64,000 nucleotides of DNA from Ophelia neglecta (lineage: Eukaryota), in NCBI GenBank assembly GCA_965285935.1, contig OZ260663.1:78864001-78928000 (forward strand), in the 5' to 3' direction. A program made the position numbers and the translations under genes. Below the pieces are notes generated by a model. The model had not been told where the DNA came from and made no database searches. It saw only the letters and a program-made list of their open reading frames with translations. Shown here piece by piece: positions 1-64,000 of the stretch; within the stretch, counting starts at the first letter, position 1, and each line of letters begins with the position of its first letter.

Positions 1-292
1 GTTCATCATTTTCATTCCCATGTGGCTTTTTGATGGAATTATCATAGTCTACATTTTATTCTACATGATAACTCATTGTAAAACTGGCTGGGACAGAGCA
101 GAGGTTTCGATGGCCAAGAAAGTGTGGTTCCTAGGTGCAATGATGTTAAAACTGGCCTTCCAAGTTATTTTGTGTTTGAGACTTCAGTATTTCCCACAAC
201 TTTCATTATATTTTATTATGATTCCGCTTTGGATCTTACTGCTCGTGATGTGTGTGGACATATTTCGGACTCTAGTACTGAGATTTAGGTGA
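1..292 (+). CDS. TMEM60: Transmembrane protein 60, 3' part (5' end lies upstream of the window)
   Basis: The frame from nt 2 reads FIIFIPMWLFD...HCKTGWDR...KKVWFLGAMMLKLAFQVILCLRL...IPLWILL, matching the TMEM60 motifs FLIFIPVWIFD / KKKAWYLIAMLLKLAF / FIPLW. Stop TGA at 290-292. Confidence 0.9.
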   Translation, partial: FIIFIPMWLFDGIIIVYILFYMITHCKTGWDRAEVSMAKKVWFLGAMMLKLAFQVILCLRLQYFPQLSLYFIMIPLWILLLVMCVDIFRTLVLRFR

Positions 293-993
293 CCAAGACA
301 ATCGCTGGATGTGTGATTGTCTGCATTTGTACAATTTCCAGTTAATTCACAAGGGATCTCATCTGACTGTAGAAGTGTAACTGAGCAACAGAGCTGAGCT
401 CTGATAACTAATATATATGGAAAAGCAACAAACAGTATACTATTTATAGTAGATTCAATTACATTGTAGATTGAAAACTAAAAGAAGAGATTTGTATCTA
501 GATAATAAATATATTGGTAATTTTTTACTTTATAGCCTTAACCTGCTAGTCCTGTCATTTGCCATAGACCGTCTGTAAATACATGCATTGCATTTAAGCA
601 AGTAGATAAATATAAGCAGTGTGTTGCAGGCATCACAACTTTATTCTGTATACAAATCTATATAGATCAAACAGCTGTGGATTTTCTTGTAATCTCTTCT
701 ACTCAGCATGTGTCATCTAACACATTTCTAAGAAAAATATTTCACCCTTAGATATAAAAAGTGACCTGGAGAAATATTCCATAAATATTCATGTTATCAG
801 CTGACTTGAGCTTCTACCTATAAACATTTGGCTCATAATGTGAAGGTGTGAACACCATACTTGATGATATGTACCAACAAGTTCGCGTAAATATCCTTTA
901 AAATGCCTTCAATATTGTTTCAAATTTGCAAACTGATGTGTAATTGATGTTACTCTTACAGTGATGCATGTACCATCCAATTTGTTGATAGTA

Positions 994-1006
994 TTTATTT
1001 AATAAA
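994..1006. promoter_or_regulatory. Back-to-back poly(A) signals (TTTATT-T-AATAAA); the + copy is a likely TMEM60 signal
   Basis: AATAAA at 1001-1006 is followed by T-rich sequence. A minus-strand AATAAA lies at 994-999. Confidence 0.45.
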
Positions 1007-1404
1007 GGTTATTATGTTTATTTTCTAGTAGCATATAGACATTTTTGCTAAAAGTAAAAAGAAAATGTCTTTTAAAGAGTGAAGATACATAGGCCTATAA
1101 TGTAAAAAACACATCCATTTTGATGCTAGGAAATTTACCCAGGTGCCAGTAAAAGTTCTGCATCATAACCATTTAGCAGAGAAAAACTATTTGCTCTGAA
1201 TAGTGGGCCCAGAATGACTAAATAGGATCATGAAATTAATTATAACTATCAATTCTGGGCAGATAATCTGCCCGTTCTTTTCTGTATGGCTCTTCATAAA
1301 TATGTCATTATTCCAGGACATTTTGCCATCATTTCTGAAATAATAACCACTTTCTCTGAATGAAATTCCTGACAAATTGGCTGTCTGATTAATTTGCATA
1401 TTTC

Positions 1405-4400
1405 CCTGTTCCTGGGGTATTGAGGTCACTGGTCCTGTAGGTCTCGAGGACACTGATCCAAGATGGCTTGTGGACACAGTTCCTGGGTTTTTTGTGGACA
1501 CTGATCCTTGGTGTTTGAAGGACACTGATCCTTGGTGTTTGAAGGACACTGATCATGATTGTTTTGGGGACACTGATCATGGGTGTGTTGAGGACAAATA
1601 TCCTGTGTTTTGAGGACACTGATCCTGGGTGTCTTGAGGACAGCGATCCTGGAGTGTTGAGGACACTAGTCCTGAGGGTCTTAATGACACTGATCCTAGT
1701 TCCTGGGGTATCTTGAGAACACTGATCCTTGTTATTTTAAGGACACTGGTCATGGATGTCTTGAAGACACTGATCATGTGTGTTTGGAGGACACTGTTCC
1801 TGGGGGTCTGAGGACACAGATTCTGTCACTGATCATGGGTGTCTTGAAGACACTGATCATGGGTGTTTTGAGGACAATGTTCCTAGGAGTCTGAGGACAC
1901 AGATCCTGGGGGTTTAAGGACACTGTTCCTGGGGGTCTTGAGGACACTGTTCCTGGGGGTCTGGAGGACACTGTTCCTGGGGGTCTGGAGGACACTTTTC
2001 CTGGGGGTCATCAAGACACTGATCATGGGTGTCTTGAAGACACTGATCATGTGTGTTTGGAAGACACTGTTCCTGGGGGTCTGGAGGACACTGATCCTGG
2101 GTGTCTGGAGGACACTGTTCCTGGGGGTCTTGAGTACACTGTTCCTGGGGGTCTTGAGGACACTGATCCTGGGGGTCTTGAGGACACTGTTCCTGGGGGT
2201 CTTGAGGACACTGTTCCTGTGGGTCTTGAGGACACTGTCCCTGGGGGTCTGGAGGACACTGATCCTGGGGGTCTTGAGGACACTGTTCCTGGGTGTCTTG
2301 AGGACACTGTTCCTGGGGGTCTTGAGGACACTGATCCTGGGTGTCTTGAGGACACAGATCCTGGGGGTCTTGAGGACACTGTTCCTGGGGGTCTTGAGAA
2401 CACTGTTCCTGGGGGTCTTTAGGACACTGTTCCTGGGGGTCTTGAGGACACTGTTTCTTGGGGTCTTGAGGACACTGTTCCTGGGGGTCTTGAGGACACT
2501 GTTCCTGGGGGTCTTGGGGACACTGTTCCTGGGGGTCTTGAGGACACTGTTCCTGGGGGTCTTGAGGACACTGTTCCTGGGGGTCTGGAGGACCCTGTTC
2601 CTGGGGGTCTTGAGGACACTGTTCCTGGGGGTCTTGAGGACACTGTTCCTGTGGGTTTGGAGGACACTAATCCTGGGGGTCTTGAGGACACTGTTCCTGT
2701 GGGTTTGGAGGACCCTGTTCCTGGGGGTCTTGAGGACACTGTTCCTGGGGGTCTTGAGGACACTGTTCCTGTGGGTCTCGAGGACACTGTTCCTGGGGGT
2801 CTTGAGGACACTGTTCCTGTGGGTCTTGAGGACACTGTTCCTGGGGGTCTGGAAAGACACTGTTCCTGGGGGTCTTAAGGACACTGATCCTGGGGGTCTG
2901 GAGGACACTGATCCTGGGGGTCTTGAGGACACTGTCCCTGGGGGTCTTGAGGACACTGTTCCTGGGGGTCTTTAGGACACTTTTCCTTGGGGTCTTGAGG
3001 ACACTGTTCCTGGGGGTATTGAGGACACTGTTCCTAGGAGTCTGAGGACACAGATCCTGGGGGTCTTGAGGACACTGATCCTGGGGGTCTTGAGGACACT
3101 GTTCCTGGGGGTCTTTAGGACACTTTTCCTTGGGGTCTTGAGGACACTGATCCTGGGGGTCTTGAGGACACTGTTCCTGGGGGTCTTTAGGACACAGATC
3201 CTGGGGGTCTTGAGGACACTGTTCCTGAGGGTCTTGAGTACACTGTTCCTGGGGGTCTTGAGGACACTGTTCCTGGGGGTCTTGAGGACACTGTTCCTGG
3301 GGGTCTTTAGGACACTTTTCCTTGGGGTCTTGAGGACACTGTTCCTGTGGGTCTTGAGGACACTGTTCCTGGGGGTCTGGAGGACACTGTTCCTGGGGGT
3401 CTTGAGGACACTGATCCTGGGGGTCTGGAGGACACTGATCCTGGGGGTCTTGAGTACACTGTTCCTGGGGGTCTTGAGGACACTGATCCTGGGGGTCTTG
3501 AGGACACTGTTCCTGGGGGTCTTGAGGACACTGATCCTGGGGGTCTGGAGGACACTGTTCCTGGGGGTCTTGAGGACACTGATCCTGGGGGTCTGGAGGA
3601 CACTGATCCTGGGGGTCTTGAGGACACTGTTCCTGGGGGTCTTGAGGACACTGATCCTGGGGGTCTTGAGGACACTGTTCCTGGGGGTCTTTAGGACACT
3701 TCCTTGGGGTCTTGAGGACACTGTTCCTGGGGGTCTTTAGGACACTTCCTTGGGGTCTTGAGGACACTGTTCCTGGGGGTATTGAGGACACTGTTCCTAG
3801 GAGTCTGAGGACACAGATCCTGGGGGTCTTGAGGACACTGATCCTGGGGGTCTTGAGGACACTGTTCCTGGGGGTCTTTAGGACACTTTTCCTTGGGGTC
3901 TTGAGGACACTGTTCCTGGGGGTATTGAGGACACTGTTCCTGAGGGTCTTTAGGACACTGTTCCTAGGAGTCTGAGGACACAGATCCTGGAGGTCTTGAG
4001 GACACTGTTCCTGGGGGTCTTTAGGACACTTTTCCTTGGGGTCTTGAGGACACTGTTCCTGGGGGTCTTGAGGACACTGTTCCTGGGGGTCTTGAGGACA
4101 CTGATCCTGGGGGCCTTGAGGACACTGATCCTGGGGGTCTGGAGGACACTGTTCCTCGGGGTCTGGAGGTCACTGTTTCTTGGGGTCTTGAGGACACTGT
4201 TCCTGTGGGTCTTGAGGACACTGTTCCTGGGGGTCTTAAGGACACTGTTCCTGGGGGTCTTGAGGACACTGTTCCTGTGGGTTTGGAGGACATTGTTCCT
4301 GTGGGTCTTGAGGACACTGTTCCTGGGGGTCTTGAGGACACTGTTCCTGGGGGTCTTGAGGACACTGTTCCTGGGGTCTTGAGGACACTGTTCCTGGGGG

Positions 4401-5126
4401 TCTTGAGGACACTGTTCCTGGGGGTCTGGAGTACACTGTTCCTGGGGTGTTTGGAAGACACTGTTCCTGGGGGTCTTGAGGACACTGTTTCTTGGGGTCT
4501 TGAGGACACTGTTCCTGTGGGTTTGGAGGACACTGATCCTGGGGGTCTTGAGGACACTGTTCCTGGGGGTCTTGAGGACACTGTTCCTTGGGGTCTTGAG
4601 GACACTGTTCCTGGGGGTCTTGAGGACACTGTTCCTGTGGGTTTGGAGGACACTGATCCTGGGGGTCTTGAGGACACTGTTCCTGGGGGTCTGGAGGACA
4701 CTGTTCCTGGGGGTCTTGAGGACACTGTTCCTGTGGGTTTGGAGGACACTGATCCTGGGGGTCTTTAGGACACTGTTCCTGGGGGTCTGGAGGACACTGT
4801 TTCTTGGGGTCTTGAGGACACTGTTCCTGGGGGTCTTGAGGACACTGATCCTGGGGGTCTTTAGGACACTGTTCCTGGGGGTCTGGAGGACACTGTTTCT
4901 TGGGGTCTTGAGGACACTGTTCCTGGGGGTCTGGAGGACACTGTTCCTGGGGTACTTAAGGACACTGTTCCTGGGGGTCTTGAGGACACTGATCCTGGGG
5001 GTCTTGAGGACACTGTTCCTGGGGGTCTGGAGGACACTGTTCCTGTGGGTTTGGAGAACACTGTTCCTGGGGGTCTTAAGGACACTGTTCCTGGGGGTCT
5101 TGAGGACACTGTTCCTGGGCGTCTTA
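1405..5126. repeat. 24-bp minisatellite array, about 150 copies (GAGGACACTGTTCCTGGGGGTCTT)
   Basis: Direct tandem repeats, degenerate at the left end. Units of 22, 23 and 25 bp break frame. Source of the KTPRNSVL, SSRPPGTV and PQDPQEQC ORFs. Confidence 0.97.
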
Positions 5127-5817
5127 ACCACTGCGGTGCTGTGGTGCTACGATATAGACGAAATAATTTCTTCATTGCCCCAACCTCGGGGAACCTGCCT
5201 AACGGACTGTATTGTCAATAGGGCTGTGGTACCCAATGCTCAACTGAGGGGTGCAGGGGCAGGCACAGCGAACATGACCGACCCTGCTCAGGAGTAGATT
5301 GACCAGGACAAATAGGCACACGTGTGGGTTAGAGGTGACTTCAGCCATGGGAATATGAGGGGCCAAACCGATCTAATGTAAATGACGCAATGCGTAAGTT
5401 CACCCTAACTCAAATGATAAGTTGTAAAAAGAATAATCTGTCTTGGGCAACATCAGCAATCCAGTGAGCTATAAACGCGGGGCTATAAAACAAATACAGA
5501 GACTCCATGCTATACATCTAGCTAAATACAGGGATTACCACAGCCTGGCAAATGAAAAATATAGAAGTCTTGCGCACAGTCTGATAACAGTCCTGAAATG
5601 ATTCTGGAACTACAAGCATACAAGTCCGGCACACACTACACTGTCTTGGGGGGGGGGGGGGAGACGGTGTATACTAGCTAGACAGATCAAAAGGATTTTC
5701 AGCATACAACAAAGACTGGACAGAAGATCCAAAGGAGTAAAATAGCAGAAATCCTGAATTATAATATCTAAATATCATTCAATGTTCACCCGACTTGGGA
5801 ACAAGCCACCTAGCGGA

Positions 5818-5893
5818 CCACGCACCCTAGAGGCGGTTACATTATGTTATGTTTCGTGTAACCACATGAATGGACCGCCTCTAGAGTACGTGG
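5818..5893. repeat. Imperfect inverted repeat (hairpin, possible MITE remnant)
   Basis: ccacgcaccctagaggcggttacatt pairs with aatggaccgcctctagagtacgtgg. Confidence 0.55.
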
Positions 5894-7219
5894 GCCAGAC
5901 CCAGATGACCCCTTTTTGAAACGAACGAGGCCAGGTGTAATCAGCCAGGGATTCTGTCATTTAGCGAAGCTTCCTATAGTTAAGGGTCCATTTCTAAAGT
6001 CATGTTAAGTTGGGACAAAGTTAGCATAACGCCAACCAAAAAGAAATTAGAAAAGGACCCATGGCTATGAAACTTAGCTTCGGCCATTAAGAAACTATTA
6101 TCGAAATTCGAATCTAGCACTGCCAGCGGTCCCAATAACCGCAGTCCCAATACCGGAACCTTGAAGGTGGATGCTAACCTCTTCAATTTCTTTGCAAACC
6201 AGCGATTGCACCAGTACTCTTTTTTTCAATGGTCGCTCAGGTTCGGTGAACTTCGCGAGGTCACCAACAAATCTCAGTAACATTGACACTTATACATTTA
6301 TAAGTAGAAATATGGTCAGAGCTGTGTTATTATAAAGTCTATCCCTTATTTGCCAGTTACAATATTACTTCATGAACCTTATGGTCAGGTACACGTACAA
6401 TTAAAAAACCAACAAACGAAAAAAAAAAATCTCTATGTAGATCTATAACCTTGTGGATCGATCTCGGGCTATTGATTAAACGCGGATGTGCGGAGGCTAT
6501 ACAGAGGGTAAGGGTATTTCCGAGTGGCAATGAGCGAAAAATTGTCAGCAAACTAGTCTAGAGCAGAAGGTTAATTTTAGGGAAAGTGTTAGGACAGGTT
6601 TATATAGGTCTAGTTCTGAGTCCTAATCTCGAGGTTAACCTCTGCAAGGCTCCGCCCCTCCACTTTAAATCAAAAGCCCACCTTCGCTTCCCAAGGTGGC
6701 TTCACCACGGTTTTACAACCTCCCTGCACCCACGGTAGGTAATGGAGCAAAGCGTATCACTCTCTCATCGTGGAGAGCGACGATGGGTGGATACTGAAAT
6801 TAAAGAAAAGTATCCATGGCCATACCTGCATTGTTGCTAACTGTATAAAGTAGTATTGTCTTGTCTTCTGGAGATTATCCTGTAGTGGCCGGGCTATTGC
6901 TCAATGGACAGAGACTTGTTTTCCTTTTCTGTGTTGTTTGTTATCGTATACTGCTACATATGTCTAGATTGGTGGACTGTCACTGAACATGGGGCGGGTT
7001 CATCTCATTCTCACAGCTATAATAACTAGTATTCATTTGACGACTGAGGTCAAGCATATCGCGTTGAACTTCTTCGTCCCAGTCACCAACTATTTGGATA
7101 CAGTATCGCGTGATAGTAACGCAAGTTTAATCCTTGCGATCGGATGTCTGCATTACTGGGAAATATAAACTAAAATGATTTCACTTCGGCCACGCCTCAG
7201 TTCCGTCATAATTACATCA

Positions 7220-7397
7220 GGGGTGGAGTTCTGGACGGCTGGAGACTTAAGTTTTGACTTACCGGGGGGGGGGGGGGGGGAGGGGTCGTACCGGTATATC
7301 AATAAATAACAGAGTTTTGCACACGCTTAGAATTGAGTATGAGACTAGAACGTGTGCAAAATCTACTGTTATTTACGGCCTTCCAGAACTCCACCCC
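7220..7397. mobile_element. Palindromic MITE-like element
   Basis: 16-bp terminal inverted repeat ggggtggagttctgga / tccagaactccacccc, with a nested inverted repeat aataacagagttttgcacacg / cgtgtgcaaaatctactgttatt. Confidence 0.6.
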
Positions 7398-8174
7398 AGG
7401 TTTTAACTAATAATGTGTGGTCAAAATAGTGGAATACCGCACGGCGTCGTTGTCTGGATGGCGTTCCTAAAGGAGTGATCAATGAAGCAGGTCGGTTAAT
7501 CTATTTGGCAATAAATACCGGGATTAAGCACGCCATGGTGTGAGTCAAACCTCACCAGGTTGTTTCAGTCGAAGGCAACATTACATACATGTAGGCCTAC
7601 GCAGTGTTACTGAAATTACCTCCAATGAACCGATTAAAAAAAGGGTCATCTCAACTATAATTATATGGCTTAATTAAGAATATAGGGCCTAGTGTTTGTA
7701 TAAGGGGGGAAGCGTTGGTAGGAGGGCGATAGGGAAGGCAAATACCTATAGCCAGTCCGAGTAAGCATTGGGCCAGTCTTCTTCTATTTTAAGCTATTTT
7801 AAGTGCTCCCCGACCAAGGGGTTTTCTACAATGTATGACCGCATGACCTCGGAGGCGAGCAATAGCATTGATTAATAGCAGGGAGGATTTATGGGCATGA
7901 GAGCTTCCCAGGTAGCACTGTCCAATGGTCTCACATTGGGCCACTTTGCTGACCCAATGTTGCCGATCGACAATGGCCCTATGGTTCGATCCTGCTATCT
8001 TGGTTTAAGGTATTGGGAGCACCAGCGTGGATACATATATAGTTGATGACTAGATCTTTAAGTTCTCCACCAGCTTGGTATTTTGCTTCCCCGAGGGCCT
8101 TCCTGTCCGTCCCTTTCCCCTGACATTAGTGCTATATTAAAAAGAAGAAGGTAAAGATAAGTTATGGGCTGTCT

Positions 8175-8349
8175 NNNNNNNNNNNNNNNNNNNNNNNNNN
8201 NNNNNNNNNNNNNNNNNNNNNNNNNNNNNNNNNNNNNNNNNNNNNNNNNNNNNNNNNNNNNNNNNNNNNNNNNNNNNNNNNNNNNNNNNNNNNNNNNNNN
8301 NNNNNNNNNNNNNNNNNNNNNNNNNNNNNNNNNNNNNNNNNNNNNNNNN
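8175..8349. other. Assembly gap or masked segment (175 N)
   Basis: Run of N, followed immediately by ctaaccctaaccc. Confidence 0.99.
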
Positions 8350-9081
8350 CTAACCCTAACCCCTTGCAACCTCCATGGGAGTCGCCGGTTTTGACACACT
8401 AGTGTTTTCAGTCGACCATGCAGCCTGGATTTCCTAGTATGTTGGAATCCGGTTTCAAAATCCTAATTCATTACGTTCCACGGTCTCAAAAGACTGCATG
8501 GTGAAAGTTCCCGGGGTTTACTTACCTTGCCTGCGGCATGTATAGGGTCCGGGGAACTACATCCGTTCTAGGCAGGGGACTGGCAATATTCGTCTACATG
8601 TGCCACGGTTCTATTGGACAGCTGCATGTAGATACATGCGAATCATTTGATTGTGTATTCGGAATGTATTTTTTAACACATTGTAGGAATAAAATTTTAA
8701 TGGGCTAAATATATAAAATATTATGGCCTACTTCATTTTATAGATGAAAAAAGTTCATTTAATATTTAATATGATGTCACTGGATAGTACACATAAAGAC
8801 TGAGCAACTCCTATAATATTAGTGTAGTGAACAATCTACCTTTTCTTTGTTAATTGTAGCTAGCATGGTGTAGGACAATGAAAGGCTGCTTCCTAAGAAA
8901 AGAAAGAGCGATGTGAGCTAATCAGCTTAGAACAACAATGAAATTAATGTGTCAAAGACAAATTCACTCAGCCAAATGTGACCAACTTTCGACCAATTGT
9001 GGCCAGGTGAAGGTCGGTTTGGAACAGGCTGCATCTAATTTACGCCGCTCTTTGTCTGGAATTTTCTTCCAAATCATCATC

Positions 9082-9388
9082 ATGGAAGATAGGTTGAATT
9101 ATCGCGTATTTAGCCCAAGTTGTAGTAATTATGGAGGCCTTAGGAGAAGATCTGATTCTGTTAACCCGCGATCATTGGACCGGTTTATACCTAACCGACG
9201 AAGCTCAGACTTAGATTCGGCCTATTTCAAGTTATGCTCCCCTCAGCGGGCCGTGTCCCAGAGCAGTTCCCCCGGGCACCCCACCCCGGGCACCCCGGTC
9301 TACCGCCGCCGGATGTCCGTCATCTCCGGGGGACGAAGTGAAGACCGGGTGCTGGTCTTCTCCCCTAGACAGCGGGACTTTAATGTCA
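9082..9388 (+). CDS. CDC20-like exon 1 (C-box at 9178-9198, KILR/MIM-like RVLVFSP)
   Basis: atcATGG start; donor ca|gtgagt. Confidence 0.85.
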
Positions 9389-12300
9389 GTGAGTAGAAAA
9401 ATAAGAAGCCTACATTGTAACCGAATCCGACCTACCTGATGTTGAATACATCGAACAAACGAATGGTTTTAATAAATGTAATTTTGGAAAGGTATGCATA
9501 AAATATACACAAAACAGGCAACTTGATTTAAAAAAATTCTCACCTAGATTTTCACTTATATTATAATATATTAGAACCCTCAGAAATACTCCAATGTAGT
9601 AAGAGCCCGTATATTATCATTCAAATTAGTATTGGGAATTCTATTTACTAATTATTAAAATAACCAAAACCGTCCCAGGTGACTGCTATGGGAGAGGCTT
9701 AAGTAAAGGTGCCATACAAAAACATAAGGTTTTTACCGTAGGTCAGGCTGGAGGGTTCACCAAGCCGACAGACAACCAGGTGTTCTCCACGCCCACTCAG
9801 CGTGGTAAGAGGGTCCTGCCCCGCTCACCCGAACGTGTCCTGGACATGCCCGAAATGAGGGACACGCTCTGTAAGTGAATCACATATTAATACATTGATC
9901 AGTAATCAAACACGTTAATAGAGAACACCTTGACTTGTGTGCTCAATGCATCTCCGACAGATGTTTCCATGCGCCATTCGGCGATACAGTTTCCTTTTCT
10001 AGGCACAAGTGCATGTACACATGCGCGCACACGAGTAACTTAAACGATGGATTATTTCTTCATATATTGCATGTTCCGAGGCAAAAGAGGTTCATTTTAT
10101 ATGTATAGGCCCTATGCGCTGATTCAGAGTGGAATCATTTCTGCACTAAAACTGGCATTAACACTGCTCTGGGGAAAGATATTGTCCTAATTTTCATGCG
10201 TATTATTAAGTAAGTGTTGACGGTTAGCAAAAAGGGAACGCACGCCTTCAGAGAGTTACTCCCAGTTGATTCATTCCCTGATAATTGTTGCCATTTTTAA
10301 TACAATTTAACTTTGTGAACATTCTCTACAGTCAGTCAGGCATTGGACTGGAGTAAAACCAATAACATCTCTGTTGCTTTGACTGGAAACGAAGTATACT
10401 CGTGGAACCACGATGTTGGCACGGTCAAGAAAGTTCCCTTTGCGGCAGACGATACTGTTGCGGTGACTGCGGTGGTTTGGGACCCCCAGGGCTACGTTCT
10501 GGCCATTGGCGACGAGGGAGGAGGCATAAAGGTAACATGTTAATATCGACATGACAAGGTAAAGGGAATGCTGGTAAATGGTATTTATGTTATAAATGTT
10601 GGAATATAAACAGGTTTATATTATGTAATACGTGTTAGAATATAAACGCGTCCTTTCTAGACCTGGGACAGCAGGAATGATGTTATAACACGACTCACAC
10701 CTGTCAATGCCGGTTGCCAGCACTGGGAGGTCATGAGTCTGACGTGGGCCCCAGATGGAAAGGTGTTCTTCAGGTGAGGTCCTATCATGTACATTGTGGT
10801 ATTTAGGATGTACATCTCTGGCATGAGTGAGGTGACTTGGGCTGTTTTTTTGTTCCGTAAAGTAACTGTAGTTAACTATAAAGTTGCCAATCATGTATAC
10901 TAATAAGTCTGTTGTCCTGGTGTGTAGTGGCCATGGCTGTGATTGTATTCAGCTGTGTGACATTCGGACTGGAGAGACCTCTGTCTTCGGCACCCTGCAA
11001 CAACAAACCGGAGTGTCTGGAGGAGCCACTGGACCGTCTGCTGGACCTTCTGGAGTGTTCGGTCTTCAGTTGTCAGCAGACGGAGTCTACCTGGCATGTG
11101 GCGGCAACCAACAAGTCAACATCTGGGATATGAGGTCTATGGAGCCCACTATCATAGCTGCCCACAGCTCCCCCGTCAAGGTGAGAGCAAAAGGGCCCAT
11201 AAGAAACGTCAGTAGCCCCTAAAGGCATATATTTACGCTAGTGAATAGGGACATTACATGTAATATAGGTCTAAAATAAGTCAATTGTGATATTAAATAG
11301 CGCAAAAAACCACTCAAACATTCAGAGAATGCATATTAATGAAACTACAATTTTACTAATAGTTATTTAAGTGTTAAAATACATAATAAGTTTGCATTGT
11401 TATGATGAATGAGTAATTTTGTGTTTCTTGGGGAGGCTTTAGCCTGGTGTCCCTGGCAATCCCGTCTCCTGGCAACTGGGGGAACAGAAGACGGACAAAT
11501 TAACGTCTGGAATACCATCACTGGAACAAAAGTTGCAAGCACTGACACAAAGTCTCAGGTACCTTTCTTCATTAATACTGATTAAGTTATTTTATCACCA
11601 TTCATCCAGCAATAATTAATGATAATTATTATTATTGTTAATATAGTCAGTAACACATTCTTTGACTCACAGGCATTACAATTTTTGACCTTTGCTGTTA
11701 CAGTGAACATATATTTACAACTTTAATTTTACCCAGATATTTAATCTAATTTGATATATCAAGCTTAAATTTGTCAACAAGGAGAAAGTTTGAAACACAA
11801 GAATTTCCAAAAAAACTATTACTGGCAGTGGTCAGTAAAAATGTGTTTAGATATTGCTGGCTGTATTTGCAATGGCTTTATAGCAGGGTTAATGGTTTTG
11901 TCCTGTTCAAATTTGTTCTACTTTATGTAATTCCATTGTTGTGGCCAATAGGTTTGCAGCATGGTGTGGTCCCCCGAGACGAGAGAGCTCGTCACCGGCC
12001 ATGGAGGAGAGCGTCCTAAGATCTACCTGTGGAAGTACCCCCACCTGGAGCACGTCGGTTCCCTGGCAGGTCACGACTCCAGAGTGCTGCATCTAGCTCT
12101 CAGTCCCAACAATAAAACACTAGGTAAGGTGGGAGAATCCCAATGAAAGAAACTATAAGGGAAGGTCAGAGAACAGCAACAAAACACTTGATATGTAATC
12201 CCCACCATAAAAGACTACTTAAAGTCAGAGAATCCTCACAATAAAATATGAGGTAAGGTCAGAAAACCCAACAGTAAGGTCAGAAAAACCCAACAGTAAG

Positions 12301-13018
12301 GTCAGAAAAACCCAACAATGAAACATAAGGTAAGGTCCAAAAAACCCAACAATAAAACATTAGGTAAAGTCGGTGAATCCCAACAATAAAAAACTAGGTA
12401 AGGTCAAAGAATCCAACAATAAGACACTTGAGAAAGGTCAGGCAAGCCTAGCAAGATCATGAAGTTCCAGAAATTATACACTAGGAAAGAACACACAGTC
12501 CCAAAAATAATAAACTAGGCACTCCCAATAAAAGTCACTAGAAAAGGTCAGGCAGTCTAAATAATAATACACTAGAAAAGGTCAGGCAGTCTAAATAATA
12601 ATACACTAGAAAAGGTCAGGCAGTTCCATTGATGATGCATTAGATGGTCTCTGCAAAAAAACACCATTCATGGAACATGTTTACTCTGTGCATGAGACTC
12701 TTTATGCTAAACATATCCAGTTTCATAGGACCAAATTCAACATTGCACAACATGCTTTACTGTTATTATACAACTTAAAGAGAAAATGTCCAATTCTCAA
12801 TAATTATACATATGTTGGAAGCAATGGGTGTACATGTATAGGATATTATTAATGAGATGATCTTTTATTTGTTAGCTTCTTGCTGTGGTGACGAATGCCT
12901 CATGATGTGGGACTGTTTTGAGGTCAACAAGACACCAAGCAGACGACGATCACAGGCGGCAAGTCTTGGCAGTCCTAAAAACTGCTCCCCTCTCATGAGA
13001 ATGATGACTCTACGGTGA
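9082..13018 (+). CDS. CDC20: CDC20/Fizzy-family WD40 APC/C activator, divergent paralogue, 8 exons, 479 aa
   Basis: join(9082-9388,9742-9870,10332-10531,10661-10773,10928-11180,11436-11558,11952-12123,12876-13018) = 1440 nt, open throughout, all introns GT-AG with consistent phases. Motifs: C-box [60 protein letters not shown]-terminal LR. Orthology to canonical CDC20 is not established. Confidence 0.9.
9742..9870 (+). CDS. CDC20-like exon 2
   Basis: ccgtag| ...[21 protein letters not shown] |gtaagt. Confidence 0.88.
10332..10531 (+). CDS. CDC20-like exon 3 (WD40)
   Basis: ctacag| [16 protein letters not shown]...[12 protein letters not shown] |gtaaca. Confidence 0.88.
10661..10773 (+). CDS. 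CDC20-like exon 4 (WD40)
   Basis: ttctag| TWDSRN...[14 protein letters not shown] |gtgagg. Confidence 0.85.
10928..11180 (+). CDS. CDC20-like exon 5 (WD40)
   Basis: gtgtag| [13 protein letters not shown]...[13 protein letters not shown]...AHSSPVK |gtgaga. Confidence 0.85.
11436..11558 (+). CDS. CDC20-like exon 6 (WD40)
   Basis: ggggag| [20 protein letters not shown]...DTKSQ |gtacct. Confidence 0.85.
11952..12123 (+). CDS. CDC20-like exon 7 (WD40)
   Basis: caatag| [18 protein letters not shown]...LWKYP...[13 protein letters not shown] |gtaagg. Confidence 0.9.
12105..12625 (+). repeat. Degenerate ~34-bp minisatellite derived from the exon 7 / intron 7 junction
   Basis: The unit cccaacaataaaacactaggtaaggtcagagaat recurs with decay through the intron; the first copy spans the real donor. 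Confidence 0.75.
12876..13018 (+). CDS. CDC20-like exon 8 (last WD40 strand and LR tail)
   Basis: tgttag| [16 protein letters not shown]...MMTLR*. Confidence 0.88.
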
Positions 13019-13381
13019 AACACCTGGTTGATAACACCAAGTCGGAGGGTTATGTAATCCCTTTAACACTTATATTAAATTCTATATCATTTCTACTTAA
13101 ACAGGAAAAAAAAATGTTCAGTTGAATATCATGTATTTTTGTAAGCTACAACTTTCTAACAATTATTATGTTTACTTTGTTACTTATAATGTGACTGTTT
13201 TGTTCAGTTGGGAGAGTTGTTATTGGGGTATTGTTTTCTTTTAGTGTTATTTGTTACTATTCTTGAGCAATGTGAAGAGCACAAAGCACTTTGTTTGTTG
13301 ACATTTATACACCTAATTTTGCACCTTTGCATTTGTTGAAAATTTGACATTGGAAAGATTTGTTGACCATGATATTTTGAA

Positions 13382-13387
13382 AATAAA
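13382..13387 (+). promoter_or_regulatory. Probable poly(A) signal of the CDC20-like gene
   Basis: First AATAAA seen after the stop, following a U-rich 3' UTR. Confidence 0.5.
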
Positions 13388-15195
13388 AGTTAATTTATCA
13401 AGAACTTTATTCTGGTTGTATATCAAATTTGATTAACTAAACTGGTTAAAAAATTTTATGTTACTACTCTGGTTATGGTTATTGACAATCTAAGTTTTCA
13501 AACTAGAATTAACTTGCTTTTTGATTTGTTTTTTCTTTAGTTGTTGATTATTTTCTGTTAGAAGTCAATTCTGGGGCAGCTGTGAATTTATTCTGTTTCC
13601 ATTTAATACATTACAAGTTCCACACAGAAGAATCACAATCAGTTACTTTAAATTGAGGATTCAACAAATCTTGTCAGAAAAAAATTGGGGTAATTAAAAA
13701 GGTTTTTCAGATATATTCTCCAGCCTAAAATAATTCGTAATGTATATTGCATGTCCACTGAAATTTAGTTATTTTTTCCAAACAAAACCTTTACCAGCTT
13801 GTCCATTATTCTGACTGTATCAAGCCTATTCAAGTTTGAATGCATACACTCTTGACACTAAGAATAATTACTTTCATACATCTCTTGTATATTTCTTAAC
13901 ATCATAAAGTGCTAATAAGCAACATCATTCATAACAATTTGAGGAGCTACAATATATTTTCAAGTATACATTATAATCATATCACATCAACTGAAAACCG
14001 TGCAATACTTCAGCCATCCTTATACACAATACACAGCTTTGACTTCTTTTTGAGACATTGAGCACCACTCTATTCGACTTCACATCCATTTTACTCATCA
14101 ATATTAAGTAATATTATTATTACAGATAATCACTATTTAATACTATTACTCCAATGACAAATTCAGGCTTTTCAAAGATCTCATTTAAAATATTGCAATA
14201 ACATGAACAATTGATCAGACTTTTAGCACAACTGTAATTGGCTTCGCGGCAATAAGAAGCAGTATTAAAAACGTTTCAAATGCGATGACTGAAAGTATTC
14301 CCAGCTATCCTATGAAAGGAATTCCTAGCCAGGAGCTGACTTTCATTTTCCCTAAATATCTGTAGTTATAATGAGTAGAAGTTACTTATTCATTTGGACC
14401 ATCAAAGGTAAGGAGATGTAAAGGATCTATAAAAATGAAAAAGAATAAAGAATATACAAACTTCCACACAAAATACCCTCATGCTCATTGAATTTCATTA
14501 ATGTAAAGTTTTTAATCACCTTTAATACACTCCTAACATTCAGTATAACAAGTAAAACTAGTTTTTGCAGCAGCGTGATAAACAATTCAACCGCAAACAA
14601 CATCATTTACATTGGTAACAATTTTTTAAATTGAGAAATTATGTCAATATTTCATTAAGATGGCAACAGAACACAATGGTGGATCTTCCCAGTAGCAGGG
14701 CATGCTAGGAGACCACATAACAGATCAGCTATAATTTATAAACACATTTCCTAGAGCATGTCACTAGGCAATGTCCATACCAAGTGCCTAAACCTCAAAC
14801 ACAGTCACACACATGGTCCTCATCCACTCCCACTGTGACCTAACCACAACACCGAGTCAGGCCTTGTCAGCTTTAACCACACTCGCTTTTCAGCGTTTAA
14901 TCAGCAGCATCCCGCATGATCCCTGAACCATGCACTAGGTACATCCAGTATCAAGGCTATTTCTTCGAATGGAAAAGAAAATCACCAACACTGATCACCA
15001 AGGCCCCAATTTTGGGAATGATAATGCACAGTCACACATAAACTTGACGAAAAGAGTGCTGACCTCTAGTGATCAGCTCAGTTTTTCACTAAATAATCCA
15101 TAGTCTGATTATTACACTACTCCTCTGGTACTGCTACATATGCTGGAATGTTCTAGGAATCAGTAGACCACAATTCTTGATCCACCGGCTACACA

Positions 15196-15330
15196 TTAAT
15201 GTACAATCTGGCCTCCTGTTTGAAGTCTCTGTACATGGGCGTAAATTTTGAGAGCTGGCCCCAGTTTGAGTGAAAGTCCCGTAAGCACATCACTTCTCTT
15301 CATCAACAGAAGAGATTTACCATCAATCTC
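15196..15330 (-). CDS. SAMD1-like exon 7 (SAM, C-half, stop)
   Basis: ttccag| [44 protein letters not shown]. Confidence 0.9.
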
Positions 15331-18300
15331 CTGGAAAAATTAAGTCAAATTTACTTTTACTAAATTGCTGGAATAACAAGGTTTCATTAATTGTGTAATG
15401 CATGTAGTCATAATACTGTTAATGGGGTCAAAACTTTGTTTGGAACTAAAAAGAACTGAGAGCCACCCACTGTCTTAAAGTCAAATATTGCATTTGAGGC
15501 ATCAACCTGTGTGAAACATATTTTACAAATTTAAGGCTAAAATGGCATTTCTTTTGTCCTGTGTTTTACATGTAGATTGTAATCGATTAAAAACGGAGAT
15601 ATTCTTATTCAGTGATAATGGTCAACGCAAAAAGTTGGTATAAAGTTTAGATTATAATCTGCACCTAAAAATTGATTAACAGATTTCACAAACATAAGCT
15701 TCATTTCTGAGAGCACACAAGCACACATCTCTTACCTGCTCTCTGAACACATCGGCCTGTTCTGGGAATCCCATTTCGTAAAAGAAGCCCACCACATCCT
15801 CAATGGTCCAGTCAGACGCATCAGGTACCTCCAGCTTCATGGTATTAGCCAGTTTGGGGATAGGTGCTAGCATTGTGCCATTCAGCTTGGCAGTGCTGGA
15901 AATGTATTAAATCATAGGTTCAGAAAACAACAAGATCAGCATAATTCCTTCCCTTGCTAGCAGAGTACACAGCTCCCTTCTCTTCGCTTGTAGCACTCTG
16001 CCGAAAATCTGTCAATGGGGAATTCCCTTATCTAATTTGCATACGAGGCGACCTCAAGTAACCTCTTACTGACCCGGCATATATATTTCTGTCGCTGTCC
16101 TGCAAGCACTGACCGTCTTACGAATCAGATATAGCCTTCAGCAACCTTGAAGAATTTCTCCCTGCCTTGTTACCCTGTAGAATGTCTCCCTGCCTGGTAA
16201 CCCTGTAGAATGTCTCCCTGCCTGGTAACCCTGTAGGATATCCCCTTGCCTGGTAACCCAGTGGGATGTCCCCTACCTAGTAACCCCATGGGATGTCCCC
16301 CTGTCTGGTAATCCAGGAGGACGTCCCCCTGTCTGGTAGCCCTGTTTAACACCCCCTCCTGATAATCCAGTAGTATGCCCACCTGCCTGGTCACTCTGTG
16401 GGATGTCCCCCTATCTGGTAACCCTGTAGAATATCCCTGTGGAAACTCTTGTTCAGTACATATTTCTAAACTGAATATTTTTTTTTTTAAACTAATAGTC
16501 ACAATGGTAGTCTTTTTGTTGTTGAAAAGTCCACGTTGACTAACTTATAAAACCATTAAACTTAAAGTATGGAGGAGTTAAAGAGAGTATACCTTTCTTT
16601 TCTGTCCGAGTCATCTTGGAATTGAACAGGAGAATCACTTGGTGTCGGCAGGCCCACATGACCTCTGCCCTCTCGGCCTTCTCTGCCCTCCCGGCCTTCT
16701 CGACGGTAGTGCTCATGTCTGGACGTCGCCTCTGTCTCCATGTCTCTCTCCTCAAAGTCCAGCTCAGTGGTGCATTTATTACACACCCATTTACCTACAG
16801 AAAACCCAAAGTATTCCAGCTCAGACACATGTTTGGGACAAACCCATTTACTCCAAGAAACAGGGATCGCCTCCTCAGACATGCACAGTCTATTCCAATT
16901 CACACTTTAAACAATTAAGAGGACCATTCACTTGGAGCACACAGTCAATCAAAACACATACACACAGAAAACAATAATTTTACGAATAGCCTGTTAGTAG
17001 TAGCATAGGGTGCCCTCTTGGTGCACTGATAACATTATGGCGGGAAAAAAGGTATAGCTGCCAGCACACCTATTTCTGCTACACCCCATAGATGAGTGAA
17101 GTAGTAAGTCTCAAGCAAACTGGCTTCTTGTGTCATGATCGTCAAGACGCAAAATATGCGAATTACAGTAAATGATGGAAATATTTTACAGGTATTTCGT
17201 TTCATTTTGGACTTTTACATAGTTGTGCTCCATTCTCTCTCAAATGAACAATAAACCGACCAAGAAGATGCACGAATATTTGTCATCAAAATCTCTTGGA
17301 TGTAGGGGACGTTGAATATTATCGAGTAAATTGCATACTTCACTTACGCCACACTGGTTTACCTTAACAAAAACAAAATCGCTGAAGGTAAGGCTTACAA
17401 CCAATACAACTATAGGGACCAAAAAACTAAATATATCTCATTCATATGTGCTTCTGTACACACACACCAAAAAACCCTCTCAGTTGTTATATACTTCCTG
17501 TCAAACCATTCAAGTACAGACAATAACAAGAAATCCATCTCTCATATATTCTATGCTTATTTCACAACAATTTAACACAGAAAAACGCTAAAATCAAGCT
17601 CATTCATACATTAACTGGCCGGTGATTGCATGCAGGATAATGTTGTAATCTACATGTAGCCCAGTCATACATATATACTACTGCAACTTAGTTTACCATG
17701 AATAATACAGACATCCAGTTCACTCGACAAATATTTACCCAAAGAAAAAGCAGGAAGTCTAGCTCTGGTTGATGTTAAACGTTTCTAAAGTGGAGCATCA
17801 AGGGATTTACCTGTAGGCTTCTCTTTGATGGGAGGTGTGTGACAGCTCATGTGATACCCTTTGTCACATGCGTCACAGAACAGCATGGCATCCTGAAATC
17901 ACACAGCATAGCACATTAATTAACTTGATCCTCTTTAATTAGCACAAAACACAATGCAGTGCCACTGTCACATTATGATTATCACTGACAAATGCAGGTG
18001 GTTAAAATGTCAATAGACACCTGCTAATACACCATGGTAACACCTGCTAAGAATGAGTAGGAATTTAGGCTTAAGATTGGATTTGAAAATTGAAATGAAT
18101 CTGTAGTTGATTATTTAAGAAATGCTTCTTGGACAATTAATTACGAAAGTGGGAGAAGGACAGGCCTGATTCCAAGATACAAAGTACATATTAAGGTATG
18201 AATGATAAACACAATGCTGTCTACTCGACCTGACAATTACCCAATGAAGGTGTGTGCCCAAACCTAGATAATTATAAACAATTAAGTGTGTGATAGTAAA

Positions 18301-21300
18301 ATGAATAATTTATCTATTTGTTCCTGTAATATTTGCAATAGGTCAATTATTGGTGCTCAAAGGGCTCAGTAAAATCACAAAATTTAATATTAGCTGCCAA
18401 TTTATGTGGTGATACAAGACATATATACAAATATACATGTACAATAGTCCAAATCACATTTACTGCTGGTGGTAACATATTCCAGCTCTGTTTTGAATCC
18501 AGAAGAATATTGATCATGTGTCAATCAGCACAACTGATAAAGGAATATGATTTTGCAACTGATTAATTGCAACTGACTAATACATATATTTATATATTAT
18601 TAAGATCTCCCCACTACTCCAGTACATGTATTTCTACTCTAGATATCTCACCACTTTGTATAAATGATCTACAATGGTTTCTGTCTAGTGCTGACAAACT
18701 GCCTTTGGTGAATAGACTTAAGCATTGCTAATTATATTGAGACATAGCATGTGGCTCAGTAAACCAGTTTGAATACAACTAGCTCACAGACCCATACTGT
18801 GTGTGACTACCCGTAGCTCACAGACCCATACTGTCTGTGACTACCCCTAGCTCACAGACATATACTGTATGTGACTACCCCTAGCTCACAGACCCTTACT
18901 GACTGTGACTGCCCCTAGCTCACAGACAAATACAGCCTGTGAATACCCCTAGCTCACAGACACATACTGTCTGTGACTACCCCTAGCTCACAGACACATA
19001 CTGTGTGTGACTACCCGTAGCTCACAGACCCATACTGTCTGTGACTACCCCTAGCTCACAGACCCATACTGTCTGTGACTACCCCCAGCTCACAGACCCA
19101 TACTGTGTGTGAATACCCCTAGCTCACAGACCCTTACTGTCTGTGACTACCCCTAGCTCACAGACCCATACAGCCTGTGACTGCCCCTAGCTCACAGACC
19201 CATAATGTCTGTGAATACCCCTAGCTCACAGAAACATACAGTCTGTGACTACCCCTAGCTCACAGACCCATACTGTCTGTGACTACCCCTAGCTCACAGA
19301 TACATACTGTCTGTGACTACCCCTAGCTCACAGACAAATACAGCCTGTGAATACCCCTAGCTCACAGACCCTTACTGACTGTGACTGCCCCTAGCTCACA
19401 GACAAATACAGCCTGTGACTACACCTAGCTCACAGACCCTTACTGACTGTGACTGCCCCTAGCTCACAGACAAATACAGCCTGTGACTACCCCTAGCTCA
19501 CAGACACATACTGTGTGTGACTACCCCTAGCTCACAGACCCATACTGTCTGTGACTACCCCTAGCTCACAGACCCATACAGCCTTTGACTACCCCTAGCT
19601 CACAGACCCATACAGCCTGTGACTGCCCCTAGCTCACAGACCCATACTGTCTGTGAATACCCCTAGCTCACAGATACATACTGTCTGTGACTACCCCTAG
19701 CTCACAGACCCATACTGTCTGTCACTACCCCTAGCTCACAGACCCATACTGTCTGTGACTACCCCTAGCTCACAGACCCATACTGTCTGTGACTACCCCT
19801 AGCTCACAGACCCTTACAGTCTGTGACTACCCCTAGCTCACAGACCCATACAGCCTGTGACTACCCGTAGCTCACAGACACATACTGTCTGTGACTACCC
19901 CTAGCTCACAGATACATACTGTCTGTGACTACCCCTAGCTCACAGACCCTTAGTGCCTGTGACTACCCCTAGCTCACAGACCCATACTGTCTGTGACATC
20001 CCCTAGCTCACAGACCCTTACTGTCTGTGACTACCCCTAGCTCACAGACCCTTACTGTCTGTGACTACCCCTAGCTCACAGACCCATACTGTCTGTCACT
20101 ACCCCTAGCTCACAGACCCATACTGTCTGTGACTACACCTAGCTCACAGACCCATACAGCCTTTGACTACCCCTAGCTCACAGACCCATACAGCCTGTGA
20201 CTACCCCTAGCTCACAGACCCATACAGCCTGTGACTACCCGTAGCTCACAGACACATACTGTCTGTGACTACCCCTAGCTCACAGATACATACTGTCTGT
20301 GACTACCCCTAGCTCACAGACCCTTACAGTCTGTGACTACCCCTAGCTCACAGACCCATACTGTCTGTGACATCCCCTAGCTCACAGACCCTTACTGTCT
20401 GTGACTACCCCTAGCTCACAGACCCATACAGCCTGTGACTACCCCTAGCTCACAGACCCATACAGCCTGTGACTACCCGTAGCTCACAGACACATACTGT
20501 CTGTGACTACCCCTAGCTCACAGATACATACTGTCTGTGACTACCCCTAGCTCACAGACCCTTACAGTCTGTGACTACCCCTAGCTCACAGACCCATACT
20601 GTCTGTGACATCCCCTAGCTCACAGACCCTTACTGTCTGTGACTACCCCTAGCTCACAGACCCTTACTGTCTGTGACTACCCCTAGCTCACAGACCCATA
20701 CTGTCTGTCACTACCCCTAGCTCACAGACCCATACTGTCTGTGACTACACCTAGCTCACAGACCCATACAGCCTTTGACTACCCCTAGCTCACAGACCCA
20801 TACAGCCTGTGACTACCCCTAGCTCACAGACCCATACAGCCTGTGACTACCCCTAGCTCACAGACACATACTGTCTGTGACTACCCCTAGCTCACAGATA
20901 CATACTGTCTGTGACTACCCCTAACTCACAGACACATACTGTCTGTGACTACCCCTAGCTCACAGACCCATACTGTCTGTGACATCCCCTAGCTCACAGA
21001 CCCTTACTGTCTGTGACTACCCCTAGCTCACAGACCCTTACTGACTGTGACTGCCCCTAGCTCACAGACAAATACAGCCTGTGACCTACAGTCTGTGACT
21101 ACCCCTAGCTCACAGACCCATACTGTCTGTGACATCCCCTAGCTCACAGACACATACAGCCTGTGACTACCCCTAGCTCACAGACACATACTGTCTGTGA
21201 CTACCCCTAGCTCACAGACCCATACTGTATGTGACTGCCCCTAGCTCACAGACCCATACTGTATGTGACTACCCCTAGCTCACAGGCCCATACTGTCTGT

Positions 21301-24300
21301 GACATCCCCTAGCTCACAGACACATACAGCCTGTGACTACCCCTAGCTCACAGACCCATACTGTCTGTGACATCCCCTAGCTCACAGACCCTTACTGTCT
21401 GTGACTACCCCTAGCTCACAGACCCTTACTGACTGTGACTGCCCCTAGCTCACAGACAAATACAGCCTGTGACCTACAGTCTGTGACTACCCCTAGCTCA
21501 CAGACCCTTACAGTCTGTGACTACCCCTAGCTCACAGGCCCATACAGCCTGTGACTACCCCTAGCTCACAGACCCTTACAGTCTGTGACTACCCCTAGCT
21601 CACAGACCCATACTGTCTGTGACATCCCCTAGCTCACAGGCCCATACTGTCTGTGACATCCCCTAGCTCACAGACACATACAGCCTGTGACTACCCCTAG
21701 CTCACAGACCCATACTGTCTGTGACATCCCCTAGCTCACAGACACATACAGCCTGTGACTACCCCTAGCTCTCAGACACATACTGTCTGTGAATGACGCT
21801 AGCCCAGCAATTACTACCGGCTATGGTACCAGTATTAACCCATGTCACCACGGCATGCCCACATCATTACAGGGAAGCTGGATCTCCATCCTTGGCCCTC
21901 TGGTCCCAGACATTAGCATAAAGGACTTAACATTGCTTTAGCTGGATGCAGGGCATGGTGCACTCGGAGGCACAGTAGCAAGTGCCTAATCTATTCAGCC
22001 TGTCTGCAGCCCAGTCACCTGCAAGCCTGTAGATGTACTGCCAACCAGTGCTTGTATATTTACACATTATTGAAGATCTAGGGGTACAGAGGAAGGCTCT
22101 GCCCGTATTTGACACAAAATCAATACTGAATACTATGCTCACAATCTACTGCAGATGCATATCAATATGTATCTCATCTGGCCTGCAAGAGTTAATCAAA
22201 CAATAGAACTGTAGCAGCCTATAAACAGTCCTTTTAGGATTTGAGATGAAACAATTCCATCACATATTTCATGAACCTAATTTCCCTCACCCAGTGCCCA
22301 CCATGATGTGGTGTAACAGGGGCACTGCAGACCAGCTAGACCTTATGGTAACACATATTCTAGACATGGCCATGAATAACTCTTCATTATTATGCAACAA
22401 ATAAATTATATTTGGGCAAAATGCCAAGTATAAATCATGCTGCATCAACGTTTGTTCCTGCATTATCAATATTGTTTTGGTTTGTTATTTATTACCACAT
22501 TTAAGTGCCTTGGTTAATTAAAGCACTCATTAAATGGCTGGTGACAATATTAATACAAATGTCTGGGCAGCAATAACCCAGATGAAGATCAAGTACAACA
22601 AATGGACACTCAGTTTTATTATTGTTCTATCAATATTAACCAAAAACAGCATGAGGCATTGTTTTTAAAATATATATAGATTGTGTACTCACGGGGTCTC
22701 CAGAGTCCTCACATATGTAGCAGGTCTTACAGTCGATACACTGCCAGGGAGAGGTTCTCGCTCGTCTGGCCAGCTCCTCAGAATACTCCATACAAGAAGG
22801 GTGGGCTGCAGGAACACGAGAGGGCATGCTTTAGTGTGGACAGTCACAGCTAGTCAAGTCAAACATGCAATCACACTAGTTCATCAAGCAGACGACAGAC
22901 AAGCTCATCTAGTGGGAGCTGTATTATTATTAGCCTCTGATCACCCAGGCACAAGCAATAAGGAGCAGCTTTAACAGGTGAACAACAAACAGAGCTCAAA
23001 GACACAGGTCTGTGTCAAAACAAGGACACCACCAATGTAAACTGTGATCAGGTTTACCAAGAACAACGTAATCCGATGAAATATGCAGCAAATCTACTTA
23101 ATATGGGTTCTGAAATGTGTCTCAGCTCGGAAGCACCGCCATGAATGGCTGTAACAAGGCTTGAGGAGAAGATGAATCGGGCTGCCAACACCACGGGTGG
23201 CTCGATGATGGCTGGCAGTGACTAACGATGGTGCATCCTCGTTATGGGGCGCTTACACCATTCTCGGCTTGCTGCTCGCATGCCTCAATGGGACTGCAGA
23301 ATTGCGTGGCTACAATCAATGATATGTCCCAGCCACCGCGCTGGTATTCAGGTACAAGTTCCATTGATTCTGGAAGCACACACACCTGGTCACCTGCTAT
23401 AGTGCCATCACAATGGCATGGTGAATACAGTCACTGGAATAAGGCAACCTTTATAGTGCCTACTCAAGTCACTAAAAATACTTAGCACAAGGGCTAGTGT
23501 TACCATGGCAACTGCAGGGAACAGCCATTGCAGAAGAGGAATGGACCAATTGGAAAGCAAGAGAATTTGAAGGAAATGATTTGTTGCACTTCTGATTTTA
23601 GATTAATCCGACCTTTTGGACTAGCACAATTAGATATTTATGTCTTAGTGCCTACACATGTATACACATGTATATATGTATATATATACATATGCCATAA
23701 ACCATGCACATTAACACCTTACTGCTGCCAACTAGCCTAGGTTGAACAAATACTAGGAAGACCAGGGCTAGATACACAACTTGTAAAACAGTAATCATGT
23801 CAAAACTACTGTACATAATAATAGGATACACACAACTTATAAACTGTATGTTTTTCCAGGGCTTTTTTCGTTAATAAACTGACACCGTTCACGGGCGTCT
23901 TCCCCTCCCAAACTAAGCTTAATTTTTTCCCATCTCTGAATAAAAAATCCCCTCCAGAGAAAAATGCTCTTTAAAAGGGGTTTGAAATTTTAAGATAATT
24001 TGAATTTTTCTGTAATATTCCCCTTTTGTAATAATCTACGCGTCAATTTTCCCCTGCTGATGGGCTATGGGCCCCTTCCCTCTCCTTTGAAAAAAAGCCC
24101 TGTTTTCTATTTGGGGGGAGGGGGGGGGGAAGACTGGCTTTTACTGTAGCAGTTAGAAAATGCTTCCACTTTGTAGCTAATTTGTAAACTTCCAGAAGTT
24201 TAATGCATAGACATTTCCTCTGACTAGTTTTATGGCACCCTATTCCATAATGCACATGTTTTCAAAGTACTAGAGTATCATTATCCAAGAAATAATGGTG

Positions 24301-27300
24301 AGCAATTTACTTGAGCATAAAATATTCACAGATAAACATCTGTTTCATGAAAATGTTCAAAAAAAAGCCTGCCCAAAACTACTCATAAGAAGGGAACAGA
24401 TACCCCATCAAAATTATATGCAGCCACTAATTTTGCAAAACTGCAAATCTGTCAAACTCTTCAGGGGCCCTAGTACCTAGATTGCACTATAAACTTTTAC
24501 AATAGTTGGTCTTTCAGCTCAAAGATAAACACACACAAGGTTCAGTATTAAGCTCAAAGTAAAAGCCACAGCTTTACTTTCAAAAGGTTGGAGGCCCGCG
24601 GTCGGATGCTTTGGTTTTCCGAGCCAAAAAAATAAATGTGTTTCATTTTACATGGCCAAAATACTTGAGATAGATGACATAAGGTGTGGATTTTTTGTTT
24701 TTGACACTGTTGAATGTGTGAACCTAGTGAGCACTTGTAGACCAGTTTACTAAACGCCAGTCACCTGAAATTACTAAATCATTGACCAACTGCACTGGCG
24801 TTGTCTTCGACAGCCAAGAACAGCTTTGTTCAAGTTCTGTGATTAATTTCCTGCCAATTTTCTTTTTGGTGTTCACTTTTAAAATATATGTCCATAACTA
24901 CACAAGCGCTTAGAAAGATCCAAGTTTGTACAATGGAAGGCGATTTCTGAGAGAAATGCAGGAAAATATAATTTTCCACTCAATGGGGCCATAAAAAATG
25001 CCAGAGTCAGTTGAGAACCTGAAAAAAGGTCAATTTTTTGCTTTATGGCCAATCATCTGCAAGAACAATAAAATTTTTGTGACTTCTTAGTCTTTGTACA
25101 GTTTTAAGACCAATGATGTATGTGGATGCTTCTTCTTACTAGTGTATAAAAGGATGGGGGAGTTTTCATTAGTCTTTACATTTGAGGCTAGCAACATCTG
25201 ATTTACTAGAAGACATGAAGGAAGCAGAGTCCCAGGGCTTCTTCCAAGTTATTCTCATTTACATAAATCTTTGCCCTAGATAAACTTTAAAAAGCCTAGT
25301 TTAAGTGTGACATGTTTCACAAAATATATACCAGTTAAAGTCCAAACAAGTTATCAATAATATATTTGATATCAACAAATTTGCTATGTATGATGGAGTT
25401 GAGCTTCCTATGTTTGAGGCTTTATATCTGCATACTATAAATAGCCACCAAGTCCATTGTGTTATAAAGACTACATGTATAGTCGTGTTAATAAGAGAAT
25501 ATATTTTCTGCTTCATTGCTAATTGCATTGCCTTGTCTTATGCTTAGTCCTTGTTCTGGACTATTCTAACCAGACATTTACACCACTGTGTCCTTTCTCC
25601 CTTCAAAAACCAATCACTATTGATTGCTTGACAACCCAGCTTCATTTGACTCTAGATAAATGAGAGCTTTTTTCCCATTAATGTTCGTAGGTACTAAACA
25701 ATTTTTGAAAACTTGTATGTTATACATGTATGAGGCTTTCAAATTTTATACATAAATTTACATGTTTGAATTCAAATTTTTTAAGAATTATGCATTTTTT
25801 TCTGCACAGAAGCGAATAATCATGGCCCACCTTTTGCTCTGCAGTCCTTACAGATGAGCAGATCCTCTGGTTTCCCCTTGCGGTTGCAGATAGCCGAGAG
25901 GAGACAGTAGTCACAAATGGGAGCATCTTGGGGAATCAGGGCTGGAGTAGTAACCTTCACTTCCTCTTTACTCCCGGAGCTTTCCCGGCGAGACTTCTTG
26001 TGGAATGGGTACGACTCAAAGTCAGGCCCCAAACTCTTCTTTATTTTCTGAAAAATAAGGACTTGTTCAAAAGTCTTTGCTTCAACTGGCTCAGACAAGC
26101 CTAGACTAAAGGACTAATACCAAGAATTAAACTAGGGATAGTTAACCTGTATCATGGAAATTAGTTTAACACTAAATTATAAAGTTTAAAAGGCAATGTG
26201 TCTTTGAAAGGAACATGCCTTCAAGGCACGTAACTGCATGAGCCAATTTTTTATACTTCGGTACGTACCAACTCGCGGTTCCCAACCATGGGTAGAAGGA
26301 TAGGTATCTGCCGCTACCATGCTCAGTGGTGCGGTTGTGGATAGGCGACTGTGCTTTTGTTCGATTTTCAAAGTGACAGTAGAGAAACGTATACTATTAA
26401 CGAATCACTGACATGCTAGGAGCACCTTCAAACAGGTGATGTGTGCATAAATCTAAACAAGAACCAATCTTAATTGCTCTGTTTGGCCTTACGTCAATCC
26501 CATCACATGGGAAGAACCCGAGCAAACCATTGGCCTAAGCAAGAAATTTGGTATCTGAACCGGCCAATTTGACAGGTTTTCATAAATAGGGAGATGGTTA
26601 ACAATATTAAATTTGATAAATCAAATTTCATAAATAGTTATAGGGTGCCCCTTTCATTCTTGTGGTCTGCTCAAGTATTCCCTTCCGAGACTCTCATAGT
26701 ACAGCACCAATCAAATTGTCTTTGGATTTAATCGAAATAAAAGCGGAAATTGGACAAGGAAGACATATGTTAATTAAGTAACCAGCTACTCAGTTTGTAT
26801 AACATGATAGTTAGCACACCATGGTGTATTGACAACACCAAGTACATAAACACTTAAGGCTTTGTCTTAAGGCCACCCACTGCAGCAAGTCCATTAATCA
26901 GATCCACTTTGGCAAACATCTACGATTGTATAAGCTGGTAAAAACCAGGTTAGATAACCATGTACAATATACATGTATGTCCATGAGCTGTGTACAATAC
27001 TGACCGAATCCTCAATCAATAAACCTCAATACTTCAATCAACAGTACCATATGTAATAAACATTACCAGCAAGGTTGTATCCATCACTCAATTATCCAAA
27101 TTTATGTTTATTTAGATTGTTGCATGGGAATTTATCTACCAGAGTTCATTACAGCTCACACACAGGTGATACACAACAAGTACTCCGACATATCACCACA
27201 CAACAGGTACAGGCAGGCTCTCCTACAGTATACATGTATCATGTCATGACAGCTATATGGCTACAGCTGCTTTCATGTACCTTTGTGTATCAATAACTAC

Positions 27301-27909
27301 ATTACAGACTGCTAAAAAAGTATGAAACGGTATTACAAAATAAGAGACTAACTGCTCTTGAAGCTCTGCCTTCCATGCTGACCATGTGGTGAACCTCACT
27401 GACTGAAGAACTCAGGATTTCAGAACATTCACTAGAGTTTCTCACTGGAGTCTGGAAAACTATCAGAAATGACCATGGACGTTTTCGGGTGAGAAGCAAC
27501 AGTGTGCCATGCAGTGAATGTTGTCTGTCTGTGGACATCAGCGACCTCTCAAGACAGAGTAGGTTATCACCAGCTTTATGCAGCACTAGCTCTGGTAATA
27601 GCCCCAGTACATAAATGTTGTATTGATTTACCAACTCAATGGTGCTTTCATTTGTTTCACTTCATATAGAGGCTATCAATGTAGTAACATCAGACTGGGA
27701 GCATCCCCCTGGTGAATGACACAGTAATTACATGTGCTTGTCAGTTGAGCTACACGAGGTATATAAACATACTGCTATCATTTCTATGGCTATCAAACAT
27801 CCTGTGGTTGATGTTTTTTCAAATAGCCACAAGTAAATAAGTGTTCCTGAATCCATAATGGCCATCTTTATACTGTACAAGTAAACTAGACTACTGGACA
27901 TAGCTTGAT

Positions 27910-27946
<37 letters not shown>

Positions 27947-30900
27947 CTAACATAGAAATCTTAAACTGTACTGCCTCTAAATATAAAGCTGTGTGAATGA
28001 TAAAAGGCAAAGCAGAAATGACTATTCTTTAATACTGGATTTTCATTGTCTAAAAAATATGTAGGTGAGCTTTTAGTGGTAGTTACAAAAATAATTAAAT
28101 TAAGTTGAAATTGAAGTGCATGAATACAAAGAGTGTCAATTATTAGGGGCATTGCGTTTTGTTTTATTTATGGCAAATTTAGAGTTTGCATAAAAAATAA
28201 TTCCTCAAAGTATAATGATTAAAGGAGACTTCATGAATTTGTAAAATGGGTGGTGTAGACTTGGAGGAAAAGTTGTGGTAAAGATACTACTTGTATAAAA
28301 ACATATTATATGAGTAACGATTTAGTGAGCGCCAATAGGGAATTTCAAAATAACATTCCTCCTGAAAAAGGAAGAGTATGAATGGTGGAACACAATTTGA
28401 ATAAGAGGCAGCAGCAGCAGCCCCCACTGGCCCCCTAGCAACTAGCAATAACAGGCAGCAGCAGCTCACACTGGCCCCCCAGCAACAAGCAATAACAGGC
28501 AGGAGCAGCCCCCACAGGCCCCTAGCAACTAGCAATAACAGGCAGCAGCAGCTCACACTGGCCCCCCAGCAACAAGCAATAACAGGCAGCAGCAGCTCCC
28601 ACTGGCCCCCCAGCAACAAGCAATAACAGGCAGGAGCAGCTCCCACTGGCCCCCCAGCAACAAGCAATAACAGGCAGGAGCAGCCCCCACAGGCCCCCAG
28701 CAACCAGCAATAACAGGCAGCAGCAGCCCCCACTGGCCCCTAGCAACTAGCAATAACAGGCAGCAGCAGCTCCCACTGGCCCCCCAGCAACAAGCAATAA
28801 CAGGCAGGAGCAGCTCCCACTGGCCCCCCAGCAACAAGCAATAACAGGCAGGAGCAGCTCCCACTGGCCCCCCAGCAACAAGCAATAACAGGCAGGAGCA
28901 GCCCCCACAGGCCCCCAGCAACCAGCAATAACAGGCAGCAACAGCCCCCACTGGCCCCTAGCAACTAGCAATAACAGGCAGCAGCAGCCCCCACTGGCCC
29001 CCCAGCAACTAGCAATAACAGGCAGCAGCAGCTCCCACTGGCCCCCCAGCAACAAGCAATAACAGGCAGGAGCAGCTCCCACTGGCCCCCCAGCAACAAG
29101 CAATAACAGGCAGGAGCAGCCCCCACAGGCCCCCAGCAACCAGCAATAACAGGCAGCAGCAGCCCCCACTGGCCCCTAGCAACTAGCAATAACAGGCAAC
29201 AGCAGCTCCCACTGGCCCCCCAGCAACAAGCAATAACAGGCAGCAGCAGCCCCCACTGGCCCCCCAGCAACTAGCAATAACAGGCAGGAGCAGCCCCCAC
29301 TGGCCCCCCAGCAACAAGCAATAACAGGCAGCAACAGCCCCCACTAGCCCCCCAGCAACTAGCAATAACAAGCAGCAGCAGCCCCCACTGGCCCCCCAGC
29401 ATCCAGCAATAACAGGCAGCAGCAGCCCCCACTGGCCCCCCAGCAACAAGCAATAACAGGCAGCAGCAGCCCCACTGGCCCCCCAGCAACAAGCAATAAC
29501 AGGCAGCAGCAGCCCCCACTGGCCCCCAGCAATAACAGGCAGCAGCAGCCCCCACCGAACCCCCTAGCAAGTAGAAATAACAGGCAGGAGCAGCCCCCAC
29601 AGGGCCCCCTAGCAAGTAGCAATAACAGGCAGCAGCAGCCCCCACTGGCCCCCAGCAATAACAGGCAGCAGCAGCCCCCACCGAACCCCCTAGCAAGTAG
29701 AAATAACAGGCAGGAGCAGCCCCCACAGGGCCCCCCAGCGACTAGCAATAACAGGCAGGAGCAGCCCCCACTGGCCCCCCAGCAACAAGCAGTAACAGGC
29801 AGCAGCAGCCCCCACTGGCCTGCCCGGCTTTCCCATACTTTTACCTCAGACCAACTGTGGGGACAATTTCACATATTCACTAATTGAGTAAAACTCAATG
29901 CAATTAATACCTGCATGTTTCTTACACATTTTATAATGCAAAAATGAGTGTGTGGGCTACAACAGAAAAGCAGCCTTTTTAGGCAAGTGATTCTATTCTT
30001 TCAAGGACAAACATTGGCTGTCAACCGCAAATTAAGTTTTGGAACTCTATCCCTCTCAAACTCGATTTGCCAATTTATCTTCAGTCCAATAATCAATGTT
30101 ACAACTGTCCCATCTTAGTTGCCAATTTGCCTTGCCAATGGATAATGCTCAATAAAAAAAACCTTCAGCACTCCCTGTCCACTCTATGTAGTAGTGCAAG
30201 GCTAGTGGGTGTGGCAAAAATATTCATTGGCACTTATTGTCAGTTACATTGGCTGTTTTTTAAATAAAGATATAAATTTCATGAGTTATTTTAATATTTT
30301 TCAAATGAGTTTGTGTGTGCTTTTGTGTCAGACAACCATAGGAAGTTTTTCAACAATTTAAACAAAATTTAAATTTCTGCCAGTGTAATAAATCCTATGT
30401 ATTATATAGTTTGAAGTTGCTGTGACTTATTGCACCTGGTTAAGGGCTGGGAAATAATGCATCATTCGGTGGTGTTGTCTAATGATTTCTTTAAAAATCA
30501 TGTCTCAAATGTCAATAAAATATGGACCTTGTGGTAGTAATAACTCTTTCATGATCAGACATCAGACAAGTAATTACTTCAATGCACAATATACAAAGTA
30601 ATACCTCCTGTGTGCAAAGGTTATACCCCTATGTTGGCTGACAGGGTAATACATACATGTACCTCCTGTGTGGTGTTATCCCACAGGGTTACACCTCCGA
30701 TGTTATTTTATCTGACAGGGAAATACCTCCAGTGTGATCTTATCCTTGTATGTGATTTTTTCCCACAGGTTTATACATCCTATGTGATTTTATCCAACAA
30801 GGTGATATATGCTGTGTGACTTTACAACCTATATGACTTGCTGAAATTTGGCTCAAAATGTGAAATATTTCTCCATATAGGATAATGGAGCTCATGTGAT

Positions 30901-33900
30901 AATTATACCAGAAAAAAATCAGTGAATTTAATCAGCAAATTGAATGCTTTTTTCTCTCTGTGGTAATTTAAGGTATTTATTATAAAAGAAGTTGAAAATG
31001 GCCGATGAGAAGACTGTACGTCTGCCATTTTATTTAATATTCCCACTGCCATGGCAACTTAATGTTTTCAATGACTCTCAAAGTTAGTTAATTCATGGCC
31101 AAGACCAGGTTCTTCTTGCCCACCTAGAAGAACTTGGTATCTATCCCAATGATAACTGAATGCTGATTGGGCAGACAGGTTAACTCAGTATGATAGATAT
31201 TTCTTCTCTCAGCAGTTTCAGGGATAACTGGAATTTTCAGCTTCTGCACTGGTATTTGTAGTTCAAGCCAAATGCTTTATTTAAGGTTCAAGCAAAAATA
31301 TATATCAAAAAGTAATACATGTAATATATAACTTATAAGCTGTATTCTTCAATTACCCCTTTTCACATACACACGAATCTGTCAGTAAAAAAAATCATTT
31401 CACTTCATGTACTTTATTGCAAAACTTGCATTTATGCTAGAGCTCAAAGTTTTTGTGGCTTTTTGCTTCACATTAATTGTGCACATATTCCATAAATGGT
31501 CACCAAAATCTACCAGAACCAAGTGCTTGCAAACCACAAGATTCATCAACATTACATTGAAGAATATTATAACAATATTCTGTTACAAAACATTTAAACT
31601 CTTCATAGCAAAAGCATATACAAGCGCAACTCTGTCATGCTATGAATGCTACAGTAACAATCTTGTGTAATACTTCAATAGCATTTTATTTGCTACATTT
31701 AAACTGATTTGGGTATTTCTGACATGGCAGTGAACGGTGGGGTGCTTCATTCAATTTCTTTCCATTTTGGTTGAAAATCCCACCTTGAGAGAACAAATGT
31801 TCCTGTTTACAGACATTTTATTGGTCTGATTTTCTGACAATAAAAAAAAGGTTCCCAAATCTTGACGGTTTGGCTGCTGTCATTGTTAGATTACCTTCTG
31901 TACTTCCTTTTGTATTTTTGTGTGACTCATTAATTGTTTTAGCTGGTTTATCATTTATCACTTGCCTTGCAGACTTTCAAATGACACAACATTTGTCCTA
32001 GCCGGCTCCTCAGGGAAAACTTGTTTGCCCCACAAGGCTATAGATACTGTGCTAATTCTTGAAGGTAAACCACTGAACACGGAAGATGGCTCTAGTATGA
32101 TGTATCATATGGGGCATATTTTAAGCAAGGGACTGAGCAAACTGTGTTTTTATATATTTATGAAGCCTATCCAAACCTGGAACTTGTCTTAAAAAAAATA
32201 CTTAATATGCAGCAAACAAGGATTATTACTTTTTAAACCCCTAATTTCAAAATTGACAGATAATTCTTTTCATAAAGTAACTTTCTTCCTACCTACCTTC
32301 CCAAATAGTTTTGATCATTGCATTGCAAACATATTTTAAGTTTGTGAGCACCTGGGAAGTTATTCTTTACTCTTGGTATAACTACTTTTATTGTAATTAA
32401 TTAACAGTCTAATCCACAGTAATATCTAACAACTTGTAATAGAAACTACTGTAAGAGTGTAGATCTCCCGCCAGTCTGTGGTATCTAAAATGACCACTTC
32501 TCCATTGACTATCGAGATGGTACATTGAACAGTTATCTTTCAATTTTCCCCCAATTGTGCAAGGACAAATGGTTTCTACACATCAAGGGGTTGGAAAAGG
32601 CGGGGCAAACAATGCATGGAATAGGCATACATGTATGTGAACAAAAGCAAAAAAAAAACATTATTCAAGAAAATACCATATTCCAGTTAATCTAACAACA
32701 GTGGGCCACAGTGAAGGCACACTGGAGAGGTATAAGAAGCATTATTAACATGGCCACAGTACAAGTTTATCATGCCAAATTATTATCTGGATTTAATATG
32801 ACATCCTTTTGTGCTGAAGCTCTATATTAATTAAGGGAATCTCATTGTTGAGAGTTCAAACTGATCTGTATACAGTAATATAGTAGATTCCTTTCACTTT
32901 GTTCAATGATGAACTTTGTGACTAAGCAATCATGGAATGTAATGAAACCAACTCTACCTATAAACAACAATTTCAACTATTGATCACAATTAGCAAGGAA
33001 AATTGGTGGTTCCTTTGAAATTGATTACATGTACTTTTAAAAAGTGGTAAAAAGTGTTCATGTGGTTGCAAATAAATTCACAACAGTCACTATTTAATCT
33101 TCTCCTGATGCCACTGTACAATATATCATGGTTGTCTGCTATAATAGCATTCAGCCACAATACACCAAAAGTGGTCTGCGACTAGCAACAAGCTCCATTA
33201 TATTAGATGGCTAAATCAGCTGTACCATTGAAAACTAATTTTCCAGCCTGTATGGTTTTCCACAATGATATACTTTATGTATTAACAGAAGGTAAGGCTA
33301 AGAAAAACCAAGAAAAAGCTTCCAACTGCAATAGCAAAGACACCCCAAGGTTTTATTACTAAAAATTAGGTCTAGCAAAGACATACATTGACAATAGAGA
33401 AAGTCATTAGCTTTGCAGGGCAGAAAGCCAAAAAACCCATCGTAAAACATAAGAGAATTTTGCACAAAACTTGACACTTGCTTTGATTGTAAGCAGCTTG
33501 AAATGCCTTTTCTGAGTCTAGAGCATAGCTCATACAAATGTAATAAGTGTCTTGGCGTTAAAAGGACTGCCCTGCTATTATGGCCTTAGTGTTGACTCTG
33601 ATCGAGAAATGAGCATAGTCAGAATGGCAGAAACGATGGGTACACGGTACTGGTCAGATTTTAATTCTGCCATAGGAGCTTGCGGGCCAGGCATACGACG
33701 TGAATGAAGCCAACCACTGGGGCGTGGTGTTCATTTTAAGTGAAAAATGTGTGCCCATCAGCAAGGAGAGTTCCTTCAAAGCCTGCACAAATGTTTGACC
33801 CTGACTACTAAAGATATTCCTTGGCCAACAGTATTTCTTTCTCAGTGGCACACTAGGTCAGTCAGTTAAACTGCTGTAAAAAAACTTTGTGTTGGGACAA

Positions 33901-36900
33901 TTAAAATTGTTTGCATCTGCTGGAACAAACAAAGGCATAGTATTTGTTAACGAGTGAATGTTCTCTTTTTTTTTGCAATTTCAGTTGGCAACAAACTTTT
34001 TTTTGGCTTTGTTTATCCTTTTTTTTAGTTAGTGAGGTTATACAATTAATGAAAAATGTAAATTCAAACTATTTGACAGTTCTTATTTATTCTCATATGG
34101 TTTAACTGTTTCTCCTGGTGACTATAGTCAGTGAAGCGAACATTGAGATATTGGCAGATATGAAATACTTACTAATAAACAGTTTCTAGTGCTATTTCAA
34201 TTTTAATAGGCATGGATAGTCAGGCAAGGGCCAGACCATTGATGGTATTATTAGGTGCCACACCCATGATACATGGCAGAAATATTTATAGTTTGGGATT
34301 ATCTGCTCACATTAAGGAGTGGCATGTTGTAATTCTGACTGTGACCTAAAAGAACCTGGATTCCTTTAAGGAATAGCACTATACTTATGGGTCACTTTGT
34401 AAGTTTGTATAATATACACATATACATAGACAAAGTGGAGGATTGTTCAATGCAATAGCTTATCCTCTATTTACCATGTTATATATAAATAACTTCTTTA
34501 CTGTTTCTCCTTTTGATTTTGTCTCATTCATATCAACAGTCACACAAACACATCACCTAGAGCTTCTTTACTGATTGGTTTTTATCCTGTCTGACCTGTG
34601 AATTAAGACCACCCAAGGGACTGGCAATACTGGTCTGATTATTGAGGTAGGCTTCACTGTATTATGTATTATAAATATATATATACAGTGAAACCTGCCT
34701 TAAAGACCACCTCTATAATCAGACCACCTGTTAATTCAGACCACCAATATGAGGACCGTGATGTATCCTCTTTAAATGTTAAATAACCTGTCTAAACAGA
34801 CCACCTCTGACATCAGACCAGTGTTTTCCAGCCCCTTTGGTAATCTTAATTCCCAGGTTTCACTGTTTATATATCATTTTATAAGGGAAGCTTTCTCTGA
34901 TATAAAATTCACTGTTACAGACAATTTCTTTCATTCTAGAAAATTAATTGCCAATTATCGTAGCCTCAAATGGAAGTATCTGGGGTAACATATTTTAGCC
35001 CCTCCCACGCCACATGGGATACTATATATGCACTGCCCGCTGCAGATGCTTACACAAATAAAATTGCAAAATGCAATGTTGAATTTTCTCATTTGCCAGA
35101 CAACAGACTGACCACCAATAGGGAAAGATCTGATTTTATTTTTTGCGACCCAGAGGTTCCAAATTTTGACACCAGGCGGAGCTTTATTTTTGAAAATTGA
35201 TGTTTTTAGTCATATCTCAAACACTTCGATGGAATCAAATCAAACCAAAAGGAATAGTTGTTCCTAGATATTTGCATTGCTATGCATGGTTAACTTTCAA
35301 AGTAAAAAATTCTGCCATCAGAGGGAGCTTTAAGTAAAAAATATAGACCTTTTTCTTTATGTCACTCGAATCATTTATCTCAAGATTCATTTTGACATGC
35401 ATGAATGCCCTTTAATTTCCAAATTTTAATACCAGGGGCAGGTTTATTGTCAATTTTTTTCATTTCTTGCCATACATCAACCGTTTGATGGAATCATTTC
35501 AAACCAAAGACAATCAAGTGTTTGATTTGTATTGTCGTTCTTGGCTGACCATAAAGATCCAAATTCTGCCACCAGAGGGAGCCTTTTGGCAAATATCCCC
35601 AGGGGCATTCAGGGATATACCCTTTTCATTCATGAGCAAATGTGCATGCCTCATTTACTAATGCCTATACCCTGTACTTGCACACACACTAAAAGACTAA
35701 TTGTGTCATAACCTGTTTTATTTTCTTACACACATTACAAAAAGACAGCTTGGATGTATGTTTGTAAATAAAGGGAACAGACAGTAACTGATTCCAGCAA
35801 GCTGCCCCTTGAGACTCCCATTCATTGCTAACATCTATGTCAAAAGACTTTAACAGGTGAAAAGGAGAAATCTTAATATCCTCTTATCAAAGCAACCAAG
35901 CCCAAAACACAGTTTAGTATGGTATATATGCAAATAATTGAGTATGATATCCGTTCTTACTGTATCATAGGGTCATACGTGTCAAATGCCTTTGAGTTAA
36001 GTGCCATTAAATAAAAACTCTAAAGGATAGACTGCTACAATAGTGTGCGGTGGTTTGTGTTGGGATCACTGCAAAAGTCTTATCTGTGTAAATGCTTGAA
36101 GACCAGTGCCCCAGTTTTTACCAGGCTAATTGTGCTATTCATCAACAGAGTCACTGTCAATATTCATTATTCAGCTGGCTGTTAATTTTTGAGTTGCTGT
36201 CACTATTCGTCCCTGTAACTATGCACGCACTATTAAAACTGAACTGCATATCAATTACTTAAATCTACTCAACACAGATGGATCCCCAACATGAATAACG
36301 TATATTAAGTAACAGCATGTGCATCGGAAGGTGAAATTTAAGCAACATCACACTGTACATCAAGGCTAGAGCAACTTAATGTCTCTATCCGCCATCATAC
36401 TGCAGTACAGTATTAATCTACCTGTGTTTTGCAATGCGGCAGTCAGTGCTATACCATCGTATAGGTGAAACTGGTTGACATAATCAAGAATCATATTACT
36501 ACAGCTGTATTACTACTCACTAAAGGCTAGTGATTAAGTATTAGCAGACTAGTAAATAATGGAAGTAACCATGTTTTCTTAATCTTTCACAATTTCACAT
36601 AATATCATATTCAAAGAGAAAAGTACCGTATAGGTCCTAGCGTTTGGATGCCACAACAGTTACTGCTTGTAGCTAACAGATCCACTTGCTGCTCATACAT
36701 TTTACATATTTGTTTAGAGCAACAATATTGTCATCACTGTTTAAGTCTTTTTAAAATTTTAATTTTTGTAATTTGGGGACTTCTGCTAAATAAAAACAAC
36801 CAAAAATATACAGTTTACACTTAACAGGGTCCAAGGTTGTAGATGTGCAATGTATGCCACACGACACAGGACGGGCCAACAAACATGGTCATTGAACTTT

Positions 36901-38610
36901 TTCTTGGCACATTTCCATGAGCTTCCCATCTGCTTTGCCAGTTGGGACATTGATTATAAATGCTGAATGATGGAGACAGTTAAAGGATATTTTATTAGGA
37001 GGTTGGCCTAAGAAGGTCCACTAACTCTCCAAAGGATACATGCTGCTTGGATTAAAAAGGGAAATACTGTAACATTGAGGTAAAATTGCAAATATAAACT
37101 GTTCATGGCTTATTCATGTATATCTAAAACATGTAGTCTCTGTGAAAAATGAAGAAGTCTCTTAAAGAAGCACTTATTTTAACAAGGAACAACATTTTGA
37201 ATAAGTGTTAAGCATTGTCTAATAAAAGTCAGTGAGTCTTTAAAGCAAGTTATCAAAAAGCCTAAAAAATCCTTTTATTTTGACTTGTAGCTAAAGACAT
37301 ATTATAACAACTTAAGAATTTTTTTTAAATATAAATAACAAAAACAAACAAATATTGGGCAAAATATATTTTCTCCCAGAAATATGCCTACTTAAAATAT
37401 TTTAACAAAAACTCTTCACAACCTCTTTCCTTAGCAACTAAAATACTACAGATATATCCATCTTTCACAGCATATTTTCTTGTTGGTTTAAAAAAGTGAA
37501 TTAAGTCTGGACATCAGAAAATTATTTTTAAGCATCACCAGCTAAACCTCCCTATATAGCTGTAAATATGTGTTCTATAGGATAAGCAAAATCCATTTAA
37601 ATCTAACATTGGACAATTTCCAAAAAGTAATGAAGTCTAACTGGTAATGAGCAGTTTGTAAAAAAAACATTCAAATTTTCTATGAACAAATTATCTATGG
37701 AAAGTTGATGATTCTACCAATTGTTCTTTTTATAGACTTGACATTGCGCGCACATCGCAAGAAATAATATGCGCACGATAACAATCGATTGAAATAGGGA
37801 CTGAGCAGGCAAAAAAACGTCTAGTAAAATTGTAAATAATTGAAGCATAATGCAAACCTTTCGCTTGGTGCCTGGAGGTCTTCCTTTTTTTACCGGGCTG
37901 CCTGTTTTCCCTCCACTGCCCGGTGTGATGGGTGGGTTGGGAGCGGGGCGGGGAGAAGTGAGAGGGGGTGGTTCAGGGCCGTTCACCCCAGCTTCCGCAG
38001 CTTCTCCCAAGCTAAGACCAGCCGCAGCCGCAGATGCGCTGCTTTTAGCGGGAGACGCGCTCAGACCGCTCCCACTAGTATTTGGGCTGGATTTTACTTT
38101 AGAAGGTGTCTTTTTTGGATTTGCACCAATTATGTACTGATCTCCTAGATAAATATCCAATCTACCCATGTCCATTTCTTTTTCCAGTATTTTCTGTAGC
38201 ATTTTCTCTTTTAATATGGTATCCGGATCATGGTCCGACAGCCACTTTTCTAGTTCGCTGAAAGTACAGCCGCGTTTGCCATCCCCACCGGCCGCTTTAT
38301 CCGCATCAGAAAAAGCTCTGACAGCTGCCGCTATTTTTCTACTGACATCATTTGCATTAGGTACATGCCCAGTGACATGACTCTTCCTCCATTTTGCCGC
38401 ATTTCTATAACTGGTACTGCCTTTATAATCTACTTTAATGACCACTTCGGTAGCCACCAATCGTTCAAGGTCGGTTTCGATCTCTTCGTAACTTAGCTGA
38501 TGTTTCCGTTCCACCATGTGACATATTCGCTCTAAGTCCGGCCGAGCTTTCCTTTTGCGCAGTTGATCAATTGTCTCGAGAATCCAATCTTTATATTTCG
38601 GCTCACCCAT
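15196..38610 (-). CDS. SAMD1: SAMD1/atherin-like chromatin protein with a KAT6A/B-like N-terminal module (WH1, WH2, AT-hook-like, double PHD finger, SAM), 7 exons, 553 aa
   Basis: complement(join(15196-15330,15736-15895,16593-16794,17811-17892,22693-22805,25831-26047,37858-38610)) = 1662 nt, open, all GT-AG with phases 0,1,0,1,2,0. Kozak accaccATGG. WH1 [22 protein letters not shown]...[11 protein letters not shown]; [33 protein letters not shown]; DPF PICDYC...HPSC...WQCIDCKTC...[12 protein letters not shown]...WVCNKC. Confidence 0.9.
15736..15895 (-). CDS. SAMD1-like exon 6 (SAM, N-half)
   Basis: ttccag| ...[26 protein letters not shown] |gtaaga. Confidence 0.9.
16150..16442. repeat. Intronic 28-bp minisatellite, about 10 copies (ccctgtagaatgtctccctgcctggtaa)
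   Basis: Period 28 at 16173, 16201 and 16229, decaying rightwards. Confidence 0.85.
16593..16794 (-). CDS. SAMD1-like exon 5 (end of PHD2, linker)
   Basis: ctgtag| GKWVCNKC...[13 protein letters not shown]...LPTPSDSP...KE |gtatac. Confidence 0.85.
17811..17892 (-). CDS. SAMD1-like exon 4 (PHD2)
   Basis: tttcag| [27 protein letters not shown] |gtaaat. Too short to appear in the ORF track. Confidence 0.9.
18779..21792. repeat. Intronic 34-bp hairpin minisatellite, about 88 copies (ctagctcacagacccatactgtctgtgactaccc)
   Basis: Direct tandem repeats, each with an internal inverted repeat tcacagac/gtctgtga; higher-order blocks recur. Confidence 0.97.
22693..22805 (-). CDS. SAMD1-like exon 3 (PHD1/PHD2)
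   Basis: ctgcag| [12 protein letters not shown]...[18 protein letters not shown] |gtgagt. Confidence 0.9.
23857..24102. mobile_element. MITE with CAGGGCTTTTTT terminal inverted repeats
   Basis: cagggctttttt ... aaaaaagccctg; ttttc is present on both flanks. Confidence 0.7.
25831..26047 (-). CDS. SAMD1-like exon 2 (start of PHD1)
   Basis: tttcag| KIKKSLG...[30 protein letters not shown] |gtgggc. Confidence 0.9.
27911..27946. repeat. Poly-G tract (36 nt)
   Basis: Homopolymer; shorter G runs occur near 5647 and 7264. Confidence 0.9.
28406..29820. repeat. Intronic 43-44-bp minisatellite, about 32 copies (gcagcagcagcccccactggccccccagcaacaagcaataacag)
   Basis: Direct tandem repeats; source of the spurious Cys/Leu/Gly-rich ORFs. 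Confidence 0.96.
34686..34865 (+). mobile_element. Tc1/mariner-type MITE (CAGTGAAACC TIR); a partial copy lies at about 34595-34658
   Basis: ta|cagtgaaacctg...caggtttcactg, internal agaccacc repeats; homologous to the copies at 55680 and 61444. Confidence 0.8.
37858..38610 (-). CDS. SAMD1-like exon 1 (two winged helices, Pro/Ser/Ala linker, KKGRPPG)
   Basis: ATG at 38610; donor aag|gtttgc. Confidence 0.9.
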
Positions 38611-38619
38611 GGTGGTCGG

Positions 38620-39150
38620 TGCGGGGCCCGAACGATATGGTTTTCTGGGTGAAAAATCGTCGAAATTGTGCGTATTTTGCCGTCGAAAGTCCAAGCGCAG
38701 AAAAGCGAATAACTAATGAGGACACGGCTACAAACCTAGCACTGAGCATGCGCAGAGGCGCACAACGTTGCATTGTGGGATAGATTGGCTTCTTTGCCGC
38801 AAAGTGAAGAGCCGCAAATACACTTAGCCAGCCCGAATTCAAATCAATACAGCCTCAGTTTGTCCTGTTTTAAATATACTTCCAACCACCCAACCGATTC
38901 GTGTTGTATACAGGGGCTGAGCGTAGATATCTAGCCACCAGGTTCAAGTGATAAATGCTAATGCGATGTGGCTGTAAATTTGCTAGCCGCTGTATAATGC
39001 CCGTATAGCCGTTGTGCGCTTTTGCAAAACAAACTGTATCGACAGGCTGCCGGCATGATTGCGGCGGACCTTTCCACGCGTACTTTGCTTGGGCCGCCAG
39101 CTTGTGTCACGTAAATTAGGCTAAACATAGCCGGGCTTTGCTAGCGGAAT
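38620..39150 (-). promoter_or_regulatory. CpG-rich 5' UTR and promoter of the SAMD1-like gene
   Basis: Sharp rise in CpG; NRF1-like gagcatgcgca at 38744-38754; CCAAT box (attgg) at 38784-38788. Confidence 0.55.
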
Positions 39151-42100
39151 GGAAAATATCTCCCCTACGGAGACGGAACATTGAACCGACACAATAACCG
39201 TTCTTAACTATTGGCGTTATTAAATATTTGTAGACATTTCCGAGACTGTATTCTCTGCATTTTAAAGCTACTATAGCCACGTAGCTCCTTTAGCTTGCTT
39301 TAACGGCGCAGTATATTTTCCATTGTGCTCAACAGGACAGGATCTTCCGCAGACGACCAAGGCAATGGCGAATATATTCTTGGGTGATTGATCACTGAGC
39401 GATTGAAGCCGGATTTCCTCCATTTAGCTTCAATACCTATATATTTAGGCCATTGTCAAATTTGTGGTATAACACGAATTGAAATATATGTACTATTAAT
39501 GGTGCGTTAAATGCCTTCTGCGTGATTAAATTGCTTTTGGTTCAGTCTGTTCGATTTAAAAAATGAAGCGGGTTTTTGCACTTTCGGCCACCTCTTCAGA
39601 GTGTAAGCAAATTATTCAAAGCTGATGTTCCATGTATGGAAGATATGGGAGATTTTCAGTTTTAAAAGGCCCTGTGGAAGATGCCATGTACGTAAAGATG
39701 CGGGTCGTACATGCCAGGGACACGTTGGCTCCTTCCCGGGAACAAAGGAGTCGGAACAGGCTCTATTATTTTTTTCTTCGCGTGTTGGCCAAATATAGGC
39801 CTACTGGCACAGGGTTTGCCTAAAAGCGTAGACAGCCTAGTCTACTGGCCGACAGCCACCATTTAATGTTTTAAAGTGGTCAAGCTATGATGGTTTGTTT
39901 TTCTTACTTTCCAATCGACATACCTACTCATGCAAAAGAAATGAACGTATTTCTTTGAAAAGAAATGAACGACATGTTTTTTTTTTAATTAAGCCCAACC
40001 AGGCTGCGCGCACTATGCAAATTAACATTCTAGATGTTCCCTCCATGCTACCCGCACTTCCACCCGATCCCACCGCCTGGCTACGGTAACGGCAGTCCTC
40101 CAAGACGCAAATATTTCTAGCCATAACTCCCGAGACACAATATTCCTTCGACCCTACGGGCTCGGTATTGGATACCCAGTACCTAGGCCTATTTAGATTA
40201 TGCCCCGCTGACACGTAGCACACAGTTCTCTCTGACGCCCAAACAGGACATTATAGGCCTACATACAGAGGCTTTAGGCCTATAGATAGCCGTATAGAGC
40301 AATGATGCCAGCCCGACTGTGCGACACGGTCCAAATCTATAGAGGAGAACTCGTGATGAACTCCGTGCGCGACGCAAAAAAGGCAATTAAGTATTTCCAA
40401 GCAAGGTCCCTATAAACATACGTATGTATATACACTCTCTTAAACACGCAATAATAAAACTAGAGGCAACTTGTGTGCCCTACAAATACAAATATATATC
40501 TATGTATATGTAGGCCTATATACACATATATATGTACACATAAATATATAAATATATTTATATATATAGACCTTATGTATATATAGGCAACAATATGACA
40601 TGCAAAATTATAAATAGTCTGGAAATAATAAATAACATATTAGCACCATGCATATATACAGGCGTATAGATGACAACGAGCTAACTTTAAAATCTATATC
40701 TATAACCGCTAAGCATCAAAACAAAACAAGATTGTGGCTTCCGTTTGTGTAGCCTACAATGGGATGATTCTAAAAACAAGACTCATTTAATTGGCGTTTT
40801 CCTTTTTGCTAGGACGTTATTAAAGAAATAGCGTATTGCAAGAAACAAGATGCAGTGGTGATGGATAGGGATCAACGGAAAAGGTTTTTTTTGTATTGCC
40901 AGTTAAGATTCCCGGAAAAAAAACTGAATATGATGCTGCATAAATAATCTCGATCCGCCTATAGGCCTCACAGCGTTATTCTGCGCATTCTTTCTGGTAG
41001 ATTAATATATAGTTAGGCCTGCCTGAGGGCTAAAGGCCCGATAAAGGCCTATCATGTTAACGTTTTAAAGGAGTGATATATATAGGCCTATTGTTATGTA
41101 CAGGGTATATATATGACCGATATAAGCCTATCACGTAGAGCCTAAAAGACCGATATATATATAGGCCTATTCGGCCACTGTTGAGTCTTAATTTACAAAG
41201 ATTGTCAAACATGAAAAAGGGTCGGTCGATCGGGATTATGGTAAAAGAAGAACGGTCAACAAATAGAATCGGTCGGCTGAAAAAGAAAAGTAATTTCAGC
41301 AAATTTGAAATTCTATCAATCCGGTTCAAACCCCTTTTGGCTTACGAAAAATACGTTTTCATCTATAGATTTCAACAAGCAAATTTCGCAATATCTTACT
41401 TCGGAAATCTCGGGTGGCTCGGGTTATTGTCCGGGAAACATATAGATCGGGCCAAGTTAGATGTTACCCTACTGAAAATAGGTTGTCTTATCAGCGGACA
41501 ACGGTTAGCCCAATGTTACTTTTGGTAATAGGTATTTAAACCTAAAAATTTTCATTGTTAGAATATTATGCAATTTATTTTTATAATGATTGAGTTTTAA
41601 CATATAAGGCCCCCACCCCTATACCCTACCCTACCCTCCCCGTCCAGCCCGTGGTCTTACAGTTATGTGTGTACATGTATATAGTATTCCGTAGGTTTGT
41701 CCGTATTTTAGCGGGATTCGTGTTAGTTCATGTGGCAAGAATCTTCACAGTGAAGCCATGCTAAATAAAAATTGAAGACTACGCGATGAACACCGTGTAT
41801 AGGCTTAGATATGCTGTATACGTGCACCTCTACATGTAAACAGAGAATTTCTATATACCCGACCACTATTCGGCGATAGCTATACCCAGTTGGGAGATGA
41901 TTTAAAATGTAATAGACCCAATACAAAGAAGCCCGGATAGCTCTCGATAGATAATAAACGACCTGGTATAGGGCCTAGAGCTCCCTCTATGGATGTCACA
42001 GCGAATTTACTTTCGAAGGTACCTAAGAACGAAATATGTATATACATTGGAAAGTAACAGCTGTGGGCATAGCCATTGCCACCGCCGAAAACTGCGTGTG

Positions 42101-42666
42101 CAACGTGTCCCTAACCTACAATATTCAAGAATAGCGGCAGCCTGCACCTTAATTAAGTATATTTCAGCGGAAACATCAAAATATGTGATTAGACAGTCAA
42201 ATCATTAGTGAAAAATTTGATCATTAAACCAAGCGATGAATCCGCATGAATTTCGAGGTGCGCAGCGCACACAGGTTTATGTGTCCTTGGCTATCACCAG
42301 TGCAGTAAACATGCCGTATCTGTTATAGATACACGTGGGGTTGCTTGTTGATATCGAAATCTAGGGTAATTAAAGAATAGCATTAAAAATAAGCAATAAA
42401 TAACATCCCCAAATTATAAAACAATTATTGCCATGGCAGATTTTGCTTCATTATTTAGACAAATGCGGATGAAAAGTATTTCACACTAGGAAATATATAT
42501 TGTTATTGGGAACCGGTTAATAATTGATCTGTTTCGCTCTGACTGCAGTGCCGGTTCGATTTAGAGAACCAGATTGAAGACGTCTCTTTCTCTCCGCCAG
42601 TTCACCTGACTGCCTCCAGAGAATGAAGGATGGACGCCTCCTTCCAGAAAGCGGCTCCAAAATGCT

Positions 42667-44355
42667 TCGCCATGATAGCAGATCTTTTCCTACTAGCGGT
42701 TAACTTCTGGGGGCATCCCACTCCCTCGCCATATCAGACCTAGCTCCTCCCGAGGGCGGTCTGGGGCATCCCGGTCCCTCGCCATGTTAGCGGATCTCCT
42801 CCCTCGTGGGATGGGGGTGGGGCGAGGGGGTTGGTTCTTGGGTATCCCAGTCCCTCGGTAGTTCCCATCTCCTCCCTGGGGGGGTCTGGGGCATCCCACT
42901 CCCTCGCCATATCAACCCCCCCCCCCCCTCTGCGGGGTCTGGGGCATCGCACTACCTTGCCATATCAAACCTCCACCCTCTGCGAGGTCTGGGGCATCCC
43001 GCTCCCTCGCCATGATATCTGATCTCCCTCTACGGGGTCTGGGGCACCCCACTCCCTCGCCATGATATCAGATCTCCTCCCTCTACGGGGTCTGGGGGCA
43101 TCCCACTCCCTCGCCATGATATCAGATCTCCTCCCTCTACGGGGTCTGAGGCATCCCACTCCCTCGCCATGATAACAGATCTCCTCCCTCTACGGGGTCC
43201 GGGGGCATCGCACTCCCTCGCCATGATATCAGATCTCCTCCCTCTACGGGGTCTGAGGCATCCCACTCCCTAGCCATGATATCAGATCTCCTCCCTCTAC
43301 GGGGTCTGGGGCATCGCACTCCCTCGCCATGATATCAGATTTCCTCCCTCTACGGGGTCTGGGGGCATCCCACTCCCTCGCCATGATATCAGATCTCCTC
43401 CCTCTACGGGGTCTGGGGGCATCGCACTCCCTCGCCATGATATCAGATCTCCTCCCTCTACGGGGTCTGGGGCACCCCACTCCCTCGCCATGATATCAGA
43501 TCTCCTCCCTCTACGGGGTCTGAGGGCATCCCACTCCCTCGCCATGATATCAGATCTCCTCCCTCTACGGGGTCTGGGGCATCGCATTCCCTCGCCATGA
43601 TATCAGATCTCCTCCCTCTACGGGGTCTGGGGGCATCCCACTCCCTCGCCATGATATCAGATCTCCTCCCTCTACGGGGTCTGGGGGCATCCCACTCCCT
43701 AGCCATGATATCAGATCTCCTCCCTCTACGGGGTCTGGGGGCATCCCACTCCCTCGCCATGATATCAGATCTCCTCCCTCTACGGGGTCCGGGGGCATCG
43801 CACTCCCTCGCCATGATATCAGATCTCCTCCCTCTACGGGGTCTGGGGCCATCCCACTCCCTAGCCATGATATCAGATCTCCTCCCTCTACGGGGTCTGG
43901 GGGCATCCCACTCCCTAGCCATGATATCAGATCTCCTCCCTCTACGGGGTCTGGGGCCATCCCACTCCCTAGCCATGATATCAGATCTCCTCCCTCTACG
44001 GGGTCTGGGGGCATCCCACTCCCTCGCCATGATATCAGATCTCCTCCCTCTACGGGGTCTGGGGGCATCCCACTCCCTCGCCATGATATCAGATCTCCTC
44101 CCTCTACGGGGTCTGGGGGCATCCCACTCCCTCGCCATGATATCAGATCTCCTCCCTCTACGGGGTCTGGGGCCATCCCACTCCCTCGCCATGATATCAG
44201 ATCTCCTCCCTCTATGGGGTCTGGGGGCATCCCACTCCCTAGCCATGATATCAGATCTCCTCCCTCTGCGGGGTCTGGGGGCATCGCACTCCCTAGCCAT
44301 GATATCAGATCTCCTCCCTCAGAGGTGTCTGGGGCATCCCAATTCCTCGTCATGG
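42667..44355. repeat. 53-54-bp minisatellite, about 30 copies (ccctcgccatgatatcagatctcctccctctacggggtctgggggcatcccact)
   Basis: Homogeneous from about 43003, with degenerate precursor units at 42667-43000. Confidence 0.96.
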
Positions 44356-47300
44356 TACCAGACAGTTGCAGGTATACATGCATACAGGGCAACTGTTCTA
44401 TAATCATAATTCATGTTTTCCCCTCCGGCCTCCTTCTGGGATGAGACCTCCATCCCACATCCTAACTTATTGTAGAAATAAAATGCGCGCATTAAATATA
44501 TAGTAATATTATTTAACCTGTGTGCCTCGGACGGTAACAATGAACATATTGAAATTAAATTGAAACCAATTCACATTGGCGTATGATAGGGCTCTAGACT
44601 AAACATGGTATGGGGGAAACAATGTGTACTCGTCCTTTGTTGTCTAAAACGAAACATGGTTTCTTCTGGCAGACTTCACCTGGATAATCGATCTGGGCAA
44701 TCCAAGTATTCGTCAGTGGGCCTCTTCATGTAGCCGAAAATAATTTCCACTTGATCCTAAATAAATAATATGATTATCAAATATAAAGTTCCAGCTCATC
44801 TTAGAATTTGCCTCGTTTTATAGGCGTAGGATATGAAAAAGGTTAATGTCAGAAGTTGTACTTCACAAATATTTATCTATAAACCAGGGTTAATTCACTT
44901 ACCATGCAGATGCGTATATATTTAACTTATTTTCGTTACAATTTGCAACTCATACTTCGTTAATGGTTTCTTAAAGACGATTATTTGCTAATCTGTAGCC
45001 ATGATTGCCATTATGTTCTGATCAAAAGCCGTAACTCGTCCATAGCCACTGATATAGATCCATTAATTATATACCTATATAAGTACACACACAAACGTAA
45101 ATAATATATCGATCTATAGGGCTTACAATCGGAGTCTTCTACTGCCGGTTGTGCATATCGAGAAGACCTTGCAGCACGTCACTTTATCTATTGACAGAAG
45201 CTTGTGTTTACGCTCGCAAAACGCCGGTGTGAAGGAAGGTAACTTTATTAATACACACCTTCTTCGCATAGAGCTAGTAACAGGAATTGTTCCTATGATA
45301 ATATAAGTTATTTGTCTCCTAGATTTTCCTAACTATCAAATATTGTCCGAAATTGTAACCGTGCGAAGAGCATTAAGATGTCAATATAGAATTAGCAATT
45401 GGTGACAGTCGCCATACACAATAAATTCTCAGAAACATCGGGTGCCATTCATATCTATTACCATGTATGGCATGTACTACAGCGAGACCAACAGCACGCG
45501 ATGGGCCGTATGTATAATACAGGTGAACTCGCCTGTACTGTGTTTATCTTTGATGGTTAATAGATAACGCTCGTGTTATTGCAACGGCAAATAAATTATT
45601 GAGAAAAGCGCCTAAAAAGTCCTTAAGCACGAGACAAGATAGCGCATGTGTTTAAACGGCATAGGCGGTAGGCCTAGTTGTGGTATAAATAGGCCAATAT
45701 GGAGTAGTCACAATCGCGCATCCAAACGAGAATATCGTGTTTGCCGTTTATCATACCATGCACCATGCATGGTTGCGGCAAGCTACATGCCTATATTTCC
45801 TACACTCACAAAGCATTCTGGACAGTTGAGGAGTCGACCATATCCCGTGGCTTTCATGTATACGACACACATTCTGTAAACGGAATACATTTACATATTT
45901 TTCTACCGAATTGATATTAACATCAGAAGCGACCCCTGAACATCAAATCTGTCGTGTAGCAGATGACCATTTTCGCACTTCTATATCAGGTGTTTCGTAT
46001 AGTGCCAAATAACATGGCCAATTTCCTAGTCAAAACGAATATAATATTAAAATATATATTCGGTCTTATATGTAGAGCCATCTTTGGTCCTGTAAAATGC
46101 CCACACCTCTTAGCCGTGTTGTTTTTATTGTATACATCGATTTGTTTTGGTCGTCTGCTACAGCGTGGGCAAAATAGGAAAAAGCAATATGCCGACATGA
46201 GGGTTGAGAAACGGAATGAAGGACTTTCCGGGATTTGCAATTGCAAAATGTTGGGCAATTTACCTACAGCGCCAAGGGAGTTATAGATTATCATTACCAT
46301 TGTCAATACTTAACTACCCTGGAAAACGGAGATAAGAAAGTAATCAAGTTGCTCAATTGGGTTGGAATTGAGACTAGTTAATAAGAACCCACTCTTTTCT
46401 TAAGCAGCGGCGATGAATATTACTTTTATAGGAATATAAACCTGTGGAATGCGTTCGCTGCATTAAAATACATGCAATAAAGCTCCTTGGTAGTATTTTA
46501 CTGATAGTTTCATTATAAGATTCAAATTGTATATTTTAGATGAAATGTGTAATTCTTATAACAGTTTTGACCGTTTTTTAGCTGCTAGGAAAATACTTGA
46601 AATAAATATATTTATTTACTTCCGAGAAAACATTATTAGATTTATAATGGCGAAGAGGATTATTTTGCATGTTTTTGATGAAGTCGGAATAGAACAAATA
46701 ATGAAAATATGTCTGTGATCCAGAGATAAGGCTAATAAGTATGTCCGTATTCGAATAAAGCAACAGTAAAATAATAACCAGGGTTAGTGAGTCAAATTAT
46801 CACCTCTCAGTCATATTTATATAAGATATATACTTGTATAATTTATCAGATATGGAGAGCTAATAATGTCGCATATCTGAGACACGTGGCTTGCTCTTGT
46901 AAGCATCCTATACTGCAGTACATTATTTCAAAGTCTGAATACTGGAATCGTCCAAATTTGAAACCGCGATTCACAAGCATCCAACGCGGATTAAGATTGA
47001 ATATATTTGCAGTTGTTATGTTCGTGTCGTAAAGTGTGGTCTAAATAAAGGGGAGGTGGAATTCGTGGTCCTTTTGGCGATTCAGATCGATGGATTAAAA
47101 ACAAGGCTTTTACGAATCTGGATCGCCTAAAATATCTCGACGAATCCGAATCGACAAAATCGACCCAGAATGTAATGTAATCGTTTCTTTGACTGGAGTA
47201 TCGTTTAAGCCCATTTAATTACTAATACAAATACATATAAACCATATAAATGTGCGCTTGTACATTTGTTTAAGTTGTTTAAACATCAATTTAGGCCTAG

Positions 47301-48889
47301 TTATGGATAGAGCTTAATAAAACCAGCCCCGGCAGTACCAGGGTCACGCTTCATGTGCTGGGTGGTTTACACGGTAAAAAAAGGTTAAAGTCAGCAGAAC
47401 AGTGCAATAAACTTCATTAAATGCAGTGGCATAATGATTGTACTCGGTTGTAGCTGACGGTTTCAGAAGACGTTGCAGATAGTCCTGATAGACTATTTTA
47501 GGTTAACGTTTCGACTGCTCGGTATGCATTCCCGTTTGTGTTAAAGTATCAACTTTTAAAATGTATAGTAAATAATACGAGCGACCATGTCATCATTAAG
47601 AGGTTAGCTTGTGATCTCTACTTTTAACAAAAGGGGGTAAAAGGTACCATATAGACCCTTCCCCTGGATCCGCGTCTGCTTAGTTGATCAAATAATTGAT
47701 GCTAGTGATAGCGGTGTATTACAGTGAATTGCGTCTTCTACAGCCCCAACCAGAAAGCCTCTAAATAAAATCACTTGAACAGCCTCATAAAAATAAAAAC
47801 TATCGTCCCGGGCAAGTCTCGCCGTGTTTCCAACTATCCCTATTTTGGGGGGCTATCCATTATATACTGTGATTTGCCGTTTAGTGGAAGGGACGCATCA
47901 ATTTCATGAAATATAGGTTTCATTGTAGAAATTGAGAAATCTTGGTAGGTACAAATAGTTTCATTGAATTACTCACCTTTTCACCGGTCACACTGTAAAT
48001 GTGCTGTACTGTGTTTCTTCTACTACCAAATAGAACACAATTCAATACAATTTGAGGAAAATGAGTGTTACTTAATGGAACAATGTGTATCAACAAGGCT
48101 CTTTGGAGCGATAAGATTTACAAGAAACACATTTAATTTTGTAAGTGTTTTCGCTTGCCAAGCTAAAGTTTGCCACTTGATCTTCTAGATTTATTTCAAC
48201 CATATTGCTTTGATTTGCCGGGTAGCCGCTCCCAGATCTCTCCATTCTCCGTTTTATGCTACAGGAATGTAAAGAATAAAACCGACGCTCCTAAGTAGTA
48301 AACGCAAGACGTAGATACGTTCATGGAAAATGTTACATGAAGAAATGTACGGAAAAGAACAGCTGTGTTTTCCTCACTGGCTAACTTAAAATGCTCCTTG
48401 ATTATGAACACGGCCTATTCAATCTTCCAAACTTGTGCATTTAACACACGAAATAATGGCCTCTCCCCGGACTGAGCGGGAAAAATCACATTTACGATCT
48501 CCTGCCGAAAAACCAACCATGCAGTTTAGAATGTATGAGCGGTCAGATGCAAAAAACGCTACCCGTATTGGAGTACCTAATTGCCCGAAACCGTATCCCC
48601 GAACGAGTTGTGAATTTCTAACGTTTAGGTAAAATTGTTCATCAAACGTTTGCCTTCCTTTTTAAACTGTCATAAATGAACTTTATCTTTTTTCGATCAT
48701 ATGTTTAATCATCATTTGTAAAGTGCAAACATGTTCATGTTATTATAGGAAATAATCACATGCACTGAGCTATTTATATACAACGTAACACATTAATTAG
48801 GTTTCTTCAGGTCTCGGACCGAAGGTGGAAAGGGGACGTCCTCGACAAATGACAAGTCAAGTATTTCACCCGGTACAACATACGATGAT

Positions 48890-49440
48890 TCAATATTTAT
48901 ACGCTATCAAATAAAAACAGTAATAAATCATTATAAATAGTTTCTTGCCAATACATTGCTAATCCAAGACTATAGAGTAATCCAGTCCGAGGTAAAGTGA
49001 TAGTCAACGAGAAGTCATAGGTTAAATGGTTCACTCGATAAGTATTGACAAAAACCTTAAGTTGATGTTTACTGCGCGAATTTATAGCCACAGTGTTTTC
49101 TACGGAATATAAAAAGCAACTACCAACCAAAGAGGAAAGCACCTCTATAACATATAACACCTGGCATAGAAGCTCAAACAATATCTGTTTGTAACTGTAA
49201 CAATCCCCCCAAATATGGTCTGCAACTGAAAGGAGATTCTTGGGGACTTGGTATACACACACTAGAGTAAATGCATTGGGTTTCTTTCCTAAAACACAAA
49301 TAACTACGCCCAGCTGCTGTAGAATAATCCTTTGTAAGCCTGTAAGACTGTTTATAGGCAGAAAACATTGAGTTATATCGGACCAGCTTTTTACAATGAC
49401 TTTGTATCTCAACATCAGCATGCAGCTCAATGCATATTAT
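48890..49440 (-). mobile_element. Possible heavily decayed 3' region of a non-LTR retrotransposon
   Basis: FSAYKQSYRLTKDYST...CFRK loosely resembles the post-RT segment (F.SYC.SFYG..LWDYS...WRK) of elements like the one at 53 kb. Weak evidence. Confidence 0.25.
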
Positions 49441-50899
49441 ATTTTTGTATCTAAAAAAATGATTACAGAAGTTATTATTGAGGATGCCTATAGGACAACT
49501 GAATTTATAGCTGAAATTGTATAATATTTGGGCTTTTACTGCCAGCCTGTGTCATCACTTTCTCCTTTCTATTAGGGCGTTATTCTTATCTGTTCTTGTT
49601 GGATATGTATATCTTCTGATAACGCCTTTTTCTTATTTACACATTTACAGTTGCAAATATATCTATCTACATGTACACATAAAAGGAAATCAAAAGCATA
49701 CTGCTTCTTTTCCATTTGATTTACATATTTTCTTATGTTCATCTTGTGGTTTTGTACATACTTAATTATGTGCTATTTGAATACTTAATTGTTTTTGGAT
49801 ATACATGTAAATACATGATTTCGATTCACTAAACTCAATTCAATTCAAGTTTCAGTTTCTCTGGGAAGCAGTCTATCACGACCATACAAAGAAACATCTC
49901 TTTCTTGTTTCTTTTCGCCAAGCAGGACGAAGCAATGGAACTTGATTGTTCAAGTAACGCTACATCCTAAATTGGCACCTGACCGTGGAAGCAGGTACAA
50001 TTTGCTGGTGGTAGACAACAGTATGCAGACTCACCATCACAATATATATAATACAATACATAAACAGTTTAGTCTGTGCACAGTAGACAGATCAACATCA
50101 GACATTGACTCTACAACATGGCTTCTCAACCGACAAGAGTCGGGCAATCACCCACAAAGGGCTAGGTGATTACACATTTAATCTCCTCAGGTTACCTGTC
50201 GGAGCCATATTAAAATAACTGTGCAGATCGGGATCTGCTTCTATTTCTTCCTATTCTTGTCCACAATTCGCTTTCATTTTTCTGGGAATTCACCCGTCTC
50301 GATGTACTCGTTCACATATACTTGGATTCTTACCGTGATAGGTGATATTGGTTAAGGAGGTATAAAATGTGTTTTGCATACCCTTTAGCCTTTTGTGTCG
50401 TTAATGAGAACACGTAGAAACACAAACTATGCAATAAAATATACGATGCACTGATTATTCTGTGATACTTATACCTATATGCGACAAGACACTTAAAGAA
50501 CACGCTCGTAAAGTGAACAACACTGCATGGTACAGAGAAATAGGAACATAAAAAAGCAATTTAATTTGCATCCCTTCATCCAACTCCATGTTCTACAAAG
50601 CAGAGCAAAAAGCCAGACTGAATTCTGAGTTCAGTCCCTCTGTACTGAAAAGAACCTTTTTGTAAAAAAGATATTTCATAAAACAACTATCATTCAGATT
50701 TGGTTTTAGGGAAACGACTTGCTGGACTGTGAGTTGGGATTTCGCTCATTGGGCTGAATAAATATGGCTTGATATTGGGGCAATGAAGATGGTCAAGGCA
50801 TGTGGGTCAGATGATTTGTAAGGTACCCATCATGGCAGCACATGAATTTGCTTTCCCGCTTTCGCTATAATTTTTTGATCTTTAAAACATTAAAAATTA

Positions 50900-51379
50900 A
50901 ACATGTATCCCATAGGATACGATGTCTTTGCCCTTCAACAGTTTCTCAGTCTAAATGAATGGCGCTGCAAAATAAGAGCAGCAAAAAACTAAAGTGTGAC
51001 TGTAAAAAGGGGGGAAAATGAAAAAAAAATAAGGAAAAGGAAAAAAAGTAATTGCGGTGATGGGATAAGAAACCTAGACCTCTGGATCAGCGCCTTTGTA
51101 TAGCATGAAAAAGCCTAAGCGGCGGCGGCGGGACTTAAACTGTGGATCTTTATATCACTGATCACATTCAAATTACACGTAAAAATAGATGTATGTAATG
51201 GACTTTGAATTCTAAGACGGGTCAAGCAAAACGTGATCGTTTTTTTAGCCATATTCCTAGAGAACCTGCTTATCAAATTTCATCAATATCGGCCGAGCAG
51301 CTCTCGAGATATCCAGCAGACAGACACACACAGACACACATACCAAAAAAATATACTCTTTGTTTAAGGGCAAAGATAA
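50900..51379 (-). mobile_element. Non-autonomous Helentron-associated element (HINE/DINE-1-like)
   Basis: Subterminal inverted repeat tctttgccctt (50925-50935) / aagggcaaaga (51366-51376); terminal hairpin gtatcc-cata-ggatac (50905-50920); CAGA/CACA microsatellite near 51318-51340; T-rich ends. Confidence 0.65.
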
Positions 51380-51938
51380 GAAACAGAAATGGGTCGGCTT
51401 CAGGGGTGCACCATACATCAAGACGATGCCACCAAGGACCCTTCAAATTACCTTTCTATATAGGTTATTGTAGCTTTTGTAGTAGTAATAAACGTTTTTG
51501 AAAAACTTGTGCATCGACCATTGTAGGGCCATGTTGCCAATACAATTATTGGACAAACGTGAAGTAGACGGTGAAAACGCTCTGTTAAGGCCCAATGCCG
51601 TAACAGAACACAATGCTTGAGGGTCATCTTTCCGATTGAGGTGAGTTTACATCATGGTGTGGCAACAAAGTTAGATTTTAGTGCATCTGTGTTTAATTGA
51701 CTTACATCTTCATTTTAATACGTCTATGTATTTTTATTTATAGCAGGGATGTTTTATGTGCAGATGGTTGTGATATATATTAATATCTGGTAATGATGAA
51801 GAAAAAAATGGATGGCCATGAAATGCTGTGCGGTTGTCCATACAATAAATTTACTCGAATCGCAGTTTAAACCAAATGTATCATCTGAGCAACCAATCAA
51901 AGATTATCAAACGCAGTTTAAAAGATTGTTTTGATTAA

Positions 51939-52250
51939 TGGCCTACCCACAGAAAAGCGTAACTCGTGTCCTACATACAGAAAGGCACGTGTAAGGCTGG
52001 CCGGCAGATAAGACTATACTACCCCGCACACACACAGGCACGACTACTAGCCCGCACACGGAAAGGTACGAATATTAGCCCGCCCACAAGAAGGCGCTAC
52101 TGCTGGCCCGCCCAAGGAAAGGGACGACGCCCACAGAAAGGCAGGATTATTGGCCCGCCCATGCACAGAAAGGCAGGACTATTGACCCGCCGACACATAG
52201 GAACGACTCGTTTCCAGCCTTCAGAAAGGCAAGACTTATGGCCCACCTTC
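51939..52250. repeat. Degenerate ~30-bp tandem repeat (ggcccgcccacagaaaggcagga core)
   Basis: About 9 decayed copies, plus a solitary copy at 54379-54410. Confidence 0.65.
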
Positions 52251-52959
52251 AAATAGACACAACTAATATAGGCCTATATAGGCCCCCTATATATTTTTAT
52301 CCGTACAAAAAGTACAATAGAACAAAAGGGGGCGCCTCTACAAGATTACATGTAAGGAAAATTTAAATACAATACATTCAGTTGGGTATGAGCACAGTGC
52401 ATAGATTGTCAGAGCAGTTCCGTCCAGATTAAAAAACGACATACAGAAGAATGCTGTCTTATGCTTCATATGAATCAGATCCACAATTACAGGAGCTCTG
52501 ATTTTGCTCTCGTCATAGTCACCTGAGCTATAGTCATGGTATACTGACATCGCGGTTAACCTACAACAATTCTTCTGACACGTTAGTCAAGTTGTTTGAT
52601 ACCGCGAATTTGGCACAGCATTGTGTCACAACGTTACGCTTTAACAACAGAGATTTGAAAAAAGACAGAAATCTAACGTTACTAAATAACTGATACTTAA
52701 CTGAACTGTCGTCGCCTATCAGATTTAGTAGATTACAGTGTGTCGTATAGGGTAGGCTAGATTTAACAGGTATCTGATTGCTTTCCTCCGCGTGACATAT
52801 AATGTACCTATATCAGAGGAGTTCAGGTCCCAAAGCCGGCATCCGTACAAATTTAAGGGAAACAGTAGGATTTAAAAAATGCATCAGTTAAATCCACTGG
52901 CTCCCATTTGTAATGAATTTACACTATATTTACCTTTGAAAGAAAATCTTTCCAAACAT

Positions 52960-54290
52960 TACTAATTATATCTTTCTGAGATATGTTACCGATGTAATTC
53001 CCTGAATGTTTATTGAAAGGTACATATTCTTTAGTTTCGGCCATAACACCAATCCTCGAGGGTGTGCTACAATCATCTCGAGCCGATGATACAAACAACT
53101 AACTCTTGTCAGGGTTAAACTTAACCCTGAACTCAGAAACATAATTCCCACACACCTTCAGCATAGCCCTTAAGCTAAAGACAGTGGGACACAGACGAGT
53201 TAGATCGACAGCGTACCCAAAGGCTCCACAGTATCTGTGGCCTACATAAACAGCCGTAGCCTCTCCCGCCTGTACAACAAACATCAATATATACAGTAAA
53301 TAAAATCGGCGACATAACACCGCCTTGCTCTACTTCGTTATTTCCGGTAAAGCTATCACCACAGTGGCAACCCCATTTGACCCGCAGTGCTTGATTAGTG
53401 TATACCCTGGCAAGAAACCTGGCAACTACCGGACTTTATCTTCTGGATACCCATACCTCAAACAGTTTGAGATACTCAACCCAATCATAAGCCTTAGAGG
53501 CATATAAGAAAGTCACATTCACAGTTGAACTATAATTAAGATTATAGTACTGCATGGATAACTTCTTTACAACGAATGTACAGTGGGTTGTGCTGTGCGA
53601 TATCTTAAAAGCATATTGAACATCTGACGTTTTAAATATGTCGCCCCGTTTCTCCAGCAGGATTTTATCAAGGAGTTTACTCATTTCGCTGCTAAGTGCT
53701 AATGCAAGCTCTATTGTTATCGAGGTCTTTCAAAAACTTGGGATGCTACAGTTGCCCTTATACACATCGTCTTACCAAGATTGCGACATTTGATGTACTG
53801 TACAACATCTCAACGTAACTGATATCCGACCCACACTCACTGTGATGTAATACATCCTCGTTAATATGACAAAGCTACTCATTAAATATATCAGCATCGT
53901 ACGGCACATTGTAACTATACAGGTTCTTGTAATTTTACTGAACACATTATTTATTACCTGTTCTCCACATACACCATCAATATAATTTGGACGGTAACCG
54001 GGACTACCCTTTATTTTCTTCACCTCGGTCCATAGATCCTGTCGGTTACCACATACAAAACCCTCGGCTATTTTACCTGATCGAATTAGACTTTCATTAC
54101 GCTGTAGTTACCTCAAAAATTAAGATATTGCGCTCTAGTTTTTCTGTGTATGTTGCAACTCGCCTTAGTATGGGCCGGCCGTCATCTTAGCAGATATCGT
54201 CCAGAAAATAGCCTGTTGTCTTAAAATCATTCCACTCAGGGATACTTCTCTACTGTTGGTATCACCGGCCCTTACTGCTAGGATTTCACC
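52960..54290 (-). mobile_element. Decayed non-LTR retrotransposon, reverse transcriptase region (RTE-X/CR1-like)
   Basis: Minus-strand RT motifs in order: SKLLDKILL, TSDVQYAFK..HSTTHCT, LYASKAYDWV (LDASKAFDRV), LRVKW...EQGGVMSPILFTVYID, CGAFGYAVDL (YADD), KFNPDKS, KHSGNYIG. Frameshifts and stops are present. Confidence 0.85.
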
Positions 54291-54890
54291 TCCCAACTAT
54301 TAGAGAAGCGTCAGTTATATCATTATGAAACATCTGAATCAAGTAACGTTGCTCTATACACATCCTGTCAGGATTTATGGCCCGCCCACAGAAAGGCAGG
54401 AATAATGGCCTGACATTCAATTCTCCCGACATTCCAATCCAACGGTTTAAACTCTTTCGTTTTCTTTCAATACGCCCGCAATGCAACTCGTTTTACCAGG
54501 TCTATATGCCATACAGTTTATTAGTCAATCATTTGCGTACATCAAGCTATGAGGGCATGTGTTAATACTTATTGGCCTACCGGTAGGTAAACATCCTGTT
54601 AAAATAGTCAAGACGAGGTGCTACCAACTGTTCTATGTTAAAAACCACCAATGAATCGTTACTCTCAACCATAAATATTGTGAAATGATTTTTATTATTT
54701 TCTTTGATTATGACCGTACTGAAATAGCTGCATATATTTGTTGCGTTGTTTCTTTAACAGTCGCCTGTTCTTTTCTACAACAGTAATTGGATATAGGTCA
54801 GAAATTGACTTTTATTTATACATCTGATTTTACCTAATCTATAAACATATAAATAAATCTTTCCACCAATAATAGATTATTAAGCGTCAT

Positions 54891-55082
54891 CATTGGCGGA
54901 TTCAGGGGGGGGGGGGCACTTTTGCCAAAAAGTGGCCCTGAACAGGGCCTATTTCTGGACCCACGCCAGGTGCTTTCAGAGGGTTGGTAACGGGGACAAT
55001 CCAGACATTTGCCTTGTCAGCTTTGGAAAATTTTGCCCCCCCCCCCCCCCTCCCCCTTTCTGAAATCCTGTTTCAGCCACTG
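54891..55082. mobile_element. MITE with imperfect CA(G/T)TGGC TIR and internal G/C tracts
   Basis: cattggcggattcagg ... cctgtttcagccactg; cgtcat is duplicated on both flanks (54885-54890, 55083-55088). Confidence 0.7.
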
Positions 55083-55679
55083 CGTCATATACACATGCAG
55101 GAAGATGCGTTGAACATTATTTTTTTCAAATATAGACCTAGACAGGACATGTTGCACAATACGAAGGTGGTTTCGACGAGATCTGACGACCGAAGCTCTC
55201 ACAATCTATCATTAATATTACCTCCTTATCTCTTTGGCATCATTTCTCCACTTACAGATGCCGGATAGCTAATGTTAATTGAGCAATAATGTCCATACAT
55301 GCCTGGAAAACCAGTAGAGTTTTACACAGCGTCTAATAAGTTGGATTTTACTAAATGTCCGTATCCTAGGTATCTCTAGGTGTTGTTAGTATCGGGAGTG
55401 ATTCTGTAAGCGCAGCCGGTAATTGTTTAGGCGCAAACGACATTGATATAAGCGGACTTCTCTGCTGCCCGTTTTGTCGGCTGCGAGAGATGATATAGAA
55501 CACGTGAAGGTTGTATCCAAGCTAGCCGGAGTCCGGAAAATGAACCTCGTTTTCCCTTGTAGTTACAGCGACGAAAGGGTTTTCGACGGTTGTAGCAGGA
55601 AATCTTACTTCATGGTCTAAGTCATGCTATATATTTAAGCTGATAAAAAGTTTTTTTTGTTAATGTAGGTTTATATATA

Positions 55680-55858
55680 CAGTGAACCCGGTAAATTTAG
55701 ACCACTAAAGGGACTGGAAAATATTGGACTTATATTGGAGGTGGTTGTTTGGACAGGTTATATTACATTGAAAGTTAAACAACCTCAATCCTCATAATTG
55801 TGGTCTGAATTGACAGGTGGTCTGATTATAAGGGTGGTCTTTAAGGCAGGTTTCACTG
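55680..55858 (-). mobile_element. Tc1/mariner-type MITE, same family as 34686
   Basis: ta|cagtgaaccc...ggtttcactg|ta with TA target duplication. Confidence 0.82.
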
Positions 55859-58172
55859 TATATATATATATCATATGCCTGTTGTGAAAAATGGCCATAA
55901 TGCTTCGTGTATGGGTAGGCTATAACAAATGCTGGAGAAATGTTCAGAAAAATGTTACTAGGCCAGAAGAATACAATATGATTAATATGACATGCTTTGA
56001 AGGTAAAAAAAAATCGATCAAAATCCTTAAACATTTTTTTTAATATTCCAATTCTACTGATTTTCTGTAACTGCTAACACCGTACAAAAAGTCCTCGTAT
56101 ATAAAATTTCAGCCAATGAGCCCGTTTACAATTTTTATTTACTAGTACACAATATGTCCTATCGTACACTATAATGGATTATCAAAAAATCGATGGAGGC
56201 AAGTATTGAAAACAAATATTCATGTTAACACAACAATTGATATTGGCACGGATCTTGCCCACAACCAATCCCATCAATTATAGTTTCTTTTTAAGGCATC
56301 TTCCAAATCTTATTGATTTATTGGAGCTGGGCTACCTAAATAATGTTCCGCCTGTCTCATATTTCTGCCTGGTAAAAAGTCCGCTTAAATTTATTGGCCA
56401 TTCGACCACACTAAGTGTCACTGTCCGAGCGACTGTCACGCGGAGGTTAATGCTCGCCGCACCATACTATCAAGTGCAGCATTGACATTTGCTCTGGCCG
56501 CACATTATTACCGTTGAACGCACTCTCCATTGGCCATACACCCCGAGTCTATAGACCATGTGTCAGGGTATATATTCCCATATTTTATATAGTGGGATTT
56601 CCATTATGGAAATTTGTACTAAGCAGGGGAAATGGGCAGGTTTTGAGGTTGCTCAGCGGTTTAAAAAACGAGTTGCAGTAGAGATGTTTTTTACACAAGT
56701 CTACGAGTAGGCAAAAGCCCAGGCACTAACTTTGTAACTTCCCACAGGTCGCAAGATATAAAGTGTGTGAGCTATTAGGCCCTAAACATGTGCATGAAGA
56801 TTGAATCATAATAACAAAAACGGGTAAATTTGGATCATTTTCTAGTGTACTAGCATTATATCGTGCAGCTCAATATTTCAAACACAGTGTTGCATGCATG
56901 AAGACTCTTGGAAGGAGTTAAAAAACACATTCCTGATTTATTCTTTTAAAAGGCCGCGCGCCTAGCTGCTCGTGAGCACAAACAACATATTCTTCAGGTG
57001 AATGGCAAAGCTTAACTTGCTTAATCTGAAAATATATTGCATTTAAAAGAATGAGACGTCTGTAGTAATTATATTAAACATTTTCCCGAAGCCCAACCAT
57101 CGAATCGAGTTGTATATATATATTCATTTCTATGGGATTAAAGCACCATGTGATCTGATCAACAAATAGTAAACTGCATATGACACTTTGCACTTAAGCA
57201 ATATATTAAAAGAAAAATGGTTTAGGCCTATTATTATTTTTTCCGAAATTGACATTTTTGGTTTTCTTTGTAATCAGTTAGCACGACTAAGATTTCTCGG
57301 TTTTTGGCCACTGAACATCAAGAGCATGGACTCACTTCTATAACCCAATGCTGAGTATAAACAACTGCCATTTTTCTCTTCAACCGAACTCAATATAAAT
57401 CAGAAAAATAGCAAGCAATTTTATATTGATAATCGGCAATGCGCCTCAAAGCAGAAACATATTACGCACCAAATTAACCCGTACGAGTCAGGTTCAAGAG
57501 CCGCTGTCATATCAATGTGTGTTCTTTTAGAAAAATCAACATGACTAGTCGCAATATGGTATCTTGAGGTAAAAAACCAAGGCGAGTCCGGAAGATTTCG
57601 CCAGCGCCACTACCTTGAAGGTTTTGGTATTCCCTGGAACTGTCTAATATAGACGATACCAGGCTTTCCGTCGAGCAATGACTTCCTGCCTTAATGTCAC
57701 TCTGGTTTGTCTGCTTCTATAACCATAATTATGGAGGTTTCACTGCTAGGCACTTACAAAAAGCGGTTATTCCGTTCGCTCGTGTGGTGTATGGAGTGTG
57801 GTAGGTATGTCGAGGATTTCAATGTTCAATCGCTGATTATTTTCACATTGGTTCTCTAATTAATAAGACGCTATTTAGGGATTCGTAATGTAGACTGATC
57901 TGGTCTATTGACAAGGAGAATACAAAGACATATTGATTTGAAGTGATTGAATAAGAATCCAGAGGAGAGGAACGTAGCCTTCGAGACCTGCTATGGTGAA
58001 AGTCATATGAAGTAGGCCTAATAGTGAGATTTAATATAGCGATTAGAGGAACGTGCGCATATTTCGCAGAATAAACTCCTTGAAAAATTCCGCGTTCATT
58101 AGTGTCCATTGTAGAAAGGAAAGAAAGCGTTGACTCGGACACTCGGTTAGCGGACTACAAACTACATACACA

Positions 58173-58396
58173 AGGAGTGCCTTTGCTGGGGCCTCCCGGG
58201 GCGACCTACCCGGGCGAGTGCCTTTGCCGTCCGGTGCCTCGCCGACGGACATACCTGGGACAGTGTCTCTGCCGGCCTTCCCGGGCCGATATACCCGGCG
58301 GAGTGCCTCTGCCCAGGCCTCCCGGCCGATACACCCGATTGAGTGCCTCTGCCGGGGCCTCCCGGGACGACATAAACGGCGGAGTGTGCCTCTGCC
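58173..58396. repeat. GC-rich ~40-bp tandem repeat, about 5-6 copies (gagtgcctctgcc...cctcccggg..gac)
   Basis: Recurrent gagtgcctctgcc and cctcccgg blocks in AT-rich surroundings. Confidence 0.75.
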
Positions 58397-59987
58397 AAAA
58401 AAAGATCGCGTGCATTTAATTTCCGAGCTTTCGCGAAAAACGAGGATTTCCACAAAGAACACGAAAATTTCATGCAGCATTTGCACTTTACAGGCTTTTT
58501 CAATAAACAATAATTGTAGGCCGATTTTGGGCAAAAGAATATTGTTGCACATTCCTCGAAAATCTCATGCCACGAACGTTGTACTATCTTCATGGTTTCA
58601 AATATCTCATTTCACAGTGGCCTGCAGTACTCTTTTTGGATTCTTCTTCAGGATGAAATAAAATGTCCTCTTCCGGTTTAATCTCTCGCCTCCTTGCCTT
58701 TTGAAATCCGGATAAGCTGATCTGCCTCTTGGCCGAGTGTTTGCCTGGAAGCCGCCGACAGCACTATCCTATCATAAAAGGAAGCATGGAGTATTGAGTT
58801 ATTTTCCTAGAGATCAGGTGCACGTTAAATTCCTTCCTATCCACTGGGACCTTGAAGTGAATACGAATCGATTCCTGTCTAAATAAGAATCTAGGTCATA
58901 GAAAGTTGTGTAGATTTTATAAAATAAGACCTTGTAGTCAGTGTATTTATTGCTTTAGCTGAAGTGTCGCATTTTGGAATTTTTGAACAAAATATATTTA
59001 GGCCTGATCCTAACATACAGGTCTATTCTATTCGAAACACTGCCTTTTTAAACCTACAAGACAATGGATCTTATACAAGTAGGCCCTATCTGTTTCAGTA
59101 TCGTTTACAAGTGTCGGTATCGGATCGTTTCAATCAAACGGTATATGCCCTATCGACTTTTGAAGTCGAACGTCAGCTTCAAACTTAATAAAGAACGGAC
59201 ATTAAAAGAGTCGGGCAATTGTTAACATATGTACCTATAAACTACTGCCAAATCGGGTTTTTGTCGTTAGCAGTTAACGGGCTGGCCAGGTAACAAATGT
59301 GGATCTTGCAAAGAAATCGGAACGGCTAAAGGAGACAAGGCAGGTTAGTTAAATGGACATCACTGTGAAGCAGCTTAATATAAATAAATGAAAATGTCTT
59401 TGACATTGAACACAATATCCGGAAGGTCAAGTATACAAAAAGCATTGCACTAACTAGAATGATGCTCTTATCATTGGCCATCGGACACTTTTACCTTGCC
59501 TAACCACACCTGTAATCAAGGCAGCCATCCAGATGTAAATGTATATGGATTTCGCAGGTGTTCAAGGGCCTTTATGGACCGGCTTTTGAAACGAAAATGA
59601 TAAAACATCGCATGCAGTATTTTTTTGTAGTTTCCCCCATCTTCAAATTTGGTTTAGTACATGCAACATTTCGAAACATTTAATTGTTCATATACCTGAT
59701 ATGTCATTTCTAGGCTTGTGCACTGATCCTATTGGAATTCGTTATCGGGAATGTGTTCCCAAATAAACCTTGGAACAGGAGAATTTATCGAAAAAATAAT
59801 CAAATCACCCTAACAATTTGCGAAATTGGCGCGTACATTGCCTTTATTACGAAAAAACCGGCCCTAGACTTTTGTCGTTGCTAGGAAACCAATTCTATTT
59901 TATGAGCCCAACCCATTTGCCGCCAGACCTTGATTTCATTACGGTTCGAACATCCGCCGCTCTGTGCACCCTTCTAATGCTTCCAGT

Positions 59988-60112
59988 TTTCCCTCTCTCG
60001 CTGCCCCCTCTCTCGCCCCTGCCCCCTTTCCCCTTTTCCCCTGCCGTGCCAGCTCTTTCATGCCCCTCCCTCTCGCCCCCTTTGCCCCCACTCTCGTGCC
60101 CCTCGCGCCTCT
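59988..60112. repeat. Pyrimidine-rich low-complexity tract
   Basis: ccctctctcgccccc-type repeats. Confidence 0.7.
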
Positions 60113-61093
60113 CACAAATCGCCAATGAATAGCCTCTTCGTCTTCTTCCAGCATTGCCGTATTTTCATAACCAAGTCTTATTCCATTTACCATTTCCTCT
60201 ATTTCTAATTTCTTCGCGGCAATGGGCTTTAAAACGGCCACCTCCTACTTTTCCTCTTCGGTTGCTGCGATAGTTGTGCGACCTAGTGGGAATAAGCCTA
60301 TTAAACTAACGTTAGCGCACAGCGTGACACTATTAGTATCAATTGCCCACAGGTCTGAGCTGAAAAACTGATTAAGCATTGCTGTTTAAAATTAAAATGG
60401 GACCTAAGAACCACGAAAACATGAATTTATAGGTCAAATACAAATTAACATTTGAATATCTGGGGCATATATAATTCAACAAGTATATGACTTAGGGCAA
60501 ATTATTTGTCTCGAGTGGCAAATTGTTTTGGCTAGTTCCTTTTTTAGGGTCCACATTTGTTTCATTATACATCCATAAAAATATCAATTATTAAATTTCA
60601 CCTTATCCGCCGGGTGTCCAGTAAATAACCAACTCCCGTTTCTCCCGCTCAGTCAGTAAGTATACGCTTGTTCCGAATTTTTTGATGGATAGTCTGATCG
60701 CTGCGTCATTGGTAATGGACAACTTGCGTAATACGCAGAAGGTTTTTATCATTTTGGTGAGAATGTGGTGAATATTTTGGGCCTCAGTGCATCCAATGTC
60801 TTCTTTTGGTGCACGTCATGATATCTCTCGTAGGGAGAAGGTTAATTTTGACATCATACTCACCCAAAAAGGGTCCGATTTTGAGAAAACTGGATGATCA
60901 ATCATCCAAATAATGTGGCGAATCGATGCCGAAGGCTTAAATGATTGACATACATAGTTGTTGGAACGTTGTGTTCACTCGTTTCTTCGCTTAGAAGACT
61001 CTATTATGGGTGCTGAATTTAAAGTGGCGGATGCTTACAAATGGCAGATATTTTCGCGCATGCGTCATGTTTGGCCCTTTTACGCATGCATAG

Positions 61094-61435
61094 TTATATC
61101 TTTCCCCTTTTTAGGGACAAAGGTCATGTTTTTTTTGTCATGTGTGTCTGTCTACGTCTGTGTGTGTGTATATGTCCGCCAAATTTCTCCAGAACAACTG
61201 GGCCAATGTTTATGAAATTTGATAAGGACAGGTCCACTAGGAATATGGCTCTAAGTGATTTAAGTTTGGTTGACCTACTTTAGACTTCAAGGTCACAAAG
61301 GCACGTTGAAATTATCCAATTGCCATTATATGCATGTACTTATGTTTTTAAAATGTGATCATATGGATATCATATGGTACGATCCAAAATTCCAGGGTTC
61401 TCATCCCACCGCTGCCAGTAGTTTTTTACTTTTAT
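61094..61435 (+). mobile_element. Second HINE-like element, 3'-truncated, related to 50900-51379
   Basis: tctttcccctt start, GTCT/GT microsatellite, ccaatgtttatgaaatttgataag core and a tRNA-T-loop-like segment, all similar to the reverse complement of the 51 kb element. Confidence 0.55.
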
Positions 61436-61443
61436 TTTGATAA

Positions 61444-61614
61444 AAGACCATATTAAGAACACCAAAATGACTGGAAAATACTGGTCTGATATTGGAGGTG
61501 GTCTGTGTACACAGGTTGTTTAACATTGAAAATATACAGCACAATCCTCATATTGGTGGTCTAAATTGAAATGGGGTTTGATTATAGAGGTGGTCTTTAA
61601 GGCATGTTTCATTG
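61444..61614 (-). mobile_element. Tc1/mariner-type MITE, diverged third copy
   Basis: gactggaaaatactggtctgatattggaggtggtct...gaggtggtctttaaggcatgtttcattg|ta; the left TIR is lost. Confidence 0.75.
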
Positions 61615-63539
61615 TATATTGGCTACATTGGACTGAAGGCATGAACTGAACATGATTTCATTGATTGCAGTGGTGCATCTCAATTTGGAATACTTTGTTG
61701 ATATGCAGGTACTCTGTCCGTAACCATTCTGCTCGTGTATCTAAATCCATGGTCTATACAGTCGTCCGTACCGACGTCTGACCTAGTTGTGTGACTCGCT
61801 CGGTCTTTCAGCCTCGGAGAACAGCACAAGTTTCCAGGCCGTAGTCTGCAACACCCAATTTGTCAGATGGAGTCAACTTAGTACGGTAATAGAACAGCGC
61901 AACGCGTACTCGTCTTATAACACAGCTTTTACTAACTTTCGACACATCATACAGAGTGGTTCGAATATATCTTCTTATTTCCTCGCTAAATTGAATATTG
62001 ATTTTTTAGCCAAATCTTACGGACAGTTATAATTTAATTTAACGACTGACAAGTGAAATGACCACTGAAGTCGGATTCTAGGAGAAAATTATATATATTT
62101 ATGGCTTATCGATTTCCTAACTCAACACTCGCGAAAATTCTTCACGCATGAAGATTCAGGAGACACATACATGTGTAAATGTAATGTTATACTTCCGAGT
62201 GCGTTTGCTTTAAACAATAATAATATAGTGGGCTAAATGTAAAACCAATTCTGGTACCATGGCCATTTCTATAGCTCCAACAGCTAGAACACTTCCGGTA
62301 TATGTCGGTCCATGTTAACTATTTGTCGAGTACCAACGATCTCAAACAAAAGAAGAGTTTCAAAGATCAGATCCTGTTGATCGACGCGTTGCTTAACAAT
62401 AATGAAATGTATCGGAGTTGTTTCTTCATCTCTGAACGGCTCGAACTGATACTGCAATTACCCGGTTGTTGGAATGTAGAGATGACTCTTTCTTCCAGGA
62501 ATCGGGCAAATACCTGGAGCGTAGCAAGGACCTCTTAAATAGTGCGCCAAAATAAAATTATCTGTGATTCATAACAAAAACTGGCAGTTCGATACATGAG
62601 AAAAAAGGTTAAAAGTAATATTTTAGTACATCGCAGATCAGCGGGTTACAAGAATTATTAAAAAGTAAAATAGCACAGAGGATTTACGAAAGAAATATAT
62701 CAAACATTGACGAGAATAAACAGACTTTGAAATTAGCTAACAAATTACAACGACTAGATTACTCTTGATTGACTAGCGAATATATGACGAAGTCCTTTCT
62801 ATATCTTTTGTTTTTTATATTTTGGAAGGGTATAGTTCACTGCGTGTCTCAGATTAAATCTCATGATCTTTTGTTTTGGGATAAAATAGTTTTATTTGGG
62901 ACCATGCTCATATAGAGTCAATTTTTTACACATAATAATAAGGCGATCTGAAAATTGTTTGAGTTAACAATTGTGCACAGCATCATCTTAGGAGTCATGC
63001 GTAAAGTTAGTATAGGAAGTGTACCCCTGATGAATCTATCCAGCGAGTCTGACTCTTTTTTTGGCTAGGACCGAGATGGCGCACGGGACACGTATTCCAT
63101 CAGAGGGCGGATGCTTGTGGTGTTAGTAAGGTCATCAGCATGTCTGATTTTTGCCAAATTTGCATTAAATGGTGCACAATTTCTTGAGACTATGACAGGT
63201 TCTAAAACCAGACACATTTAAACTCCAAAATAAAGCATTCCAGTTGGAAAAGCCCGTTTGCTTTTGATACACAATTCAGGTTTAATATTGTGTGGCCGTA
63301 GGCCTATCATTATAATTAAATCAGTGTCACAAGCCGCGAGTTACTGTCTAACCTCAAGTGATTTGACCTATCTTTTTCATGTGTGGGAAACAAATACCAA
63401 TAAATTTATTGCGTTCATGTATATCAAAGGAGCATTAAAAGTTTGATTAAGCTATATAATTATAGTCCTTTGTGCTATACCAAAATTGTAGATCAATAAG
63501 GATCTATGTGGTTCTAAACCTGCATAAGTGTGAAAAAAG

Positions 63540-63590
63540 GTTTATTTATTTATTTAAATCTTTACCCTGGGACACCCTTTCAGCGCTGCT
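63540..63590 (-). mobile_element. 3' tail remnant of a LINE/SINE
   Basis: The minus strand reads gctgaaagggtgtcccagggtaaagattt followed by (aaat)n. Confidence 0.35.
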
Positions 63591-64000
63591 GTCGATAATT
63601 TAATTGAAAGTTAAAGACTCCCATTTTTCACATTGAACCAGTATATAATCAGGTTTCGCGTTAAACCCCTAAATATTGTTCGACTCGTGGTCCTTTTGAT
63701 TAAAAATTTGCACTTTCAACTGATATTTACAAACTTGGAGCCATGGCAAACTTGAAACCAAGCAGACATTTCAATTCATGCTTAAACAATTCATGATAAA
63801 TTTCGTTTAATAATTACAAGCCAATTCATTATTTTTTCCTGTACGCATCGAAACAGCGGTTAGAAGGTGCTTTTGCGTGCGACTTCGACTCGTGGTCACT
63901 GTAACATATACCAACAGCTCTCTTTAATAAATTTAATTATTATCTTTAATTTTTGTGTCAAAACAATGCAAAACCATAAGTTGGGACTCACTTGTAGCAA

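What the first reader, a model, noticed from the sequence alone, without database searches (positions are those of the whole stretch)
15196..38610. SAMD1-KAT6 hybrid architecture: the KAT6 reader module is coupled to a SAM domain instead of a MYST enzyme
Seen: one clean 553-aa spliced ORF with WH1, WH2, an AT-hook-like motif, a double PHD finger and a SAM domain. Known: vertebrate SAMD1 has only WH and SAM; it binds unmethylated CpG and represses through SAM polymerisation and L3MBTL3. KAT6A/B have WH1-WH2-DPF followed by a MYST acetyltransferase. Here WH1 ([22 protein letters not shown]) and the SAM are SAMD1-type, while WH2 and the DPF follow the KAT6 order and sequence pattern. Inference: this may be the ancestral form of SAMD1, sharing its origin with the KAT6 N-terminus. 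It could read unmethylated CpG plus acylated H3K14 and act as a non-catalytic, polymerising competitor of KAT6 at promoters. Pipelines would probably mislabel it as a KAT6B-like acetyltransferase. I cannot tell whether this architecture has already been described.
Basis: partly seen in the sequence, partly recalled or inferred. Interest (0 to 1): 0.8.

Follow-up and report, generated by a model that had tools for sequence, protein, structure and literature searches.

The report
Ancestral-type SAMD1 gene with PHD fingers
This is an intact invertebrate gene that joins the CpG-binding and SAM domains of the vertebrate repressor SAMD1 to a second winged helix and a double PHD finger; it belongs to an old animal family that databases name "KAT6B-like", and it looks like the ancestral form of SAMD1/SAMD13.

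Summary
Seven minus-strand exons (38610 to 15196, all introns GT-AG) give a 553-codon frame. It encodes WH1, a second winged helix (WH2), an AT-hook-like motif, a double PHD finger (DPF) and a SAM domain.

- **Domain types.** WH1 and SAM are SAMD1-type: human SAMD1 structures are the best PDB matches, well ahead of KAT6A or PHC3/L3MBTL3. The DPF is DPF-class, only marginally nearest KAT6A.
- **No MYST.** No MYST domain lies on this chromosome. A true KAT6 gene (WH1-WH2-DPF-MYST) sits on another contig.
- **Distribution.** The architecture is not unique.
- **Vertebrates.** In a tree, vertebrate SAMD1 and SAMD13 form one clade arising from this family. Shark SAMD13 keeps WH1-WH2-SAM. SAMD1's "small helical domain" looks like a WH2 remnant.
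- **Literature.** SAMD1 is called vertebrate-specific. Fly Lint-O (two PHD fingers plus SAM, an L(3)mbt partner) has not been linked to SAMD1 in the papers searched.
- **Likely function.** A non-catalytic CpG and H3-tail reader that oligomerises and recruits L(3)mbt. This is inferred.

No RNA data exist for this genome. The joined protein was never searched.

The parts
37858..38610 (-). Exon 1 (251 codons, starts at the ATG at 38610): WH1, WH2, disordered Ser/Ala/Pro-rich linker, AT-hook-like end
   Evidence: Translation; donor GT at 37857-37856. The start MGEPKYKDW matches orthologue N-termini. tblastn hits 38610 to 37858.
38401..38589 (-). WH1 (aa 8-70), a SAMD1-type CpG-binding winged helix
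   Evidence: Pfam SAMD1_WH E=7.8e-31. PDB phmmer: SAMD1 6lui 83.5 bits against KAT6A 7y43 44 bits. Foldseek: 6lui TM 0.92, 59% identity. VIA Z 13.9. Eight of the nine SAMD1 DNA-contact residues are identical (PMC8115922, with the alignment).
38119..38367 (-). WH2 (about aa 82-164), a linker-histone-like winged helix
   Evidence: The AF2 model shows helices 86-106, 117-127 and 135-147 and strands 151-154 and 158-161, with block-mean pLDDT 85-95 over that range. VIA matches to H1 globular domains: 8h0v_u Z 10.2, rmsd 1.6, 21% identity; 7k5y_U Z 10.1. The aligned region of orthologues hits Pfam Linker_histone (P0025). hhalign to own KAT6 WH2: P 81.5%, E 1e-5.
37858..37890 (-). AT-hook-like basic motif [11 protein letters not shown] (aa 241-251)
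   Evidence: Read. The GRP...KRK core is conserved in most rows of alignment A1. There is no Pfam hit, so the label rests on the motif only.
25831..26047 (-). Exon 2: linker and the N-terminal half of PHD1 (first two Cys pairs)
   Evidence: Acceptor AG and donor GT read. PDB phmmer best hit is the KAT6A DPF (25.6 bits), then KAT6B, DPF3, DPF2.
22693..22805 (-). Exon 3: C-terminal half of PHD1 (HPSC...WQCIDC) and the first Cys pair of PHD2
   Evidence: PDB phmmer: KAT6A 39.7 bits, PHF10 33.8, KAT6B 32, DPF3 31.4. 92% identical to the chiton orthologue.
17811..17892 (-). Exon 4: core of PHD2 ([13 protein letters not shown])
   Evidence: Pfam PHD E=3.5e-8. PDB phmmer: DPF3 33 bits, about equal to DPF2, KAT6B and KAT6A.
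16593..16794 (-). Exon 5: last Cys pair of PHD2 (KWVCNKC) and a charged Arg/Glu-rich linker
   Evidence: tblastn. The two variants seen in the DNA runs (16679, 16684) are synonymous (with my own codon reading).
15736..15895 (-). Exon 6: linker and the N-terminal half of the SAM domain
   Evidence: The only PDB phmmer hits are SAMD1 SAM chains (E=3e-5). Variants at 15823 and 15826 are synonymous.
15196..15330 (-). Exon 7: C-terminal half of the SAM domain and stop codon TAA (15198-15196)
   Evidence: PDB phmmer: SAMD1 SAM 6luk E=5.5e-13, with PHC3 and L3MBTL3 next at about 1e-5. 27 of 32 aligned residues are identical to human SAMD1. L495, L509 and L513 (self-association and L3MBTL3 contacts, PMC11969672) are conserved.

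Best explanation
This is the single-copy member, in this invertebrate genome, of an old animal gene family (Cnidaria plus Bilateria) with the architecture WH1-WH2-AT-hook-DPF-SAM. It is the pro-orthologue of vertebrate SAMD1 and SAMD13. Both vertebrate genes lost the double PHD finger. SAMD1 eroded WH2 into the 'small helical domain', and mammalian SAMD13 kept only the SAM. The family very probably includes Drosophila Lint-O. It has no enzyme domain. The inferred mechanism is as follows. WH1 binds unmethylated CpG. WH2 and the AT-hook add non-specific nucleosomal or linker-DNA contacts. The DPF reads the H3 tail. The SAM self-associates and forms a heteropolymer with the SAM of L(3)mbt, tethering that repressor to CpG-rich promoters. 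Shown here: gene structure, domain identities, nearest relatives, distribution, and absence of MYST. Inferred: all binding activities and the repressive role.
For: The gene model and its colinearity with orthologues are established.

WH1 is SAMD1-type. It scores 83.5 bits to SAMD1 against 44 bits to KAT6A. Fold matches give TM 0.92 and Z 13.9. Eight of nine DNA-contact residues are conserved: R18, R20, K21, R23, Y62, K63, S67 and R69, with only R56 changed to H31 (PMC8115922).

The SAM is SAMD1-type by a margin of more than 20 bits. The ML residue L495 and the EH residues L509 and L513 are conserved (PMC11969672).

The genome has only two SAMD1_WH loci. The other lies about 8 kb upstream of a MYST domain and is the true KAT6. 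No MYST hit lies on the window's contig C5. There is only one SAMD1-type SAM in the genome. An L(3)mbt-type gene (three MBT repeats plus SAM) is present at C5:50.66 Mb.

Orthologues with PF21524+PF00628+PF00536 occur in corals, a sea anemone, molluscs, annelids, a brachiopod, a bryozoan, a nemertean, chelicerates, a centipede, echinoderms, hemichordates and amphioxus.

Two intron-less contigs of 2.3-2.5 kb carry the whole ORF. One begins with a SMART template-switch oligo, so it is cDNA-derived.

In the careful ML tree, vertebrate SAMD1+SAMD13+lamprey form one clade (97/87), split into SAMD13 (100/100) and SAMD1 (92/81), arising among the invertebrate members.

Shark SAMD13 is WH1 plus Linker_histone/SHD plus SAM. 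hhalign chain: invertebrate WH2 to shark WH2, P 98.8%, E 9e-17; shark WH2 to SAMD1 SHD, P 64%, E 6e-5.

For function, SAMD1 recruits L3MBTL3 through SAM-SAM contacts (PMC8115922, PMC11969672), and Lint-O (two PHD fingers plus SAM) binds L(3)mbt through its SAM and co-represses its targets (PMC9535798).
Against: - There is no RNA evidence for this genome, so the junctions rest on consensus splice signals and on homology.
- The tree has a single KAT6 outgroup on a long branch, and its backbone is an unresolved polytomy. The vertebrate clade is not placed with the other deuterostomes.
- Direct invertebrate WH2 to SAMD1 SHD similarity is weak (hhalign P 14%, E 2e-3).
- Lint-O was never compared by sequence here. 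The link rests on its published architecture and on the published BLAST match to SAMD13.
- No binding activity was tested. In Lint-O, a mutant with eight zinc-binding Cys changed still repressed, so histone reading by the DPF may not be essential.
- One DNA-contact residue differs (R56 to His).
Confidence: 0.72

Rival explanations
1. The protein is a decoy version of KAT6. It uses the same WH1-WH2-DPF reader module to occupy KAT6 sites (unmethylated CpG plus acylated H3K14) and so antagonises acetylation by competition and polymerisation, independently of L(3)mbt.
For: It has the same domain order as KAT6. PHD1 scores best to the KAT6A DPF. WH2 aligns with this genome's KAT6 WH2. Both genes coexist in the genome.
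Against: WH1 is much closer to SAMD1 than to KAT6A (83.5 against 44 bits). The DPF is not clearly KAT6-type. The characterised relatives act through L(3)mbt/L3MBTL3 and KDM1A (PMC8115922, PMC9535798). Nothing here bears on competition.
Confidence: 0.15
2. Mosaic origin. The DPF did not come with WH1-WH2 from a KAT6-like ancestor. It was acquired separately from a d4/DPF (BAF45)-type gene, so the likeness to the KAT6 N-terminus is partly convergent domain shuffling.
For: All three intron positions and phases inside the DPF match this genome's d4/DPF-like gene, while its KAT6 and PHF10-like genes share only the first two. The PHD2 exon scores highest to DPF3.
Against: PHD1 exons score a few bits higher to KAT6A than to DPF3, DPF2 or PHF10. 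The orthologue P0011 scores 115 bits to the KAT6A DPF against 104 to DPF3. The WH1-WH2-DPF order is otherwise seen only in KAT6. The missing third intron in KAT6 can be a simple loss.
Confidence: 0.2
3. Artefact of the gene model. The WH/PHD exons and the SAM exons belong to two neighbouring genes and are never joined in one mRNA.
For: There is no RNA-seq for this genome. The three runs found are genomic DNA and show no spliced joints.
Against: PHD2 itself is split over E3-E5, and E5 continues in phase into E6 and E7. Orthologues in more than ten phyla have the same colinear protein. Intron-less contigs in other species carry WH1+PHD+SAM in one ORF, and one of them carries a cDNA adapter. The four exonic variants seen are all synonymous.
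Confidence: 0.03

Closest known systems
Vertebrate SAMD1 (Atherin)
   Same: The N-terminal SAMD1-type winged helix has 58-59% identity and nearly all CpG-contact residues. The C-terminal SAM has about 84% identity over the last exon, including the self-association and L3MBTL3-contact leucines. The overall order is WH, then a helical domain, then a disordered linker, then SAM.
   Different: SAMD1 has no PHD fingers. Its second domain is reduced to the 'small helical domain' (Pfam PF24971), and it has a Pro/Ala-rich disordered region. The literature describes it as vertebrate-specific (PMC8115922).
Vertebrate SAMD13 (the cartilaginous-fish form)
   Same: Shark and ray SAMD13 proteins keep WH1, a WH2 that passes the Pfam Linker_histone cut-off, and a SAMD1-type SAM. 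In the tree they are sister to SAMD1 within this family.
   Different: They have no DPF. Mammalian SAMD13 retains only the SAM domain.
Drosophila Lint-O (CG2662)
   Same: It is published as two PHD fingers plus a C-terminal SAM. It binds L(3)mbt through SAM-SAM contacts and co-represses its targets. SAMD13 is its BLAST-based human counterpart (PMC9535798). This matches the C-terminal half of the window protein.
   Different: No WH domains were annotated in Lint-O, but that annotation may predate the Pfam SAMD1_WH model. Its sequence was not compared here, so membership is inferred.
KAT6A/KAT6B/Enok (MOZ/MORF)
   Same: The order is WH1-WH2-DPF. WH1 belongs to the same Pfam family, WH2 is H1-like, and the DPF is of the same class with two shared intron positions.
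   Different: KAT6 carries a MYST acetyltransferase and long C-terminal regions and has no SAM. Its WH1 is a distinct subtype. This genome has a separate true KAT6 on contig C8.
d4/DPF1-3 (BAF45) and PHF10
   Same: They have a tandem PHD (DPF) module of near-equal sequence similarity. All three DPF introns are shared with this genome's d4-like gene.
   Different: They have no WH1, WH2 or SAM. d4 proteins have an N-terminal DPF1-3_N/requiem domain and a C2H2 finger, which are absent here.

Membership tests
SAMD1/SAMD13 family | N-terminal SAMD1-type winged helix with the CpG-contact residues | tested here: met
   Pfam PF21524 E=7.8e-31. Best PDB hit is SAMD1 6lui. Eight of nine contact residues are identical.
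SAMD1/SAMD13 family | C-terminal SAM of the SAMD1 subtype | tested here: met
   For E7 and E6 the best PDB hits are SAMD1 SAM chains (E 5.5e-13 and 3e-5); E6 hit nothing else, and for E7 other SAM families start at 1e-5. L495, L509 and L513 are conserved.
SAMD1/SAMD13 family | Phylogenetic grouping with SAMD1/SAMD13 rather than KAT6 | tested here: inconclusive
   The vertebrate SAMD1+SAMD13 clade (97/87) arises among the invertebrate members. However, only one KAT6 outgroup was available and the backbone is unresolved.
SAMD1/SAMD13 family | Small helical domain (PF24971) between WH and SAM | tested here: inconclusive
   There is no Pfam hit on the window's E1. The aligned WH2 region of orthologues and of shark SAMD13 hits both PF24971 and Linker_histone. 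The hhalign chain is given.
SAMD1/SAMD13 family | SAM-mediated binding of L3MBTL3/L(3)mbt and repression | not testable with these tools
   An L(3)mbt-type gene (three MBT repeats plus SAM) exists in this genome. No interaction test was run.
KAT6 (MYST) acetyltransferases | MYST/MOZ_SAS catalytic domain | tested here: not met
   A stop codon follows the SAM directly. There is no PF01853 hit anywhere on contig C5; the four MYST loci lie elsewhere.
KAT6 (MYST) acetyltransferases | N-terminal WH1-WH2-DPF module | tested here: met
   WH1 is nevertheless of the SAMD1 subtype.
d4/DPF1-3 (BAF45) | DPF module together with the N-terminal DPF1-3_N domain and a C2H2 finger | tested here: not met
   The DPF is present. 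No DPF1-3_N or convincing C2H2 hit appears in any exon.
Lint-O (CG2662) orthologues | Two PHD fingers followed by a SAMD13-like SAM | tested here: met
   The architecture is met.
Lint-O (CG2662) orthologues | Reciprocal sequence orthology to Drosophila CG2662 | not tested
   No Drosophila sequence was reachable. The three word searches listed no insect in their top 120 rows. Atlas clusters show arthropod proteins with WH1+PHD.

The most novel reading that the evidence does not exclude
SAMD1 is not a vertebrate invention. It is the stripped-down descendant of a pre-bilaterian reader, WH1-WH2-AT-hook-DPF-SAM, that coupled recognition of unmethylated CpG to H3-tail (possibly H3K14-acyl) reading and to L(3)mbt recruitment. 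On this reading the same gene gave rise to fly Lint-O, to shark-type SAMD13 and to SAMD1, whose 'small helical domain' is a vestigial WH2. Its WH1-WH2-DPF block shares a common ancestor with the KAT6 N-terminus. One ancient reader module would then have been wired to opposite outputs, acetylation in KAT6 and repression here.
Probability: 0.45. Interest if true: 0.7.

Novelty: new variant of a known kind. Interest (0 to 1): 0.58.

Why it matters
Three separately studied chromatin stories would become one. They are SAMD1 with L3MBTL3 at mammalian CpG islands, Lint-O with L(3)mbt in fly germline-gene silencing and brain tumours, and the CpG-reading N-terminus of the leukaemia genes KAT6A/B.

The Lint-O authors asked what the human counterpart is and where the PHD function went. 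The SAMD1 authors call the protein vertebrate-specific. A full-length WH1-WH2-DPF-SAM protein in easily cultured invertebrates makes both questions testable. One can ask what the DPF adds to CpG reading, and whether SAMD1's disordered region replaced it.

There is also a practical point. Many RefSeq and UniProt entries for this family are named "histone acetyltransferase KAT6B-like" although they have no catalytic domain.

Tried and rejected
- **RNA support.** The one run search found three runs of one sample. Laid on 15100-18100 they cover introns and exons evenly and show no joints, so they are genomic DNA. They give no junction evidence.
- **Joined protein.** Domains split by introns (PHD1, PHD2, SAM) were assessed exon by exon, or on full-length orthologues (P0011, P0132) as proxies.
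- **Introns as a marker of KAT6 ancestry.** Rejected. Two DPF introns are common to KAT6, d4, PHF10 and this gene, and the third is shared with d4 only.
- **Finding Drosophila Lint-O.** A word search with a centipede DPF-SAM query listed no insect among the 120 best of its 217 hits. The Atlas search, set to skip WH1-bearing clusters, gave only PHD-only or PHC-like clusters below 0.9, so these are leads only.
- **Complex prediction.** Not used. The SAM has no single reference in this genome, and a pass would not have changed my odds.
- **Neighbouring ORFs.** The long ORFs at 8938-9396, 48897-49430 and 58043-58552 have no Pfam hit.
- **Organism.** Not determined. The closest named orthologues are lophotrochozoan, but the tree does not place the window reliably.
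- The N run at 8175-8349 was left alone.

Full report
**Observation**

The finding describes a spliced gene on the minus strand, and reading the sequence confirms it.
- E1 runs from the ATG at 38610 to 37858 (251 codons).
- The other exons are E2 26047-25831, E3 22805-22693, E4 17892-17811, E5 16794-16593, E6 15895-15736 and E7 15330-15199, followed by TAA at 15198-15196.
- All six introns are GT...AG, the phases are consistent, and the sum is 1659 nt = 553 codons.

Every statement about the window's protein rests on single exons given by reference, or on full-length orthologues used as proxies.

**Support for the gene model**

- Pfam on the single exons finds SAMD1_WH in E1 (E=7.8e-31), PHD in E4 and SAM_1 in E7.
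- tblastn of eleven full-length orthologues against the window hits the seven exons in order. HSP ends fall on the exon ends and no query residues are left over, so no exon is missing.
- The stop follows the SAM directly, at the same place as the orthologues' C-termini.
- Four variants seen in exons in the DNA runs (15823, 15826, 16679, 16684) are all synonymous by my codon reading.
- No RNA evidence exists for this genome. The only runs that hold the sequence are genomic DNA, with even depth over introns and no joints.
- Transcript-level evidence exists in other species. Two Logan contigs of 2,490 and 2,338 nt carry uninterrupted 485-codon ORFs with WH1, PHD and SAM. One begins with a SMART template-switch oligo, so it is cDNA-derived.

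**The domains**

*WH1.* It matches the crystal structure chain of human SAMD1 (6lui) at 83.5 bits, against 44 bits for KAT6A WH1.
- An AlphaFold model of E1 (pLDDT above 90 in WH1 and 85-95 in WH2) superposes on 6lui with TM 0.92, 59% identity and Z 13.9. It superposes on KAT6A WH at TM 0.80-0.84 and 33-38% identity.
- Stielow et al. list nine DNA-contacting residues: R43, R45, K46, R48, R56, Y87, K88, S92 and R94 (PMC8115922). Eight are identical here (R18, R20, K21, R23, Y62, K63, S67, R69). R56 is His31.

*WH2.* Residues 82-164 form a second three-helix, two-strand winged helix.
- It aligns structurally with linker-histone globular domains (Z about 10, rmsd 1.5-2.2, 21% identity) and with other WH domains.
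- The same region of orthologues passes Pfam Linker_histone.
- It aligns with the WH2 of this genome's KAT6 (hhalign P 81.5%, E 1e-5).

*AT-hook-like motif.* E1 ends in [11 protein letters not shown], and the motif is conserved in the family.

*DPF.* Exons 2-5 encode two complete C4HC3 fingers of the DPF class.
- Subtype is not resolved. E2 and E3 score a few bits higher to KAT6A, while E4 scores highest to DPF3.
- The chiton orthologue scores 115 bits to KAT6A, 104 to DPF3, 102 to KAT6B, 98 to DPF2 and 88 to PHF10.

*SAM.* The two SAM exons hit SAMD1 SAM chains first, by a wide margin (E 5.5e-13, against 1e-5 for PHC3 and L3MBTL3).
- Leucines L495, L509 and L513 are conserved. These mediate SAMD1 self-association and L3MBTL3 binding (PMC11969672).
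- The printed alignment of the L495R crystal construct fixes the register.

**No MYST, and a separate KAT6**

- The genome (762 Mb) has only two SAMD1_WH loci: this one and C8:65.225 Mb.
- The C8 locus lies about 8 kb upstream, on the same strand, of the strongest MOZ_SAS hit. DPF exons lie between them. That is the true KAT6.
- The other three MYST loci are on C7, C1 and C8. None is on C5.
- The window gene is also the only SAMD1-type SAM in the genome and one of four DPF genes.

**Intron test for KAT6 ancestry of the DPF**

The window gene has three introns inside the DPF:
- before HPSC (phase 1);
- before D-x-MLFCD (phase 0);
- in the Gly codon before KWVC (phase 1).

This genome's KAT6 and PHF10-like genes share the first two. 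Its d4/DPF-like gene shares all three. The introns therefore show that all DPF modules are related, but they do not single out KAT6 as the source.

**Distribution and relation to SAMD1**

- Word searches with E1, with an orthologue's SAM, and with an orthologue's DPF-SAM returned well over a hundred full-length proteins carrying PF21524+PF00628+PF00536.
- These come from corals and a sea anemone, molluscs, annelids, a brachiopod, a bryozoan, nemerteans, chelicerates, a centipede, echinoderms, hemichordates and amphioxus.
- Most are named "histone acetyltransferase KAT6B-like" or "KAT6A-like", and a few "atherin".
- No vertebrate hit has PHD fingers.
- Vertebrates have SAMD1 (WH1, PF24971 'small helical domain', SAM). 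In cartilaginous fishes, 'SAMD13' proteins have WH1, a domain that passes both the Linker_histone and SHD cut-offs on the same residues, and a SAM. Mammalian SAMD13 has only the SAM.
- Profile comparisons link invertebrate WH2 to shark WH2 (P 98.8%, E 9e-17) and shark WH2 to the SAMD1 SHD (P 64%, E 6e-5). The direct invertebrate-to-SHD comparison is weak.
- A careful ML tree of the N-terminal region (50 rows, 267 columns) gives a vertebrate clade at 97/87. It splits into SAMD13 (100/100) and SAMD1 plus lamprey (92/81), and arises from an unresolved set of invertebrate lineages.
- The only outgroup was this genome's own KAT6, so the tree cannot by itself test SAMD1-type against KAT6-type. That rests on the score margins above.

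**Literature**

- Stielow et al. state that "SAMD1 is a vertebrate-specific protein" (PMC8115922).
- The KAT6A and MORF papers relate WH1 to SAMD1, but none of the terms searched in them turned up a WH-PHD-SAM protein (PMC9881136, PMC9908889).
- Yamamoto-Matsuda et al. describe Drosophila Lint-O (CG2662) as two PHD fingers plus a SAM. It binds L(3)mbt through the SAM domains and co-represses its targets. They name SAMD13 as the BLAST-based human counterpart and ask where the PHD function went (PMC9535798).
- No paper in the searchable library contains both "Lint-O" and "SAMD1", and "SAMD1-like" occurs only in two papers from the SAMD1 group.
- I could not find the architecture or the unification described. 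The library is incomplete, so this is not proof.

**Most likely mechanism (inferred)**

- The protein is a non-catalytic chromatin reader and scaffold.
- WH1 docks on unmethylated CpG. The genome has C5-methyltransferase hits, so methylation is probably present.
- WH2 and the AT-hook add nucleosomal DNA contacts, as shown for MORF WH2.
- The DPF engages the H3 tail.
- The SAM homo-oligomerises and co-polymerises with L(3)mbt. The L(3)mbt gene, with three MBT repeats and a SAM, is present at C5:50.66 Mb.

**Verdict**

The gene itself is an ordinary member of a widespread family. The interest lies in that family, which appears undescribed and misnamed, and which bridges SAMD1, SAMD13, Lint-O and KAT6.

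Noticed in passing
proteins P0152, P0158, P0163, P0159 (cartilaginous-fish 'SAMD13'); P0184 (turtle SAMD1): Shark and ray SAMD13 proteins are 370-520 aa long and carry WH1, a domain that passes both the Pfam Linker_histone and SAMD1_SHD cut-offs on the same residues, and a SAM. Mammalian SAMD13 has only the SAM. This suggests that SAMD1's 'small helical domain' is a degenerate WH2 and that SAMD13 is a decaying paralogue of SAMD1.
   Followed up: partly
proteins P0223, P0224, P0236, P0238, P0250 (scorpion, ticks): Chelicerates have a second DPF-SAM gene. In it the N-terminal WH1 is replaced by a THAP zinc finger (PF05485), which looks like a swap of DNA-binding domain on the same scaffold.
   Followed up: no
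window 15908-16109 (intron 5 of the gene): A stretch of about 200 bases has contig word depth of 4,800-15,500 in three DNA runs, against about 10-30 around it. It is a very high-copy interspersed repeat.
   Followed up: no
window 28411-29820, 18777-21792, 16143-16437 (introns 1, 3, 5); also 1406-5125 and 42867-44362: There are large GC-rich minisatellite arrays: 44 bp x 32, 34 bp x about 80-90, 28 bp x 11, 24 bp x 154 and 54 bp x 28. They produce long spurious ORFs and explain the GC and skew spikes in the composition profile.
   Followed up: partly
G000:C8:65216700-65225700 (loci L002, L003, L012): This genome's true KAT6 gene has a WH1-WH2 exon, three DPF exons and MYST exons on the minus strand. 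Its PHD2 lacks the third DPF intron that the window gene and the d4-like gene (C1:47.69 Mb) share.
   Followed up: yes
window 15823, 15826, 16679, 16684: Four single-base variants in exons 5 and 6 appear in contigs of the DNA runs. All four are synonymous (V, P, R, E codons), which fits purifying selection on the model's reading frame.
   Followed up: yes
window 8175-8349: A run of 175 N (gap or masked).
   Followed up: no
I did not examine it. It shows that the next gene is unrelated to MYST.
   Followed up: no
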